In this document: positions 1-64,000 of the stretch, piece after piece
Numbering within the stretch: position 1 is the first letter of the stretch
Layout of the letters: each line of letters begins with the position of its first letter
NCBI GenBank assembly: GCA_035551355.1
Contig: DASZNF010000053.1
Location: forward strand, 7,129-71,128
Direction of reading: 5' to 3'
From: Pseudonocardiaceae bacterium
GTDB lineage: Bacteria; Actinomycetota; Actinomycetes; Mycobacteriales; Pseudonocardiaceae
Length of the DNA stretch: 64,000 nucleotides
Position numbers and translations under genes: made by a program
The notes under the pieces: model-generated
Told to the model about the DNA's origin: nothing
What the model saw: the letters and a program-made list of their open reading frames with translations, nothing else
Databases searched by the model: none

Positions 1-2972
1 TGGATCTGGTGTTCACCGACGGCACCCGGCTGAGCCAACTGCCCGCGACCGATCAGAACGGCGTGCCGGTCACCGCCGCCGGGCAGGGTGCGGCCAAGAC
101 GCTGCACACCGGGCAGTGGAACCAGGTCAGCGTCGACCTGGGCGCGGTCGCGGCCGGAAAGACCATCCAGCGGGTCCTGCTGACCTGGGCCGGACCGGGC
201 GGGCCGGCGCACTTCTCCGGCTGGATCGACGACATCGCCATCGCCGACGCCCCCGCAGGTTCGTGTGCCGGGCAGAGCCTGACCAACTGCGTGGTGACCA
301 CCCGTGGCACCAACTCCTCCGGTGACTACTCGCGCGGCGCCACCATCCCCGCCGCCGCGCTGCCGCACGGCTTCAACTTCTGGACCCCGGTCACGGACGC
401 GTCCTCAACCACCACGATCTACCAGTACGCCAGCGACAACACCCCGGCGGGACGGCCGGAGATCCAGGCGTTCTCGGTCAGCCACGAGGCCAGTCCGTGG
501 GTGCAGGACCACCAGACCTTCCAGGTCATGCCGTCCACTTCGGACACTCCGGCCACGGCCGACCGGACGGCGCGCGAGCTGACCTTCAGCCACGACAACG
601 AGTCGGCCCGCCCGGACCAGTACGCCGTCACGTTCGACAACGGACTGAACGTCAAGATGACACCCACCGATCACGCCGCGGTGTTCCAGTTCCGGTTCCC
701 GGCGGGCGGCGACAGCCTGATCTTCGACAACATCAACGGCAACACCGGCATCACGATCGACCCGGCGACCGGGGTCGTCTCCGGCTACTCCGACGTCAGT
801 GGTTTCTGGGGCGCACCCAGGATGTTCGTCTACGCCACGTTCGACCGGCCGATGACCGGCACCGGCCCGCTCGCCGGGGGCAGCGGGAAGGCGTCGTACG
901 CGGGTTTCGCCCTCGGCGCCGACCGCACGCTGACCATGCGGATCGCCACCTCGTTCCTCGGCGTCGACCAGGCAGGGCACAACCTGGAACTGGAGGTCGG
1001 CAACCAGACCTACGACCAAGTGCACGCCACGGCGCAGCGGGTCTGGAACCGGCAGCTGGGCGTGATCACCGTGGACGGCGCGCCCGAGGACCAGCTGGAA
1101 TCGTTGTACTCCAGCCTCTACCGGCTCAACCTGTACCCGGACGAATTGGCCGAGAACACCGGCACCGCCGGCCGCCCGGTCTACCAGTACGCCAGCCCCT
1201 ACGCTCCGGCCACCGGGACGAACACGCCGACCACGACCGGCTCGGCGATCAAGACCGGCCAGCCCTACGCCAACGAGGGCTTCTGGGACACCTACCGCAG
1301 CGAATGGTCGCTGGACTCACTGCTGTACCCGACGCTGACCGGGAAGATGATCGACGGGTTCGTGCAGCAGTACCGGGACAGCGGCTGGGTCGGGCAGTGG
1401 ACCTCACCCGGCTATCTCGGCTTCAGCGGCACCAGTTCCGATGTGGCCATCGCCGACGCCTACCTGCGCGGTGTCACTGATTTCGACGTGGCCGACGCCT
1501 ACGAGGCCGCGACAAGGGACGCGATGTCGCCCTCCAGCGGCCTGAACGGACGACCCGACGTGCAACAGACGACGTTCCTGGGCTACACCCCGTCCGACAC
1601 CGGCTCCAGTGCCTCGGCCTCGCTGGAGGACTGGATCGCCGACTACGGCATCGCGCAGATGTCGCTGAAGCTCTACCAGACGAGCAAACCGAACGACCCG
1701 AAGCGCCAGGAGTACCTGGCCAACTACCACTACTTCCTCGACCGCTCCACGAACTACGCGAACCTCTTCGATCCGCAGACCGGCTTCTTCCAGCCCAAGA
1801 CCGCGACCGGCCAGTGGGCGGAAGCGGCCGGCGCCTACGATCCGCTGAACTGGAACGCGACCGACTACACCGAGGGCGACGGCTGGACGTACGCGTTCTC
1901 CGTGCCCGAGGACGGCGCCGGCCTGGCCGCGCTCTACGGCGGCCGGGCGGGGCTGGACAACAAGCTCGACCAGTTCTTCTCGACCCGGGAAACCGCGCAG
2001 TACGGCGGGGCGTTCGGCGGGGCGTACCACGAAATGTTCGAAAGCCGCGACGACCAGTTCGGCCAGTGGGCGTTCAACGACCAGCCGTCGATGCACGTGG
2101 CCTACATGTACGACTACGTGGGCCAGCCGGCGAAGACCGCCGCACTGGTCCGGGCGGCCGAGGCGCGGTCGTTCACCGGCAGCGACATCGGGCAGGGCTA
2201 TCCGGGCGACGAGGACAACGGCTCCATGTCGGCCTTCTACCTGACCAACGCGCTGGGCTTCTATCCCTTGCAGAGCGGCTCGCCGACGTTCGCGATCGGG
2301 TCCCCGCTCTACGACCGGGCCACGATCCACCTGGAGAACGGGCGGACGATGGTGATCACCGCGCACGGCAACTCGGCGCGCAATGTCTACGTGCAGTCGA
2401 TGAGCCTCAACGGGCACCCGGTGAAGCAGACCTGGGTGACCAACGACGACCTCGCCCGCGGCGGCCGGGTCGACTTCGTGATGGGGCCGCGCCCCTCGGC
2501 CTGGGGCACCGCGCCGCAGGACGCACCGCCGTCGGTGTCAGGCCCGGGTGGGCCGGACCCGCAGCACGACTTCACCGGACCCGGCCTCGGCACGGTGACG
2601 GCCTCCGGCGGCGCAGACGCGAACGCGTTGGTGGACAACACTTCCGCCACCGTGGCCACCCTGCCCGCGAGCGGCGGCAGCATCGGCTACACGTTCCCGG
2701 CGGCGCACGACGTCGAGCAGTACACCGTGACCTCGGGGCCGGCCGCCGGCGCCGATCCGGCGTCGTGGACCCTGCTCGGTTCGGCCGACGGCGCCCACTG
2801 GACCGTGCTCGACCAGCGTCAGGACCAGAGCTTCGCCTGGCGCGGTGAGACCGAGGTGTTCACCCCGGCCCGGACGAACACGGCCTACCGGTACTTCCGG
2901 CTGGACGTCACCGCGCAGCCGGGCGCGCCGAACACGTCGATCGCCGAGATCGAGTTGCTCGGCCACCACTGA
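1..2972 (+). CDS. GH92-family alpha-mannosidase-like secreted glycosidase with C-terminal F5/8 type C (discoidin) domain; 5' end truncated by the window edge
   Basis: The frame is open from the window start. GH92-like motifs GFNFWTP, YQYASDN and SHEASPW are present. The C-terminal about 150 aa look like a discoidin/CBM32 domain (WTLLGSADGAHWTVLD...YRYFRLDV). GC3 is high. Confidence 0.8.
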   Translation, partial: DLVFTDGTRLSQLPATDQNGVPVTAAGQGAAKTLHTGQWNQVSVDLGAVAAGKTIQRVLLTWAGPGGPAHFSGWIDDIAIADAPAGSCAGQSLTNCVVTTRGTNSSGDYSRGATIPAAALPHGFNFWTPVTDASSTTTIYQYASDNTPAGRPEIQAFSVSHEASPWVQDHQTFQVMPSTSDTPATADRTARELTFSHDNESARPDQYAVTFDNGLNVKMTPTDHAAVFQFRFPAGGDSLIFDNINGNTGITIDPATGVVSGYSDVSGFWGAPRMFVYATFDRPMTGTGPLAGGSGKASYAGFALGADRTLTMRIATSFLGVDQAGHNLELEVGNQTYDQVHATAQRVWNRQLGVITVDGAPEDQLESLYSSLYRLNLYPDELAENTGTAGRPVYQYASPYAPATGTNTPTTTGSAIKTGQPYANEGFWDTYRSEWSLDSLLYPTLTGKMIDGFVQQYRDSGWVGQWTSPGYLGFSGTSSDVAIADAYLRGVTDFDVADAYEAATRDAMSPSSGLNGRPDVQQTTFLGYTPSDTGSSASASLEDWIADYGIAQMSLKLYQTSKPNDPKRQEYLANYHYFLDRSTNYANLFDPQTGFFQPKTATGQWAEAAGAYDPLNWNATDYTEGDGWTYAFSVPEDGAGLAALYGGRAGLDNKLDQFFSTRETAQYGGAFGGAYHEMFESRDDQFGQWAFNDQPSMHVAYMYDYVGQPAKTAALVRAAEARSFTGSDIGQGYPGDEDNGSMSAFYLTNALGFYPLQSGSPTFAIGSPLYDRATIHLENGRTMVITAHGNSARNVYVQSMSLNGHPVKQTWVTNDDLARGGRVDFVMGPRPSAWGTAPQDAPPSVSGPGGPDPQHDFTGPGLGTVTASGGADANALVDNTSATVATLPASGGSIGYTFPAAHDVEQYTVTSGPAAGADPASWTLLGSADGAHWTVLDQRQDQSFAWRGETEVFTPARTNTAYRYFRLDVTAQPGAPNTSIAEIELLGHH

Positions 2973-3042
2973 TCACGGCCGAGAAGTGATCCCCTGGCCT
3001 GGGAAATGTTTCCCGGCGGCCCGGAATGGATATGTTCCGGAG

Positions 3043-4263
3043 GTGGACGGGTGGCGCTGCGCGGACGACAGCCTGATCGGCGGTCGTTACCAGGTGGGAG
3101 CGCTGGTCGGCAGTGGCGCGGTGGCGCACGTCTACCGGGCGCTGGACGTGCTGATGGACCGGCCGGTCGCGATCAAGATCTTCCGCATCGACCCGGATCC
3201 GGTGACCCACGGCCGATTCCGGCACGAGGCGGCCGCGCTGTCCCGCCTGTCCCACCCCGGCCTGGTCTCCGTACTCGACGCCGGGGTGCACGAGGAACGT
3301 CCGTACCTGGTGCTGCGGCTGATCGACCACGACACGCTGGGCAACCGGCTGGCGCGGTACGGCCCGCTGACGCCGGCGGACACCGCCGAACTCGGCGCGG
3401 GCCTGGCCGCCGCCGTGGCCCACGTGCACCTGCACCGAATCGTGCATCGCGACATCAAACCGGCGAACATCCTGCTGGACCATGAGCAGGTGCCCTACCT
3501 GGCCGACTTCGGCGTCGCGCTGTTGTCCGACCGCACCCGGCTGACCGCCAGCAACGAGATGATCGGCACCGCCGCCTACCTCGCCCCGGAACAGGTGCTC
3601 GGCGAGCCGATCACCCCGGCCATCGACGTCTACGCGCTCGGCCTTGTGTTGCTGGAATGCCTGACCGGCCACCTGGAGTACGGCGGCGGGGCCCCGGTGG
3701 AGGCGGCCATCGCCCGGCTGCACCGCCAGCCCGCGGTGCCGGTGTCCACCCCGGGCCCGCTGGCCGAGCTGCTGGGCGCGATGACCGCCCGCGACCCGGC
3801 CGACCGGCCCACCGCCGCCGACTGCGCACACCGGCTGGCCAACCTGGCCCCGGCCCGACCGGTGGTGCTGACCGCGACCGTGCCAGCCGCGGCTACCACC
3901 CGCCCGGTCGCCCGGATCTTCCGGGGCAGACGGATCGTGGTGGCCGGACTGGGCGCGGTCGCGGTGCTGTGCGCGGTGATCACCAGCCTTGCCTCCACCA
4001 CCAGCACCCCCGGCTCCCCCACCGTCGCCCAGCTGCCGACCCACTCCGCGCCGCCGGCCACCACGAGCTCGTCCAGCACCGCGCCGGTGGTCCGGGCCAC
4101 CGCGGTGCAGGCCCCCGCTCCGACCGAGCCGGAACACGGCAAGGACACGGGGAATCCCGCCCCGGCCGGACCGGGACCCACGCCGGGCAACGGAAACGGC
4201 AATGGCAACGGCAACGGCCCCAGTGGCAACAGCGGCAACGGAAACGGCCACGGCAAGCCCTGA
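3043..4263 (+). CDS. Ser/Thr protein kinase with Pro-rich linker, one TM segment and a Gly-Asn repeat tail
   Basis: Hanks kinase motifs are present: GSGAVAHVY, AIK, HRDIKPANILL, DFG, APE. The start is set at the in-frame GTG at 3043 just before the kinase core, but it is uncertain. Confidence 0.85.
   Translation: MDGWRCADDSLIGGRYQVGALVGSGAVAHVYRALDVLMDRPVAIKIFRIDPDPVTHGRFRHEAAALSRLSHPGLVSVLDAGVHEERPYLVLRLIDHDTLGNRLARYGPLTPADTAELGAGLAAAVAHVHLHRIVHRDIKPANILLDHEQVPYLADFGVALLSDRTRLTASNEMIGTAAYLAPEQVLGEPITPAIDVYALGLVLLECLTGHLEYGGGAPVEAAIARLHRQPAVPVSTPGPLAELLGAMTARDPADRPTAADCAHRLANLAPARPVVLTATVPAAATTRPVARIFRGRRIVVAGLGAVAVLCAVITSLASTTSTPGSPTVAQLPTHSAPPATTSSSSTAPVVRATAVQAPAPTEPEHGKDTGNPAPAGPGPTPGNGNGNGNGNGPSGNSGNGNGHGKP
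4186..4254 (+). repeat. Imperfect hexanucleotide (GGCAAC)n repeat encoding GNGNGNGNGNGPSGNSGNGNGHG at the kinase C-terminus
   Basis: Read directly: ggcaacggaaacggcaatggcaacggcaacggc...ggcaacggaaacggc. Confidence 0.9.
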
Positions 4264-4366
4264 GCCGCGGCTTGACGACCGGCCGAAGGTGATCTCCCTC
4301 GACCGGAGGTGAGTGATCCGCCATCCGGGGGTACCCCTAGTGTGACGTCCCGATGAGGGACAGGGG

Positions 4367-5542
4367 GTGAGCCGGATGTTCGCCTGGCTGGACGGCTTCC
4401 AGCGGCGCCGCCGCTGGGCGGCGATGACGGTCGCCGTGCTCTACAAGTTCGTCGACGACCAGGGCTACTACCTGGCGGCCCTGTTGAGCTACTACGGTTT
4501 CCTGTCCCTGTTCCCGCTGTTGTTGTTGCTGGTCACCGGGCTTGGCTTTCTGCTGCAGAGCAATGCCGCGCTGCAACAGGAGATCGTGCACTCCACGGTC
4601 ACCGAGTTCCCGGTCATCGGGCAGCAGATCATCACCAACGTGCACACCCTGCACGGCAGCGTGGCCGCGGTGGTGATCGGCGGGGTGATCAGCGTGTTCG
4701 GCGGCCTGAGCGTGGCCAACGTCGGGCAGACCGTGATGAACAAGCTCTGGGCGGTGCCCCGGGTGCGCAGGCCCAACCCGCTGGTCATGTACCTGCGCAG
4801 CGTGCTGTTGCTGCTCACCCTGGGGATCGGCGTGCTGCTGACCACCGCGCTGTCCTGGCTGACCACCGCGGCCACCGGGATGGTGCCCTCGATGATCGAC
4901 GTGCCGGCCCGGATCGGCGCGGTCGCGGCCGGGGTGGCGCTGAACATGGGGCTGTTCCTGCTCGGCTTCCGGGTGCTCACCGCGCGCCGGGTCACCATGA
5001 AACAGCTGCGCGCGGGTGCGCTGGCCGCGGCGGTGGCGTGGCAGGCACTACAGGAGGCAGGCACCTACCTGGTCGGCCACGAGTTGCGCGGCACCAGCGC
5101 CAGCTACGGGCTGTTCGGCATCGTGCTGGGCCTGATGGCCTGGCTGTACCTCGGCTCGCTGATCGTGGTGATCTGCGCCGAGATCAATCCGGTGCGGGCC
5201 AACCACTTGTGGCCACGCAGTCTGCTGGTTCCCTTTGACGCCAAGGCACCGCTCACCCGGGCCGACGAACGGGCCTACGCCTCCTACGCCACCACCGAAC
5301 AACTCGCGGACGGCGAACGGATCGCGGTGCGATTCCGGCGGCCGGACCCGGAATCCGAAAAATCGAATTCCACGGAAATCGAGGAGCAGAAAACCGAAGC
5401 GGCGGAGAAAGCCGATCAGAAACTGGCCGATGAACCACGGAAAACCGGTGCCGGGCCGGAAGCTGTTGTGCCGCAACAACAGTCCGGCCCGGCACCGGGC
5501 GAGGCCCGCGGCGACGCCGGCAGTCTGCCCGGCGTGCGCTGA
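4367..5542 (+). CDS. YihY/BrkB family membrane protein with an acidic/Lys-rich C-terminal tail
   Basis: The N-terminal region LAALLSYYGFLSLFPLLLLLV and the multi-TM profile are typical of the YihY family. An alternative ATG start lies at 4376. Confidence 0.8.
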   Translation: MSRMFAWLDGFQRRRRWAAMTVAVLYKFVDDQGYYLAALLSYYGFLSLFPLLLLLVTGLGFLLQSNAALQQEIVHSTVTEFPVIGQQIITNVHTLHGSVAAVVIGGVISVFGGLSVANVGQTVMNKLWAVPRVRRPNPLVMYLRSVLLLLTLGIGVLLTTALSWLTTAATGMVPSMIDVPARIGAVAAGVALNMGLFLLGFRVLTARRVTMKQLRAGALAAAVAWQALQEAGTYLVGHELRGTSASYGLFGIVLGLMAWLYLGSLIVVICAEINPVRANHLWPRSLLVPFDAKAPLTRADERAYASYATTEQLADGERIAVRFRRPDPESEKSNSTEIEEQKTEAAEKADQKLADEPRKTGAGPEAVVPQQQSGPAPGEARGDAGSLPGVR

Positions 5543-5582
5543 TCCGCCTCGCTCGCGGCGATGGGACCCTGAGTTTGCCCTC

Positions 5583-5840
5583 TCAGGCGGCGAGCGCCGT
5601 GCGCCCGGCGGGGGTTACCACTACCCGTCGGTAGGCCGGACCGCGCTGGGGCACGACCGAAATCAGGCCGCGATAAACCAGCTGGTCCAACACCTCCGTC
5701 TCAGCAGGCGACACCAGACCCGCCTCCATCCCATCGCTGCCACACCACCGGTATCCGGCCGGCCCTCCCCAAAGGCCGGTGTGAAACAGCAGTCTTCCTT
5801 GGGCTGCGTAGGTCAGTAAGCGACCACGCTGCTCGACCAT
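5583..5840 (-). CDS. Hypothetical small protein (85 aa)
   Basis: The ATG at 5840 is preceded by GGGAGG. GC3 is high. It is divergent from dinB. I recognise no family. Confidence 0.5.
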   Translation of the reverse strand: MVEQRGRLLTYAAQGRLLFHTGLWGGPAGYRWCGSDGMEAGLVSPAETEVLDQLVYRGLISVVPQRGPAYRRVVVTPAGRTALAA

Positions 5841-5971
5841 CTCGCACCTCCCGAAATTCCCCTCAGGTGCCAACTGTGCCGTACGCCCTCCACGCAGACA
5901 TCGGTTGAACGACGTACGTAGGTACGTAACGCGACCCCGAATAGTTCGCGGGGACATGCGTACCTCCACGG

Positions 5972-7021
5972 GTGATACTGGATTTCGTGTCAGCCGACAA
6001 CTGGGTTTTGCACGTCGATCTCGACCAGTTCATCGCCGCGGTCGAGGTGGCGCGGCACCCGGAGCTGCGCGGACGCCCGGTCGTGGTGGGCGGCAACGGT
6101 GATCCCACCGAGCGAGCGGTGGTCGCGACCGCTTCCTACGAGGCTCGGGAATTCGGCATCCGGTCCGGAATGCCGTTGCGTACCGCCGCGAAACGCTGTC
6201 CGGACGCGGTGTTCCTGGCCTCCGACGCACCGGCCTACGAGGAGGTGTCCGAGCGGGTGATGGCCGTGCTGCGCACCCTGCCGGTGGTGGTGGAGGTGAT
6301 CGGCTGGGACGAGGCGTTCCTGGGCGCGCGGACCGACGACCCGCAGGCGCTGGCCGAGCGGGTGCGCGAAACCGTGGCCGCCGCGACCGGGTTGTCCTGC
6401 TCGGTGGGCATCGGCGACAACAAGCTGCGCGCGAAACTGGCCACCGGATTCGGCAAACCGGCCGGGATCTACCGGCTGACCCGGGACAACTGGGTCGCGG
6501 TGATGGCCGGGCTGCCGACCGACGCGTTGTGGGGCATCGGCGCGCGCACGGCGAAGAAACTGGCCGAGGCCGGCTTGGCCACGGTCGCCGACCTGGCCCG
6601 GGCCGACCCGGCGACGCTGGCCCAGCGGTTCGGGCCGAACCTGGGGCCGTGGTACCGGAATCTGGCGCTGGGCGCGGGCGACCCGACCGTCTCCGCGACC
6701 CCGTACGTGCCCCGTTCCCGGGGCCGGGAGACCACGTTCCAGCACAACCTCACCGATCCGGCCGAGGTCCGGGACTCGGTGGCCGCGCTGGCCGAGCGGG
6801 TGGCCGCGGACGTGGTGGCCGAGGGCAGGCCGGCGGCCCGGGTCGGGGTCAAGGTGCGCTACGCCCCGTTCATCACCCAGTCGCACAGCCTGACCCTGCC
6901 CGAGCCGACCAGCGACGCCGCCGGCATCCGCGCCGCCGCCCTGCAGTTGCTGGACCGGTTCGACACCGGCCGGCCGATCCGCCTGCTCGGGGTGCGCGCC
7001 GAGTTCCCGGTCGAGCAGTGA
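5972..7021 (+). CDS. dinB: DNA polymerase IV (Y-family)
   Basis: The N-terminus VLHVDLDQFIAAVE, the SYEAREFGIRSGMP motif and the overall length are typical of DinB. The exact start is uncertain (GTG 5972 or GTG 5987). Confidence 0.9.
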   Translation: MILDFVSADNWVLHVDLDQFIAAVEVARHPELRGRPVVVGGNGDPTERAVVATASYEAREFGIRSGMPLRTAAKRCPDAVFLASDAPAYEEVSERVMAVLRTLPVVVEVIGWDEAFLGARTDDPQALAERVRETVAAATGLSCSVGIGDNKLRAKLATGFGKPAGIYRLTRDNWVAVMAGLPTDALWGIGARTAKKLAEAGLATVADLARADPATLAQRFGPNLGPWYRNLALGAGDPTVSATPYVPRSRGRETTFQHNLTDPAEVRDSVAALAERVAADVVAEGRPAARVGVKVRYAPFITQSHSLTLPEPTSDAAGIRAAALQLLDRFDTGRPIRLLGVRAEFPVEQ

Positions 7022-7098
7022 CGACGCCAGCCACTCTTATGGCTGATTTTCCCGGCCTCCCCCGCGCCTGCCCGGGCAACTGGTGGTCCACTCAGGAC

Positions 7099-7530
7099 AT
7101 GAGCAGAACCTCGTCGCGGCTCGTCACCGCCGCGCTCGTACTCATCCTGGGCTGCCTGACCCTCTCGGCCGTCTCGGCGGACGCCAGCCCACTCGGCAAG
7201 CACCACGTCAAACTCTCGGCCGGGCCGGTCAAGTCCCGGGTGCACAAAGGGGACCAGGTCCGGATCCATGGCCACATGGCCAGCGCGCCGGACACCACCG
7301 GGCGGGCCCTGATGGCCGCCACGGACACCTCGGCCACCCTCTACCTGCAGGAAGAGACCCAGGCCGGGGTCTGGGTGAACCTGGCCGACACCAACTGCCG
7401 ACCGGACAACGACTTCGACATCGGCTTGCGGCTCAACGTGTCGGCCACCCTGAGCCTGCGGGTCTTCGCCCCGGAGACGGCCCTCTACGCGTCGGCCACG
7501 TCCTCGGTGTTCGCCCTGGTCGTGCTCTGA
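7099..7530 (+). CDS. Secreted hypothetical protein (143 aa, signal peptide)
   Basis: ATG at 7099. The N-terminus MSRTSSRLVTAALVLILGCLTLSAVSADA looks like a Sec signal peptide. GC3 is high. Confidence 0.55.
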   Translation: MSRTSSRLVTAALVLILGCLTLSAVSADASPLGKHHVKLSAGPVKSRVHKGDQVRIHGHMASAPDTTGRALMAATDTSATLYLQEETQAGVWVNLADTNCRPDNDFDIGLRLNVSATLSLRVFAPETALYASATSSVFALVVL

Positions 7531-8537
7531 TCGTCGACCTGCTTGGCCCGGCTGGGCGCGACGCGCGGGGGTTCGTTGGGCTGCTTGGGATACACCGGCG
7601 GCCAGGGCGCGTCCATCAGCCCGCGGTCCATGTCCCGCTTCGACATCTCCAGCAGCGGTTCGATGGTCTGCGGCTCGGTCGCCTTGGCCGCCCACGGATC
7701 GCCCTGCGCCACCCGGCCGGGCACGGTTTCCAACGTCAGCGATTCAGGTTCGACCGATTCCAGTTCGGCCCAGGCGATCGGCGTGGACACCTGCCCGCCC
7801 ACCCGCGGTCGCACGCACCACGCGCCGAACACGGTCTTGTGCGGCGCGTTCTGGTTGAAGTCGACGAAAACGCGCGCCCCGCGTTCTTCCTTCCACCACT
7901 GGGCGGTGATCAGGTCCGGATGTCTGCGCTCCAGCGCCCGGGCCAGGGCGACCGCGGCGGCCCGCACCTGGTAGGCGTCCCAGCGGGCGTGCAGGCCGAC
8001 GTAGATGTGCAGGCCGCGCGAGCCGGAGGTCTTCAGGTGGGCCTGGATGCCGTGCTCGGCCAGGAAATCCCGGACCAGTCCGGCCGCCTCGCGCACCTGC
8101 GGGAAACCGATGCCGGGCGAGGGGTCCAGGTCGACCCGCAGCTCGTCCACGATCTCCGGGTCACTCGCGCGCACCGGCCACACGTGGAACCCGATGCAGC
8201 CCAGGTTCACCGCCCACACCACGTGGGCCAGATCGGCGGCGACCAGCGCGTCGCTGGTGGTGCCGTTGGGCGTGGACAGTTCGACCGTGTGCAGCCAGGT
8301 TGGCGCGGATTTGGGCACCCGCTTCTGGAAGAACGACTTGCCGCCGGCCCCGCCCGGATAACGCTCCATCAGCAGCGGCCGCCCGCCCAGCGCGGCCATG
8401 AGCGGCTCGGACACCGATTGGTAGTAGCGCACCAGGTCCAGTTTGGTCAGTCCGCTCTTGGTGAAGAACACCTTGTCCGGATGGGAAATCGTCACTTGCG
8501 TGCCGTCCACGTCGAGCGTGCGCGACTCGTCGGTCAT
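7485..8537 (-). CDS. LigD polymerase-domain-like primase-polymerase (stand-alone, Prim-PolC/PolD type)
   Basis: Typical LigD Pol domain motifs: ISHPDKVFF, LVRYYQSV, FFQKRVP, DLDP, KTSGSRGLHIYV, VFVDFNQN. The ATG at 8537 overlaps the ligase stop (ATGA). Confidence 0.85.
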   Translation of the reverse strand: MTDESRTLDVDGTQVTISHPDKVFFTKSGLTKLDLVRYYQSVSEPLMAALGGRPLLMERYPGGAGGKSFFQKRVPKSAPTWLHTVELSTPNGTTSDALVAADLAHVVWAVNLGCIGFHVWPVRASDPEIVDELRVDLDPSPGIGFPQVREAAGLVRDFLAEHGIQAHLKTSGSRGLHIYVGLHARWDAYQVRAAAVALARALERRHPDLITAQWWKEERGARVFVDFNQNAPHKTVFGAWCVRPRVGGQVSTPIAWAELESVEPESLTLETVPGRVAQGDPWAAKATEPQTIEPLLEMSKRDMDRGLMDAPWPPVYPKQPNEPPRVAPSRAKQVDDQSTTRANTEDVADA

Positions 8538-9613
8538 GCCTTCGCCTCCGTGCCGAACAGGGTGGCCAGTTCGGCCGGTGGGACCTCGTCCAATTGGGCG
8601 TAGCGGCAGGAGTCGGGTTCGCGGTCGGGGCGGAACCTGGACAGCCGGGCGGTATGCCGGAACCGGCCGCTCTGCAGGTGTTCGTAGCGCACCTCGGCCA
8701 CCCGCTCGACCCGCAACGGCTCCCAGGACAGGTTCTTGCCCGCGTTCCACCGGCTGATCGCGCCGGGCATCCGGCCGCCCGCCTCGGCCTGCGCGTCGGC
8801 CCAGGCCCGCCACGGGTGCCCGGCCAGGGCGTTCTCGCGGAGCGGAGCCAGATCCTCGACGAGTTGGGTGCGCAGTTTGGCGGCGAAGCTGCTGGCCACC
8901 CCGACATGGTGCAGCACGCCCTCGTCGTCGTACAGGCCCAGCAGCAGCGAGCCGACCCCGACACCGTCCTTGTGCCAGCGGAAGCCGGCCACCACGCAGT
9001 CCGCGGTGCGCTCGTGCTTGACCTTCCACATCACCCGTTTGTCCTGCTGGTAGGGCAGATCAACGGGTTTGGCCATCACACCGTCGAATCCGGCGCCCTC
9101 GAACCGGGTGAACCAGTCCTGCGCCACGTCCGGATCGTCGGTGAGCGGAGTCAGGTGCACCCGGCCGAAGTCTCCGGAGAGCAGCTTCTCCAGTTCCCGG
9201 CGGCGGGTGGCGAAGGACTCCCCGGTCAGGTCGCGATCCTCCAGGGCCAGCAGGTCGAAGGCGACGAAACTGGCCGGGGTCTCGGCGGCCAGTTTGCGCA
9301 CCCGGGAGGCGGCCGGGTGCAGCCGCAGTTGCAGGGTGTCGAAGTCCAGGCCGGCGCCGGTGACCACGACGATCTCGCCGTCCACCACGCAGCGCGGCGG
9401 CAACGCCTCCCGCAACAACTCGACAAGCTCGGGAAAGTACCTGGTCAGCGGCCGGTCGTTGCGCGAGCCGAGTTCCACGTCCGCGCCGTCGCGGAACACC
9501 ACACACCGGAAGCCGTCCCACTTCGGCTCGTAGCTCAGCCCGGGCGCGCGGGGCACCTCGTGCACGGCCTTGGCCAGCATGGGACGGACCGGTGGCATCA
9601 CGGGTAGGTCCAC
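8534..9613 (-). CDS. ligC: ATP-dependent DNA ligase, LigC type
   Basis: Contains the adenylation motif I YEPKWDGFR. At 359 aa it is ligase-only in length, and an OB-fold region follows. Confidence 0.9.
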   Translation of the reverse strand: MDLPVMPPVRPMLAKAVHEVPRAPGLSYEPKWDGFRCVVFRDGADVELGSRNDRPLTRYFPELVELLREALPPRCVVDGEIVVVTGAGLDFDTLQLRLHPAASRVRKLAAETPASFVAFDLLALEDRDLTGESFATRRRELEKLLSGDFGRVHLTPLTDDPDVAQDWFTRFEGAGFDGVMAKPVDLPYQQDKRVMWKVKHERTADCVVAGFRWHKDGVGVGSLLLGLYDDEGVLHHVGVASSFAAKLRTQLVEDLAPLRENALAGHPWRAWADAQAEAGGRMPGAISRWNAGKNLSWEPLRVERVAEVRYEHLQSGRFRHTARLSRFRPDREPDSCRYAQLDEVPPAELATLFGTEAKA

Positions 9614-9697
9614 GAGCCGACTCTAGGACGCGACACCGACGGACACCCGGTGAAAGGGCAGGTCACCACCGGAGGCGACCTGCCCGATCACCGATGG

Positions 9698-10726
9698 TCA
9701 CGGCAACAGCAGGTTGACGTCGCCGAACTCGTGCCACAGATAGCCGGACCGGATGGCCTCGGCGTAGCTGTCGGCCAGCACGCCGGAGTCGGTGATGGCG
9801 GCCAGCATGTCCAGGTGGGAGGCGGCCGGCTCGTGGAATCCGGTGAGCAGCCCGTCCACCGCCCGCACGCCGCGCTCCGGGGTGATGATCACCTCGGTCC
9901 AGCCCTCGGCCGCGCGCACCGAACCCCTCGCGTCGGTGGCGCTTTCCAGAGCCCGCACCGCGGTCGTGCCGGCGGCGATGATCCGGCCGCCGGCCGCCCG
10001 CGCCTGGTTGACGATGCGCGCGGTGGTCGCCGAGACCGCGAAGCGTTCCGGGTAGGGCCGTTCGTGGGCCTCGGGCGAGGCCACCCCGGTGTGCAGCAGC
10101 AGCGGCGCGAACTGCACCCCGGCCGCGACCAGCCGGGTCACCACCCGATCGGTGAACGGCCGGGACGCGCTGGGCATCTCGGCGCTGCCCGGGTGGGTGG
10201 CGAACACGGTCTGGTAGTAGGAAACCGGCCATGGACGGCGGACGTAGCCGTACCGGATGGGCGCGCCGAACCGTTCGAGGAAGGCCGGCACCGAACCGGC
10301 CGGGCCGGGCTCGACCGAGGCGATCCACAGCCGCTCCCGCGAATACCGCTGCCGCAGGGTCACCACCGCACCGCCCAGCAGCGGATAGCGCTGCCCGGCC
10401 CGGCCGCCGGAGTAGGGCACGGTGGCCTTGTCCCCGGCCTCGCGCAGCTCCACCAGCCAGTCGCCGTCGGCCTGCTCGGTGGAGAAGTGCAGGGTCAATC
10501 GGCTCTCCGGCACCGGAACGGCGGCGGCCAGCGTGCCGGAGGTGTTGACCACCAGCACATCGCCGGGCCGCAACAGTTCGGGCAGCTCGGTGAACCGGTG
10601 GTGGTGCAGCGCGCCGGTGCCGCGTTCGGCGACCAGCAGCCGCACCCTGTCCCGGGCCAGTCCCCGGGCCTCCGGAGGTTCGTGCGCCTCCCGCTCGGCG
10701 GGCAGGACGAAATCAAGCACGGTCAT
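9698..10726 (-). CDS. queA: S-adenosylmethionine:tRNA ribosyltransferase-isomerase (QueA)-like protein
   Basis: QueA-like motifs: RPGDVLVVNTS, AAGTTAVRALES, TGFHEPASHLDML. Length is 342 aa. The ATG overlaps the stop of the upstream VOC gene (ATGA). Confidence 0.75.
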   Translation of the reverse strand: MTVLDFVLPAEREAHEPPEARGLARDRVRLLVAERGTGALHHHRFTELPELLRPGDVLVVNTSGTLAAAVPVPESRLTLHFSTEQADGDWLVELREAGDKATVPYSGGRAGQRYPLLGGAVVTLRQRYSRERLWIASVEPGPAGSVPAFLERFGAPIRYGYVRRPWPVSYYQTVFATHPGSAEMPSASRPFTDRVVTRLVAAGVQFAPLLLHTGVASPEAHERPYPERFAVSATTARIVNQARAAGGRIIAAGTTAVRALESATDARGSVRAAEGWTEVIITPERGVRAVDGLLTGFHEPAASHLDMLAAITDSGVLADSYAEAIRSGYLWHEFGDVNLLLP

Positions 10727-11079
10727 CGTTTCTCACTCCACACCAGCACGCGCGTACCCAGCGGGTCGCGCACCTCGAATCCGTAATGTCCGCGCGGAAA
10801 ACGGTGCGGCGGGGCCAGCACCTCGGCCGGCCGCCAGCCGGCGAACGCGTCGTCCACAGCGGCCCGGGTGGCCAGTTCGAAGGCCAGCGGGGCGGGCCCG
10901 GACCAGCCGGGCGCGACGAACTCCAGTCGTGCGCCGCTCGCCGCGGCCAGCACCACGCCGTGTTCGGCGTCCCGGTCCCACGAGTCTATTTCGGACAGTC
11001 CTATCCGGTCGCGGTAGAAACCACGCACCGCGGCCAGATCCTTGACCTGATACGGCAACCACAGCGCCAGCGGGGTCAT
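10723..11079 (-). CDS. VOC/glyoxalase-family protein
   Basis: The 118-aa protein from the ATG at 11079 has a VOC-like beta-alpha-beta pattern (VKDLAAVRGFYRD...GFEVRDPLG). It has ATGA overlaps with both neighbours. Confidence 0.65.
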   Translation of the reverse strand: MTPLALWLPYQVKDLAAVRGFYRDRIGLSEIDSWDRDAEHGVVLAAASGARLEFVAPGWSGPAPLAFELATRAAVDDAFAGWRPAEVLAPPHRFPRGHYGFEVRDPLGTRVLVWSEKR

Positions 11080-11750
11080 GCCGCGGCCAGCCTCACTCGC
11101 CCGGACTCCGGCCGGCCGGCCAGCAGGGCGCGCAACGCGGGCAGCACCGTGTCCGGCAACGGCCGGTCGCTGATGTCCTCGCCGGGGAAGGCCAGCTGAT
11201 GCATCTCGGTGCGCAGGTCCCCCGGATCGGCCGCCCACACCCGCAGGTCCGGCTCCTCGGCGGCCAGCACCCGGGTCAGCGCCTCCAGCGCGGCCTTGGC
11301 CGAGCCGTAGCCGCCCCAGCCCGGGTAGGCCTCGGTCGCCGCGTCCGAGGTGATGTTCACGACCGCGCCGGACCGCGCCCGCAGGGTGGGCAGCGCCAAT
11401 TGGATCAGCGACAGCGGGGCCAGCACGTTCACCTCGTACACCTCGCGCAGGGCGTGGGCCGGATAGTCGGCCAGTGCCGGTTGCGGGCTGGGACCGAGGA
11501 TGCCGGCGTTGTTCACCAGCAGGTCCACCCCGCCGAGCTCGTCGGCCGCGGCCAGCAGTGCCTTCCGGTGGGCCGGATCGGTCACGTCCCCCGGGATGGC
11601 CCGGACCGGGCCACGGATCCGCTGGGTCACCTCGGCCAGCGCGGGCGCGCCGCGGGCGTCCAGCACCAGGTGCCAGCCGTCGGCCGCCAGCCCCTCGGCC
11701 ACCGTCGCACCCAGTCCCCGGGACGCGCCGGTGATGATCGCTACCGCCAT
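11076..11750 (-). CDS. SDR-family oxidoreductase
   Basis: Contains TGASRGLG, NNAG and a YxxxK-type region (YGSAKAAL). A GGAGG sits upstream of the ATG at 11750. Confidence 0.85.
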   Translation of the reverse strand: MAVAIITGASRGLGATVAEGLAADGWHLVLDARGAPALAEVTQRIRGPVRAIPGDVTDPAHRKALLAAADELGGVDLLVNNAGILGPSPQPALADYPAHALREVYEVNVLAPLSLIQLALPTLRARSGAVVNITSDAATEAYPGWGGYGSAKAALEALTRVLAAEEPDLRVWAADPGDLRTEMHQLAFPGEDISDRPLPDTVLPALRALLAGRPESGRVRLAAA

Positions 11751-11907
11751 GGAAATCGCCTCCACCATCGGAATCCGTCGTCGATGGGATCGACGCTAGG
11801 AGCGCGACGGCGCGCGGCCATCGGGCCGTGGAACCCGATCGGGTCGGTCTTTGGACCTAGGTCCCTCGCCCGATGGGCGCGACGCGTTTCCTGGGTACCG
11901 TGAGGGG

Positions 11908-13044
11908 GTGAGCGACCTGGGCTGGGCGGAGTTGCGCGAGGTGAGCGCCGCGGTGCTGGCGGTCAACGCGCACCGCACGGTGCACGAGGTGCTGCGCACC
12001 ATCGTGGCCGCCGCGCGCAAGCTGGGCGACGCGCGGTACGCGGCGCTGGGCGTGCCGGACGAGAACGGCGCGTTCTCCGACTTCCTGGCCTCGGGCATCA
12101 GCGACGAGCAGTGGCGGGCGATCGGCCCGGTGCCGCGCCAGCACGGCGTGCTCGGGGTGCTGTTGCGGGATCCGAATCCGGTGCGGCTGGCCGACATCCG
12201 CGAGCATCCCGGATTCGAAGGCTGGTGGCCCGCGGCCCACCCGGACATGACCGATTTTCTCGGCATGCCGATCACCGACGGCGGGGAGATCCTCGGGGAA
12301 CTGTTCCTGGCCAACAAGAACACTCCGGGCGGGTTCACCGCCGAGGATGAGGACCTGTTGCGGCTGCTGGCCGCGCACGCGGCGATCGCGCTGGTGAACG
12401 CCCGCCTGTCCGAGCGGGATCGCGAACTGTCCATTGTGGAGGAACGCAACCGGATCGCCCGGGAGCTGCACGACGCGGTGTCGCAGAAGCTGTTCAGCCT
12501 GCGGCTGACCGCGGACGCCGCGGGCGCACTGATGGACGCCGACCCGTCCCGGGCCGCGGCCGAACTGGACACGGTGCGCAAGCTGGCCGGCGAGGTGGCC
12601 GAGGAACTGCACGCCATCGTGGACGGCCTGCGCCCGCCCGCGCTGGCCGGGGACGGGCTGGATCTGGCCCTGCGCAAGCAGACCGAGCTGCTGGACCGGG
12701 TGCACACCGCGGACGTCCGGTTCGTCGGCTGCCCGGTGCCGCGGCTGCCCGAGCCGGTGGAGCGGGCCGCCTACCGGATCGCCCAGGAGGCGCTGCACAA
12801 CGCGCTGCGGCACGCCGAGGCCACCCGGATCGAGGTGGATCTGGCCTGCCTCAGGGATTCCGTCCGGCTGACCGTGTCGGACAACGGGTCCGGATTCGAC
12901 GCCGCGGACAAGCAGAACGCGGCCCGCAGGCTGGGCCTGACCTCGATGCGGGAACGGGCCCGGGTGGCCGGCGGGCGGCTGACCGTGGCCTCCCGGCCGG
13001 GCGGGGGCACCACGGTGCGATTGGAGGTGCCCGCCGGTGGCTGA
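11908..13044 (+). CDS. GAF-domain sensor histidine kinase (HisKA_3/NarL-partner type)
   Basis: An N-terminal GAF-like region is followed by an H-box ERNRIARELHDAVSQ and an HATPase region (DNGSGF, GLTSMRERA). The start is uncertain (TTG 11851 or GTG 11908). Confidence 0.8.
   Translation: MSDLGWAELREVSAAVLAVNAHRTVHEVLRTIVAAARKLGDARYAALGVPDENGAFSDFLASGISDEQWRAIGPVPRQHGVLGVLLRDPNPVRLADIREHPGFEGWWPAAHPDMTDFLGMPITDGGEILGELFLANKNTPGGFTAEDEDLLRLLAAHAAIALVNARLSERDRELSIVEERNRIARELHDAVSQKLFSLRLTADAAGALMDADPSRAAAELDTVRKLAGEVAEELHAIVDGLRPPALAGDGLDLALRKQTELLDRVHTADVRFVGCPVPRLPEPVERAAYRIAQEALHNALRHAEATRIEVDLACLRDSVRLTVSDNGSGFDAADKQNAARRLGLTSMRERARVAGGRLTVASRPGGGTTVRLEVPAGG
12429..12441. repeat. Copy of iterated 13-bp palindrome (GTCCATTGTGGAG, 1 outer mismatch)
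   Basis: Read directly. It lies inside the histidine kinase CDS in phase TCC ATT GTG GAG (SIVE). Confidence 0.8.
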
Positions 13045-13669
13045 CATCAGAGTGCTGGTGGTCGACGACCATCCCGTTGTGCGCCAAGGACTTCGCACGT
13101 TCCTGGACCTGCAACCCGACCTGGCCGTGGTGGGCGAGGCGGCCGACGGGCCGGAATGCGTCGAGCAGGCGGTGGCCTGCGACCCCGATGTGATCCTGCT
13201 GGATCTGCGGATGCCCGGCGGGGACGGGGTGGCCGCGTTGCGCGGGTTGCGCGAGCGCGGGGTGGCCGCCCGGGTGCTGGTGATCACCAGTTTCACCGAG
13301 CCGGCCGCGGTGCTGCCCGCGGTGCGCGCGGGCGCGGCGGGCTATGTGTACAAGGACATCGATCCGCCGGCGCTGGCCGCCGCGATCCGTTCGGTGCACG
13401 CCGGGCATGTGTTGCTGCACCCGGATGTGGCGCGGTTGCTGGCCGCGGGCGAGTCCGCGCCGGCGGGCACCCAGCTCACCCCGCGCGAGCTGGACGTGCT
13501 GGCCGAACTCGCCCGCGGCCGGTCCAACCGGGAGATCGCCAAGGCCCTGACCTTGTCGGAGAAGACGGTCAAGACGCATGTCAGCGCGATCCTGATGAAG
13601 CTGGGGGTGGCCGACCGGACCCAGGCTGCGCTGCACGCGGTGCGTTCCGGCCTGGTGCCCGCCCCCTAG
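13037..13669 (+). CDS. NarL/LuxR-family response regulator
   Basis: The receiver domain (VLVVDDHPVV, DVILLDLRMPG) is followed by a LuxR HTH (LTPRELDVLAELARGRSNREIA). It overlaps the kinase gene by 8 nt. Confidence 0.9.
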   Translation: MADIRVLVVDDHPVVRQGLRTFLDLQPDLAVVGEAADGPECVEQAVACDPDVILLDLRMPGGDGVAALRGLRERGVAARVLVITSFTEPAAVLPAVRAGAAGYVYKDIDPPALAAAIRSVHAGHVLLHPDVARLLAAGESAPAGTQLTPRELDVLAELARGRSNREIAKALTLSEKTVKTHVSAILMKLGVADRTQAALHAVRSGLVPAP

Positions 13670-13678
13670 AAAACTCCG

Positions 13679-13743
13679 TCAGCGCAACGGTTTCCGCCCG
13701 ATCCGGGCGCGTACCCGGAAGACCGTTTCAGCGCAACGGTTTC
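13679..13743. repeat. Two copies of the 16-mer TCAGCGCAACGGTTTC flanking a CGCCCG-ATC-CGGGCG hairpin, in a convergent intergenic region
   Basis: The copies lie at 13679-13694 and 13728-13743. The hairpin lies at about 13695-13709. The second copy overlaps the stop codon of the monooxygenase gene. Confidence 0.6.
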
Positions 13744-14959
13744 AGCTCGCGACCGGGACCGGCGCCGCGTTGACGGTCGCGTTCCAGTCGATCTCGTAGG
13801 CGAACTGCCAGGCCATCTTCTCCGGCTTGGCCAGCGTCTTCATCGCCATCGGCAGCAGCAGATCCCGCAGCACCCGGGCCACCGGTCCGGCCGCCTTCTC
13901 GCTGTTGGTCCGCGCGCCGTTGGCGATGATCTTCTCCACCCGGGCCCGGCGCAGCCCTTCGTAGGCGGCGAACGCCTCGTCGTGCGGCAGATCGCGCAGG
14001 CACCGGGCCAGTTGCACGGCGCTCTCGATGGCCAGCGAGGCGCCCTGGCCGGAACTGCTGGTCGGCGCGTGTGCGGCGTCGCCCACCAACACCATACGGC
14101 CCCGGCTCCAGGCCGGCACCGAGGGCAGGTCCAGCATCGGGCCGACGATCAGCAGTTCGGCCGGGTCGGTTTCCTCGACCATCCGCAGCGCCGGCGTGCG
14201 GTCCTCGGCGACGACTTCCCGCAGCGCGTCCAGCCACTTCCGCCTCGGCACCGCGCGGGCCTGGGCCAGGGTCATCGGCTCGCGGTGCGGCAGGTTGACG
14301 AACCAGCTGCCGGTGCCGTCGGCCTCGACCTGGTAGCCGAAGAACGCCTTCTTGCCGAACACCATGTGCATTTTCCCGCCGGTGGGCGGCACCGAGGTGT
14401 GGGCCACCTTCACCCCGAGGCTGATCAGCCCGCCGTAGCGGGGTTGCGGCGCGGCCGGGTCGATCTGGCCGCGCACCGCCGACCACAGCCCGTCCGCACC
14501 GATCAGCACATCGGCGGAAGCCGTTGTGCCACCGTCGAATTCGGCGGTGACCGAGTCCGAGGTGGACCTCGCCGACACCAGTCGCCTGCCGTGTTCGATG
14601 CGGATGCCCCGCCGGATGGCTTCGTCGTACAGCGCCCGGTACAGGTCCGCGCGCCAGACGAAGCGGGTGCCCGGCAGTCCGGGCGGGTCCCCCAGTTCGG
14701 CCAGTTCCTTGCCATTCCAGCTGGTCATGACCATGGCGGTCATCGGCGTGCCGATGCCGGTCACCGCGTGCTCGGCGCCAAGTACAGCCAGCGCGCGCTG
14801 CCCGTTGGCCGCCATGCCGAGGCCGCCGCCGATACCGTCGGCCACTCCCCCGTACGCCTCGAAAACGGTCGCTTCGATGCCGGCCTTCTGCAGTGCCATG
14901 GCGGCGACCGGGCCGGCGACGCCGCCGCCGATGACCAGGGCGGTTCTGGTGGTACTCAT
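13742..14959 (-). CDS. FAD-dependent aromatic-ring monooxygenase (UbiH/salicylate hydroxylase-like)
   Basis: Contains the GxGxxG motif VIGGGVAGP, the DG motif LIGADGLWS and the GDAAH motif LVGDAAHAPTSSSGQGA. Confidence 0.85.
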   Translation of the reverse strand: MSTTRTALVIGGGVAGPVAAMALQKAGIEATVFEAYGGVADGIGGGLGMAANGQRALAVLGAEHAVTGIGTPMTAMVMTSWNGKELAELGDPPGLPGTRFVWRADLYRALYDEAIRRGIRIEHGRRLVSARSTSDSVTAEFDGGTTASADVLIGADGLWSAVRGQIDPAAPQPRYGGLISLGVKVAHTSVPPTGGKMHMVFGKKAFFGYQVEADGTGSWFVNLPHREPMTLAQARAVPRRKWLDALREVVAEDRTPALRMVEETDPAELLIVGPMLDLPSVPAWSRGRMVLVGDAAHAPTSSSGQGASLAIESAVQLARCLRDLPHDEAFAAYEGLRRARVEKIIANGARTNSEKAAGPVARVLRDLLLPMAMKTLAKPEKMAWQFAYEIDWNATVNAAPVPVAS

Positions 14960-15570
14960 GTCGTGATCCCCTCAGGATGTTCGTGGTAGGCGGCCCACAT
15001 CCGGGCCCACCCGGTGTTCGGATCGGTGATCTGGTCGAGAAAGCGCCGGACGAACGCGGTTTCCGCGTCCAGCAGGGCCAGCCGGTACTGCTCCTCGACC
15101 AGGAACAGCTCGGGCACGTTCTCGGCGTGCGCACGGTCGAGCGCCTCGGTGATCTCGGCGCGCTGCCCGGCCAGGCCGTCCAGCCGGTTGCGCAGCAACG
15201 GCACGACCTCGGCCGGCGGCAGCCCGGTGATCAGGGACAACGCGGAGACGAACCGCGGGTACTCGTGTTCGGGTTCGCCGACCAGTTCGCGCAGCCAGTC
15301 CCGCATCTCGGCCCGGCCTTCGTCGGTGAGCGCGTAAACCGTGCGTTCCGGGCGCTGCCCGTCCCGGCTGGTCTCCTGCTCGGCGATGAACCCGGCCTTG
15401 GCCAGTTGGGCCACGACCATGTACAGCGAGCCGTGGTTGAACTTGATGCTGCGTTCGTCACCGTTGTCGCGCAGCGTCCGGCCCAGTTCGTAGGGGTGCA
15501 TCGGACGCTGCATCAGGTAGCACAGCACGGCCAGGGCGAGCAGGTTGCCGACCTTGCGTTTCTTCGCCAT
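14956..15570 (-). CDS. PadR-family transcriptional regulator
   Basis: The N-terminal winged helix PMHPYELGRTL...GSLYMVVAQLAKAGFI is followed by the C-terminal extension typical of long PadR proteins. It has an ATGA overlap with the monooxygenase gene. Confidence 0.9.
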   Translation of the reverse strand: MAKKRKVGNLLALAVLCYLMQRPMHPYELGRTLRDNGDERSIKFNHGSLYMVVAQLAKAGFIAEQETSRDGQRPERTVYALTDEGRAEMRDWLRELVGEPEHEYPRFVSALSLITGLPPAEVVPLLRNRLDGLAGQRAEITEALDRAHAENVPELFLVEEQYRLALLDAETAFVRRFLDQITDPNTGWARMWAAYHEHPEGITT

Positions 15571-15597
15571 GGGAGAAGTGTGCTGTGCCGCGTCAGG

Positions 15598-16059
15598 TCA
15601 CGCGGTACGGGTGGGGTCGTCCACGATCGGCAGACCGCCCTCGCGGTGCACCCGGCGCAGGTCGTCGAGGTAGGCGCGGGAGCACATCGCGGACAGGATG
15701 GCGATCCCGCCCCGGTGCACCCGCACCTCGCCGGTCCGCAGCGTGCCGGTGAGCACCACGCGCCGCCCGCCTTCGGTGTCGCGCCCGGCCGCGTCCTTGA
15801 CCTTGCTCCGGCCCTCGCGGCGCAGGTCCCAGTCGTCGAGCACGGCGTCCTCGGGCAGCAGCAGCTTGACCATGGCGTGGTCCAGGTCGAGCGCCAGGTG
15901 CAGGTCGCCGTCCGGAATACGCGGCGAGCGCAGGTCCAGCACGACGGCGCCGCGATGGGCGCGCACCTCGAACTCGCGCTCGGTGGTCCAGTGCCCCAGC
16001 CGCTTGATCAGCGCGGAATGCGCGGCGATCCGGACCGGTGTCGCCTCGATGGTGTTCAT
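15598..16059 (-). CDS. Hypothetical protein (153 aa)
   Basis: The ATG at 16059 is preceded by GAGGGGA. GC3 is high. It lies 27 nt upstream of padR on the same strand. I do not recognise the family with confidence. Confidence 0.6.
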   Translation of the reverse strand: MNTIEATPVRIAAHSALIKRLGHWTTEREFEVRAHRGAVVLDLRSPRIPDGDLHLALDLDHAMVKLLLPEDAVLDDWDLRREGRSKVKDAAGRDTEGGRRVVLTGTLRTGEVRVHRGGIAILSAMCSRAYLDDLRRVHREGGLPIVDDPTRTA

Positions 16060-16110
16060 GATCGTTCCCCTCGGTGGTGCTTCTTGGTCGATGTCGAGTA
16101 TCCAGCTCAG

Positions 16111-16130
16111 AATAGTCAGTGTCAACTATT
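16111..16130. promoter_or_regulatory. Inverted repeat AATAGT-N8-ACTATT in an AT-richer divergent promoter region
   Basis: Read directly. It lies between the hyp-PadR-monooxygenase operon and the LLM oxidoreductase gene. Confidence 0.35.
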
Positions 16131-16193
16131 TGGCTGGAGTTACTCCATCCCCGCAGGTGAACGGCCTGTTCTCCGGCCGGTTAGGGTGCGCTC

Positions 16194-17180
16194 ATGCGCT
16201 TCGGAATGTTCGTGCCACAGGGATGGCGCCTGGACCTCGTCGGAATCGACCCCGCCGAGCAGTGGAACACCATGCTCGGTCTCGCCCGGATCGCCGAGAA
16301 CGGCCCATGGGAATCGATCTGGGTCTACGACCACTTCCACACCGTGCCCCGGCCCAGCGATGAGGCCACCCACGAGGCGTGGAGCCTGATCTCGGCCTAT
16401 GCCGCCGCGACCAGCCGGGTCCGGCTGGGCCAGATGTGCACCTGCATGGGCTACCGCAACCCGGCCTACCTGGCCAAGGTCGCCGCCACCGCCGACCTGA
16501 TCTCCGGCGGTCGCGTCGAGATGGGCATCGGCGGCGGCTGGTACGAGCACGAGTGGAAGGCCTACGGCTACGGCTTCCCGTCCGCGGGCACCCGGCTGGG
16601 CCAGCTCGACGAGGGCGTGCAGATCATGCGCCAGCTCTGGACCACCGGCACCGCGACCCTGGACGGCAAGTACTACCAGGTGGACGGCGCGATCTCCCGT
16701 CCGCTGCCGCTGCAGGATGGCGGCATCCCGCTGTGGATCGCCGGTGGCGGGGAGCGCAAGACGCTGCGCATCGCCGCGCAGTACGCCGCCTACACCAACT
16801 TCGCGGGCGGCAAGGAGGAGTTCGCGCACAAGTCCGAGGTGCTCGCGGGGCACTGCAAGGACGTGGGCACCGACTTCGAGGCGATCGTCCGGTCGGCCAA
16901 CTACAACGTGGTGATCGGCGCGACCGAGAAGGACGTGGCCGACAAGCTGGCCTGGATCCGCGCCCACTACGAGCCGCTGGTGCCGGCCGACGTGCTGGAG
17001 AACGCGTACGACAACTTCGCCAACAGCCCGCTGACCGGCACGCCCGAACAGATCGTGGCGCACCTGCGGGACATGGCCGGCCTGGGCCTGGCCTACACCA
17101 TCGGGTACTTCCCGGAGGCGGCCTACGACTCCTCGGGCATCGAGCTGTTCGCCCGCGAGGTCATTCCGGCCCTCGCCTAG
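16194..17180 (+). CDS. LLM-class (luciferase-like) F420-dependent oxidoreductase
   Basis: Typical LLM family sequence: MRFGMFVPQGW, VWVYDHF, GGRVEMGIGGGW. Length is 328 aa. Confidence 0.85.
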   Translation: MRFGMFVPQGWRLDLVGIDPAEQWNTMLGLARIAENGPWESIWVYDHFHTVPRPSDEATHEAWSLISAYAAATSRVRLGQMCTCMGYRNPAYLAKVAATADLISGGRVEMGIGGGWYEHEWKAYGYGFPSAGTRLGQLDEGVQIMRQLWTTGTATLDGKYYQVDGAISRPLPLQDGGIPLWIAGGGERKTLRIAAQYAAYTNFAGGKEEFAHKSEVLAGHCKDVGTDFEAIVRSANYNVVIGATEKDVADKLAWIRAHYEPLVPADVLENAYDNFANSPLTGTPEQIVAHLRDMAGLGLAYTIGYFPEAAYDSSGIELFAREVIPALA

Positions 17181-17956
17181 TTCTTCGAGACCTTCGCGCG
17201 CAGGTCGCGCAGCAGCGCGGCGGTGGAGGGCAGGCCCAGCGACCAGAACTGGGCCTGCGTCTCCGCCGCCAGCACCTGCTCATGGGTCAGCTGCGGCTCG
17301 GCGACCACCGTGCGCAGCGTGTTCTTGGTGCGCCGCAACAGTTCCCGGTCCACCCGGGCCGCACCGGCGGCCAGCGTGGCGGCCCGGTCGGCCAGTTCGT
17401 CGCCGGGCACACTGGCCAGCGCCAGCCCGGCCGGCACCGCCTCCGGCCCGGTCACCCGCTGGCCGAACAACACCATCGCGGCCGCGGTCTGCGGGCCGAC
17501 CAGCCGCTCCAGCAGCCACAGGTGCCCACCGCCGGGGTGCAGGCCGATGCTCAGGAACCGCGTGTCGAACCAGGCCGAGTCGGCCACGATCCGCACGTCG
17601 CAGGCCAGCGCCAGGTTCATCCCGGCGCCCACCGCGGGCCCGTTGACCGCGGCGATGGTGGGCAGCGGCGACCGGCTGACCCGCAGGAATCCCTCGTACA
17701 CCCGCTGCACGTCCGCGGTGTTGCCGTCGGCGGCCGACAACAGATCGCCCAGCGCGGCCCCGGCGCAGAACGCGGGCCCGGCGCCGGTGATCACCACCAC
17801 CGACACCGCCGGATCGGACTCCAGCGCGTCCATCGCCGCGAGCAGTTGCTCGACCATGTCCGCGGACAGGATGTTGCGCCGGTTCGGGTCGTCCAGGGTC
17901 AGCAGTCCGACGCCCGATTCGACCGTGGTCCGTACCAGTTTCGCCTCAGCCACCAC
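17177..17956 (-). CDS. Enoyl-CoA hydratase/isomerase family protein
   Basis: Crotonase fold motifs: VVVITGAGPAFCAGA, AAVNGPAVGAGMNLALACD. Confidence 0.85.
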   Translation of the reverse strand: MVAEAKLVRTTVESGVGLLTLDDPNRRNILSADMVEQLLAAMDALESDPAVSVVVITGAGPAFCAGAALGDLLSAADGNTADVQRVYEGFLRVSRSPLPTIAAVNGPAVGAGMNLALACDVRIVADSAWFDTRFLSIGLHPGGGHLWLLERLVGPQTAAAMVLFGQRVTGPEAVPAGLALASVPGDELADRAATLAAGAARVDRELLRRTKNTLRTVVAEPQLTHEQVLAAETQAQFWSLGLPSTAALLRDLRAKVSKN

Positions 17957-17978
17957 CGCAGCATGCCAGACCCGATCC

Positions 17979-19433
17979 TCACCCGGCGGCCGACGAGACC
18001 AGCACCGCGTTGTCGATCAGCAGGTGCCCGTTGCTGGTGATCAGGGCGAACCGGTAGGTCTCCGTGCTGGTCCCACCGCCCTTCTTGGCGAACACCAGGA
18101 TCGCGGTCGCGGTGTGTGAATCGATCACGGTGACCTCGCGCACCCGCACCGCGGCGATGGTCCGGTAGAACCCTTGGAACACCCCGAATCCGCCGTTCTG
18201 CCGCTGGTAGTTCGGGGACAGCTCGCGGAACGCGGCCTGGGTGTTGTGCGGCAGCAGGCCGTAGTAGTCGACCAGGAAGCGTTTGATGGCCGTCGCGTCG
18301 GGCGCCTGGCCGGCCGGACTCGGCGCGGTCACGGTGGTGGAACTGGTCGACGTCGACCCGGCCGCCTGCGCGGTCTGCGGCCCGCCGGACATGCTGGCCA
18401 CGGCCAGCGCCACGCCGACCACGATCGCGGCGGCGGCCGCGGTGAACACGATCGCCTTGGTGGCCCTGCGGCGCTTGCGCACCGGCCGGGCCGGCGCGGG
18501 CAGCGGCGCCGGAAAGGCGTTGGCCGCGGACAACGTGCCGGTGGCGCCGGTCCGCCGCGGGCCGGCGCCGACCATCGCGGTTCGGTCCACTGTGGACTTT
18601 CGCGGTTTCGGCATCGCCTGCTGGGCGAGGCTCTCCAGCCGGGCGGACGCCTCGCCGAGGGTCAGCCGGGCGGCCGGTTCGGGCTGTAGCAGCCCGGTCA
18701 GCACCGGGGTCAGCGGCCCGGCCCGGCGCGGCGGGCGCACCCGGCCTGCGGCCGCCGAATACAGCACGGCCAGCGCGTTCTCGCCGGCGAACGGCGGCTC
18801 GCCCTCCACCGCCGCGTACAGGGTGGCGCCCAGCGCGAACACGTCCGAGGCCGGCGTGGGCGCCGCTCCCCCGGCCACCTCCGGCGCCAGGTAGGCCGGG
18901 GTGCCCGAGACCAGACCGGTCTGGGTGATCACCACGTCGCCGACGGCCCGGGAGATGCCGAAGTCGACCAGTTTCGCGCTGCCGCCCTCGGGCAGCAACA
19001 CGTTGCCCGGCTTGATGTCCCGGTGCACGATGCCGACCCGGTGGGCCGCGGTCAGCGCGGCGGCGATCTGCGCGCCGATGGCCGCCACCCGGGCCGGGGG
19101 CAGCGGGCCGTGCTCGGCCAGCACCGCGGCCAGGCTCGGCGCGGGCACGTACTCCATGACCAGCACCGGCGTGCCCTGGTGGTCCACCACGTCGTACACG
19201 GTGACCGCGTTGGGGTGGTGCAGCCGCGCGGTGATGCGGGCCTCGCGGCGGGCACGCTCGTGCGCCTCCTCAAGGGCCTCGCCGGTCACGTCGGCGCGTT
19301 CCAGCAGCAGTTTGACCGCGACGGCGCGCCGCAGCACCTCGTCCGCGCCCCGCCACACGCTGCCCATCGAGCCGCCACCGATCCGCTCGACGAGCCGGTA
19401 GCGGCCGGCGATGAGGTCGCCCTCGTTGCTCAC
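17979..19433 (-). CDS. Ser/Thr protein kinase with TM segment and extracellular C-terminal domain
   Basis: Kinase motifs: GGGSMGSVW, AVK, HRDIKPGNVLL, DFG, APE. The start is set at GTG 19433, which is preceded by GGGAGA. Confidence 0.85.
   Translation of the reverse strand: MSNEGDLIAGRYRLVERIGGGSMGSVWRGADEVLRRAVAVKLLLERADVTGEALEEAHERARREARITARLHHPNAVTVYDVVDHQGTPVLVMEYVPAPSLAAVLAEHGPLPPARVAAIGAQIAAALTAAHRVGIVHRDIKPGNVLLPEGGSAKLVDFGISRAVGDVVITQTGLVSGTPAYLAPEVAGGAAPTPASDVFALGATLYAAVEGEPPFAGENALAVLYSAAAGRVRPPRRAGPLTPVLTGLLQPEPAARLTLGEASARLESLAQQAMPKPRKSTVDRTAMVGAGPRRTGATGTLSAANAFPAPLPAPARPVRKRRRATKAIVFTAAAAAIVVGVALAVASMSGGPQTAQAAGSTSTSSTTVTAPSPAGQAPDATAIKRFLVDYYGLLPHNTQAAFRELSPNYQRQNGGFGVFQGFYRTIAAVRVREVTVIDSHTATAILVFAKKGGGTSTETYRFALITSNGHLLIDNAVLVSSAAG
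18585..18597. repeat. Copy of iterated 13-bp palindrome (GTCCACTGTGGAC, exact)
   Basis: Read directly. It lies inside the kinase CDS. On the coding strand it reads TCC ACA GTG GAC (STVD). Confidence 0.85.
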
Positions 19434-19534
19434 CTGGTTTCTCCCGGATGGCTGCCAGTCCTCGCGCTGCCCGTCACGATAGACATCCGGCGCCTTGAAC
19501 ACCGCGTTTCACACCGAATGTCAAGGAATGGCAA

Positions 19535-19850
19535 TCAATTGGCGTCCCGGTGATCACGCTGACCGCCCACGGCTGGGCCGAACGGTGGATGCTCGTTCCC
19601 GTCGTTCGGCCCAGTCCGCAGCGCGCGCATAGCGACCACGAGCGCCGCGATCCGGCGCGTCCGTGGATCGGGATCGGGATCGAACGGGCCCCGGGTGGCC
19701 AGGAAGTCCCGCAACGTCTGGAGCACCGAGACCCGGCCGGGCGCTGGCGCACCGCGACCGTCAGCGCCTGCTCGCGTTCGGCGCCGTCCCCGAGGATCAG
19801 CGCTTCCTTGCCACCCGGGAAGGGCACGAACAGGGCAGAGACCGCCGTGT
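19535..19850 (-). pseudogene. Possible frameshifted remnant of a small gene
   Basis: On the minus strand, high GC3 runs in one frame from about 19850 to about 19745 (ALFVPFPGGKEALILGDGAEREQALTVAV). It then switches to a second frame down to the stop at 19535 (VLQTLRDFLATRGPFDPDPDP...). No family is recognised. Confidence 0.3.
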
Positions 19851-19897
19851 CCGCCGCCCGGCATCGAACCCTTTGCGTCGTAACGGTTCTGGACCGG

Positions 19898-22366
19898 TCA
19901 GCGGGTGTGCGCGTTGATCACGTGCACGCCCGGGCCGAGCTGGGCCCGGGTGCCCGGCGCGGTCATCCCCTGCGGCAGTCGCAACGTGGCCGTGGTGCCC
20001 CGCGGCACGTCCACCGTGATGCGCAGGCTGCCGCCCGGATCCTGGCTCCAGCTCACCGAGATGGCGCCGTGCGGGGTGGGCACGGTGCCCTGCGCCCACC
20101 GCACGTTGCCCGGATTCGGTTGCAGGTTCCAGGTGGCGAAGCCGACGCCGGTGGGCTGTACGCCGAGCAGATCGTTGGTCAGCGCGGGAACCACGCCGGT
20201 GGACCAGCCGTGCGCGGTGCTGGTGTAGGCGCCCTCGTACAGCGAGCCGCCCGCGCCGATGCCCTCCCAGTCGGTCTTTCCCGGGTCGTGGGCGGCCATC
20301 CAGCCGTAGAGCCGGTCGATCTCGTTCAGCGCGGAATCCGCCTGCCCGGCCTGGAAACGCGCCTCCAGCTCCGGGTAGGAGGTGAACGCGTACACCCGCT
20401 GGGTGCCGTCGGAGACCAGGGTGTCGTTGTCCATGAACGAGTTGCCGTAGGGCTGTTCGGTGTGCGCGGCCAGGTAGTTCAGCGCCTGCGTGGCCCGCTG
20501 ACCGGTGGCCACCCCGGCCACGACGGCGATGCTGTTGCCGTCCTGGGCGTGCCGCACCGGACCGGTCGCCGAGTCGAGATAGGCGCCGACACTGGGGTCC
20601 CACAGGTGCGCGTTGATGGCGTCGCTGACCGTCTGCGCCCGCTGCTGCCAGCGCGTGGCGTCGGCGGAGTTGCCCAACGCGAACGCCAGCTGGGCCGCGT
20701 CCGTCAACGCTTCCACGTACAGCGCGTTGTAGTAGGTGACCTCGCCGGTGCGCGGCAGGAAGGCGTAGTCGCCGTAGCCGCCGGTGCCGTTGAGTCCCTT
20801 GGACAGCAACCCGTTGGCGTCGGTGACCGACGGGTACCAGTCGTCGAGCAGCTTCACCAGGTTCGGGTAGTACTGCTTGCCGAAACCGAGATCTCCGTTG
20901 TATTCCAGGTAATCCCAGCTCGCGGTGACCCAGTACAGCGGGTACTCGAACAGCGGGAGGGTGTAGTCGTTGATCGAGGCGGGCGGGATGTAGCCGTCGG
21001 CCCGCTGGTGGTCGGCCAGATCGACCAGCACGTTCTTGGCCGCCGCGCCCACGTCGTGGGTGAGGTAGTCGGTGCGGCCGGACACCGCGATGTCCCCGAC
21101 ATACGGGTCGCGGTCGCGCTTGGCCCCGTCCTGCAGCACTACTTTGCCGTCCAGGCCGGGGGTGTCGGCGTTGCGCGGATCGACGTCGGTGGCGCGGAAG
21201 GTGTCGGTGACCAGTTCGTTGGTGTAGCTGGCGTCGTACCAGTACTGGTTGAGCTGGTCGTCGCTGGACAGGAAGGTGCCCCGGTAGGTGTTCGGGGTGC
21301 CCAGGAAAGCGGTGAAGTCCAGGCTCACCTTGCGCAGCGACACCGTGCCGTACGGCTCGGCGTTGGGTGCGTCACCGGCCAGCGCGTCCAGGCTGATCTT
21401 GAGGTAGCGGAAGCCGTGCAGGCCATCGGCGCACACCTGGGTGCCGAACTGGCAGCTCTTGGTGTCGGTCCAGGTGGCCCCACCGGCGGGCACCGCGTAC
21501 TGGTCGGTACCCGGGCCGCCGGAGAAGTCCGAGCGCATGAAGTCCGAGCGGTCGGTGAGGTACTGGGTGGACTCGGAGAACGCCACCCGCACGCCCGGGT
21601 GGTCACCGGTCGATCCGGCGAAGTCCAGCACCGGGTAGCCGACCACGTCCTGGCCGAAGTCCAGGGTGATGCCAGGCGGGTCGTCGGCGGGCACCAGGCC
21701 CGGGTAGACCTCGTTGATCCGGGTGTAGTCACCCTTGTCGCTGGCCTGGTCCCTGGTCACGGTGATGCGCACCTGCGTGGTGCTCACCGTGCCGCTGAAC
21801 GGAACCTGGACTTCCACCGCGGTGTTGCCGGTGAGCGCACCGGACTGCTGCCAGGCGCTGCCGGTCCAGGTGTCCACCGTGAAGTCCTGCGGCACACCGT
21901 CCGAATTGGACAGTACGGTGATGCCCGGCAGGCTGACCGCGGTGGGCGAGGTGATGGTCAGCACCGCCGGGTAGGTGTCCGGGTTGGCGTCGTTCCAGAA
22001 CGTGTCGGTGTTGCCGTCGATGGCGTTGCCCGGCACGTAGGTGCGCGGCTGGCCGTTGTTGCCGCTGTTGGGATCGTGGTAGGAGGACGCGGTGGCCGTG
22101 CTGCCGCTGGGCCAGCTCGGCCTGGCCGGGGGCACCGGGCGGCTCAGCGTGGTCACGCCGCCGTGCAGCACGCCCTGCGGGTTGGTCACCGAGCCGCTGG
22201 TGGTCAGCACCCGCACCGGGGAGACCACGCGGCTGTTCGGTGCGATCACGTATTTCTGCCAGCCTGGCGCCGCGAGATGGCCGGCGGCCGACACCGGAGA
22301 GGCGGCCACACCGAGGGCCGCGACGATGGCCGCGACAACGGCGACCGACTTGCGCACTGGTCTCAC
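19898..22366 (-). CDS. Secreted six-hairpin glycoside hydrolase (alpha-L-rhamnosidase/GH78-like) with N-terminal F5/8 type C domain
   Basis: A signal peptide is followed by a discoidin-like region (NAIDGNTDTFWN...QVRITV) and then a long (alpha/alpha)6-like region. The family call is tentative. Confidence 0.65.
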   Translation of the reverse strand: MRPVRKSVAVVAAIVAALGVAASPVSAAGHLAAPGWQKYVIAPNSRVVSPVRVLTTSGSVTNPQGVLHGGVTTLSRPVPPARPSWPSGSTATASSYHDPNSGNNGQPRTYVPGNAIDGNTDTFWNDANPDTYPAVLTITSPTAVSLPGITVLSNSDGVPQDFTVDTWTGSAWQQSGALTGNTAVEVQVPFSGTVSTTQVRITVTRDQASDKGDYTRINEVYPGLVPADDPPGITLDFGQDVVGYPVLDFAGSTGDHPGVRVAFSESTQYLTDRSDFMRSDFSGGPGTDQYAVPAGGATWTDTKSCQFGTQVCADGLHGFRYLKISLDALAGDAPNAEPYGTVSLRKVSLDFTAFLGTPNTYRGTFLSSDDQLNQYWYDASYTNELVTDTFRATDVDPRNADTPGLDGKVVLQDGAKRDRDPYVGDIAVSGRTDYLTHDVGAAAKNVLVDLADHQRADGYIPPASINDYTLPLFEYPLYWVTASWDYLEYNGDLGFGKQYYPNLVKLLDDWYPSVTDANGLLSKGLNGTGGYGDYAFLPRTGEVTYYNALYVEALTDAAQLAFALGNSADATRWQQRAQTVSDAINAHLWDPSVGAYLDSATGPVRHAQDGNSIAVVAGVATGQRATQALNYLAAHTEQPYGNSFMDNDTLVSDGTQRVYAFTSYPELEARFQAGQADSALNEIDRLYGWMAAHDPGKTDWEGIGAGGSLYEGAYTSTAHGWSTGVVPALTNDLLGVQPTGVGFATWNLQPNPGNVRWAQGTVPTPHGAISVSWSQDPGGSLRITVDVPRGTTATLRLPQGMTAPGTRAQLGPGVHVINAHTR

Positions 22367-22377
22367 AAGTTAGCGAC

Positions 22378-22393
22378 AATGGTCTGCACCAAC
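22378..22393. promoter_or_regulatory. Weak DasR/dre-like box AATGGTCTGCACCAAC
   Basis: It matches 11 of 16 positions of the Streptomyces dre consensus A(G/C)TGGTCTAGACCA(C/G)T, as I recall it. It lies 12 nt upstream of the GH start. Confidence 0.25.
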
Positions 22394-22438
22394 GACACCG
22401 TCAACGGTTTCGGCCGATCTGGGCCGGATGTGGCCGCG

Positions 22439-23086
22439 TCAGTCGAGACCGCTGTCGCGCAGCGTGATGTTCAGCCGTCCGGCGGACAGTCCGATGTCCG
22501 GGACTTCGATGTCCGGCAACAGCTTCGGCACCCCGTGGTAGGCGTCCCGGCTCGGCCCGCCGAACACCAGCAGGTCCCCGGAGCGCAGTTCCACGTCCAT
22601 CCACGGCCGGTTACGGTTCTCCGTGTTGCCCAACCGGAACACGCAGGCCGCCCCCAGACTCAGCGACACGATCGGCGCCGGTGAGCGTTCCTCGGCGTCG
22701 CGATGCTGACCCATTTTCGCGTCGGCATCGTAGAAATTGATCAGCGCGACATCCGGCACATAGTCCACAGTGGACTCTGGATCGGCGTCGGCCACCGCGG
22801 CGCGGCCCAGATCACCGAGCCAGTCCGGGAACGGCAGCACCGGTGAGCCGTCCTGGTCGTCCCGGGTGCGCGAGTAACGGTAGGGAATCCAGTGCCAGCC
22901 AAGGCAGACCGTGCGCACCGACATCAGCCCGCCGGTGGGCAGCCGGGCCGCCCGCAGTCCCGGACCGGCGCCGGCCCACTCCCGGCAGGCCCGCACCAAC
23001 TCGGCCTGCCGCTCGACGCTCAGCCAGTCCGGCACGTGCACCGCGCCGGGCGCGAGTTCCCGCCGCAGCCGGGGAAGCAGCTCCAT
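22439..23086 (-). CDS. alkB: Alpha-ketoglutarate-dependent dioxygenase AlkB
   Basis: AlkB-like motifs: LINFYDADAKMGQHRDAEE, IVSLSLG, FGGPSRDAYHGV, RLNITLR. Confidence 0.85.
   Translation of the reverse strand: MELLPRLRRELAPGAVHVPDWLSVERQAELVRACREWAGAGPGLRAARLPTGGLMSVRTVCLGWHWIPYRYSRTRDDQDGSPVLPFPDWLGDLGRAAVADADPESTVDYVPDVALINFYDADAKMGQHRDAEERSPAPIVSLSLGAACVFRLGNTENRNRPWMDVELRSGDLLVFGGPSRDAYHGVPKLLPDIEVPDIGLSAGRLNITLRDSGLD
22763..22775. repeat. Copy of iterated 13-bp palindrome (GTCCACAGTGGAC, exact)
   Basis: Read directly. It lies inside alkB. On the coding strand it reads TCC ACT GTG GAC (STVD). Confidence 0.85.
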
Positions 23087-23089
23087 CTA

Positions 23090-24592
23090 CTAATCCCCTG
23101 CCACCGGTGCGCTGCTGGTCCCCTGTTCCTCCGGATACACCGCCGGACCGGCCACCGCGCCGCAGTGCGAGCAGGTCTCCAGTTCCAGCCGGGGCACCAC
23201 GCGCGGCGCCGGGGTGGGCGCCGGAATGGCCAGGAAGGCCAGCAGCGCGCCCAGGGTCAGCAGGCAGGCCGCGATGATCATGGACAGGTGGAAGCCGTGG
23301 TCGAACGCGGTGGCGTCGGTGTAGTCGCCGCCGGAGATGCCGGCCACCACCGGGATCACCGCGACCGCGAGCAGCCCGGCCGCGCGGGCCACCGCGTTGT
23401 TGATGCCGGAGGCAAGCCCGGCGTGCCGGTCGTCGACCGAGTCCAGCACGGTCGCGGTCAATGGCGCCACGGTCAGCGACAGGCCGAGGCCGAACACCAC
23501 CACCGCGGGCAGCACGTCGGTCAGGTAGTGCGCGTGGGCGCCGATGCGCAGGGTCAGCAGCAGTCCGCAGGCGGCCACCAGCGGCCCGGCGGTCATCGGG
23601 ATCCGGGGGCCGATCTTCTGGGCCAGCCGCCCGGTGCGCGAGGACAGCGCCAGCATGATCAGCGTGACCGGCAGCAGCGCGGTGCCGGCCAGCAGCACCG
23701 GGAACGAGGCGACCACCTGCAACTGCAGCACCAGCAACAGGAACACCACACCCAGCGCCGCGTACACCAGCAACGTCACCAGGTTGGCCGCACTGAACCG
23801 GCGGCTGGCGAAGATGTCCAGCGGCACCAGCGGATGGCTGGATTTCCGTTCCACCACAACGAAACTCACCAGCGCCGCCACCCCGACCATCCCGGCCACC
23901 CAGGTGGTCGCGCCGCCACTGCCGGCCGAGGTGAGCGCGGCCGTGGTCGCGCCGAGACCCAGGACGACCAGCACCGTGCCCCATAGGTCGGTGTGCGGCG
24001 AGGCGCTGGGGTCGCGGGATTCGGGCACGTGTTTCAACGCCACCACCACGACCAGCACGGCCAGCGGCAGGTTGATCAGGAACACCGCGCGCCAGGTCCA
24101 CTGCACCAGCCAGCCGCCGAGGAACGGCCCGATCGCCCCGGCGATCCCGCCCAGCCCGGACCACGCGCCCACCGCGGCCGAGCGGTCGGCGCCGCCGAAG
24201 GAGGCGGAGATGATGGCCAGGCTGCCCGGGGTGAGCAGCGCGCCGCCGATGCCCTGCACCGCGCGGGCGGCCACCAGCACGGTGATGTTGGGCGCCAGCC
24301 CGCACAGCAGTGAGGCCAGCGCGAACCACACCACCCCGATGAGGAACACCCGGCGCCGGCCGAACCGGTCGCCCAGCGAGCCGCCGAGCAGGATCAGCGA
24401 GGCCAGGGTGAGGGTGTAGGCATTGACCGTCCACTGTAGACCAGCGAAGGCGGTGTGCAGGTCGGCGCCGATGTGCCGCAGCGCGATGTTGACCACGGTG
24501 GAGTCGAGCATCGCCACGCCCGAGCCCAGCACCGTGGCCAGCAGCACCCAACGGCCGGTCGGCGTCCCCATGCGCAACGTCGGCTCGCTCAT
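23090..24592 (-). CDS. MFS transporter, DHA2 (EmrB/QacA, 14-TMS) type
   Basis: Sequence such as LGSGVAMLDSTVVNIAL and GGSLGDRFGRRRVF, together with about 14 hydrophobic segments. The start is set at ATG 24592. Confidence 0.85.
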   Translation of the reverse strand: MSEPTLRMGTPTGRWVLLATVLGSGVAMLDSTVVNIALRHIGADLHTAFAGLQWTVNAYTLTLASLILLGGSLGDRFGRRRVFLIGVVWFALASLLCGLAPNITVLVAARAVQGIGGALLTPGSLAIISASFGGADRSAAVGAWSGLGGIAGAIGPFLGGWLVQWTWRAVFLINLPLAVLVVVVALKHVPESRDPSASPHTDLWGTVLVVLGLGATTAALTSAGSGGATTWVAGMVGVAALVSFVVVERKSSHPLVPLDIFASRRFSAANLVTLLVYAALGVVFLLLVLQLQVVASFPVLLAGTALLPVTLIMLALSSRTGRLAQKIGPRIPMTAGPLVAACGLLLTLRIGAHAHYLTDVLPAVVVFGLGLSLTVAPLTATVLDSVDDRHAGLASGINNAVARAAGLLAVAVIPVVAGISGGDYTDATAFDHGFHLSMIIAACLLTLGALLAFLAIPAPTPAPRVVPRLELETCSHCGAVAGPAVYPEEQGTSSAPVAGD

Positions 24593-24753
24593 CACGTCCC
24601 GTCTGCCGGAGCCCGTCGGCGCCTGTGTCGTGGAATGCGGTGGGCCGGCGACCGCCGCTGGCCGCCGACCCCGACAGCCTGCCACACCGGGCCGGTGACG
24701 TCTCGGTATGCGACATTTCCGGCCCCGCGTCGCCCCGTCGGGTGGTCTGGCCC

Positions 24754-24785
24754 CCGGTATCTCACTCACCTGGGTGAGATACCGG
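24754..24785. promoter_or_regulatory. Perfect 12-bp inverted repeat CCGGTATCTCAC-N8-GTGAGATACCGG
   Basis: Read directly. It lies in the divergent intergenic region between the MFS gene and the small antitoxin-like gene. Confidence 0.5.
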
Positions 24786-24855
24786 CGAACACGTGTGACC
24801 TGCGCCGATCCGGGTAACACCGACTGCGTCACTGCCCGTCAACGGAAGGAACGTC

Positions 24856-25062
24856 ATGGGCTTGGACGACCTGAAGGACAAGGCCAAGCAGATGCTGGGC
24901 CAGCACCCGGACCAGGCCGACAAGGCGGTCGACAAGGGCAAGGAGTTCCTGGACGAGAAGACCGGCAACAAGTACTCCGACCAGCTTGACTCGGGCGCGG
25001 ACAAGGCCAAGCAGATGTACCAGCGGGACGACCAGCAGCAGCCCCCGCAGCCGCCGCAGTAA
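24856..25062 (+). CDS. MT0933/Rv0909-like small protein (annotated in that family as a putative antitoxin)
   Basis: A 68-aa Lys/Asp-rich helical protein containing KAVDKGKEFLDEKTGNKYSDQLD. GGAAGGAA sits upstream of the ATG. Confidence 0.65.
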   Translation: MGLDDLKDKAKQMLGQHPDQADKAVDKGKEFLDEKTGNKYSDQLDSGADKAKQMYQRDDQQQPPQPPQ

Positions 25063-25090
25063 GCCGCCGTACCGGGTCGCCGGGAGCACT

Positions 25091-25122
25091 GCGGGACGTC
25101 GATCTTCGGATCGGCGTCCCGC
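25091..25122 (+). terminator. Stem-loop with 14-bp stem (one G-U pair) and UUCG tetraloop
   Basis: The sequence is gcgggacgtcgatc-ttcg-gatcggcgtcccgc, 29 nt after the stop of the small gene. The U-tract after it is weak (gctgcttgtg). Confidence 0.65.
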
Positions 25123-25187
25123 CGCTGCTTGTGCCGGTTCCCACAGGGCCCCCGAAAGGCGCGGCAAGATCGCCGTAGAATTCAGCG

Positions 25188-27044
<1,857 letters not shown>

Positions 27045-27147
27045 GCGGCGGGCAACCGCGGGCGTAAGCACTGGGCAAGAAGGGCGTCACAGTTCGGTAA
27101 GCGGCGTAACGGTGTCGACCGCCCGGAGTAGGCATTAGCGTTCTGGT

Positions 27148-28347
27148 GTGGACGTAGAACAGCCCGCCGGACCGGCCACTGTGGACGGTAGGCGGCACCC
27201 GATCCGGTCGCGCCTGCCGCGCTCCCCGCGTCCGCCGGAGGAGAAGGACTTCACGGCCGAGGCGCACGACCGGACGGTGACTTCCCGGATCGGGCTGTGG
27301 CTGGGCATCGCGTTCACCGTCTGCTTCGTCACCGGGCTGCTCAGCCATTTCATCCAGCACCCGACGTCCTGGTTCTTCTGGCCCAGCCGCCCGGTGAGCC
27401 TCTACCGGTTCACCCAGGGCCTGCACGTGATCTCCGGGATCGCGGCGATTCCGCTGCTGCTGGCCAAGCTGTGGTCGGTCTTCCCGAAACTGTTCGGCAA
27501 GCCGCTGGTGCGCTCACTGCCACACGCCATCGAGCGCGGCTCCATCCTGCTGTTGTCCGCCTCGGCGTTCTTCGAGCTGATCACCGGCGTGTTCAACATC
27601 TTCCAGAACTACCCGTGGCCGTTCTACTTCCCCACCATCCACTACGCGATCGCCTGGGTGGCCGTCGGCTCGATCGCGGTGCACGTGGCGGTGAAGCTCC
27701 CGGTGATCCGGCTGGGCCTCGGCGAGGAACCCGGCTTCAAACCGGGGCGCGACAGCCTGTCCCGCCGGGGTTTCCTGCGCGCCACCTGGCTGACCACCGG
27801 GGTCGCGGTGCTGGCCACCGCGGGCAGCTCGGTTCCGTTCCTGCGCACCGTTTCCGTGCTGGCCACGCAGAACACCGACGGCGAGCAGTCGCTGCCGGTC
27901 AACCGCAGCGCGGCGCACGCCGGCATCATCGCCAAGGCCACCGATCCGGCCTGGCGGCTGGAGATCGCCGCGCCGCACGGCCTGCACCGGTTCTCCCTGG
28001 CCGACTTGCGGGCCATGCCGCAGACCACGGCCGAACTGCCGATCGCCTGCGTCGAGGGCTGGAGCCGGTCGGCGACCTGGACCGGGGTGCCGGTGGCGGA
28101 TCTGTTGCGGGCGGTGGGTTCCGGCCCGGGCACCGCGCTGCGGGTGGAGTCGCTGGAGCGCGGCTCGATCTACGGCTCCAGCACACTGCCCGGCGAGCAC
28201 ACCCAGGACCCGTTGACCTTGCTGGCTTTGCGGCTCAACGGCGAGGTGCTGGATCTGGACCACGGCTTCCCGTGCCGGATCATCGCGCCGAGCCGGCCGG
28301 GCGTGTTGCAGACCAAATGGGTGGTGCGGATGGAGGTGCTGAGCTGA
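27148..28347 (+). CDS. Molybdopterin-dependent oxidoreductase (sulfite-oxidase fold) fused to an N-terminal membrane domain
   Basis: The N-terminal half has several TM segments. The C-terminal half has LPIACVEGWS and HGFPCRIIAPSRPG motifs typical of the Mo-oxidoreductase family. Confidence 0.8.
   Translation: MDVEQPAGPATVDGRRHPIRSRLPRSPRPPEEKDFTAEAHDRTVTSRIGLWLGIAFTVCFVTGLLSHFIQHPTSWFFWPSRPVSLYRFTQGLHVISGIAAIPLLLAKLWSVFPKLFGKPLVRSLPHAIERGSILLLSASAFFELITGVFNIFQNYPWPFYFPTIHYAIAWVAVGSIAVHVAVKLPVIRLGLGEEPGFKPGRDSLSRRGFLRATWLTTGVAVLATAGSSVPFLRTVSVLATQNTDGEQSLPVNRSAAHAGIIAKATDPAWRLEIAAPHGLHRFSLADLRAMPQTTAELPIACVEGWSRSATWTGVPVADLLRAVGSGPGTALRVESLERGSIYGSSTLPGEHTQDPLTLLALRLNGEVLDLDHGFPCRIIAPSRPGVLQTKWVVRMEVLS
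27174..27186. repeat. Copy of iterated 13-bp palindrome (GGCCACTGTGGAC, 1 mismatch)
   Basis: Read directly. It reads GCC ACT GTG GAC (ATVD) in the annotated frame. Confidence 0.7.
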
Positions 28348-28793
28348 TGCGCACCACGCGGATCGTGTTGGCGCTGGCCGGATTGGCCGCGCTGGGCTAC
28401 GGCATCTCGCTGGTGGTGCCCTTCGCCATCGGCTCACCGGAGAGCGCTCGGTCCACAGTGGAATTCCTGGTCGGCGGACCGGTGGTGCACGACGGCATCG
28501 TGGCGCCCGTCGTGGGCGTGGTCGGCCTGCTCATCGCCCGGAAGCTGCCTCGGCACTGGCGCACTCCGGTGCGGTTGGGCGCGGCGATCTCGGCTGTGCT
28601 CGGGCTGATCGCCGTGCCCGCGTTGTGGCGCGGGTACGCCGGTCTGCACAATCCCGGGCTGGACGACCGGAACTACCCGCTCGGCCTGCTGCTGGCGTTG
28701 CTGGTGGTCTGGCTGGTGGTGGTCGCCGCTGCCCTCGCGCGGCGACGCACCGACCAGCCACCCCCGACCGCTGTGGGTCGTCAGAACCGTTGA
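28347..28793 (+). CDS. Hypothetical integral membrane protein (148 aa)
   Basis: The ATG overlaps the upstream stop (TGATG). It has four hydrophobic segments and high GC3. Confidence 0.6.
   Translation: MRTTRIVLALAGLAALGYGISLVVPFAIGSPESARSTVEFLVGGPVVHDGIVAPVVGVVGLLIARKLPRHWRTPVRLGAAISAVLGLIAVPALWRGYAGLHNPGLDDRNYPLGLLLALLVVWLVVVAAALARRRTDQPPPTAVGRQNR
28451..28463. repeat. Copy of iterated 13-bp palindrome (GTCCACAGTGGAA, 1 outer mismatch)
   Basis: Read directly. It reads TCC ACA GTG GAA (STVE) in frame. Confidence 0.75.
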
Positions 28794-28794
28794 A

Positions 28795-29958
28795 TCAGAA
28801 CGCCGTGAGGGTCAGCGTGCACTGGGTCGGCGCGTTGTCCTGCACGTAGGAGGCGAACCCGGCGACGTCGTCGAACGGGAAGCCGTAGGCCTTGCCGTCG
28901 ACCATCTGGTCGTGGATGGCCTTGGAGTAGTAGTTGGTCGGCGCGTTCTGGTAGAAGGTGCCCGCGTCGGTGCCCGGCTGAGTGGACTGGGTCAGCAGGG
29001 TGGACCGGTTGAATCCGGCGGCCAGGATGGCCGCGACCGGGCCGGTCACGCCGTCGTTGGGCGCGGCCAGCGCACCGTTGCAGTAGAAGATGTCCAGGGT
29101 CTTGGGCTTGCTGAACGGGGCCACCCCGCCGGAGAAGGTGAACTGATCGCCCGACACCTGGCCGGTGTAGGTCGCGGTGCCGGTGTTCACCGTCAGCGTG
29201 GACGAGGCGTACTGACTCCACACCTGGTCGACGTAGGAGTCGTAGTAGGTGGCCGCGAACACGCCGGTGTCGATGCCGTGGCCCGGCGCGATGATGCGCA
29301 GGTTGTTCGGCACGATCAGGCCGGAGAAGTCGGTCTGCGCGGCCACCGCCTGGAAGATCGCGTTCCGGCCGCCGTCCTTGAGCTGGCCCACCGTCTGGTT
29401 CTGCGCGCCGACCAGGTTGACCGCCAGCGGAATGGCGAACTGGTCGACCATGGTGCTGTTGCAGAACATGCCGCTGTCGTTGTGGGTGAACTCGAAGAAA
29501 TCGTGCAGCACGTTGTAACTCGGGTCGCCGGACACCCAGCCCGCCGGGTACTGCAGCGCGGCGTTGCCGTTGCCGTCGGTGACCACCTTGAACTTCAGCT
29601 TGTCGCCCATGGAGAAGTAGACCCGGCCGGACATGTTGGCCGGCAACGAGAAGTTCGTGTTGCCGGAACCGGCCAGCGGCACGGACAGGTCGGCGAAGCC
29701 GTCGGAACCGTTGAGCGACAACGACACCGGGGTCAGCGTGCCGTCCGGGGCCATGTAGGCCTGCTTGCCACTGCCCAGATCGGTGCCCACCACGTAGAAG
29801 TTGATCTGGCCGTTGGCGTAGCTGCCGCTGTTGTTGACGATGGTCATGGGCAAGGTGCCGGTCGCCGCGAACGCGCGGTCGCTCAGCGCCGCGGAAATCA
29901 GCGGCGCGGCGACCAGCGCCGCGGAGGCCCGTCCGAGAAACGATCGACGGTTGAGCAC
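28795..29958 (-). CDS. Secreted GH64-family beta-1,3-glucanase
   Basis: A Tat-like signal NRRSFLGRA is followed by LPMTIVNNSG...INFYVVG and the overall GH64-like pattern. The start is set at GTG 29958, 7 nt after GGAGG. Confidence 0.75.
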   Translation of the reverse strand: MLNRRSFLGRASAALVAAPLISAALSDRAFAATGTLPMTIVNNSGSYANGQINFYVVGTDLGSGKQAYMAPDGTLTPVSLSLNGSDGFADLSVPLAGSGNTNFSLPANMSGRVYFSMGDKLKFKVVTDGNGNAALQYPAGWVSGDPSYNVLHDFFEFTHNDSGMFCNSTMVDQFAIPLAVNLVGAQNQTVGQLKDGGRNAIFQAVAAQTDFSGLIVPNNLRIIAPGHGIDTGVFAATYYDSYVDQVWSQYASSTLTVNTGTATYTGQVSGDQFTFSGGVAPFSKPKTLDIFYCNGALAAPNDGVTGPVAAILAAGFNRSTLLTQSTQPGTDAGTFYQNAPTNYYSKAIHDQMVDGKAYGFPFDDVAGFASYVQDNAPTQCTLTLTAF

Positions 29959-29972
29959 TGCGAAACCTCCAG

Positions 29973-30001
29973 TTAAGACTGTCTTAATGGTCTGGACCTC
30001 T
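29973..30001. promoter_or_regulatory. Perfect 15-bp palindrome TTAAGACTGTCTTAA abutting a dre-like box AATGGTCTGGACCTCT
   Basis: Read directly. The palindrome starts 15 nt upstream of the GH64 start codon. The dre-like box matches 13 of 16 positions of the recalled consensus. Confidence 0.4.
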
Positions 30002-30122
30002 GGCCCGATACCCCTCCGACCATGGTCGTGTTCGCGCTCCCACGCAATCACTCATTTGGAGCAACGGACCAGTCGCGGGCGATGGGTTGCCTTACCCACT
30101 GCGGGTGTTCGAGGATCGGTGT

Positions 30123-31244
30123 ATGACTGGTCGCTCAACACCGCCGTTTCGCGCCGATCATGTGGGCAGCCTGCTGCGCCCGGCCCGGGTGCACGAGGCC
30201 CGCGAGAAGCTCGCTTCGGGCGCCATCACCACCGCTGACCTGCGTCAAGTCGAGGACGAGGCGATCCGGGAGGTGGTCGACATGCAGCGCGGCGCGGGTC
30301 TGCGCTCGGCCACCGACGGAGAGTTCCGTCGCGCCACCTGGCACATGGACTTCATCTACCAACTGCACGGGATTGGCAAAAGTGAAGAAAAACTTCACGT
30401 CACCTTTCACAACGCCGCCGGCGACGTGGACTGGGAGCCCGCCGCGTTGCGGGTGCACGACCGGATCGGTCTGGATGGGACCATCTTCGGCGAGGACTTC
30501 GCCTTCCTGAAGTCCATCGTGGAACCGGGGATCACTCCGAAGCAGACCATCCCCTCGCCCAGCATGGTCTATTACCGCGGCGGACGGAAGGCTGTGTCCG
30601 AAGAGGTCTATCCGGATCTGGAGGACTTCTACACCGACCTGGCCGCCGCGTACGCCAGGGAAATCGCGAACATGGCCGAGCTGGGCTGCACCTACCTGCA
30701 GATGGACGACACCAGCCTGGCCTACCTCAACGACCCGGAGCAGCGCGCGCTGGTGGCCAGCATGGGCGGCGACCCGGACAAGCAGCACGTGCGCAACATC
30801 CGCACCATGAACGCCGCGCTGGCCGACAAGCCCGAGGGCATGACCATCACCACCCACCTGTGCCGGGGCAACTTCCGGTCCTCCTGGGTGGCCTCGGGCG
30901 GCTACGACTTCGTGGCCGACGCGTTGTTCAACGATCTCAACGTGGACGGCTACTTCCTGGAGTTCGACGACGAGCGCTCCGGCGGGTTCGAGCCGCTTCG
31001 GTTCGTGCCCAAGGGAAAGTACGTGGTGCTCGGGTTGGTCACCACCAAGCGCGGCCAGCTGGAGAGCGTGGACGAGCTGCGCCGGCGCATCGACGCGGCC
31101 GCGAAGTTCGTTGACCTGGACCAGTTGTGCCTGTCCGGGCAGTGCGGCTTCTCCTCAACCGAGGAGGGCAACACGCTGACCCAGGACGAGCAGAAGGCCA
31201 AGCTGGAACGGATCGTGGAAACCGCCCAGCTGGTCTGGGGCTGA
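30123..31244 (+). CDS. Cobalamin-independent methionine synthase (MetE C-terminal domain)-like family protein
   Basis: The N-terminus PPFRADHVGSLLRP, the length of about 373 aa, and the HLCRGNF and CGFSS motifs fit the MetE-like/methionine synthase II family. Confidence 0.8.
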   Translation: MTGRSTPPFRADHVGSLLRPARVHEAREKLASGAITTADLRQVEDEAIREVVDMQRGAGLRSATDGEFRRATWHMDFIYQLHGIGKSEEKLHVTFHNAAGDVDWEPAALRVHDRIGLDGTIFGEDFAFLKSIVEPGITPKQTIPSPSMVYYRGGRKAVSEEVYPDLEDFYTDLAAAYAREIANMAELGCTYLQMDDTSLAYLNDPEQRALVASMGGDPDKQHVRNIRTMNAALADKPEGMTITTHLCRGNFRSSWVASGGYDFVADALFNDLNVDGYFLEFDDERSGGFEPLRFVPKGKYVVLGLVTTKRGQLESVDELRRRIDAAAKFVDLDQLCLSGQCGFSSTEEGNTLTQDEQKAKLERIVETAQLVWG

Positions 31245-31280
31245 CGCGACCGGCCGGTCCGGCGCGCAGCCGGACCGGCC

Positions 31281-31293
31281 GTCCACAATGGAC
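31281..31293. repeat. Copy of iterated 13-bp palindrome (GTCCACAATGGAC, exact), intergenic
   Basis: Read directly. It lies 29 nt upstream of the LMW-PTP start. Confidence 0.85.
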
Positions 31294-31321
31294 TATTCGA
31301 GCATCCCGTAGGCTGTCGGTC

Positions 31322-31780
31322 GTGCACATCAGCTTCGTCTGCAGCGGCAACATCTGCCGCTCCCCCACCGCCGCGATCGTGTTCGCCCACGCGCTGGACG
31401 AGGCCGGGCTGGCCGACCAGGTGCGGGTGACCAGCGCCGGCATCGGCCCGTGGCACGCCGGGGACCCGATCGACGAGCGCGCGGGCGAGATCCTGACCCG
31501 GCACGGCTACCCGATCGACCACGTGGCCGCCCAGGTCGGCCCCGACCACCTGACCGCGGATCTGTTCCTGGCCATGGACTCCGGCCACGAGAAGGCCCTG
31601 CGCCGCCTGGTCGACGACCCGGCGAGGGTACGCCTGCTCCGCTCCTTCGACCCGGCCGCCGGCCCCGATCTGGACGTGCCGGACCCCTACTACGGCGGCC
31701 CGGAAGGCTTCGACGACGTGCTGGCCATGATCGAGGCGGCCATGCCCGGCCTGGTGGACTGGGTTCGCGAGCACCGGTGA
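31322..31780 (+). CDS. ptpA: Low-molecular-weight protein-tyrosine phosphatase
   Basis: Contains the CX5R(S/T) P-loop VCSGNICRSP and a DP motif (DVPDPYYG). Length is about 152 aa. Confidence 0.9.
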   Translation: MHISFVCSGNICRSPTAAIVFAHALDEAGLADQVRVTSAGIGPWHAGDPIDERAGEILTRHGYPIDHVAAQVGPDHLTADLFLAMDSGHEKALRRLVDDPARVRLLRSFDPAAGPDLDVPDPYYGGPEGFDDVLAMIEAAMPGLVDWVREHR

Positions 31781-32625
31781 CCACCGCCGACACCATCGCC
31801 CGCCTCACCGGACACGCGGCCACCCAGACCAGCCAACTGGGCGGCGCCCTGACCGAGGCCCGCCTCGACACCGGCGAGGTGGTCATCCTCAAACGCGGCT
31901 CCGGCGTCAACGCCGCCGCCGCGGAAGCCGCCGGACTCCGCTGGCTGGCCGCCACAGACACCGTTGCCGTGCCCCGAGTCCACGGCGCGGACGCCGACTG
32001 GCTGGCGATCGACCGAGTGCCGACCGGCCCGCCGACCGCGGCCGCCGCCGAACAACTGGGCCGAGACCTGGCCGGACTCCACGCAGCCGGCGCACCCGCC
32101 TTCGGCTCCCCGCCACCGGACGGCCCGATCGACGCCTGGATCGGCCTGGCGCCGATGCGCAACGTGACCGGGGACCACTGGCCCGACTGGTACGCCGAGC
32201 ACCGCGTGCTGCCCTACGTCCGCCGAGCGGTCGACGATGCGACCCTGGACCGGCACGCCGCCGCGGTCTTCGACCGAGTGGCCGAACGGCTGCCGGAACT
32301 GGCCGGACCGGCCGAGCTACCGGCCCGCCTGCACGGGGATCTGTGGAGCGGCAACGTGTTGTGGGGCGCGGACGACCGGGCCTGGCTGATCGACCCGGCC
32401 GCCCACGGCGGCCATCGGGAGACCGATCTGGCCATGCTGCACCTGTTCGGCTGCCCCAACCTGGACCACGTGCTGGCCGGTTACCAGGAGGTCGCCCCAC
32501 TGGCCGCCGGCTGGGCCGACCGCATCGGCCTCCACCAGCTGTTTCCCCTGCTCGTGCACACCGTCCTGTTCGGTGGCGGCTATGCCGGCCAGGCCCTGTC
32601 CGCGGCCCGGGCCGCACTGCGCTGA
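31777..32625 (+). CDS. Fructosamine kinase family protein
   Basis: Contains HGDLWSGNVLW, IDPAAHGGHRETDLAML and LFPLLVH. It has a GTGA overlap with ptpA. Confidence 0.85.
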   Translation: MTTADTIARLTGHAATQTSQLGGALTEARLDTGEVVILKRGSGVNAAAAEAAGLRWLAATDTVAVPRVHGADADWLAIDRVPTGPPTAAAAEQLGRDLAGLHAAGAPAFGSPPPDGPIDAWIGLAPMRNVTGDHWPDWYAEHRVLPYVRRAVDDATLDRHAAAVFDRVAERLPELAGPAELPARLHGDLWSGNVLWGADDRAWLIDPAAHGGHRETDLAMLHLFGCPNLDHVLAGYQEVAPLAAGWADRIGLHQLFPLLVHTVLFGGGYAGQALSAARAALR

Positions 32626-32631
32626 GCCACC

Positions 32632-32644
32632 ATCCACAATGGAC
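32632..32644. repeat. Copy of iterated 13-bp palindrome (ATCCACAATGGAC, 1 outer mismatch), intergenic
   Basis: Read directly. It overlaps a second small inverted repeat CACAAT-N6-ATTGTG. Confidence 0.75.
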
Positions 32645-32679
32645 AAATTGTGACCGACCGTGTCGGCATCGATCCAGTG

Positions 32680-32708
32680 TTGACACCGTAGTGGTCTAGT
32701 CCAATTCT
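32680..32708 (+). promoter_or_regulatory. Candidate promoter (TTGACA -35) with overlapping DasR/dre-like box AGTGGTCTAGTCCAAT
   Basis: TTGACA lies at 32680-32685. The dre-like 16-mer lies at 32690-32705 and matches 14 of 16 positions of the recalled consensus. A weak -10 candidate AATTCT sits 17 nt after the -35. The site is 70 nt upstream of the chitinase ATG. Confidence 0.5.
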
Positions 32709-32774
32709 GAGCACAGCGTCGCGGCGATTTCCTCCCCCTGCACCTCTCGCTTTCGTTGTCCGACAGGAGTTCGC

Positions 32775-34526
32775 ATGCGTCTGCCCAGACCCGCCGCCGC
32801 GGTCACCGCAGCGTTAGTCGCCACGGTCACCGCGGCCGGATTCACCCTCGCCCTCGCGACCACGGCCAATGCCGCGACCGCCCTGCCCACCCACGTGTAC
32901 GCGCCGTACTTCGAAACCTGGAACGGCGACAGCCTGTCCGGTCTGGCCGGCCAGTCCGGCGCCAAATACCTGACCCTGGCCTTCCTGCAGACCGCCAGCG
33001 CGGGCTCCTGCACCGTCGACTGGGACGGCAGCACCAGCACTCCGGTGTCGTCCTCGGTCTACGGCAGCGACATCAACACGTTGCGGGCCAACGGTGGCGA
33101 CGTCATCCCGTCCTTCGGCGGCTACTCGGCCGACCACGGCGGCACCGAGATCGCGGACAGCTGCACCGATGTCAACCAGATCGCCGCGGCCTACGAGAAC
33201 GTGGTCACCACCTACGGCGTGACCAGGCTGGACCTGGACACCGAGGACAACTCCCTGACCAACTCCGCGGGCATCGACCGGCGCAACAAGGCCATCAAGA
33301 TTGTCGAGGACTGGGCCGCGAGCACCGGCCGCACCGTGCAGTTCGCCTACACCCTGCCCGCCACCCCGACCGGCCTGAGTTCGGCGGGCGTGGCCGTGCT
33401 GCAGAACGCGGTCGGCAACGGCGCGCGGGTCGACGTGGTCAACGCGATGACCTTCGACTACTACATCGGCACCACCCAGGAAATGGCCACCGACACCGAG
33501 TCCTCGGCCAACGGCATCTACAGCCAGCTGGCCGGCCTGTACCCGAGCAAGACGTCGACCCAGCTGTGGAACATGATCGGCGTGACCGAGATGCCCGGCA
33601 TCGACGACTACGGCAGCGCCGAAACCTTCACCACCGCGGATGCCACCACGATCGAGAACTGGGCCGTCGGCAAGGGTCTGGGTGAGCTGTCCATCTGGGC
33701 GCTGCAACGCGACAACGGCGGCTGTCCCGGGACCGCGGGCGCGGGCACCTGCTCCGGGATCTCCCAGAACGCCTGGTACTTCGACAACACCTTCGAACCG
33801 TTCACCAGCGGCGGTGGCACCACCACCAACGACTTCTCGGTCTCGGTGTCGCCGTCGACCGCGTCGGTCACCGCAGGCGGCTCGACCACCGCGACGGTCG
33901 GCACCGCGGTCACCAGCGGCAGCGCCCAGACCGTCAGTCTGTCCGCCACCGGCGCCCCCTCCGGCGTCACCGTCTCTCTGTCCCCCACCTCGGTGACCGC
34001 AGGTGGCACCTCCACCCTGAGCGTCGCCACCTCCGCGTCGGCCGCCGCCGGCAGCTACCCGATCACCATCACCGGCTCGGCCGGATCCGGTAGCCACAGC
34101 ACCACGTTCACCCTCACGGTGGGCGGCGGCGGCACCGGAGGCGGCGGTAGCCTGACCAACGGCGGCTTCGAATCCGGCAGCCTCAGCCCGTGGACCTGCC
34201 AGTCCGGCAGCGCCGTGGTCTCCAGCCCGGTCCACTCCGGCAGTCATTCCCTCCAGGTCGCCCCCACCTCGTCCCAAACCGGCGAGTGCGACCAGACGAT
34301 CACGTTGTCCGCCAACAGTTCCCATACCCTCACCGCGTGGGTCCAGGGCAACTACGCGTTCGTCGGGGTCACCGGCGCAGCCACCGCAAGCACCTGGGTG
34401 TCCGCCTCCGGCTGGACCCAGCTGACCGTCCCCTTCACCACCGGCTCCTCCGGCTCGGTCACCGTCTACGTCCATGGCTGGTACGCCCAGGGCAACGTCT
34501 ACGCCGACGACATCTCCGTCAGCTGA
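32775..34526 (+). CDS. Secreted GH18-like chitinase with Ig-like linker domain and C-terminal CBM4/9-like carbohydrate-binding module
   Basis: A signal peptide is followed by the DxDxE-type motif LDLDTED, a Ser/Thr-rich Ig-like segment and a C-terminal GGFESG...WYAQGNVYADDISV module. AGGAG sits before the ATG. Confidence 0.8.
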   Translation: MRLPRPAAAVTAALVATVTAAGFTLALATTANAATALPTHVYAPYFETWNGDSLSGLAGQSGAKYLTLAFLQTASAGSCTVDWDGSTSTPVSSSVYGSDINTLRANGGDVIPSFGGYSADHGGTEIADSCTDVNQIAAAYENVVTTYGVTRLDLDTEDNSLTNSAGIDRRNKAIKIVEDWAASTGRTVQFAYTLPATPTGLSSAGVAVLQNAVGNGARVDVVNAMTFDYYIGTTQEMATDTESSANGIYSQLAGLYPSKTSTQLWNMIGVTEMPGIDDYGSAETFTTADATTIENWAVGKGLGELSIWALQRDNGGCPGTAGAGTCSGISQNAWYFDNTFEPFTSGGGTTTNDFSVSVSPSTASVTAGGSTTATVGTAVTSGSAQTVSLSATGAPSGVTVSLSPTSVTAGGTSTLSVATSASAAAGSYPITITGSAGSGSHSTTFTLTVGGGGTGGGGSLTNGGFESGSLSPWTCQSGSAVVSSPVHSGSHSLQVAPTSSQTGECDQTITLSANSSHTLTAWVQGNYAFVGVTGAATASTWVSASGWTQLTVPFTTGSSGSVTVYVHGWYAQGNVYADDISVS

Positions 34527-34541
34527 CGCGGCAATCCTGAC

Positions 34542-34576
34542 GCGGGTGGGGCGACGGGAAACCGCGCCCCACCCGC
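34542..34576. terminator. GC-rich hairpin (12-bp perfect stem GCGGGTGGGGCG/CGCCCCACCCGC, 11-nt loop) between convergent genes
   Basis: Read directly. There is no clear U-tract, as is common in actinomycetes. Confidence 0.55.
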
Positions 34577-34675
34577 ACTCGTGGTGCGCGGAGACCGCAA
34601 CCGCGAAGCACAACGCGCCAGCGGCCCGGCAAACAGGCAGCCCAGCTCACCTGACGACCCAGCGCACCCAGCAGC

Positions 34676-35347
34676 TCACCGACGAGACCGAGAACCACCC
34701 CCCGAACTGGCGGCAACCGCCCCACCGCCAACGACCAGCAGCACGGCGGTGACCGACCACCGCCGCTCCGAAGTCACCTGCGGACTGGCCTGGCTGGCCA
34801 GCTCCGCCCCCTGCTGCTCCTCCTTCTTCTTCGGCGCGGCCGCCCCCCACTGCACCGGCGGCGCCGGAGCCGGCTTGACCGGTGGCGGAGGAGGTGGCGG
34901 CGCCTGCGTACTGGGCGGCGTAGTGGTCGGCTGCATCGTCGTCGGCTGGGTCGTCGGTGGCTGAACCGGCAACGGAACGACCGCCGGAGACGTGGTGGCC
35001 GGCGGAATCGTGGTCGGCGGCGGCGGAGTCGTCGTAGTGGGCGGTGGCGGAGGCAGCGTCGTAGTCGGGGGCGGCGGTGGCGGCGTGGTCGTCGGCGGCG
35101 GCGCAGTCGTGGTCGTCGTCGGTGGCGGGCACAGCGCAGGCCATGGCCCGTACATCGGGCGCTGGCAGATCATCGGCGCCGGTCTACGGTCGGTATCACC
35201 GGCGTCGGCATTCGGGTGAGCAAAGACAACCGGAATCAGCGAAAGGCCAATGGCGCACCCGACACTTCCGAGGACACGCAACACACGATCGGGCGACAAA
35301 TGTGTTCGCTCCCGTTCTTTGTGCACTATGCTCCGCGGTTTTTTCAC
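34676..35347 (-). CDS. Pro/Thr-rich secreted or wall-associated protein with C-terminal hydrophobic anchor
   Basis: An N-terminal hydrophobic segment is followed by long (P,T)n low-complexity tracts and a C-terminal TM plus basic tail (AVLLVVGGGAVAA...SRSRR). The start is uncertain. Confidence 0.55.
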   Translation of the reverse strand: MKKPRSIVHKERERTHLSPDRVLRVLGSVGCAIGLSLIPVVFAHPNADAGDTDRRPAPMICQRPMYGPWPALCPPPTTTTTAPPPTTTPPPPPPTTTLPPPPPTTTTPPPPTTIPPATTSPAVVPLPVQPPTTQPTTMQPTTTPPSTQAPPPPPPPVKPAPAPPVQWGAAAPKKKEEQQGAELASQASPQVTSERRWSVTAVLLVVGGGAVAASSGGGSRSRR

Positions 35348-35432
35348 GTGCCCTCAAATCTGAGTTCATCGGTTTGGCGGATATGAGCCCAACACTAACC
35401 CGTGCTCTAATCGATGACCAGAAGGGAGCCGG

Positions 35433-36191
35433 ATGAATGTTTATCTGAACGGCCTGATTTGGGTGGCCGGCGCGGTGGTCGTCACCGCGGTGCTGATGGT
35501 CGTGATTCGACGATTCGTGCCGGAAGAACACCGGCATGCCAGCGACGAGGCGTCCAACCGGGTGTTCACGGTGGTCGCCGGCCTGCAGGCGGTGCTCATG
35601 GCATTCGTCCTGATCTCCGTGTTCGACGCGGCCGACTCCGCCCGCCAGGGCGCTACCCAGGAGGCCGATGACCTGGTCGCGGTGTACTGGGACGCCGACC
35701 TGATGCCGCAGGCGGCCCGCGAGCAGATCCAGAAGCTGTCCCTGTCCTACGCCAGCACGGTGGCCGACTCGGAGTGGCCGGCGATGAGCCGTGGCCGCCC
35801 GGTGCCGGAGACCGGAAAAGAGGACCTCGACCGAATACACGACGCCATTTCCGGTATAAAACCGGCGGACTTTTCCGAGGAGGACCGGCAAACCCAGATA
35901 AACACAGATCTGTCCAACGTCTATCAGGCCCGGCAAACGCGCCTGGATGCCGCCTCGACCTCGGTGAATCCCATTGTCTGGGTGGCTCTCATTGTCGGCG
36001 GCGCATTGTCCGTCGCGCTCACCTGCCTGTTCGGCGGGGAGAAAATCCGCACCCATGTCATCGTCGCCGGAATTCTGGCCGGCACAGTGACAGTCCTGTT
36101 GTTCGCCACCTATCAACTCCAGAACCCGTTCGGCGGCGCGGTGCACGTCGGCCCGGACGCCTTCGACGCCGCCATGACCCAGTTCAGCTGA
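35433..36191 (+). CDS. DUF4239-like membrane protein
   Basis: GAAGGGAG sits before the ATG. The TM pattern and FVLISVFD and YWDADL-type regions resemble DUF4239/bestrophin-like proteins. This call is from memory. Confidence 0.65.
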   Translation: MNVYLNGLIWVAGAVVVTAVLMVVIRRFVPEEHRHASDEASNRVFTVVAGLQAVLMAFVLISVFDAADSARQGATQEADDLVAVYWDADLMPQAAREQIQKLSLSYASTVADSEWPAMSRGRPVPETGKEDLDRIHDAISGIKPADFSEEDRQTQINTDLSNVYQARQTRLDAASTSVNPIVWVALIVGGALSVALTCLFGGEKIRTHVIVAGILAGTVTVLLFATYQLQNPFGGAVHVGPDAFDAAMTQFS

Positions 36192-36273
36192 CCGCGCCCG
36201 CGCTGGGGGACACCGGTCGCTCACCGTCACCGGGGTGGTGGGCGGCCGGCCGGCGTCGGGCCCGGCTTGGCGC

Positions 36274-37038
36274 TCAGCCTTCCTCGGCGTCCAATGTCAC
36301 CGCGTAGGTGAACCGGTCTCCCCGGTAGTAGATGCGCGCCGCGTCCACCCCGCGGCCGTCCGCGTCGTAGGTCAGGCAGGTGCACAACAGAATCGGCGAC
36401 AACAGCCCGATGTCCAGTAGGCCGACCAGTTCCGGCGTGGCCAGCTGAGCCCGCACCCGGTTCTCCACCCGGCCGATGCGCACCTCGGCCTGGTCCCGCA
36501 GGGCCTTGGTCATCGGGGCGGTGCGCAGGTGGCCGGTGACGATCCGGGCGGCGTGTTCGGGGCGCAGCCAGTTGTCGGCGCAGCTGACCGGCTCGCCCCG
36601 CTCCCGGCGCAGCCGGCGGAAGAACACCAGGCTCGACGTGTCCGGGAAGTGCGCGGCCAGCCGCTCGGGTACCGGAACTTCCTGGCGCACCAGCACATCC
36701 ACGTCTTCGGCGGCCTGCTGGGCGACCACCGCGTCCACCGAGCCGCGCAGGGTCAGCGGCGGCGCGGTCGCGGCCGGGGTGCGCACGAACGTGCCGTGCC
36801 GGCGCCGCCGTTCGATGATTCCTTCGTGCTCCAACGTTTTCAGCGCCTGCCGCAGGGTCACCACGCTGACCCCGTAGTGCGCAGCCAGCTCCTCCTCGAC
36901 CGGCAGCCGGCGCGGATCCTCCGGGCCGCGCCGGAGGATCTCGCCGCGCAGGTGCTCGGCGATCTGGTACCACAGCGGCAGTTTCCGGTTCAGCGCAAGC
37001 GATCCGGGCACCAGCAGCGGCACCTCGGCCGCACTCAT
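36274..37038 (-). CDS. GntR-family transcriptional regulator (HutC/UTRA subfamily)
   Basis: The wHTH region [31 protein letters not shown] is followed by a UTRA-like C-terminal domain. It has an ATGA overlap with the hmgA stop. Confidence 0.85.
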
Positions 37039-38345
37039 CCGGTGAACTGCCTGCCGATGCCGCGCCACACCGCGTCGTAGTCGGCCTGCCTGTGCCGCGC
37101 GGTGCGGGCGAATTCGGTGCTCACCACCGGCCACCGGGTCTCGAACATGAAGGCCAGCGTGTCGGTGATCTTCTGCGGGACCAGTTCCGCGTCACTGGCC
37201 CTCTCGAAGGTTTCCGCGTCCGGGCCGTGCGCGGACCACATGTTGTGCAGGCTCGCCCCGCCGGGCACGAAGCCCTCGGCCTTGGCGTCGTAGACACCGT
37301 GCACCAGGCCCATGAACTCGCTCATCACGTTGCGGTGGTACCAGGGCGGCCGGAAGGTGTTCTCGCCGACCAGCCAGCGCGGCGCGAAGATCACGAAGTC
37401 GGCGTTGGCCTGTCCGGGGGTATCGGTGGGCGAGGTGAGCACGGTGTAGATGGACGGGTCGGGGTGGTCGTAGCTGACCGTGCCCAGCACGTTGAACCGG
37501 GCGGTGTCGTACTTGTAGGGCGCGTGATTCCCGTGCCAGGCGACGACATCCAGCGGCGAGTGGTCGTAGTCGGCGGCCCACAGCGCGCCGCCGTACTTCT
37601 GCACCACCTGCACGGTTTCTTCGCGGTCCTCGTAGGCGGCCACCGGGTAGCGGAAATCGCGGGCGTTGGCCAGCCCGTTGGCGCCGATCGGCCCGAGTTC
37701 GGGCAGCGTGAACGCCTGGCCGTAGTTCTCGCACACGTAGCCGCGCGCCTGCTCGCCGGTCAGCTCCACCCGGAATCGCACGCCCCGGGCCACTACGGCG
37801 ATCTCCCCCGGGTCCACCCGCAGCCGGCCGTACTCGGTGTGCAGGATCAGGCCGCCGAGTTCGGGCACCAGCAGCAGTTCCCCGTCGGCGTCGACGAAGT
37901 AGCGGTCGGTCATGGACCGGTTGGCCGCGTACCAGTGGATGCCGATTCCCTGGCGCTGCAACACGTTCCCGTTCGCTCCGACGGTGTAGAGGCCGTCGAC
38001 GAAGTCGGTCGGCGCGTCCGGCAGGGGCAGCGGGTCCCAGCGCAGCCGGTTCGGATCGGCGATGCCCTCGGTGATCGGCGCGCTGCGCAGGTTGCCCGCG
38101 CCGATCCGCCGGAACGGCGGGTGCGCGGCGGACGGGCGGATGCGGTAGACCCAGCTGCGCCGGTTGTGCGCCCTCGGCTCGGTGAACGCGGTGGCGCTGT
38201 GCTGTTCGGCGTACAGGCCCAGCGGCGCGCGCTGCGGCGAGTTGCGGCCGACCGGCAGCGCGCCGGGCACCGCCTCGCTGTGGTGTTCGTTGCCGAAACC
38301 GGCCGAGTGCTCGAACCCGTTCGACAGTGGCGCTGTCGCGGTCAT
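37035..38345 (-). CDS. hmgA: Homogentisate 1,2-dioxygenase
   Basis: [23 protein letters not shown] and the rest of the sequence are typical of HmgA. GGGGAGG sits before the ATG at 38345. Confidence 0.95.
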
Positions 38346-38364
38346 GCCTGCGCACCTCCCCAAT

Positions 38365-38390
38365 CAATCCTATGCAAGACCATAGGATTG
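38365..38390. promoter_or_regulatory. Perfect 9-bp inverted repeat CAATCCTAT-N8-ATAGGATTG, a candidate operator
   Basis: Read directly. It lies 20 nt upstream of the hmgA start, in the divergent region shared with the amidase gene. Confidence 0.5.
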
Positions 38391-38435
38391 CCGGAGACCG
38401 GGGTCAACCCGGGACGGACGCGATAGGGTTCGATC

Positions 38436-39752
38436 ATGAGGTCGACGGCGATCGAGCTGGCAGAGGCGGTCCGGACCGGGGAACTCGATCCGGTGACCCT
38501 GACCGAGCGGACAGTGGCCGGGATCGAGGCGTCCAACGGGGTCCTCGGCGCGTTCCGCAAGGTGCGCGCGCAGGCCGCCGTGGCCGAGGCCGAGGTGCTG
38601 GCCAAACGCCCTGACCTCAAGGAACTCCCGTTGGCCGGGGTGCCGGTCGCGGTGAAGGACGTCGCCGAGATCACCGGCGAGTTCGCCGGCTGGGGCTCGC
38701 ACGCGATGCCCGAGGAACCGGCCATCGAGGATCACCTGATCGTGTCCAGGCTGCGCCGGGCCGGCGCGGTGCTGGTCGGCCTGACCCGGGTGCCGGAGCT
38801 GTGCATCTGGCCGATGAGCGACACCCCGGAGGGCGTGGCCCGCAACCCGTGGCAACCGGCGTTCACCGCGGGCGGCTCGTCCGGCGGGAGCGCCGCCGCG
38901 GTGGCCGCCGGGCTGGTGCCGATCGCGCACGGCACCGACGGGCTGGGCTCGGTCCGGCTGCCCTCCGCGATGTGTGGCCTGGTCGGCATCAAGCCGGGCG
39001 CGGACCTGCTGGGCGAGGAGGGCTGGTACGGCATGTCCGCGCACGGCAGCCTGGCCACCACGGTGGCCGACGCGGCCCTGCTGCTGTCCGTGCTGGCCGA
39101 CCGGCCGGAGCTGGCCGAGGTGGAGTCGCCGGGCAACCTGCGCATCGCGATGTCGACCCGGGTGCCGTTCACCCACGCGCCGGTCCCCCGGGCGTTCCGC
39201 AAGGCGGTGGCCCGGACCGGTGAGCTGCTCACCGAGGCCGGCCACGACGTGGTGTCCGCGACCCCGAACTACGGCACCGAGCCGACCCTGGGCATCCTGG
39301 CCCGCTGGTTCGCCGGTCCGGCCGAGCAGGCCGCGGGCCTGGACCGCGCGCAGTTGCAGCGCCGCACCCGGGCCTGGGTGCGCATCGGCCGGATGCTGCG
39401 GGCCGCGCGGCTGGTCCGGCCGGGCACCCGGACCCGGTGGCTGGCCCGAGCCGAGGCGTTCTTCGCCGACCACGACGTGCTGCTCACCCCGACGCTGTCC
39501 GCGATCCCGCCGAAGGCGGTGCGCTGGCACGAACGCTCGGCCATGGCCAACGCGCTGCCCTCGATGCGGCTGGGCGGTTTCACCGGGCTGTGGAACCTGG
39601 CCGGGTATCCGGCGATGACGGTGCCCGCGGGCCGGACCCCGCGCGGGCTGCCCATCGGCGTGCAGCTGGTGGCCGCGCCCGGCGGCGAGGCCCGGCTGCT
39701 GGCCGTGGCCGCTCAGTTGGAGGCAGCGAACCCCTGGCCCCGCAACCTTTAG
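38436..39752 (+). CDS. Amidase (amidase-signature family)
   Basis: Contains the AS signature GGSSGGSAAAVAAG and KD...G motifs. Length is 438 aa. Confidence 0.85.
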   Translation: MRSTAIELAEAVRTGELDPVTLTERTVAGIEASNGVLGAFRKVRAQAAVAEAEVLAKRPDLKELPLAGVPVAVKDVAEITGEFAGWGSHAMPEEPAIEDHLIVSRLRRAGAVLVGLTRVPELCIWPMSDTPEGVARNPWQPAFTAGGSSGGSAAAVAAGLVPIAHGTDGLGSVRLPSAMCGLVGIKPGADLLGEEGWYGMSAHGSLATTVADAALLLSVLADRPELAEVESPGNLRIAMSTRVPFTHAPVPRAFRKAVARTGELLTEAGHDVVSATPNYGTEPTLGILARWFAGPAEQAAGLDRAQLQRRTRAWVRIGRMLRAARLVRPGTRTRWLARAEAFFADHDVLLTPTLSAIPPKAVRWHERSAMANALPSMRLGGFTGLWNLAGYPAMTVPAGRTPRGLPIGVQLVAAPGGEARLLAVAAQLEAANPWPRNL

Positions 39753-39791
39753 CGCGCCGGCGACTGATACCCGGCCGCCCCGACAACGGAA

Positions 39792-40529
39792 TCACAGCCC
39801 GGCCAGTCGCGCCGCGTCGCCGAGGGCGGTGCGCAGCATCGCCGGGGTCACCCGGCCGGTGTTCACGTTGCGCTGGCTGGGGTGATAGCAGCCGACCAGA
39901 TGCAGGTCCGGGCCGCCGGCCGGGTCGGCGAACCGGACCCGCGCGCCGTGCCCGAACCTCGGTCGCGGCCGGACCACCGGCCAGCCCGCCTCGGCCAGCA
40001 TCGGCAGCAGCACCGACCAGGCGAACGCGCCCAGCGCCAGCAGCACCCGCACGGTGGGGCGCAACAGCTCCAGCTCGCGCACCAGCCACGGCCGGCAGGT
40101 GTCCCGCTCGGCCGGGGTCGGTTTGTTGTCCGGTGGCGCGCAATGGACCGGCATGCAGATGCGGGTGCCGATCATGCGCAGGCCGTCGTTCCGGTCGACC
40201 GAGGTGGGCTGCGAGGCCAGGCCGACCGCGTGCAGCGCGGCGAACAGCACGTCGCCGGACGGGTCGCCGGTGAACGCGCGGCCGGTGCGGTTGCCGCCGT
40301 GCGCCGCGGGAGCCAGCCCGACCAGCACCAGCGCGGCGTCCGGCGGACCGAAGCTGGGCACCGGTTTGCCCCAGTAGTCCCAGTCCCGGTAGGCCCCGCG
40401 CTTGGTGGCCGCGACGTGCTCGCGCCAGTCGACCAGCCGGGGACAGGCCCGGCAGCCGGTCACCGCATCGTCCACATCGGACAGCGCGGCCAGGCCGGAC
40501 GCCCGCGCGGCAGGATCGCTGCGTCCCAT
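39792..40529 (-). CDS. Uracil-DNA glycosylase, family 5 (UdgB-like)
   Basis: The Fe-S Cys motif GCRACPRL is present. Motif A reads GLAPAAHGGNRTGRAFTGD, the GLAPA form that I recall as typical of family 5 rather than the family-4 GEAPG form. Confidence 0.8.
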   Translation of the reverse strand: MGRSDPAARASGLAALSDVDDAVTGCRACPRLVDWREHVAATKRGAYRDWDYWGKPVPSFGPPDAALVLVGLAPAAHGGNRTGRAFTGDPSGDVLFAALHAVGLASQPTSVDRNDGLRMIGTRICMPVHCAPPDNKPTPAERDTCRPWLVRELELLRPTVRVLLALGAFAWSVLLPMLAEAGWPVVRPRPRFGHGARVRFADPAGGPDLHLVGCYHPSQRNVNTGRVTPAMLRTALGDAARLAGL

Positions 40530-40645
40530 CGCCGCATCATAACCAGCGGGCCACGGGCGGACCCAGGAGTCACGGCCGAATGGGCGCCAAAACGCGTTGA
40601 TCTCGGTGTTCCGCGGGACGCCGAGCGGGACGAGAATCCACCGGT

Positions 40646-41578
40646 ATGACGCTCACCCAGCTCAGCGCGTTCGTCCTGGTGGCCCGGTTGGGTTCGGTGC
40701 GGGCCGCGGCCAACGCGCTGGACGTGAGCGAACCCGCGGTGTCCCAGGCGTTGTCGGCGCTGCGCCACCAGTTCGACGATCCGCTGATCGAGCGAGTCGG
40801 CGGCGGGATGTCGCTGACCCCGGGCGGACAGCGGCTGCTGCCCATCGCCTCGCAGATGGTGGCGCTGGGCGCGGACGCGGACGCCGCGGTGCGCGCGGGC
40901 AGGGGCGCGGCCACCCAGCTGCGGGTGATCGGGACCAGCACCCTGGTCGAGTTCGTGCTGCCCTCGCTGGTGGACGCGTTCGCCGAGCGGGCACAGGCCC
41001 GGATCGACACCAGTTTCGGGGTGGCCGGGGAGGCCGAGATGCCGGTGCTGCTGGCCAACCGGATGGCCGATCTGGCCATCGGCCCCGACCTGTCCGGGAA
41101 CCGGACCGCGGAACTGTTCAGCGAGCCGGTGTGCCGGGCCAGGATGGTGCTGGTCGGGCCGCCCGCGCTGGGCCCGGACCGGACGCTGCTGGTGGATTCC
41201 TCGGGCACCGAGCAGACCAGCTCGACCCGGCGGCTGCTGCGCGCGCTGCGGGTGGCCGAGGAACGGGTGCGGGTGTTCCCGAACCAGACCGCGGCCTGGT
41301 CGGCGGCCGCGTCCGGCGCCGGGCTGGCGCCCGCGGTGGAGCACCTGGTGGCGGGCAGAGTCCGCCGGGGTGAGTTACGCGTGATACCCACCCCGGTGAC
41401 GCCGATGGAGGCCAGCTGGCACGCCAGCACCCTGCAACCGGAACGCCGGTCGGCGGCGGCCGACGCGTTCCTGCACTTCCTGCACACCGCCCCGGCGATG
41501 CGCCTGATGCGTGAACCAGGGGCCGGTGTGCGTCCCTCCCGCTTCCGGCCCCCGGTGTACGTGACGATCTGGAGCTAG
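40646..41578 (+). CDS. LysR-family transcriptional regulator
   Basis: The N-terminal HTH MTLTQLSAFVLVARLGSVRAAANALDVSEPAVSQAL is followed by a LysR substrate-binding-like C-terminus. Confidence 0.9.
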   Translation: MTLTQLSAFVLVARLGSVRAAANALDVSEPAVSQALSALRHQFDDPLIERVGGGMSLTPGGQRLLPIASQMVALGADADAAVRAGRGAATQLRVIGTSTLVEFVLPSLVDAFAERAQARIDTSFGVAGEAEMPVLLANRMADLAIGPDLSGNRTAELFSEPVCRARMVLVGPPALGPDRTLLVDSSGTEQTSSTRRLLRALRVAEERVRVFPNQTAAWSAAASGAGLAPAVEHLVAGRVRRGELRVIPTPVTPMEASWHASTLQPERRSAAADAFLHFLHTAPAMRLMREPGAGVRPSRFRPPVYVTIWS

Positions 41579-41739
41579 GAATCCCCCTGTTCGTCTTCAT
41601 CCGCTTTCGCGTGGTCAGGCACCCCCGGATTGGGGTCGCGGGCCAGGTCGATCAGCGGGTGCACACCGGCCCCCTCGGGCGCGGCGTGTCGCGAAGCGCC
41701 TTCCTGGGCAGGGGTTTCCGGTTCGCTGTGTCGAGACAT
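41575..41739 (-). CDS. Candidate small acidic protein (54 aa), below the ORF-track cutoff
   Basis: Hand translation gives MSRHSEPETPAQEGASRHAAPEGAGVHPLIDLARDPNPGVPDHAKADEDEQGDS. GAAGGAG lies 5 nt upstream of the ATG at 41739. GC3 is only moderate. Confidence 0.35.
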   Translation of the reverse strand: MSRHSEPETPAQEGASRHAAPEGAGVHPLIDLARDPNPGVPDHAKADEDEQGDS

Positions 41740-41883
41740 CGTGACTCCTTCTCCCTCTCAAAGCCAGACAGGTTACGTGTCGAAGATCCGTGCCGTGCCG
41801 GGGTCCTGGTTTTCAGTGGCGCAGGCCACGTAAGGCACCGAGGGGATCGACACACTGCGCGGCGGCCCGGCTACGGTGTGGCC

Positions 41884-42462
41884 ATGATGATCGGCGAGAC
41901 CACCCAGCGCAGCCCCGCGATCGCCGCATTGGTCGGGGCGAGTCTGCTGCTCCTGGTCGGCTGCGGGCCGATGAGCTCGGGCGCGGCGGGCGCGACGACC
42001 ACCAGCCCGCCGTCCTCGTCCTCGTCGGCGAGCTGCCAGCAGGTCGGCACGGTGAGCTTCGACAAGACCAAGTTCGTGCTGCACGCCGGACTGGCCTTCG
42101 GCGCGTTCCACCACTTCATCTACAGCCGGTTCACCTCCGGCGCGTTCCGCTCCGGTGCGTCGGGCCGGGTGAAGAACCTGATCGAGGCCGGACTGGCCGC
42201 CGCGTTCACCGTGCACGAGCTGAAGCTGGCCCATCAGGACGCCGAGTCCAGCCCCACGCTGTGCAAACTGGTCGCCCCGTTGGATCAGGCGGCCGCGGCG
42301 CTGTCCGGGATCACCGGCAAGGTGAAGTCCGGGGACGTGACCCAGGGCGATCTGTCCGGCATCAACGACAGCGTGGCCACCGCCGGGCAGAGCTTCGCCA
42401 AGGTGGGGGTGCCGGTGACCGACCAGATCCCCTCGACCGGTCAGCTGGCGAATCCGAACTAG
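41884..42462 (+). CDS. Putative lipoprotein (192 aa)
   Basis: A signal peptide with a lipobox LLLLVGC is followed by a Ser-rich linker and a helical domain. No family is recognised. Confidence 0.7.
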   Translation: MMIGETTQRSPAIAALVGASLLLLVGCGPMSSGAAGATTTSPPSSSSSASCQQVGTVSFDKTKFVLHAGLAFGAFHHFIYSRFTSGAFRSGASGRVKNLIEAGLAAAFTVHELKLAHQDAESSPTLCKLVAPLDQAAAALSGITGKVKSGDVTQGDLSGINDSVATAGQSFAKVGVPVTDQIPSTGQLANPN

Positions 42463-42556
42463 CGGCGACGGGCCGGCTTCTCCTGATCGGCCCGGTTTCC
42501 CTCGGTCGGCCCGGTTTCCCCGCTCCGCGGAGTCCGGGTCAGTGCCCCTGCTTCAG

Positions 42557-43204
42557 CTAGATGTTGGCCAGCAGGACATAGCGTTCGTCGGTGACCGGAC
42601 GGCCCCACAGGCGGGGGTCGTCCAGCAGGTCCACGTGCACCCGGCTGGCGATGGAGCTGACCACGGCGCTCAGCAGGCTGGCCGGGACTCCGGCCGACCA
42701 GGGCAGGCCGGGCTCGCGGGCGGCCGGGATCTGGCCGGCCGGTGGGTCCCAGCGGCCCTCCACCAGCACCAGGTGCCCGCCCGGGCGCAACAGGCTGACC
42801 CAGCGCAGCAGCGCGGTCTGCGGGTGCGGCAGCGTCCACAGCAGGTGCCGGGCCAGCACCACGTCGAATCTCGCACCGTCGACCGGCGGCTGGATGGCGT
42901 CGCCGACCAGCAGCCGCACATCGCGCCGGGCGAGTTTGCGCTGGGCCGCCGCGATCATGGCCGGGGACAGATCGATCCCGGTGACCCGGTGGCCCTGGTC
43001 GGCCAGCAGCAGTGCCAGCGACCCGGTGCCGCAGCCCACGTCCAGCACGTCCGCACCCGAGTTGGGGATCCACTCGCGCAGCCGGCCGGCCCAGGCGGCC
43101 CGCACGAGGGGGTCGGTCAGGCCGCGGTCGGGTGCGGTGTCGAAGGTGGGCGCGGCGGCGTCCCAGTTCGCGGCGATGATCGACGAGGCGGGCATGAAAT
43201 CCAT
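42557..43204 (-). CDS. Class I SAM-dependent methyltransferase
   Basis: Motif I VLDVGCGTGSLALLLA is followed by post-I and motif II spacing. Confidence 0.85.
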   Translation of the reverse strand: MDFMPASSIIAANWDAAAPTFDTAPDRGLTDPLVRAAWAGRLREWIPNSGADVLDVGCGTGSLALLLADQGHRVTGIDLSPAMIAAAQRKLARRDVRLLVGDAIQPPVDGARFDVVLARHLLWTLPHPQTALLRWVSLLRPGGHLVLVEGRWDPPAGQIPAAREPGLPWSAGVPASLLSAVVSSIASRVHVDLLDDPRLWGRPVTDERYVLLANI

Positions 43205-43271
43205 GGTGGCAAACGAAACCGCGCCCCGCTGCCCACTATCGGGCGATCCGGCCGCCCTAATGGTTGACGGC

Positions 43272-43547
43272 TCAGGCCGCGCCCGCTACCTCGTCGACGA
43301 CGATCGTGCCCACGCAGACGCAGCCACCCTCGACCTCGACGCAGTCCAGCAGCAGCGCGTGCCGGACCGGGTCGGCCGGGGTGCAGCCGGGCTCGGTGCA
43401 CTCGACCAGGCCGTCGCGGTGGATGATCAGCGTGCCGTGGCAGTGATCGGTGTCCGCGGCACAGTCCGGACAGGTGTGTGTCTCCACCGGGCTTTGGTAC
43501 CACCGCCCGCCACCCGACCCCGGTAGCGGGGTCGGCGTGTCGCGCAT
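43272..43547 (-). CDS. Small Cys/His-rich hypothetical protein (91 aa)
   Basis: Eight Cys and several His residues are present (CPDC...HCH...EC...GC...DC...GCVC). GC3 is high. The start is uncertain and no strong SD is seen. Confidence 0.5.
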   Translation of the reverse strand: MRDTPTPLPGSGGGRWYQSPVETHTCPDCAADTDHCHGTLIIHRDGLVECTEPGCTPADPVRHALLLDCVEVEGGCVCVGTIVVDEVAGAA

Positions 43548-43564
43548 CCGTAAGATGTGCCGGT

Positions 43565-44149
43565 TCAGGCGGTGCTGTGCAGCGCGCGACCAGCCTCCTG
43601 GTCGATTCCCCGGTCGGCGACGCGCCCGGCCGGCTGGCCGGTCTCGTCCCGGGTGGCCTGCACCGGAACCGGGTGCAGCCGCAGTACCCCGCTGGATTCC
43701 GTCGGCCGCCGCCGGCCGACCACGGTCACCGGGCACACCGAGTGCCGGGTGACGTAGCGGGCGGTGGTGCCGATCAGGGTGGCCGGCTCGTCGGCCAGGC
43801 TGCCCCGGCCGGTCGCGCCCACCACCAGCAGTTCGGCGTCCCGGCTCAGCTCCACCAGCGACTCCCCCGGCGCGCCCTCCACCACCGCCGCGTCCACCGT
43901 GTCCGGCGGCATGGCCACGCCGTGCAACGCCTCCGCGGTGCGTTCGGCCGCCTGCTCGGCCGAACGGGCCCGGTCGGCGGCCAGCACCTGCCGGGGATGT
44001 TCGGGCAGTTCGTCGTACCAGGGCACCGGGGTCCACACGTGGACCACCCGCACGTTCGCGCCGCTGGCTCCGGCGAAGTCCAGCGCCCACCGCAGGGCGG
44101 CCGAGGAGTCCACCGAACCGTCCACGCCGACCACCACGACCGCGGCCAT
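43565..44149 (-). CDS. Universal stress protein (UspA family) with about 50-aa C-terminal extension
   Basis: Contains VVVGVDGS and VVGATGRG...GTTARYVTRHSVCPVTVV. GAGGAG sits before the ATG. Confidence 0.85.
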   Translation of the reverse strand: MAAVVVVGVDGSVDSSAALRWALDFAGASGANVRVVHVWTPVPWYDELPEHPRQVLAADRARSAEQAAERTAEALHGVAMPPDTVDAAVVEGAPGESLVELSRDAELLVVGATGRGSLADEPATLIGTTARYVTRHSVCPVTVVGRRRPTESSGVLRLHPVPVQATRDETGQPAGRVADRGIDQEAGRALHSTA

Positions 44150-44341
44150 AGCGACTCCTCATCCGGCGCGTCGGTGCGTGCCTGGCTCGGACTGCCTGCA
44201 GAGCCAACTCTGGTCCGGCGCTGCCCGGGTCGTCAGGGCCGATGGTCAGTGCCGTCCGGGCCGGAAGACCACGCCTGCCGGACACTTGATGACCTAATGG
44301 ACCTTTGTCGGGGACTTTCGGCCGGGGCGGGCGCGCGCGGA

Positions 44342-44668
44342 ATGGACAAGCATCAACACATGAACAGGGACTGGACGACCCAGGATTCCACGATCGGGAA
44401 ACTGTCCGAGGAACAACGCTTCGCCGCCGTGCACACCGTCGCCGGACGAGCGCGGAACGCGGCGGACCTGGTGGAGCTGCTGGACGTTCTCGGTCTTTAC
44501 GCGGCCGACGGCCGTCCCGAGGCGTCGGCGCCGACCACCGAGGCGCCGGCGCGGCGTTTGGAAAGTCTGGAACGAATCCAGGAAATGGCGAACGAACTGG
44601 CCGATCTGCGCTCGGGCCACCGAATTCGGCGGGGCCGCCCCCGGGTGGACGCGGTCACTCCGCGATAG
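44342..44668 (+). CDS. Hypothetical protein (108 aa)
   Basis: This frame has the ATG at 44342 and better GC3 than the alternative frame. No family is recognised. Confidence 0.45.
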   Translation: MDKHQHMNRDWTTQDSTIGKLSEEQRFAAVHTVAGRARNAADLVELLDVLGLYAADGRPEASAPTTEAPARRLESLERIQEMANELADLRSGHRIRRGRPRVDAVTPR

Positions 44669-44727
44669 CGATCATCCCGCGCGGAACACCCGAATTCCGC
44701 GATTCGGCGAACCAAGCGGGTGCGCCG

Positions 44728-46155
44728 GTGGCGACCTACCCTGATCGGGTGGCCGACCTGACCGAATACCGGCGGCGCCGCGACCCGGCACGCACTCCCG
44801 AACCGGTGCCCGAGGATGGTCCGCTGCCCAGCGGCGGCAACGACGTGTTCGTAATCCAGGAGCACCACGCCCGGCGACTGCACTACGACGTGCGGCTGGA
44901 GCGGGACGGGGTGCTGGTGTCCTGGGCGGTGCCCAAGGGCCTGCCCGAGCACGGTGGCGCGGTGCGGCTGGCGGTGCACACCGAGGACCATCCGATGGAG
45001 TACGCCGGATTCGCCGGGGACATCCCGGGCGGCGAGTACGGCGCCGGGCACGTGGACATCTTCGATCGCGGCCGGTACGAGACGCTGAAGTGGAGCCGGG
45101 ACGAGGTCGAGGTGGTGCTGCACGGGCGGCGCACCGAAGGCCGGTTCGTGTTCTTCCGCCGGACGCGTGGTTCGAACGACCGGGACTGGATGGTGCGCCG
45201 GCGCAGCGATCCCGGCGCGGACGACGACCACGTGGACGATGACGGCGGGCCGATCTCGGTCCAGGTCGAGGATCGGCGGTTGCGACTGTCCAATTTGGAC
45301 AAGGTGCTGTATCCGGAGACCGGATTCACCAAGGGCGAGGTGATCGACTACTACCAGCGTATCGCGCCGGTGCTGCTGCCCCGGCTGGCCGGCCGGCCGG
45401 TGACGTTTCGCCGCTACCCCAACGGAGTCGACGCGCATTCGTTCTTCGAGAAGGACGTGTCCCGGCACGCGCCGGACTGGGTGCGCACCGTGCACCTGCC
45501 GACCCCGGGCAGCACCAAGGACAGCGAGTACGCCGATTTCCCGATGGTCGACGATCTGCCCACGCTGATCTGGGCCGCCAACCTGGCCGCCCTGGAACTG
45601 CACGTTCCACAGTGGACTGTCGGTCCGCGGGGCGGGGTGCGCGCGCCGGATCTGCTGGTGTTCGATCTGGATCCGGGCGCACCGGCCACCATCGTGGAGT
45701 GCGCCCGGGTGGCTCAGCTGATCAACGAGGCGCTGACTGCGGACGGGCTGACCGGATTCCCGAAAACCAGCGGCTCCAAGGGGATGCAGATCTACGTGCC
45801 GGTGCGAGTCAGCGCCGAGGGCCGCACCCGGGCCTATGCCCGCACGCTGGCCGACCGGCTGGCCCAGGAGCATCCGGAGCTGGTGGTCGCGGTGATGGCC
45901 AGGGCGCGCCGGGGCGGCAAGGTGTTCGTGGACTGGGACCAGAACAACCCGAACAAGACCACCATCGCGCCGTATTCGCTGCGCGCCCGCGACCAGCCGG
46001 CCGTGTCCACCCCGGTCACCTGGCGCGAGGTGAGCCGCTGCCGTGAACCGGCCGACCTGAGCTTCACCGCCGAGCAGGTGCTGGACCGGGTGTCCCGGCG
46101 CGGTGACCTGCTGGCCGGCCTGGACGACGCGGTCGCGCCGCTGCCCCGCGGCTGA
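44728..46155 (+). CDS. LigD-like fusion of a 3'-phosphoesterase (PE) domain and a polymerase/primase domain, with no ligase domain
   Basis: PE motifs: FVIQEHHARRLHYDVRLE, WAVPKG, HTEDHP, GRFVFFR. Pol motifs: LSNLDKVLYP, VIDYYQRIAP, FFEKDV, DLDP, KTSGSKGMQIYV, VFVDWDQN. The start is approximate. Confidence 0.85.
   Translation: MATYPDRVADLTEYRRRRDPARTPEPVPEDGPLPSGGNDVFVIQEHHARRLHYDVRLERDGVLVSWAVPKGLPEHGGAVRLAVHTEDHPMEYAGFAGDIPGGEYGAGHVDIFDRGRYETLKWSRDEVEVVLHGRRTEGRFVFFRRTRGSNDRDWMVRRRSDPGADDDHVDDDGGPISVQVEDRRLRLSNLDKVLYPETGFTKGEVIDYYQRIAPVLLPRLAGRPVTFRRYPNGVDAHSFFEKDVSRHAPDWVRTVHLPTPGSTKDSEYADFPMVDDLPTLIWAANLAALELHVPQWTVGPRGGVRAPDLLVFDLDPGAPATIVECARVAQLINEALTADGLTGFPKTSGSKGMQIYVPVRVSAEGRTRAYARTLADRLAQEHPELVVAVMARARRGGKVFVDWDQNNPNKTTIAPYSLRARDQPAVSTPVTWREVSRCREPADLSFTAEQVLDRVSRRGDLLAGLDDAVAPLPRG
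45605..45617. repeat. Copy of iterated 13-bp palindrome (TTCCACAGTGGAC, 1 outer mismatch)
   Basis: Read directly. This is the only coding copy in a different codon phase (GTT CCA CAG TGG ACT). Confidence 0.75.
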
Positions 46156-46177
46156 ATGCGACCATCGGGTTCGCTCG

Positions 46178-46193
46178 ATTGGTCTATACCTCC
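46178..46193. promoter_or_regulatory. DasR/dre-like box ATTGGTCTATACCTCC
   Basis: It matches 12 of 16 positions of the recalled dre consensus and lies 31 nt upstream of the GH20 ATG. Confidence 0.4.
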
Positions 46194-46223
46194 ATGCGAG
46201 CCAGGCGAGTAGAAGAAACAGCC

Positions 46224-47837
46224 ATGGGACTGCGTTCGAGGTGGACCCGGCCGGCCCTGGCCGCCGCCGCACTGGCACTGCTCGGTTCGATGACCACCGC
46301 GGCGGCCACACCGGCGGCGGACACACCGAACGCGCGGCCGGTCAGCGTCGCCGCGCGGATCGTGCCGGAACCGGCGCAGATCAGCGATGATCCCGGTACT
46401 TTCCGGATCACCCCGGCCACCGCGATCCACCTCGGCGCACCGCAGGCCGCCGGGGTCGCCGGGCAGCTGGCCGCGTTGTTGCGACCGGCGACCGGGTATC
46501 CGCTGCCGATCACCCGCGCGCCCGCCCCGGGCGGGATCTCGCTGATCCTGGACCGGGAGGGGCCACGGCTGGGCGCGGAGGGCTACCGGCTGGACGTGAC
46601 CGCCGCGGGCATCGCCATCCGGGCCAACCAGCCGGCCGGGCTGTTCTACGGCGTGCAGACCCTGCACCAGTTGCTGCCCGCGGCCGCGGACGCCACCACC
46701 CGCCAGCCCGGCCCGTGGCTGGTGCCGGGCGCGCACGTCACCGACTATCCGCGGTTCGCCTACCGGGGCGCGATGCTCGACGTGTCGCGGCATTTCTTCC
46801 CGGTTTCCGTTGTCGAGCAGTACATCGACGAGATCTCCGAGTACAAGGTCAATTATCTGCACCTGCACCTGTCCGACGACCAGGGCTGGCGGATCGCGAT
46901 CAACGGCTGGCCCCGGCTGACCAGCTACGGCGGCAGCACCGAGGTCGGTGGCGGCCCGGGCGGGTACTACACGCAGGCCCAGTACAAGCAGATCGTGGCC
47001 TACGCGCAGGCGCACTTCGTGACCATCGTGCCGGAGATCGACGGCCCCGGGCACACCAACGCCGCGCTGGCCTCCTACGCCCAGCTCAACTGCGACGGCC
47101 AGGCCCCGCCGCTGTACACCGGCACCGATGTCGGGTTCAGCTCGCTGTGCGTGGACTCCGGCATCACCTACACCTTCGAGCAGGACGTGCTCGACCAACT
47201 GGCCGCGCTCACGCCCGGCCCGTACCTGCACGTGGGCGGGGACGAGGCACAGTCGACCACCGCCGCCGACTACGCCACCTTCGAGAACCGGTTGCTGCCA
47301 CTGGTTTCCGGGGCGGGCAAGGCGGCGATCGCCTGGCACGACATCACCGCGGTGGACCCGCCGACCTCGGTGGTGCCGGAGTACTGGGGCACCACCACGA
47401 CCGACGCAGGCACCGCGGCGGCCGCGGCCCGCGGCAACAAGATCATCATGGCTCCGGCCAACAAGGCATACCTGGACATGAAGTACACGCCGAGCACGAA
47501 ACTCGGGCAGAACTGGGCGGCCTACATCGAGGTCCAGGACGCCTACGACTGGGATCCGGGCAACTACCTGCAGGGCGTCGGCGAGTCCTCGGTACTGGGT
47601 GTGGAGGCGCCGATCTGGTCGGAGACCCTGGTGACCCTGGCCAACATCCAGTACCTGGCCTTCCCCCGGCTGCCCACGATCGCCGAGCTGGGCTGGTCGC
47701 CGCAGGCCACGCACGACTGGTCGTCGTTCCGGGTGCGGCTGGGCCAGCAGGGGCCCCGGTGGACCGTGGACGGGATGAACTTCTACGCCTCGCCACAGGT
47801 GCCCTGGGCGCCGGGCACCAAGGGCGGTGTGGATTAG
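46224..47837 (+). CDS. Secreted GH20 beta-N-acetylhexosaminidase
   Basis: A signal peptide is followed by YRGAMLDVSRHF, HLHLSDDQGWR and HVGGDE motifs. Confidence 0.9.
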   Translation: MGLRSRWTRPALAAAALALLGSMTTAAATPAADTPNARPVSVAARIVPEPAQISDDPGTFRITPATAIHLGAPQAAGVAGQLAALLRPATGYPLPITRAPAPGGISLILDREGPRLGAEGYRLDVTAAGIAIRANQPAGLFYGVQTLHQLLPAAADATTRQPGPWLVPGAHVTDYPRFAYRGAMLDVSRHFFPVSVVEQYIDEISEYKVNYLHLHLSDDQGWRIAINGWPRLTSYGGSTEVGGGPGGYYTQAQYKQIVAYAQAHFVTIVPEIDGPGHTNAALASYAQLNCDGQAPPLYTGTDVGFSSLCVDSGITYTFEQDVLDQLAALTPGPYLHVGGDEAQSTTAADYATFENRLLPLVSGAGKAAIAWHDITAVDPPTSVVPEYWGTTTTDAGTAAAAARGNKIIMAPANKAYLDMKYTPSTKLGQNWAAYIEVQDAYDWDPGNYLQGVGESSVLGVEAPIWSETLVTLANIQYLAFPRLPTIAELGWSPQATHDWSSFRVRLGQQGPRWTVDGMNFYASPQVPWAPGTKGGVD

Positions 47838-48259
47838 TACACGTTGGTGGGGTCCAGCGCCCCGCGCACCGTGGTGTGGATGCGGAAGAGCTGGTTGACC
47901 CCGCCGATGGTCATCGGCCAGATCACCCGCTGCAGCGCCACCAACCGCAGCTCCACCTGCCTGCGCGCGCATTGCTCGCGCAGCCGCAACAGCACCGACA
48001 GCCCGGCCGAACCGAAGAAGGTCACGCCGATCAGGTCCACCACGAGCACCTCGGCGGTCAGGTCGAGCGCGAGGGCCAGCTGGGTGCCGACCAGTCCCGC
48101 GGTGGCCATGTCCAGCTCGCCCGCGACCCTGGCCAGCACCAGCGTCGTGTCGTGCCGCTGGATGGCGACCTCGATGAGGTCTTCGGGCACGATCGGAACT
48201 CGGGGCGTGGGCAGTTCGCCGGTCACGACACCACCTCCGTCACCCCTCCCCTCCGGCAT
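47834..48259 (-). CDS. STAS-domain protein (anti-sigma-factor antagonist type)
   Basis: A STAS-like pattern: LVLARVAGELDMATAG...VVDLIGVTFFGSAGLSVLL. It has a 4-nt convergent overlap with the GH20 gene. Confidence 0.8.
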   Translation of the reverse strand: MPEGRGDGGGVVTGELPTPRVPIVPEDLIEVAIQRHDTTLVLARVAGELDMATAGLVGTQLALALDLTAEVLVVDLIGVTFFGSAGLSVLLRLREQCARRQVELRLVALQRVIWPMTIGGVNQLFRIHTTVRGALDPTNVY

Positions 48260-48309
48260 GGTACTGCGCGATCGGCCCGCCCGGACGGTAACTGCATGCG
48301 ACGGGTCGA

Positions 48310-49437
48310 TCACGATCCGAGACTAGCCGTCGAGTCGAACCTGGTGGGCCGGTAAGGGGCCAGTTCAGGGACGTCGCGACCCTCGGTCAGCTCGGTGGCG
48401 ACCAGCTCGGCCAGGTGCGCGCCCAGGGTCACACCGCTGTGCGTGACCACCACATAGCCGCGGTCGCCGACCGGACCCACGATCGGGTGCCAGTCGACCG
48501 GGATCGGCCGCACGCACACCCGGTGTTCCACCACCCGGGCGCCGGCCAGCCCGGGCACGATGCGGCGGGCCCGGTCCAGCAGTTCGGCCGCCCAGCCGCG
48601 CAGGTCCCGCTCCGGGGTGTGCAGGTCGACCCGGGCGTCCTCGGCCTCCAGGTGCAGCAGGCCGTCCGGGTGCGGGCGCAGGACCACCTCGGGCGTGTGC
48701 AACAGCCGCCGCGGCACCGGCTCGGCGACCGGGCCGACCCGGACGATCAGGCACGGCGCCTCGGAGCCGGGTTCGTCCCAGCGCAGCAACGGAACCGGCG
48801 GGCCGAACCGCCCGGCCAGTTCCGGGGTCCACCGGCCCGCGCAGCACACCACCACGCCGGCGGTCACCGCCGGTCCACTCGCGGTGCGCACCTCGCCCTC
48901 GGTCACGTCCACCACCCGGCCCGCGTCGCCGGTGCGCACGCTCGCGCCGAATCCCTCGGCCCGGGCCACCAGCCGGTCGACCAGCGGCTCGGTGAGCAGG
49001 TAGGCCTCCTCGGGAAACCAAGCCAGCGCCGGGTTTCCGGGCGGGAGGGTGATGCCCGGTTCGAGGGCGGCGGCGGTGACCGGGTCGATCATCCGGGCCG
49101 CGTAACCCCAGTCGGCCAGCCGCCGCACCCGCTCGGTCAGCGCGCCCGGATCGGCCGACCACTCGAGGTTTCCCACCGGGCGAAACCAATTCTCACCGTC
49201 CATTGTGGACGCTAGTGCGGCCCAGGCCCGCATGCCCGCCAGGTTGCGGTCGTAGTACGCACGTGGGGTTTTCTCGTTGGCGTTGCACCAGGCCAGGCTG
49301 GAGCGGGTGGTGGCCCGGCCGGGCCGGTCGCGGTCCAACAGGGTGACCGGCGCGCCCCGCGCGGCCAGCGCCCCGGCCAGCGCGGCGCCCACCACCCCGG
49401 ACCCGATCACGGCGTAGCCGCGGGGCGCCGCCGTCAC
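48310..49437 (-). CDS. FAD-dependent oxidoreductase (DAO/glycine oxidase-like)
   Basis: Contains the N-terminal VIGSGVVGAALAGALAARG dinucleotide fold. The GTG at 49437 overlaps the stop of the upstream remnant ORF (GTGA). Confidence 0.8.
   Translation of the reverse strand: MTAAPRGYAVIGSGVVGAALAGALAARGAPVTLLDRDRPGRATTRSSLAWCNANEKTPRAYYDRNLAGMRAWAALASTMDGENWFRPVGNLEWSADPGALTERVRRLADWGYAARMIDPVTAAALEPGITLPPGNPALAWFPEEAYLLTEPLVDRLVARAEGFGASVRTGDAGRVVDVTEGEVRTASGPAVTAGVVVCCAGRWTPELAGRFGPPVPLLRWDEPGSEAPCLIVRVGPVAEPVPRRLLHTPEVVLRPHPDGLLHLEAEDARVDLHTPERDLRGWAAELLDRARRIVPGLAGARVVEHRVCVRPIPVDWHPIVGPVGDRGYVVVTHSGVTLGAHLAELVATELTEGRDVPELAPYRPTRFDSTASLGS
49198..49210. repeat. Copy of iterated 13-bp palindrome (GTCCATTGTGGAC, exact)
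   Basis: Read directly. On the coding strand it reads TCC ACA ATG GAC (STMD). Confidence 0.85.
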
Positions 49438-49664
49438 CGGCCGGCCACCCGCCGGTAGCGGGCCACCGCCAGCGGCAGGAACACCACCACGATCAGCACC
49501 GCGCCGTTGGGTCCGAGCAGCCCGAACACGCTGCCCGCCGGGATGTCCGGGTCCACGCCGGCCAGGGCTCGGGTGGACCCAAACCCGGCCAGGGCTCGGG
49601 TGGACCGGAAGGTCTTCACCAGCGCCTCCGTCCGCACGACTGAACCGCCGCGCTCGCCAGTCAT
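49434..49664 (-). pseudogene. In-frame deletion remnant of an ABC transporter operon: ATPase N-terminus fused to a permease C-terminus
   Basis: The 76-aa ORF is MTGERGGSVVRTEALVKTFRSTRALAGFGSTRALAGVDPDIPAGSVFGLLGPNGA joined to VLIVVVFLPLAVARYRRVAGR. The Walker A motif is cut after GPNGA. A 27-bp tandem duplication lies at about 49558-49611. Confidence 0.6.
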
Positions 49665-49714
49665 GGCGGAGAGCGTAAACGTGCGTCCCGACACACGCTG
49701 GCGGATTGGTCTTC

Positions 49715-49758
49715 TGAACGCGTTCAAATCGGCGTACAGTCACTCCTGAACACGTTCA
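49715..49758. promoter_or_regulatory. Two palindromic operators: TGAACGCGTTCA (49715-49726) and TGAACACGTTCA (49747-49758)
   Basis: Read directly. Their centres are 32 bp apart. They lie in the divergent region between the ABC remnant and the membrane-protein/TetR operon. Confidence 0.5.
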
Positions 49759-49787
49759 AAAACCTCCAAACGAAGGAAGTGATCGCC

Positions 49788-50168
49788 ATGGACCCCGTGG
49801 TCGTGGCGTATGTCGTGTACATCACGCTGGACGTGGTGCTCACCGTGGTCGTGGCGCACGCGCTGTCCCGGCACGGCCGGGCCTACCTGGCCGACGTGTT
49901 CGGCGACGAACGCACCGGCGCGGCCATGAACCAGCTGCTGGTGGTCGGGTTCTACCTGGTCAACTTCGGGTTCGGCGCGCTGTGGCTGCACACCGGGGCG
50001 CAGGTGTCCTCGCTGCGCGAGCTGCTGCAGGTGCTGTCGGTCAAGCTGGGCACGGTGCTGCTCGTGGTCGGCGCCCTGCACCTGGTCAACCTGCTGATCT
50101 TCAGCCGCATCCGGCGCAACGCGCTGATCGACAAAACGCTGCGCGAGGGCGCCCGGCCAGTATCGTGA
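49788..50168 (+). CDS. Small integral membrane protein (126 aa)
   Basis: GAAGGAAG lies 8 nt before the ATG at 49788. It has four hydrophobic segments and high GC3. Confidence 0.6.
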   Translation: MDPVVVAYVVYITLDVVLTVVVAHALSRHGRAYLADVFGDERTGAAMNQLLVVGFYLVNFGFGALWLHTGAQVSSLRELLQVLSVKLGTVLLVVGALHLVNLLIFSRIRRNALIDKTLREGARPVS

Positions 50169-50869
50169 CCGCGATGGCTGACGGCGCGCCGACCACGGCG
50201 AGGAAGAGCGACGCGACCAGGACGCTGATCCTGGACACCGCGCTGCGCCTGTTCGCCGACCGGGGCTACGAGCGCACCACGATGCGCGGGGTGGCCACCG
50301 AGGCCGGGGTGTCGGTGGGCAACGCCTACTACTACTTCGACTCCAAGGAACATCTGGTCCAGGGCTTTTACGACCGGATAAGCGAACTGCACGTGCAGGC
50401 CAGCCGGGCGGTGCTGGACACCGAAACCGAACTGGGCGCCCGGCTGCACGGGGTGCTGTCGGCCTGGCTGGACATCGCCACCCCGTATCACCGGTTCGGC
50501 CCCCAGTTCTTCCGCAACGCCGCGAACCCGGAGAGCCCGCTCAGCCCGTTCTCTCCGGAGTCCGCGCCGGCCCGGGAGCTGGCCATCGGGGTGCTGCGCG
50601 AGGTGGCGGACGGCTCGGCCGCGAAGATGGATCCGAAACTGCGGCCGGAACTGCCCGAACTGTTGTGGATCTACCAGATGGGCATCGTGCTGTACTGGGT
50701 GCACGACCGCTCCGCCGGGCAGCGCCGCACCCGGGCCCTGCTGGATCGCACGGTGCCGCTGATCGACCGGGCGGTCGGGTTGTCCCGGCTGCGGGTGATG
50801 CGGCCGTTGATCGCCGAGGCGGTCAGCGTGGTGAATGATCTGCTTTACCCCGAGCCGCCCGCTCACTAA
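50165..50869 (+). CDS. TetR-family transcriptional regulator
   Basis: Contains the HTH ILDTALRLFADRGYERTTMRGVATEAGVSVGNAYYYF. It has a GTGA overlap with the preceding gene. An alternative ATG start lies at 50174. Confidence 0.9.
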   Translation: MTAMADGAPTTARKSDATRTLILDTALRLFADRGYERTTMRGVATEAGVSVGNAYYYFDSKEHLVQGFYDRISELHVQASRAVLDTETELGARLHGVLSAWLDIATPYHRFGPQFFRNAANPESPLSPFSPESAPARELAIGVLREVADGSAAKMDPKLRPELPELLWIYQMGIVLYWVHDRSAGQRRTRALLDRTVPLIDRAVGLSRLRVMRPLIAEAVSVVNDLLYPEPPAH

Positions 50870-50944
50870 ACTGCCTCTGTTCGGCCGAACTCGATTCGAT
50901 ATCTCGAACATCCGAAATGTCGAACGGCGCACTTTCGGGCCTGT

Positions 50945-53563
50945 ATGGAGTCGATGATGATTTCCGGCGGCGCGTTACCGGGCAAACTCTTCCGCAGCAC
51001 TCCGGCGGTTTTTCTGGCCGTGCTCACCCTGCTCTGCGTCGGCCTGCCCACCGCGGCGCAGGCGGGCACCGCCGCCGCACAACCGGTGGCACGCTGGGCT
51101 TTCGACGAGGGAACCGGCGGCACGGCGGCGGATTCGTCCGGGCACGGGCACACCGCGACGCTCACCGGGGCGGGCGCGGGCTGGGGCCCGGGAAAGATCG
51201 GCCCGTACAGCCTGTCGGTGACTCCGCAGTCGTATGCCGACGCCTCATCCGGAATTGTCGACACCACCCGTAGTTTCTCCGTGTCGGCCTGGGTGAAACT
51301 GAACTCGATATCCGGCTACCAGACGTTTGTCAGCGTGGACGGCGGCAATCTGTCCGGCTTCTATCTGCAACTGCGCGCCGATTCCGGCACCTTCGCCTTC
51401 ACCGTGCCCACCGCGGACAGCGACACCTCCGGCGGCGCGGTGGCCTACGCGCCGTGGACGCCGTCGGCCGGGGTCTGGTACCACCTGGTCGGCGTGGACG
51501 ATCTGGCCGCCGGGCAGGTCGAGTTGTACGTCGACGGGTTGTTGCAGGCGAAGGTGCCGGTGACCGGGACCTGGGCCGCCGCCGGGCACACCGCGGTCGG
51601 CCGCGGTTTCTACAACCAGGGCCAGACCGACTGGGTCAACGGCCAGATCGACGATGTACAGCTCTACCAGCAGGCGCTGACCGCGGACCAGGCGTGCGCG
51701 ACCGGCGACGGCCTGGACACCTGCACGCCCGCGCCGAACACGGTCAGCGTGAACGCGGGCCAGACCGGACCGAAGGTCAGCTCCACCCTGTTCGGCTCGT
51801 TCCTGGAGGACATCAGCCACTCCGTGGAGGGCGGGCTGTACGGCGAACTGATCCAGAACCGCGGCATGATGGCCGCGACCACGCCACCGGACTGGTCGGC
51901 GGTGACCGGTGGATCGGGGCAGGCGAGCATCGTGCTGGACGCCGGTCATCCGCTCGACACCGCGCTGACCCGATCACTCGAACTGTCCGTCGGCACAACG
52001 GGTCCGGGTAGCCGGGTGGGCATCGCGAACGACGGTTTCTGGGGTATTCCGGTGCATCCGGCCACGACCTACACCGCCTCGTTCTTCGCCGAGGCGTCCC
52101 GGCCGGTCGCCGGGCCGCTGACCGTGTCCATCGAGGGCGCCGACGGAACGGTGTACGCGTCCGGCACGGTGCGCGGCATCGGCACCGGCTGGCACCAGTA
52201 TTCTTTGCGCCTCAACACTTCTCGCGGCGCGCCGACCACCAGCGAGACCCGGTTCGTGATCAGCACCACCGATCCGGGCGCGTCCGGCGCGAACCTGTGG
52301 TTCGACCAGGTGTCGTTGTTCCCGCCCACCTATGACAACCAGGCCAACGGCATGCGGGTGGACCTGATGGAGAAGCTCGCCGCGCTGCACCCGGCCTATC
52401 TGCGGTTCCCGGGCGGCAACTACCTGGAGGGCGACACCATCGCCACCCGGTTCAACTGGAAGAACACCATCGGCCCGACCTACGACCGCCCCGGACACCA
52501 GGACGACGCCTGGGGTTACTGGTCCACCGACGGCATGGGCATCCTGAACTACCTGGAGATGGCCGAAGAGGTTGGCGCGCAGCCGGTTCTGGCCGTCTGG
52601 GCCGGGTACACGCTGACCGGCACGCACGTGCCCGCCGACCAGCTCGGACCGTACGTGCGGGACGCGGTGGACGAACTCCAGTACGCCACCGGTCCGGTCA
52701 CCTCCTACTGGGGCGCCAAGCGCGCCACGGACGGGCACCCGGCGCCGTTCCACGTTTCCGAAGTGGAGATCGGCAACGAGGACTTCTTCGACACCTCGGG
52801 CAGTTACGAGCAGCGCTACGCCGCGTTCTACGACGCCCTGCACGCCGCAGATCCGAGCCTGAAGTTCATCGCCACCACCCCGGTCAGTTCCCGGCCCTAC
52901 GATCTGATCGACGACCACTTCTACGCGCCGCCGGCCTGGTTCGAGGCCAATTCCCATTACTACGACAGCTATTCCCGCACCGCGCCGCAGGTGTTCGTGG
53001 GCGAGTTCGCGGCGCAGTCCGGGGTGCCGACGCCGAACATCAGCGCGGCCCTCGGCGACGCGAGCTGGCTGGCCGGACTGGAACGCGACTCGGACGTGGT
53101 CACCATGGCCTCGTACGCGCCGCTGCTGGTGGACGTCAACGACGTCACCTGGCCGACCAACATGATCGGTTTCGACGCCACCACCAGCTACGTCTCCCCC
53201 ACCTACTACGCCCAGCAACTGTTGCAGCGGTTGCACGGCGACGTGGTGATCGGCGCGTCGGCCGATCCCGGATCGCCGTTGCAGACACTGGCCACCCGGG
53301 ACAGCCGCACCGGCACGGTCTACCTGACGGTGATCAACCCCAGTCCACTCGCGGCGGCGGCCACCGTCCGCCTGACCGGGCTGCGGCCCGGCGGCAGCGC
53401 GCGGCAGACCGTGCTGGCCGGCGGTAGTTCGTCGGACACCAACACGATCACCGACCCTGACCACATCCATCCGGTGACCAGCACCGTCCGCAGCCTCGGA
53501 TCGGTGTTCCAGCACCAGTTCCCGGCCTATTCGATGACCGTGTACACCATCCCCGCACGCTGA
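50945..53563 (+). CDS. Secreted LamG/concanavalin-like domain protein fused to a GH51-like alpha-L-arabinofuranosidase
   Basis: A signal peptide and a LamG-like region (WVKLNS...LYVDG) are followed by a catalytic region with LRFPGGNYLEG and EIGNEDF and a C-terminal beta-sandwich. Confidence 0.75.
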   Translation: MESMMISGGALPGKLFRSTPAVFLAVLTLLCVGLPTAAQAGTAAAQPVARWAFDEGTGGTAADSSGHGHTATLTGAGAGWGPGKIGPYSLSVTPQSYADASSGIVDTTRSFSVSAWVKLNSISGYQTFVSVDGGNLSGFYLQLRADSGTFAFTVPTADSDTSGGAVAYAPWTPSAGVWYHLVGVDDLAAGQVELYVDGLLQAKVPVTGTWAAAGHTAVGRGFYNQGQTDWVNGQIDDVQLYQQALTADQACATGDGLDTCTPAPNTVSVNAGQTGPKVSSTLFGSFLEDISHSVEGGLYGELIQNRGMMAATTPPDWSAVTGGSGQASIVLDAGHPLDTALTRSLELSVGTTGPGSRVGIANDGFWGIPVHPATTYTASFFAEASRPVAGPLTVSIEGADGTVYASGTVRGIGTGWHQYSLRLNTSRGAPTTSETRFVISTTDPGASGANLWFDQVSLFPPTYDNQANGMRVDLMEKLAALHPAYLRFPGGNYLEGDTIATRFNWKNTIGPTYDRPGHQDDAWGYWSTDGMGILNYLEMAEEVGAQPVLAVWAGYTLTGTHVPADQLGPYVRDAVDELQYATGPVTSYWGAKRATDGHPAPFHVSEVEIGNEDFFDTSGSYEQRYAAFYDALHAADPSLKFIATTPVSSRPYDLIDDHFYAPPAWFEANSHYYDSYSRTAPQVFVGEFAAQSGVPTPNISAALGDASWLAGLERDSDVVTMASYAPLLVDVNDVTWPTNMIGFDATTSYVSPTYYAQQLLQRLHGDVVIGASADPGSPLQTLATRDSRTGTVYLTVINPSPLAAAATVRLTGLRPGGSARQTVLAGGSSSDTNTITDPDHIHPVTSTVRSLGSVFQHQFPAYSMTVYTIPAR

Positions 53564-53681
53564 GCCGGTGACCGGAATTCCGTCGGTGGGGCCGAAAGTC
53601 CAACGGGTTGAGGGCCGTTTGCCCTGTCTGCCGTTGGGCCTTTCGGACTGGACTGGACAGACCCCAGCGCCTGGAGACGTC

Positions 53682-56363
53682 GTGTCCGGACTCGTGTACG
53701 ACCTGTGTGACACCGGCGGCGTGGCCGCCGACCAGCTCGGCCGGACGGGAACCGAACTCGCCGAACTGATCGGGCTGGGCCTGCCCGTGCCACCGGGTTT
53801 CGTGCTGACCGCGCGGGCCTGTCACGCCTATCTCGCCGCCCAGGAGGTGCCGACCGAACTGGCCGAGCCGGTCCGCGCGCACCTGCACGAGCTGGCGCGG
53901 CGGGCGGGCCGCAAACTGGGCCAGTCCGACGATCCGCTGCTGCTGTCCCTGCACGCCGATCGGCCCGGTTCCGGTCAGGACGCGCCGGCCGCGCCGGTGC
54001 GCGGCATCGGGCTGACCGACGCCTCGGTGGCCGGGTTCATCGCGGCGGGCGGCGACGAACGCGCCGTGTGGGACCTCTACCAGCGGCTGGTGGCCGCGTA
54101 CGGCACGGTGGTGGCCGGCATTCCGGCCGAGAAGTTCGAGGCCGAGCTGACCCGTGCCGACTGGGCCTGCGGTCAGGCCGAGCAGTTCTGCTCGGGCGCG
54201 GCCGAGTTACCGGCGCTGGTCGCCGCGCACAAGCGGGTCCTGCGCGAGCAGACCGGCCGGGAGTTTCCACAGGACCCCAACGAGGTGCTCGAGTCGTTCG
54301 TGCGCGCGACGTTCGACTCCTGGGCGGTGAACGGCCGGGGGCGGCGGCCGCTCGTCACTTCCGGCGGCGCGTTGACCATTTCCACCATGGTGTTCGGCCA
54401 TCTCGGCGTGGATTCGGGTATCGGCGTTGCGCACACCCGTGATCCGGGTTCCGGTAGGCCCGGAGTGCGCGGCCATTACCTGCCTGGGGCGCGGGCCGGG
54501 AACCTGGTTTCCGGCCCGCGCGGGGCGGACTCCCTGGCCCGGCTCGCGCGACTGAATCCCGATGCGCACCAACGGCTTCTGACCATTTCATCCATTGTGG
54601 ACGAACATTTTCGCGACCTGTGCGACATCGACTTCGTGGTGGAGCGCGGGCGGTTGTGGGTGTTGCGGGCCGGACCGGGCCGGCGCGGCGCGGCCGCGGC
54701 GTTCCGCATCGCGATGGCACTGCACGACGAGGGCGTGATCGACGACGACGAGGCGCTGTGCCGGGTCACCGGTGAGCAGCTGACCCAGCTGTTGTTCCCC
54801 CGGTTCGATCCGGGCGTCCCCGGACAGCGGGTGGCCACCGGGGTGGCCGCCTCGCCGGGCGCCGCGGTGGGACAGGTGGTGTTCGACTCGGTCACCGCGG
54901 TCAGCTGGGCCAAGGCCGGCCGGCCGGTGATCCTGGTGCGTACCCACACCACCCAGGACGATCTGCCCGGGATGAGCCTGGCCCGCGGGGTGCTGACCAG
55001 CCGGGGCGGGCAGACCTCGCATGCCGCGGTGACCGCGCGCGGTCTCGGCCGCACCTGCGTGACCGGCGCCGACCAGCTGTCCGTGGACACCGGCGGGCAC
55101 CGGTTCACCGCGCCCGGCGGGGTGCTGGTGCGGGAGGGCGACACGGTGTCCATCGACGGGGCGACCGGCGCGGTGTGCCTTGGCGAGGTGCCGGTGGTGC
55201 CCTCGCCGGTGGTGGAGTACTTCGAGGGCGAGATCGAGCCGGACGCCGACGCGGTCGTGCATGCCGTGCACCGGATTCTGCGCTACGCCGACCGCCGCCG
55301 GGTGCTCGCGGTGCGGGCCAACGCCGACACTCCGGCCGATGCCGCGCGGGCCCGCCGGTTCGGCGCGGACGGTATCGGACTGTGCCGCACCGAGCAGATG
55401 TTCTCCTCCGATCGCCGGGCCCTGATCGAGCGGCTGATCGTGGCCGAGCCGGACGACCACCACGAGCGGGCCGATGTGCTGGCCGAGCTGCTTCCGTTGC
55501 AGCGCCAGGACTTCCAGCAGATCTTCCGGGCGATGGACGGCCGGCCGGTGACCGTGCGGCTGCTCGACCCGCCGCTGCACGAATTCCTGCCGGATCTGAC
55601 CGAGTTGTCGGTGCGGGTGGCGCTGGCCGAGGCCGGCGGCGCGGCCGAGGTGGCCGATGTGTGGCTGCTGCGAGTGGCCCGGCGGCTGCACGAGCACAAC
55701 CCGATGCTGGGTCTGCGCGGGGTGCGGCTGGGGCTGGTCGTGCCCGGCCTGTACGAGATGCAGGTGCGGGCCATCGCCGAGGCGGCCGCCGCATGCGTGA
55801 CCGAGGGCGGGCGCCCACGGGTGGAGATCATGGTCCCGCTGGTGGCCGACGCGACCGAACTGGCCGTGGTGCGCGAGCGGGCCGAGGCAGTGCTGGCCGA
55901 GGTCAGGGAGCACACCGGGATCGACCTGCCGGCCGCGATCGGCACCATGATCGAGCTGCCCCGGGCGGCGCTGACCGCGGGCCGGATCGCCGAGCACGCG
56001 CAGTTCTTCTCCTTCGGCACCAACGATCTCACCCAGACCGCCTGGGGAATGTCACGTGACGACGCGGAATCGGAGTTTCTGCCCGAGTACCGGGCACAGG
56101 GCATCCTGACCGGCTCACCGTTTTCCAGCATCGACGAGGAGGGCGTCGGCCGGCTGATCACGCTGGCCACCGGCGAGGGCCGGGCGGCCCGGCCCGACCT
56201 GCACGTGGGCGTGTGCGGGGAGCACGGCGGCGACCCGGAGTCGATCCACTTCTTCCACCGGCTGCGCATCGACCACGTGTCGTGCTCGCCGTTCCGGGTG
56301 CCGATCGCCCGCCTCGAGGCCGGCCGGGCCGCCGCCTGCTACCCACTCCCCTCGGTCGGATAA
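53682..56363 (+). CDS. ppdK: Pyruvate,phosphate dikinase-like protein (PEP-utilising enzyme) with a divergent N-terminal nucleotide-binding domain
   Basis: The conserved phospho-His motif GGQTSHAAVTARGLG is present. PEP/pyruvate domain motifs are also present: GIGLCRTEQMF, RLLDPPLHEF, NPMLGLRG, MIELPRAAL, FFSFGTNDLTQ, CGEHGGDP, SCSPFRVPIARL. The start is set at GTG 53682 after GGAGA. Confidence 0.85.
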   Translation: MSGLVYDLCDTGGVAADQLGRTGTELAELIGLGLPVPPGFVLTARACHAYLAAQEVPTELAEPVRAHLHELARRAGRKLGQSDDPLLLSLHADRPGSGQDAPAAPVRGIGLTDASVAGFIAAGGDERAVWDLYQRLVAAYGTVVAGIPAEKFEAELTRADWACGQAEQFCSGAAELPALVAAHKRVLREQTGREFPQDPNEVLESFVRATFDSWAVNGRGRRPLVTSGGALTISTMVFGHLGVDSGIGVAHTRDPGSGRPGVRGHYLPGARAGNLVSGPRGADSLARLARLNPDAHQRLLTISSIVDEHFRDLCDIDFVVERGRLWVLRAGPGRRGAAAAFRIAMALHDEGVIDDDEALCRVTGEQLTQLLFPRFDPGVPGQRVATGVAASPGAAVGQVVFDSVTAVSWAKAGRPVILVRTHTTQDDLPGMSLARGVLTSRGGQTSHAAVTARGLGRTCVTGADQLSVDTGGHRFTAPGGVLVREGDTVSIDGATGAVCLGEVPVVPSPVVEYFEGEIEPDADAVVHAVHRILRYADRRRVLAVRANADTPADAARARRFGADGIGLCRTEQMFSSDRRALIERLIVAEPDDHHERADVLAELLPLQRQDFQQIFRAMDGRPVTVRLLDPPLHEFLPDLTELSVRVALAEAGGAAEVADVWLLRVARRLHEHNPMLGLRGVRLGLVVPGLYEMQVRAIAEAAAACVTEGGRPRVEIMVPLVADATELAVVRERAEAVLAEVREHTGIDLPAAIGTMIELPRAALTAGRIAEHAQFFSFGTNDLTQTAWGMSRDDAESEFLPEYRAQGILTGSPFSSIDEEGVGRLITLATGEGRAARPDLHVGVCGEHGGDPESIHFFHRLRIDHVSCSPFRVPIARLEAGRAAACYPLPSVG
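54590..54602. repeat. Copy of iterated 13-bp palindrome (ATCCATTGTGGAC, 1 outer mismatch)
   Basis: Read directly. It reads TCC ATT GTG GAC (SIVD) and sits in a locally AT-rich patch of the ppdK-like CDS. Confidence 0.75.
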
Positions 56364-56398
56364 CCGCTGCCGGACAGCCGGTTCACCGGGCCAGACAA

Positions 56399-56411
56399 GT
56401 CCACAGTGGAC
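56399..56411. repeat. Copy of iterated 13-bp palindrome (GTCCACAGTGGAC, exact), intergenic
   Basis: Read directly. It lies between the convergent ppdK-like and gabD genes. Confidence 0.85.
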
Positions 56412-56421
56412 CACTGGGCAG

Positions 56422-56456
56422 CCCGGCGGGCGGTGATCTGCTCTCCGCCCGCCGGG
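56422..56456. terminator. GC-rich hairpin (12-bp perfect stem CCCGGCGGGCGG/CCGCCCGCCGGG, 11-nt loop) between convergent genes
   Basis: Read directly. Confidence 0.55.
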
Positions 56457-56463
56457 GCACAGC

Positions 56464-57936
56464 TCAGCGCGGTATGGCCAGGTACTTGTATTCCAGGAAC
56501 TCCTCGATACCGACTCGGCCGCCTTCCCGGCCCAGCCCGGACTGTTTGACGCCGCCGAACGGCGCGGCCGGGTTGGACACCAGGCCGGTGTTCAGGCCGA
56601 CCATGCCGACCTCCATGGCCTCACCGACCCGGAACGCGCGGTCCAGATCCCTGGTGAACAGGTATCCGGACAGGCCCCATTCGGTGTCGTTGGCCAGCCG
56701 GATCACCTCGTCCTCGTCGGTGAAGGTGAGGATCGGCGCGACCGGGCCGAAGATCTCCGCGCTCATCAGCTTGCTGCCCGGATCCACATTGGACAGCACG
56801 GTGGGCGGGTAGAACCGGCCCGGGCCTTCGGGTTTCTGCCCGCCGACGACCACACTTGCGCCCCGGTCGACCGCGTCGGCGACCAGTTCCACCACCTTGC
56901 CCCGGCCCGCCTCGTCGATCAGCGGCCCGACGTCCACGCCCGGCTCGGCGCCCGGGCCGACCTTCAGCGCGCCCATCCGCTCGGCCAGGCGCGCGGCGAA
57001 CTCCTCGGCCACCTCGGCGTGCACGAAGAACCGGTTGGCGGCGGTGCAGGCCTCGCCCATGTTGCGCATCTTGGCCACCATCGCCCCGTTCACCGCCACT
57101 TCCAGGTCGGCGTCCGGGAACACGATGAACGGCGCGTTTCCGCCCAGCTCCAAGGAAGTCCGCACCACCGAGGAGGCGGCCTGCGCCAGCAGCAGCTTGC
57201 CGACCCCGGTGGACCCGGTGAAGGACAGCTTGCGGATCTTTCCCCCGCGCAGCAACGGTTCCACCACCTCACCGGCTCGCGAGGTGGGCACCAGGTTCAG
57301 CACGCCCGCGGGCAACCCGGCCTCGGTGAGGATGGCGGCCAGGGCCAGGCTGGACAGCGGGGTCTGCGGCGCGGGCTTGAACACCATGGTGCAGCCGGCC
57401 GCGACCGCCGGGGCGATCTTGCGGGCGCCCATGGCCAGCGGGAAGTTCCACGGTGTGATCAGCAGGCACGGCCCGACCGGCTGACGCATCAGCACCACCC
57501 GGGTCCTGCCGTCGGGCAGCTGCCCGTAGCCGCCGTCGATGCGCACCGCTTCCTCGGCGAACCAGCGGAAGAACTCGGCCGCGTAGGCCACCTCGCCCCT
57601 GGCCTCGGCCAGTGGCTTGCCCATTTCCGAGGTCATCAGCAGGGCGAGATCGTCGGTGCGGGAGAGGATCAGCTCGTGGGCGCGGCGCAGGATCTCGCTG
57701 CGTTCCCGGGGCGCGGTGCGCGCCCACTCCTGCTGGGTCGCCACGGCCACGTCCTGGGCCCGGGCCGCGTCGGCCGGGCCGGCGTCGGCGACCCGGCACA
57801 GCAGCTCCCCGGTGGCCGGGTCGTCCACCGGCAGGGTGGCGCCGTCTGCGGCGTCGGTCCACTCGCCGCCGATGAACAGCTGGGTCGGCACGGTGGCCAG
57901 CAGGGCCTGCACGTCGGCGCTGAGCACGGCGGTCAC
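56464..57936 (-). CDS. gabD: NAD(P)-dependent succinate-semialdehyde dehydrogenase
   Basis: Aldehyde dehydrogenase motifs are present: FTGSTGVG, ELGGNAP, CTAANR. It is coupled to the gabT-like gene by a GTGA overlap. Confidence 0.9.
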   Translation of the reverse strand: MTAVLSADVQALLATVPTQLFIGGEWTDAADGATLPVDDPATGELLCRVADAGPADAARAQDVAVATQQEWARTAPRERSEILRRAHELILSRTDDLALLMTSEMGKPLAEARGEVAYAAEFFRWFAEEAVRIDGGYGQLPDGRTRVVLMRQPVGPCLLITPWNFPLAMGARKIAPAVAAGCTMVFKPAPQTPLSSLALAAILTEAGLPAGVLNLVPTSRAGEVVEPLLRGGKIRKLSFTGSTGVGKLLLAQAASSVVRTSLELGGNAPFIVFPDADLEVAVNGAMVAKMRNMGEACTAANRFFVHAEVAEEFAARLAERMGALKVGPGAEPGVDVGPLIDEAGRGKVVELVADAVDRGASVVVGGQKPEGPGRFYPPTVLSNVDPGSKLMSAEIFGPVAPILTFTDEDEVIRLANDTEWGLSGYLFTRDLDRAFRVGEAMEVGMVGLNTGLVSNPAAPFGGVKQSGLGREGGRVGIEEFLEYKYLAIPR

Positions 57937-59189
57937 GCGGACACCCCCTGCGCCACCGCGGCGGTCCACGCCTGGATGCCCTCGTCGATCACGGCGTCGT
58001 CGACCACCAGGGCCGGGATCATCCGGACCACGTTGTTGTAGGCACCGCACAGCAGGAGCAGCAGGCCGTGCTCGACCGCGGCCTGCTGCACGCGGGCGGC
58101 GGCCGCCGGGTCGGGCTGGCCGTCGGCGGTGACGAACTCGCTGGCCAGCATGAGACCCAGGCCGCGCACATCGCCGATGGCGGGGTGCGCGGCGGCCACC
58201 GACTCCAGCCCGGCCCGCAGCCGCAGGCCCATGGTGTCGGCGTTGGCCACCAGTTTCTCGTCGTGCACCACTTCCAGGGTGGCCACCGCGGCGGCGCAGG
58301 CGACCGCGTTGCCGCCGTAGGTGCCGCCCTGCGAACCGGGCCAGGCCTTGGTCATCAGCTCCTGCGGCGCGGCGATCGCGGACAGCGGGAAGCCGCTGGC
58401 CAGGCCCTTGGCCGTGACCAGCACGTCCGGGGCGACGCCGAAGTGGTCGTGGCCCCAGAACCGGCCGGTGCGCCCGACCCCGGTCTGCACCTCGTCCATG
58501 ATCAGCAGGAAGCCGTGTTTGTCGGCCCGCTCGCGCAGGCCGCGCATGAACCGTCCGGTGGCCGGCACGTAGCCGCCCTCGCCGAGCACCGGCTCGACCA
58601 CGATGGCCGCGGTGTCCGCGGGCGAGGTGATGGTCTGCAGGGTGTAGTCCAGCTCGCGCAGCGCGAAGTCGGTGGCGGTGTCGGCGTCCCAGCCGTAGCG
58701 GAACGCGGTCGGGAACGGGGTGACCACGACCCCGGCCATCAGCGGGGAGAAGCCGGAGCGGAACCGGGTGCCGGAGGTGGTCATCGAGGCGGTGGCCACG
58801 GTGCGGCCGTGGAAGCCGCCGTGGCAGACCAGGATGTTGGGCCGGCCGGTGGCCTGGCGGGCCAGCCGCATCGCGGCCTCGACGGCCTCGCTGCCGGAGT
58901 TGGCGAAGAACAGGCTGTCCAGCCCGGTGGGCAGCACCTCGCCGAGCTTGGCCACCAGCCGCTGCAACGGCTGGTGCATGACGGTCGTGTACTGGCCGTG
59001 GATGAGGGTGGCCACCTGCTCCTGAGCGGCCGCCACCACGCGCGGGTGGCAGTGCCCGGTGCTGGTCACCCCGATGCCCGCGGTGAAGTCGAGGTAGCGC
59101 CGACCGTCCTCACCGTAGAGGTACGGCCCTTCTCCTCGAACGGCCACCACCGGGGTTGCCTGGCGTAGCTGCGGGGACAGAGCGGTCAT
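57933..59189 (-). CDS. gabT: 4-aminobutyrate--2-oxoglutarate transaminase (class III aminotransferase)
   Basis: Contains YLDFTAGIGVTSTGHCHP, DEVQTGVGRTGRFW and TAKGLASG. GGGAG sits before the ATG at 59189. Confidence 0.9.
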   Translation of the reverse strand: MTALSPQLRQATPVVAVRGEGPYLYGEDGRRYLDFTAGIGVTSTGHCHPRVVAAAQEQVATLIHGQYTTVMHQPLQRLVAKLGEVLPTGLDSLFFANSGSEAVEAAMRLARQATGRPNILVCHGGFHGRTVATASMTTSGTRFRSGFSPLMAGVVVTPFPTAFRYGWDADTATDFALRELDYTLQTITSPADTAAIVVEPVLGEGGYVPATGRFMRGLRERADKHGFLLIMDEVQTGVGRTGRFWGHDHFGVAPDVLVTAKGLASGFPLSAIAAPQELMTKAWPGSQGGTYGGNAVACAAAVATLEVVHDEKLVANADTMGLRLRAGLESVAAAHPAIGDVRGLGLMLASEFVTADGQPDPAAAARVQQAAVEHGLLLLLCGAYNNVVRMIPALVVDDAVIDEGIQAWTAAVAQGVSA

Positions 59190-59347
59190 CGAAACTCCCA
59201 TCGCGAACACAAGGGGGACTCGACGGTCAACGCTAGGAACGGATCGTCTTATTGTCAACAATCTACAGCTGTCGATGCGGGGGCGACCGGAACAGCCGCT
59301 CCCGGACCGGGGTTGCACCCAACGGACATCGCCGGAGGGAGAGCGCC

Positions 59348-60079
59348 ATGACCGACACCGCACGCGGCCGGGTCCGCGTCGAGCCGGGCGCCAAACGGGT
59401 CCGGGCCTACCTGGCCGGCCAGTTGGTCGCCGACACCGCACATCCGTTCCTGGTCTGGGAAAACCCGCACTACCCCGCGTACTACCTGCCCGCCGGGGAC
59501 GTCCGTGCGCAGCTCACGCCGACCGGGCACACCGAGCACTCCCCCAGCCGGGGCGAGGCCGAACTGCTCGACGTCACCGTCGACGGCCACACCGCGCCCG
59601 GCGCGGCCCGCCGCTACCCCGGATCACCGCTGGAGGATCTGCGCGGCCTGGTGCGGCTGGACTGGGCGGCGATGGACGAATGGCTGGAGGAGGACGAGCC
59701 GGTCTACGTCCACCCGCGCAGCCCCTACACCCGGGTGGACATCCTGGCCAGCTCCCGGCATGTGCGGGTCGAGGTGGACGGCGTCACCGTGGCCGACTCG
59801 CACCGCCCGCACATCCTGTTCGAGACCGGCCTGCCGCCCCGCTACTACCTGCCGCTGACCGACGTGCGCACCGATCTGCTGCGCCCGACCGACAGCCAGA
59901 CCCACTGTCCCTACAAGGGAACCGCGGGCTACTTCGCCGTGGACACCGGCGCCACGGTGCACCCCGACCTGGTGTGGATCTACCGCACGCCACTGCCGGA
60001 AAGCCAGAAGGTCGCCGGCCTGGTCTGCTTCTACACCGAGAAGGTCGACCTGTATCTGGACGGCGAACTCCAGCACTGA
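59348..60079 (+). CDS. Tandem DUF427-domain protein
   Basis: There are two DUF427-like halves (YYLPAGDV / YYLPLTDV; CPYKGTAGYF). GGAGGGAG sits before the ATG. Confidence 0.7.
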   Translation: MTDTARGRVRVEPGAKRVRAYLAGQLVADTAHPFLVWENPHYPAYYLPAGDVRAQLTPTGHTEHSPSRGEAELLDVTVDGHTAPGAARRYPGSPLEDLRGLVRLDWAAMDEWLEEDEPVYVHPRSPYTRVDILASSRHVRVEVDGVTVADSHRPHILFETGLPPRYYLPLTDVRTDLLRPTDSQTHCPYKGTAGYFAVDTGATVHPDLVWIYRTPLPESQKVAGLVCFYTEKVDLYLDGELQH

Positions 60080-60088
60080 CGCGGCTTT

Positions 60089-62164
60089 TCAGTTGATGCA
60101 GGGGATTCCGTCGGCGTTGGTGGCCGGGGTGGCCTGCGCGCCGGGGGCGGCGTACTGCGGGGCCACGTAGTCCTGCGGCGAACTGCTGCCGCTGTCCGAG
60201 CCCGGACCGCTGTAGTTCTTGCCCAGCAACACCCGCACGTGCCCGGAGGACAGCGCCGAGTCGGCCTCAACGGTGATGCTGCCGCCCAGCAGGCTCTCGA
60301 TGCTCTGGGCGGCCGAGGAGGCGCCCGAACCGTACTCGATGATGGTCTTGCTGCGGCTGCTGCCGGTGACCGCCTCGCCCTGGGTGTAGCCCTGCGCGGT
60401 CAGCTTGCTCATCACCGAGGCGGCCAGCCCGGTCGCCCCGTTGCCGTTCTCCACGTCCACCACGGTCGAGGAGTTGCCCGACGAGGACGAACCGGAACTC
60501 GACGAGGACGAACTCGACGAGGACGAGCTGGGACTGCTCGCGCCGCCGTTGATCTGCTTCTGCACGAAGGCTTGCACCGCGGACGGATCGACCTCGACCG
60601 CGTCACCATCGCTGGGCGTCTGATACGTGATCGACACGATCGGGATGGTCAGGAAATGCATCGCGCCCGAACTCATGCCCTCCATCTGCTGGGCGAAGTT
60701 CAGGACGTCCCAGCCTTTGTCCAGCACCACCGCCTTCTTCACCGCGCCGATGAGCTGGTTGAGCTTGGATGGATTGCTCAGCATCCCGGCCGACAGCACG
60801 GTCTTGGCCATGCTGGACATGAACGCCTGCTGCCGTTTGATCCGGTCCAGGTCGCCATCGGGCAGGCCGTGCCGTTGCCGGACGAACTCCAGCGCCGTCG
60901 AGCCGGACACGTAGTTGGTGCCGGCCGGGAAGTTCGCCCCGGAGTAGGTGTCGTGCACCGCCGAATTCAGGCACACCTCGACCCCGCCGACGGCCTGGCT
61001 GATGAAGTAGAAACCGGCCAGGTTCACCGCGGCGTAGTGGTTGATGGACAGGCCGGTCAGCTGTTCCACGGTCTGGATGGCGATCTTCGCGCCGCCCGCG
61101 GCCGTGTCGTTGGCCAGCTGGGCGCCGCTCTCCTGGCCCCCCAACTGTTTCTGCGCGGCGTTCTTGCCATAGGTGTAGGCCGAGTTGATCTTGTGCTGGC
61201 CGTAGCCGCCCGCGATCGTCACGTACGAGTCACGCGGGATGGAGATCGCGGTGGCCTGACCGCCGCCGGCCGGGATGTGCACCACGATCATCGTGTCGGT
61301 GGTGTCGCCGCCGTCCTCGCTGCCACCGGCCTTCAGGTCGGACAGCACGCTGGTGGGCAGCGGGTTGCCCTGCGCGTCGGTACGCGTGTCCAGACCGACC
61401 AGCAGGATGTTCTGCTCGCCCAGCGGTCCCTGGGCGTTGGGATCGATGACGTCCTCGGTGGTCAGCCCGCTGAGGCTGTTGAGCTGGGACCAGCCGTAGG
61501 CGCAACCGCCGAGCACCACCATCGCGAGTAACGCGGCCAGCGCCCGGCCGCCCAGCAGCAGCCGGTACCGGTTGCGCTCGAGCACGGTCTGCTCGCCCGC
61601 CTCGGCCGGGGGCGGCGCCTTGGCCTTGTTGTAGGCGACGGTCTGCTCGTCGTCGTCGAGCAGCGCGGTGCCCGGCCGAGCCCGGCCCGGCGGCACCGGG
61701 CGGTTGCGCGGACCGCTGCCCGCGCCGGTCGACCGGCGCTGCTGCGCATTGCGCGGCATCGGCTCGCCGCGCTGCGGGGCGTCCCGGCGCGCGGGCGGCT
61801 GGTCCCTCCGGGATGGCTGATCCCGGCGCGGCGGCTGATTGCGCGGCGGCTCCTGGCGGGCGGAGTTCCCGGGCGGTTCCTGGCGCGGCTGGTTGCCCGG
61901 GGGCTTGTCCCGCGGGACCGGCGGGGGCTCGGCCCGGGGCTTGTCCCGCGGGAGCGGCGGGGGCTGGTCGTGGGGCGGCGGCTGATTGCGCGGGGGCTGC
62001 TGCGCCTGCGGTTTGCGCGGCGGCTGCTGCGGGCCGGGCTGGCCCCGCTGTCCCTCGGGTGGAGGCTGCCGGGGCCGTTGTGGAGGCCCCGGCGGCCGAC
62101 CCTGTCCTGGCGGGCGCCGTGGTTCTCCACCAGGCGATCCCGGCCACTCGGGCCGATCCGACAT
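60089..62164 (-). CDS. LCP (LytR-CpsA-Psr) family cell-wall glycopolymer transferase with a long Pro/Arg/Gln-rich repetitive N-terminal region and a LytR_C-like C-terminus
   Basis: A TM segment is followed by the LCP core (NILLVGLDTR, DTMIVVHIP, SIPRDSYV, INSAY) and a Ser-rich linker. Confidence 0.85.
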   Translation of the reverse strand: MSDRPEWPGSPGGEPRRPPGQGRPPGPPQRPRQPPPEGQRGQPGPQQPPRKPQAQQPPRNQPPPHDQPPPLPRDKPRAEPPPVPRDKPPGNQPRQEPPGNSARQEPPRNQPPRRDQPSRRDQPPARRDAPQRGEPMPRNAQQRRSTGAGSGPRNRPVPPGRARPGTALLDDDEQTVAYNKAKAPPPAEAGEQTVLERNRYRLLLGGRALAALLAMVVLGGCAYGWSQLNSLSGLTTEDVIDPNAQGPLGEQNILLVGLDTRTDAQGNPLPTSVLSDLKAGGSEDGGDTTDTMIVVHIPAGGGQATAISIPRDSYVTIAGGYGQHKINSAYTYGKNAAQKQLGGQESGAQLANDTAAGGAKIAIQTVEQLTGLSINHYAAVNLAGFYFISQAVGGVEVCLNSAVHDTYSGANFPAGTNYVSGSTALEFVRQRHGLPDGDLDRIKRQQAFMSSMAKTVLSAGMLSNPSKLNQLIGAVKKAVVLDKGWDVLNFAQQMEGMSSGAMHFLTIPIVSITYQTPSDGDAVEVDPSAVQAFVQKQINGGASSPSSSSSSSSSSSSGSSSSGNSSTVVDVENGNGATGLAASVMSKLTAQGYTQGEAVTGSSRSKTIIEYGSGASSAAQSIESLLGGSITVEADSALSSGHVRVLLGKNYSGPGSDSGSSSPQDYVAPQYAAPGAQATPATNADGIPCIN

Positions 62165-62307
62165 GCCTTCACCTCACTCCACAACGCATTTGGTGTCCTA
62201 CGACTGGGGCCGTCCGCTAGGCCGTGCGGGCGACCCCAGGTTCCCACAACGCTGGGAACGTACCCGACCGTGGATCACGTTTGTGTTGGCTGGGTCTCAT
62301 TTCGGTC

Positions 62308-63696
62308 TCAACCGACCGGGCCGAACACCTTCCCCGGATTGAAGATGCCCGCCGGGTCCAGCGCATTCTTCACCGCGTGGTGCATGGCCACGACCTCGGG
62401 CGACAGCTCCCGGTGCAGGCCGGCCCGCTTGAGCAGGCCCACCCCGTGCTCCCCGCTCACCGTGCCACCGAGGTCCAGCGCGTCGGAGATGATCTGCTCG
62501 AAGGCCCGCTGGGCGCGGACCCGGGCCGCGTCATCGCCGGGCTCGGTGATGATCAACGGATGCAGGTTGCCGTCCCCGGCATGCGCGATGTTCGCAATCC
62601 GGACATCGTGCCGCTGCGCCGCCGCATCGATCCGGCCCAGCATCTCCGGGACCAGCGTACGCGGCACGCACACGTCCTCGGTGAGCAGCGGACCCAGCCG
62701 CTCCAGCGCCGGATAGGCCAGCCGCCGCGCGGCGAACAGCGCATCCGCCTCCTGCTGATCGGTGGACCGGGCGCTCCAGCCGGCCCCGGCCGCCTCGAAA
62801 CAGGCCTGCAGCCCGCGCGCCTCCTCGTCCCCGGCCGCGCCCGGCGCGTCCGTGCGGCCCAGCAGCAGCACATTGCCCTCGGCGGACAGGCCCATGTTCT
62901 TCCACGCGTCCACCGCGGCCAGGCAGTGCCGGTCCACCAGCTCCAGCGCGCTGGGCACCAGCCCGGCCCGGCTGACCGCGCTGACCGCCTCGCCCGCCGC
63001 GGTGAGCGTGTCGAAGTAGCCCACCACGGTCTGCTCGGGCGGCCGCGCGCCGCGCAGCCGCACGGTGATTTCGGTGACCACACCGAGGGTGCCCTCGGAC
63101 CCGACGAACAGCCCGCACAGGTCGTAGCCGACCACGCCCTTGGCCGTGCGCCGGCCCAGCCGCACCACGTCCCCCCGGCCGACCACGGCCTCGATCGCCA
63201 GCACGTAGTCCCGGGTCACGCCGTATTTGACGCAGCACACCCCACCGGCGTTGGTGGCCACATTGCCGCCGATGGTCGACCAGGGCGAGCTGGCCGGGTC
63301 CGGCGGGTACCACAGCCCCTGCGCACCGGCGATACGGCGCAACTCGTCGTTGACCACCCCGGGTTGCACCACCGCGTACCGCTCGGCCTCGTTGATCTCC
63401 AGCACCTCGGTCATCGCCTCGGTGCTCAGCAGCACGCAGCCGTCCAGCGCGTTGGCCCCGCCGGACAGGCCGGTGCCCGCGCCGCGCGGCACCATCGGCG
63501 CGCCGTGCTCGGCGCACACCCGCACCACCGCCCGCACGTCCGCGGTGCCGTGGGCCCGGACCACGGCCGCGGCCTTGCCGTAGGGCGCCCACTCGGCCTC
63601 GTCGTGCAGGTAGCCGGACAGCACGTCCGGATCGGTGAGCAGCCGGTCGGCGGGCAACTGGGCGCGCAGCGCGGTGAGCAGCGGTGTTTCGGACAT
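62308..63696 (-). CDS. FAD-binding oxidoreductase (GlcD/D-lactate dehydrogenase-like, PCMH type)
   Basis: Contains PRGAGTGLSGGA, the FAD_binding_4 pattern, and C-terminal GEHGVGLLK...DPAGIFNPGK. Confidence 0.85.
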   Translation of the reverse strand: MSETPLLTALRAQLPADRLLTDPDVLSGYLHDEAEWAPYGKAAAVVRAHGTADVRAVVRVCAEHGAPMVPRGAGTGLSGGANALDGCVLLSTEAMTEVLEINEAERYAVVQPGVVNDELRRIAGAQGLWYPPDPASSPWSTIGGNVATNAGGVCCVKYGVTRDYVLAIEAVVGRGDVVRLGRRTAKGVVGYDLCGLFVGSEGTLGVVTEITVRLRGARPPEQTVVGYFDTLTAAGEAVSAVSRAGLVPSALELVDRHCLAAVDAWKNMGLSAEGNVLLLGRTDAPGAAGDEEARGLQACFEAAGAGWSARSTDQQEADALFAARRLAYPALERLGPLLTEDVCVPRTLVPEMLGRIDAAAQRHDVRIANIAHAGDGNLHPLIITEPGDDAARVRAQRAFEQIISDALDLGGTVSGEHGVGLLKRAGLHRELSPEVVAMHHAVKNALDPAGIFNPGKVFGPVG

Positions 63697-63749
63697 GACG
63701 ACCACGGTAATCGCCGTCCGCATCCGGACCGCACCCGTGGTTTCAGCCC

Positions 63750-63846
63750 GGATGTCGCGATTCGGCTCAGCTATCGCGAATCGGCTGGGATACGGCGATT
63801 CGGCTCGGATATCGCGGTTTCGGGTCAGATGTCGGAAAACGAACCG
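63750..63846. repeat. Degenerate tandem array, about 5 units of 19-20 bp, core GATRTCGCGRWTCGGCT
   Basis: The units are ggatgtcgcgattcggctca, gctatcgcgaatcggctgg, gatacggcgattcggctc, ggatatcgcggtttcgggtca and gatgtcggaaaacgaaccg. Confidence 0.7.
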
Positions 63847-64000
63847 CCCCGGCCGGCGCCCGAGGCGAACCGGGCCGCGCCGGACAACGCGTCCGCGCCG
63901 AGAGAGACCAGGCCGTGCCGCCACTCCCCCGCCATCGCCACCGGTTCGTCCAGTCCGTCCTGTTCCAGCGCGGACAACCGGTCCTGGCGCAGACAGGTCT
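63825..64000 (-). CDS. 3' end of an unidentified gene; the 5' part lies beyond the window
   Basis: A minus-strand frame with high GC3 ends ...LEQDGLDEPVAMAGEWRHGLVSLGADALSGAARFASGAGRGGSFSDI, with its stop at 63825-63827. It is not in the ORF track because it is truncated. Confidence 0.4.
   Translation of the reverse strand, partial: TCLRQDRLSALEQDGLDEPVAMAGEWRHGLVSLGADALSGAARFASGAGRGGSFSDI

Follow-up and report, generated by a model that had tools for sequence, protein, structure and literature searches.

Why does a single 13-bp palindrome recur at short intervals through unrelated genes and spacers of an actinobacterial genome? We addressed this question for a 64-kb stretch of DNA (the window) from the MAG of a soil actinomycete of the Pseudonocardiaceae. 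A sequence-only reading of the window had listed 11 copies, had put the number expected from base composition far below one, and had taken the palindrome for a DNA-level signal tolerated inside genes. Every coordinate of that listing is correct and the 11 copies are real, but a twelfth at 24429–24441 (GTCTACAGTGGAC, minus strand, one mismatch) had been overlooked.

Results

The palindrome, GTCCACARTGGAC, occurs 12 times in the window, which corresponds to a density of about one copy per 5 kb. Five copies of this 13-bp sequence are exact (beginning at 18585, 22763, 31281, 49198 and 56399) and seven have one mismatch (beginning at 12429, 24429, 27174, 28451, 32632, 45605 and 54590). Dinucleotide shuffles of the window predicted 0.01 exact copies and 0.22 copies at one mismatch or fewer, as opposed to the 5 and 12 observed, and bear out the earlier estimate from composition. 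Markov models of order 1, 3 and 5 gave 0–0.05 exact and 0.05–0.2 one-mismatch copies for the window. When synonymous codons were shuffled within the 49 called genes, 0.85 coding copies were obtained (maximum 3 in 150 runs), and shuffling of codon order gave 0.11, compared with eight observed; the codon-aware nulls fall short by approximately 10- to 70-fold. The sites rely on codons at 3–6 % usage and are therefore broken by synonymous shuffling. Within the window, the excess persisted under all codon-aware and Markov nulls. We conclude that the palindrome is far more frequent in unrelated genes and spacers than chance or codon usage permits. In the 64 kb and the sampled loci, it reaches the one to two orders of magnitude over composition that mark HIP1-type palindromes. 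Sites with two mismatches (533, 7086, 10852, 40470, 45288 and 56782) showed a marginal excess, six being found when 2–4 were expected, and were left out of the 12 counted copies.

The consensus is better described as GTCCAC-W-GTGGAC, also written GTCCACWGTGGAC, with one frequent variant in which G8, after the central A, is changed to A (G8A, the CAA variant; 5 of 12 copies). Most mismatches fall in the outermost pair. The half-site GTCCAC was found 112 times in the window, with 112 expected, and GTCCACA occurred only five times outside full copies. The enriched unit is the whole palindrome, not the half-site. With the arms TCCA...TGGA held fixed, the centre was CAG in 29 cases and CAA in six, every other centre being found 1–3 times, which argues that the centre is read and is not a free loop. 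By their asymmetric centre, six copies are on the plus strand and six on the minus strand, without strand skew. Neither compensatory arm changes nor covariation were seen among the copies, and similarity between them is limited to the 13 bp, the flanks being unrelated. In length (12–16 bp), unconserved flanks and tolerance within genes the palindrome has the form of chromosome-organising sites. Since it is the full palindrome that is enriched, with unrelated flanks in unrelated genes, the copies are not one repeated protein motif.

Eight or nine copies lie within unrelated genes and three are intergenic (31281, 32632 and 56399), and the earlier gene assignments hold. The phase xxG-TCC-ANN-NTG-GAN is used by seven of the nine coding copies (binomial p=0.008), or by seven of eight if only those listed earlier are counted, without 24429. 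This phase needs one rare codon and either of the others needs two, in agreement with the claim that the preferred phase is the cheapest; ACA and ACT make up 2.7 % and 3.0 % of Thr codons, and ATT 5.9 % of Ile codons. The reading frames that carry copies are intact. Presence in coding and non-coding DNA combined with a preferred frame is the pattern of HIP1-type palindromes. Spacer use is modestly high, with 3–4 of 12 copies in the 8.3 % of the DNA that is non-coding (p=0.07 to 0.014).

Two exact palindromes encode S-T-V-D, one in the hypervariable linker of a Ser/Thr protein kinase gene (GTCCACTGTGGAC, 18585–18597) and one in the gene for AlkB, a 2OG-Fe(II) oxygenase (GTCCACAGTGGAC, 22763–22775). 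Copies with one mismatch encode S-I-V-E in the linker ahead of the H-box of a GAF/HisKA_3 histidine kinase gene (CTCCACAATGGAC, CAA variant, 12429–12441, minus strand), S-T-V-E in a DUF2231 membrane-protein gene (GTCCACAGTGGAA, 28451–28463, plus strand) and S-I-V-D between the N-terminal and mobile domains of a PPDK-like gene (GTCCACAATGGAT, CAA variant, 54590–54602, minus strand). An exact CAA variant on the minus strand at 49198–49210, which reads GTCCATTGTGGAC on the plus strand, encodes S-T-M-D in the gene of an FAD-dependent oxidoreductase (DAO). The copy at 24429 is located in an MFS transporter gene in the phase GT CTA CAG TGG AC, and TTCCACAGTGGAC (one mismatch, 45605–45617, plus strand) in the LigD primase-polymerase domain in the phase GTT CCA CAG TGG ACT. 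At 27174–27186, 130 nt past the RecQ stop, GTCCACAGTGGCC (one mismatch, minus strand) lies at the start of a Mo-oxidoreductase gene, and in one public gene call the GTG within this copy is the start codon. An additional half-site, GTGTGGAC, is found close by at 27146–27153.

The intergenic copy at 31281–31293 (GTCCACAATGGAC, exact CAA variant, plus strand) is positioned 37 nt past the stop of a MetE-like gene and 29 nt upstream of the GTG start of an LMW phosphotyrosine phosphatase gene. The −35 position of a leaderless-type promoter, with TAGGCT at 31309–31314, overlaps with this copy. ATCCACAATGGAC at 32632–32644 (one mismatch, CAA variant, plus strand) follows the stop of a fructosamine-kinase gene by 7 nt and precedes the start of a GH18 gene by ~130 nt. 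The exact palindrome GTCCACAGTGGAC recurs at 56399–56411 between convergent genes, 36 nt past the stop of the PPDK-like gene and 53 nt from that of an aldehyde dehydrogenase gene. No tRNA genes were found.

To place the motif taxonomically, we compared 80 actinomycete RecQ loci of 22 kb or less. Pseudonocardiales loci had 14 copies in 230 kb, whereas other actinomycetes had three in 1,361 kb (28-fold; p=8×10−10). The number of copies in Pseudonocardiaceae loci varied between 0 and 3 per 21 kb, and the enrichment in the window may be local, not genome-wide. Isolate genomes, e.g. that of Amycolatopsis orientalis, also carry the motif. As far as these loci indicate, its range is a single bacterial family together with the prophages resident there. 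No syntenic relative was found via RecQ among the genome-collection loci. A search of the literature with the exact sequence and keywords yielded nothing relevant on the motif, in keeping with the earlier remark that it was not recognised as any described actinobacterial operator.

Between Amycolatopsis species with ~86–88 % nucleotide identity around the site, GTCCACTGTGGTC is aligned to GTCCACCGTCGTC and GGCCACCGTCGTC. An orthologue of the kinase from another Pseudonocardiaceae MAG (52 % identical) again has an exact copy in the hypervariable linker, and the copy is not conserved in the nearest kinase relatives (63 % identical). Downstream of the fructosamine-kinase gene, no copies were detected in metagenome relatives, all of which were 72 % identical or less. 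A copy in a prophage tail gene (peptide GPLWT) was kept in four of six homologues, where the adjacent rare codons are conserved too. The Amycolatopsis alignment shows that copies originate by point substitution, not insertion, and together with the kinase and fructosamine-kinase loci it shows that they turn over between species.

An A. orientalis prophage and its closest relatives contain 15 motif copies in 60 kb, and 76 related prophage loci contain 15 copies in 1,162 kb. Resident prophages have a host-like motif density, and related prophages in other hosts are without the motif. One prophage copy sits within an insertion sequence. In a 14-mer scan, viral contigs were mostly at background, with ~20 % of contigs motif-rich. 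Several viral contigs carry perfect copies in tandem, abutting each other and in some contigs adjoining the small terminase gene; by this arrangement they show the palindrome in use elsewhere as a putative protein-binding array. In the structural genes of one bona fide phage contig, near-copies occur about once per kb. Phage L209 has 28 near-copies, hardly any of them perfect; GTCCACA-NN-GGAG stands ahead of several of its gene starts and the 3′ arm is frequently part of the Shine–Dalgarno-like GGAG. The signal of the richest phage contig (L051/L209) is in part a distinct GTCCACA-NN-GGAG pattern, so that some of what the phages show may be unrelated to the palindrome. A link to a DNA methyltransferase of phage L051 was dropped, the enzyme being a generic small-molecule-type methyltransferase. 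Among the matches listed, there were no Pseudonocardiales plasmids or isolated phages for whole-replicon counts.

Discussion

Hyper-abundant short palindromes are rare, and HIP1 is the best-known. HIP1 (GCGATCGC) is an 8-bp cyanobacterial sequence that can exceed one copy per gene, includes the methyltransferase sites GATC and CGATCG, and had a function that went unexplained for decades; it is also known for the conservation of its sites and a kilobase periodicity. Its over-representation in cyanobacteria is 15- to 300-fold (PMC5861425), and the sites it contains are those of two orphan methyltransferases (PMC4390886). Like HIP1, the palindrome in the window is short, perfect and heavily over-represented in genes and spacers with a frame preference; both are lineage-restricted, and HIP1 has been described as spreading by nucleotide substitution. 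The excess in the window is larger still than the 15- to 300-fold of HIP1. Unlike HIP1, with its 8 bp and more than one copy in some genes, the palindrome has 13 bp and occurs about once per 5–20 kb. Its sequence is also a different one from GCGATCGC and its host belongs to the Actinomycetota, not to the cyanobacteria, so that it is not HIP1 itself. HIP1 is its closest behavioural analogue, and the earlier comparison fits as regards behaviour (genes and spacers, codon-phase bias, substitution origin).

matS/MatP, SBS/SlmA, NBS/Noc and parS/ParB are systems in which a dedicated dimeric reader binds 12–16-bp palindromes, often located in genes. Such chromosomal sites number tens per genome and either lie within one macrodomain or are kept out of it. 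The KorB operator of plasmid RK2 is a 6-1-6 13-mer with ~12 copies on 60 kb. Our palindrome shares with chromosome-organising sites the near-perfect copies, the frequent location within genes and the unconserved flanks, and with the KorB operator the 6-1-6 architecture, 13-bp length and number per 60 kb. The comparison with matS and SlmA sites made in the sequence-only reading holds for shape but not for density, the ~1 copy per 5 kb of the window being 5–10 times higher than the densities of those systems. parS (GTTTCAC-GTGAAAC) is unlike it in sequence, with only the central CAC/GTG in common.

The stoperators of cluster A mycobacteriophages and the start-associated sequences of cluster K are asymmetric 13-bp motifs, oriented with transcription and confined to phages. 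They resemble the present case in that a 13-bp motif is scattered many times through a phage genome, and in the GTCCACA-NN-GGAG at L209 gene starts and the tandems by the small terminase gene. They differ in being phage-only, whereas here ordinary host chromosomal genes are filled. The actinobacterial DnaA box (TTGTCCACA) was also considered. DnaA boxes are asymmetric 9-mers with a 5′ TT that are enriched as single boxes; the window is without TTGTCCACA or TGTCCACA, and GTCCACA is not enriched outside palindromes. The heptamer GTCCACA is common to DnaA box and motif, which is a resemblance only.

Taken together, the excess, the restriction to one family and the absence of a match to a described system suggest that the palindrome probably marks DNA for a putative reader protein. 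The earlier interpretation is partly supported. Its core, a DNA-level signal tolerated in genes, survives the codon-aware nulls, and the sites rely on rare codons. Our leading explanation, to which we give somewhat less than even confidence, is a site for a putative lineage-specific dimeric protein that binds or modifies DNA, kept for its density and not for its position.

By this explanation, GTCCAC-W-GTGGAC would be the double-stranded site of a two-fold symmetric, presumably homodimeric protein typical of Pseudonocardiaceae that either binds or modifies DNA and whose recognition would tolerate G8 to A. Copies emerge by point substitution where coding constraint permits, in genes mostly in the phase G-TCC-ACW-GTG-GAC, which costs a rare codon for Thr or Ile, and spacers would acquire them somewhat more easily than genes. 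Their number along the DNA would be maintained, but not their exact position. The motif would be a chromosome-wide mark (nucleoid-organising, epigenetic or self-labelling) and not a promoter operator set, and prophages resident in these hosts bear it at host-like density. What the data show is the excess over every null, the enriched unit, the phase, the family restriction, the substitution origin and the turnover; the existence of the reader, the selection for density and the function are what we infer from this pattern.

The strongest alternative, which we nevertheless consider unlikely, is that the palindrome is itself functionless and, in the manner of HIP, the neutral product of a repair- or methylation-linked bias that converts near-matches. 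A methyltransferase with a mismatch-correcting nuclease, for example, would let it accumulate in all DNA replicating in these cells. Origin by substitution and not insertion, presence both in genes, where the cheapest codon phase is used, and in spacers, and the turnover of positions between species are all consistent with such a bias, as is the host-like density of resident prophages when related prophages of other hosts have no copies. However, 13 specified bases far exceed any known repair context. The commonest near-variant (GTCCATTGTGGAC, 5 of 12) is, moreover, a C-to-T transition product, which a C-restoring repair should deplete. No methyltransferase or Vsr-like gene was tied to the motif in this analysis, and for HIP1 itself published work has favoured selection over biased repair (PMC5861425).

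A signal of 'host DNA' in DNA traffic or repair, acting in uptake or transfer or by attenuating nucleases, is a good deal less probable. It would be favoured in chromosomes and in phages that need to survive or recombine in these hosts. DUS (Neisseria), USS (Pasteurellaceae) and Chi are asymmetric sequences of 5–12 nt that occur roughly once per 1–5 kb, Chi being strand-skewed. The palindrome is likewise a host-specific oligomer with a preferred frame in genes that is common to some resident mobile DNA; it is shared by hosts and prophages and tracks the host taxon. Its ~1 copy per 5 kb with codon-phase bias resembles USS and Chi, and the near-copies in structural genes of the bona fide phage contig would fit as well. 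The features of a polar Chi- or KOPS-type signal were looked for and are not there, however, the motif being palindromic and unskewed (six plus, six minus) with half-sites at expectation. Sequence-specific DNA uptake is not known in actinomycetes, and the L209 near-copies, almost none of them perfect, are partly of the start-associated kind.

Slightly less probable again is that a global transcription factor with an exceptionally large regulon uses the palindrome as its ordinary operator. The 6-1-6 palindrome is typical of dimeric helix–turn–helix proteins, 31281 overlaps a −35 position, 27174 is at a gene start, spacers are modestly over-used, and the tandem pairs in phages are operator-like. 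Concentration at promoters and conservation at orthologous places were not found, however: 8–9 of 12 copies are in unrelated genes at inconsistent relative positions, one lies between convergent genes, and relatives lack copies at the orthologous places. The copies are also near-perfect and not degenerate, and extrapolation of the density of the 64 kb would give hundreds to thousands of sites per genome.

We regard a single-stranded structure as very improbable, i.e. a hairpin with a 5-bp stem and 3-nt loop that would act in RNA or DNA in termination, processing or translational control. The G8-to-A variant preserves the 5-bp stem, and in L209 the 3′ arm often falls within the Shine–Dalgarno-like GGAG. 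The hairpin is weak, however (−3.2 to −4.7 kcal mol−1; z-scores of about −0.5 to −2), and it has no T-run, no compensatory arm changes, a constrained loop sequence, a mixed orientation relative to transcription and no match in Rfam.

A mobile-element relic (MITE, REP or transposon end), an assembly artefact or a by-product of codon usage can practically be dismissed: nothing specific speaks for a relic except the single prophage copy inside an insertion sequence, whose terminal inverted repeats differ in sequence, and most copies are in frame within intact genes and share 13 bp only between unrelated flanks; isolate genomes such as A. orientalis have the motif; and codon-aware nulls fail ~10- to 70-fold.

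The explanation by a putative reader protein that keeps the palindrome at a certain density can be carried further. Possibly, although we think it rather doubtful, Pseudonocardiaceae chromosomes and prophages bear hundreds to thousands of selected copies as a host mark, read by a putative protein and imposed on phages, which must conform. The reader of such a mark could, for instance, be a clamp loader that organises the chromosome, write an epigenetic signal or discriminate self from non-self.

A second, independent hyper-abundant palindrome, in another phylum, would provide a handle on DNA-level signals written over coding sequence. Its sequence far exceeds that of HIP1 in length and specificity, and resident prophages share it; its 13 bp are specific enough for direct pull-down of the putative reader. 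To our knowledge, actinomycetes are without the known nucleoid-occlusion and Ter-organising systems, so that a family-wide mark would be a lead to a new chromosome-organising, epigenetic or self-recognition system. If the host mark is true, the palindrome would be for actinobacteria what HIP1, DUS or Chi are for their own hosts. It could also be of practical relevance when DNA is to be transferred into Amycolatopsis and other antibiotic producers related to it.

Excess of the palindrome over composition and codon usage

Five exact copies of the palindrome GTCCACARTGGAC are present in the window (first positions 18585, 22763, 31281, 49198 and 56399), together with six copies carrying one mismatch (12429, 27174, 28451, 32632, 45605 and 54590). 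All of these 11 copies had been claimed in the sequence-only reading and were found at their coordinates; a seventh one-mismatch copy, absent from its list, starts at 24429. The G+C content is ~70% along the whole window, and dinucleotide shuffles led us to expect 0.01 exact copies, or 0.22 when up to one mismatch was allowed. Similar numbers came from Markov models (orders 1 to 5). When the copies were oriented and aligned, their consensus was the perfect palindrome GTCCAC-W-GTGGAC. A G8 to A change after a central A (CACAATGG or CCATTGTG) recurs in 5 of the 12 copies, and the remaining mismatches mostly fall at the outermost base pair. The 25 bases on each side of the copies had nothing in common.

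Dinucleotide shuffles are too low for codon-driven k-mers, as is evident from GTAGTAG/CTACTAC, which occurs 17 times in the window (e.g. 4465, 4489, 50326 and 50329) versus 0.6 times in the shuffles, most likely because of Tyr-Tyr codon pairs (TAC TAC). Permuting synonymous codons gene by gene in 49 genes, which preserves proteins and codon usage, gave a mean of 0.85 coding copies with at most one mismatch and never more than 3 over 150 runs; 8 were observed. With shuffled codon order, 0.11 were expected. The excess thus withstands the codon-aware null by which the sequence-only reading had proposed that it be judged, and the core observation of an iterated palindrome is confirmed and strengthened. 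The motif runs counter to codon preference, since it relies on rarely used codons: among Thr codons ACA makes up 2.7% and ACT 3.0%, and ATT accounts for 5.9% of Ile codons. The difference between the two nulls shows that the peptide S-T-V-D is enriched as well; the proteins are shaped by the DNA signal, not the DNA signal by the proteins. Chance and codon usage are excluded as the source of the excess, and a protein motif is excluded as the explanation of the copies.

Genes were called by third-position G+C and Pfam matches. Coding copies lie in genes for a GAF/HisKA_3 histidine kinase, a Ser/Thr kinase (linker), AlkB, an MFS transporter, a DUF2231 membrane protein, a LigD primase-polymerase domain, a DAO-type FAD oxidoreductase and a PPDK-like protein. 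Copy 27174 lies at the extreme start of a Mo-oxidoreductase gene, whose start codon in one public gene call (from an identical metagenome contig) is a GTG within the copy; a lone half-site GTGTGGAC lies 21 nt upstream of this copy (27146-27153), in the spacer between RecQ and this gene. The preference for one codon phase counted in the sequence-only reading was borne out: seven of nine coding copies read xxG TCC ANN NTG GAN (p = 0.008), the two exceptions being GT CCA CAG TGG AC.

The enriched unit

The window has 112 GTCCAC hexamers (half-sites), exactly the number expected under the maximal-order Markov model, and outside full copies only five GTCCACA heptamers were found; the enriched object is therefore the whole palindrome. 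In motif-rich sequences with the arms TCCA...TGGA fixed, CAG forms the centre in 29 cases, CAA in six and any other triplet in one to three; the centre is thus read and is not a free loop. The arms showed no compensatory changes, the hairpin formed by a single strand is weak (-3.2 to -4.7 kcal/mol), and Rfam and tRNA searches gave no matches. The asymmetric centre is oriented six times each way and is mixed relative to the host gene. Taken together, this anatomy points to duplex DNA recognition by a two-fold symmetric protein and argues against a polar signal of the Chi or KOPS type, an RNA element and a mobile-element relic. We exclude the polar signal, a stable hairpin and the relic; an insertion sequence nearby has terminal repeats unrelated to the palindrome. 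GTCCACA resembles the actinobacterial DnaA box TTGTCCACA, but membership among such boxes is not supported, since the window has no 9-mer boxes and single heptamers are not enriched.

Distribution and turnover

The Ser/Thr kinase matches, at 100% identity, a protein annotated in a 'Pseudonocardiaceae bacterium' MAG. Our search turned up no genome closely related to the window or syntenic with it. We sampled 80 RecQ loci of GTDB species representatives. The 12 loci from Pseudonocardiales (Amycolatopsis, Prauserella, Actinophytocola, Kibdelosporangium, Saccharopolyspora and MAGs) held 14 copies in 230 kb, whereas the 68 others (Streptomyces, Micromonospora, Kribbella, Actinomadura and others) held three in 1,361 kb, a 28-fold difference (p = 8e-10). 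Density within the family is uneven (0 to 3 copies per 21 kb), and the window, a single 64-kb stretch with ~1 copy per 5 kb, is at its upper end.

In syntenic Amycolatopsis loci (~86-88% identical at the site), two other species have GTCCACCGTCGTC and GGCCACCGTCGTC at the site of the near-copy GTCCACTGTGGTC, and a near-copy within RecQ of A. acididurans aligns with unrelated codons elsewhere. Copies are thus born by substitution and turn over. The exact copy in the hypervariable kinase linker recurs in a Ser/Thr kinase orthologue (52% identical, PSTVDH) of another Pseudonocardiaceae MAG (L185 10882-10894) and is missing from the two closest kinase homologues (62-63% identity). Relatives of the fructosamine-kinase locus (≤72% identity) lack the flanking copies.

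We found no description of the palindrome in the searchable literature. Its nearest behavioural match is cyanobacterial HIP1, a palindrome found in genes as well as spacers, with a 15- to 300-fold excess and a debated function (PMC5861425, PMC4390886). The palindrome is not a member of that family, differing in sequence, length, phylum and density. A HIP-like neutral drive by repair or methylation, one of the main rival readings, seems unlikely. The sites of matS, SlmA, Noc and KorB are alike in shape; the local density in the 64-kb window is far above theirs.

Prophages and viral contigs

A scan of viral contigs with a 14-mer yielded 103 stretches, about one-fifth of them with further copies. 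One was an Amycolatopsis orientalis prophage (L012), whose tail protein retrieved 80 related prophage loci in a profile search. The four closest held 15 copies in 60 kb, the other 76 held 15 in 1,162 kb, and the motif in prophages thus tracks the host lineage. In a prophage tail gene, the rare codons of one perfect copy (GGT CCA CTG TGG AC, peptide GPLWT) persist in four of six homologues. So do A-ending codons next to it, and the peptide is conserved widely, a pattern that does not single out selection on the motif. A 'host DNA' signal for traffic or repair, DUS- or Chi-like in action, would fit this tracking but not the mixed orientation of the centre, and we consider it very unlikely.

L051/L209 is a bona fide phage contig, with genes for terminase, portal, protease and capsid. 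Its 16 kb contain 13 copies with one mismatch and 15 with two, mostly in the codon phase of the window, and almost no perfect copy; a relative (portal 56% identical) has no copies within one mismatch. GTCCACA occurs 20 times there versus 2.5 expected, and eight occurrences in L209 read GTCCACA-NN-GGAG/GGAC, several immediately 5' of gene starts like a start-associated sequence. Because the signal is partly this other pattern, GTCCACA-NN-GGAG, we take the contig with caution.

Several viral contigs have two or three abutting perfect copies. In one group of high-G+C contigs these occupy the gap between HNH endonuclease and small terminase genes (L194 8174-8199; also L186, L189 and L191; L190 has three copies at 3481-3519), where cos or pac sites and late operators are usually located; lower-G+C phages have operator-like pairs upstream of a gene. 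As these arrangements show, an array of protein-binding sites can be built from the palindrome; the abutting copies may be unrelated to the dispersed ones. Five iteron-like repeats GAGTTCGGTCCACAGTGGWCC, at intervals of 24-36 bp, were seen in the prophage of an isolate genome (L029 898-1031), and in a viral contig of 60 kb (L036 997-1077) a run of six copies, abutting or nearly so, lies in non-coding sequence.

Intergenic copies and proposed role

Three copies in the window are intergenic. Copy 56399 lies between convergent genes and copy 32632 lies 7 nt past the fructosamine-kinase stop. Copy 31281 lies 29 nt upstream of a low-molecular-weight phosphotyrosine phosphatase gene that starts with GTG, and it overlaps the place of the -35 element in a leaderless-type promoter: a -10-like TAGGCT (31309-31314) stands 7 nt upstream of the GTG at 31322, a position that suggests a leaderless transcript, and the copy occupies the expected -35 place relative to it. 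A classical promoter regulon is excluded, and a transcription-factor regulon of unusual size, which copy 31281 would suit better than the coding copies, is the least probable of the main rival readings.

Other elements were seen in the spacers. A DasR/dre-like box AGTGGTCTAGTCCA (32690-32703) adjoins a TTGACA hexamer (32680-32685) upstream of a GH18 and carbohydrate-binding-module gene starting at 32775; presumably it is the expected actinomycete signal of chitin and N-acetylglucosamine regulation. About 4.4 tandem copies of the 19-bp unit GATATCGCGATTCGGCTCA (63751-63834) form an iteron- or operator-like array upstream of a minus-strand gene (ATG 63697).

The general reading made from the sequence is supported in part, namely in its DNA-level signal inside genes. 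We propose that the motif would be a DNA-level mark, read as a palindrome, whose copies would be created by substitution wherever coding permits and maintained for density, not position, in one bacterial family and its prophages. We tentatively favour, short of even confidence, the view that it is recognized by a dimeric protein, lineage-specific and so far undescribed, which would bind or modify DNA and have a chromosome-wide role.
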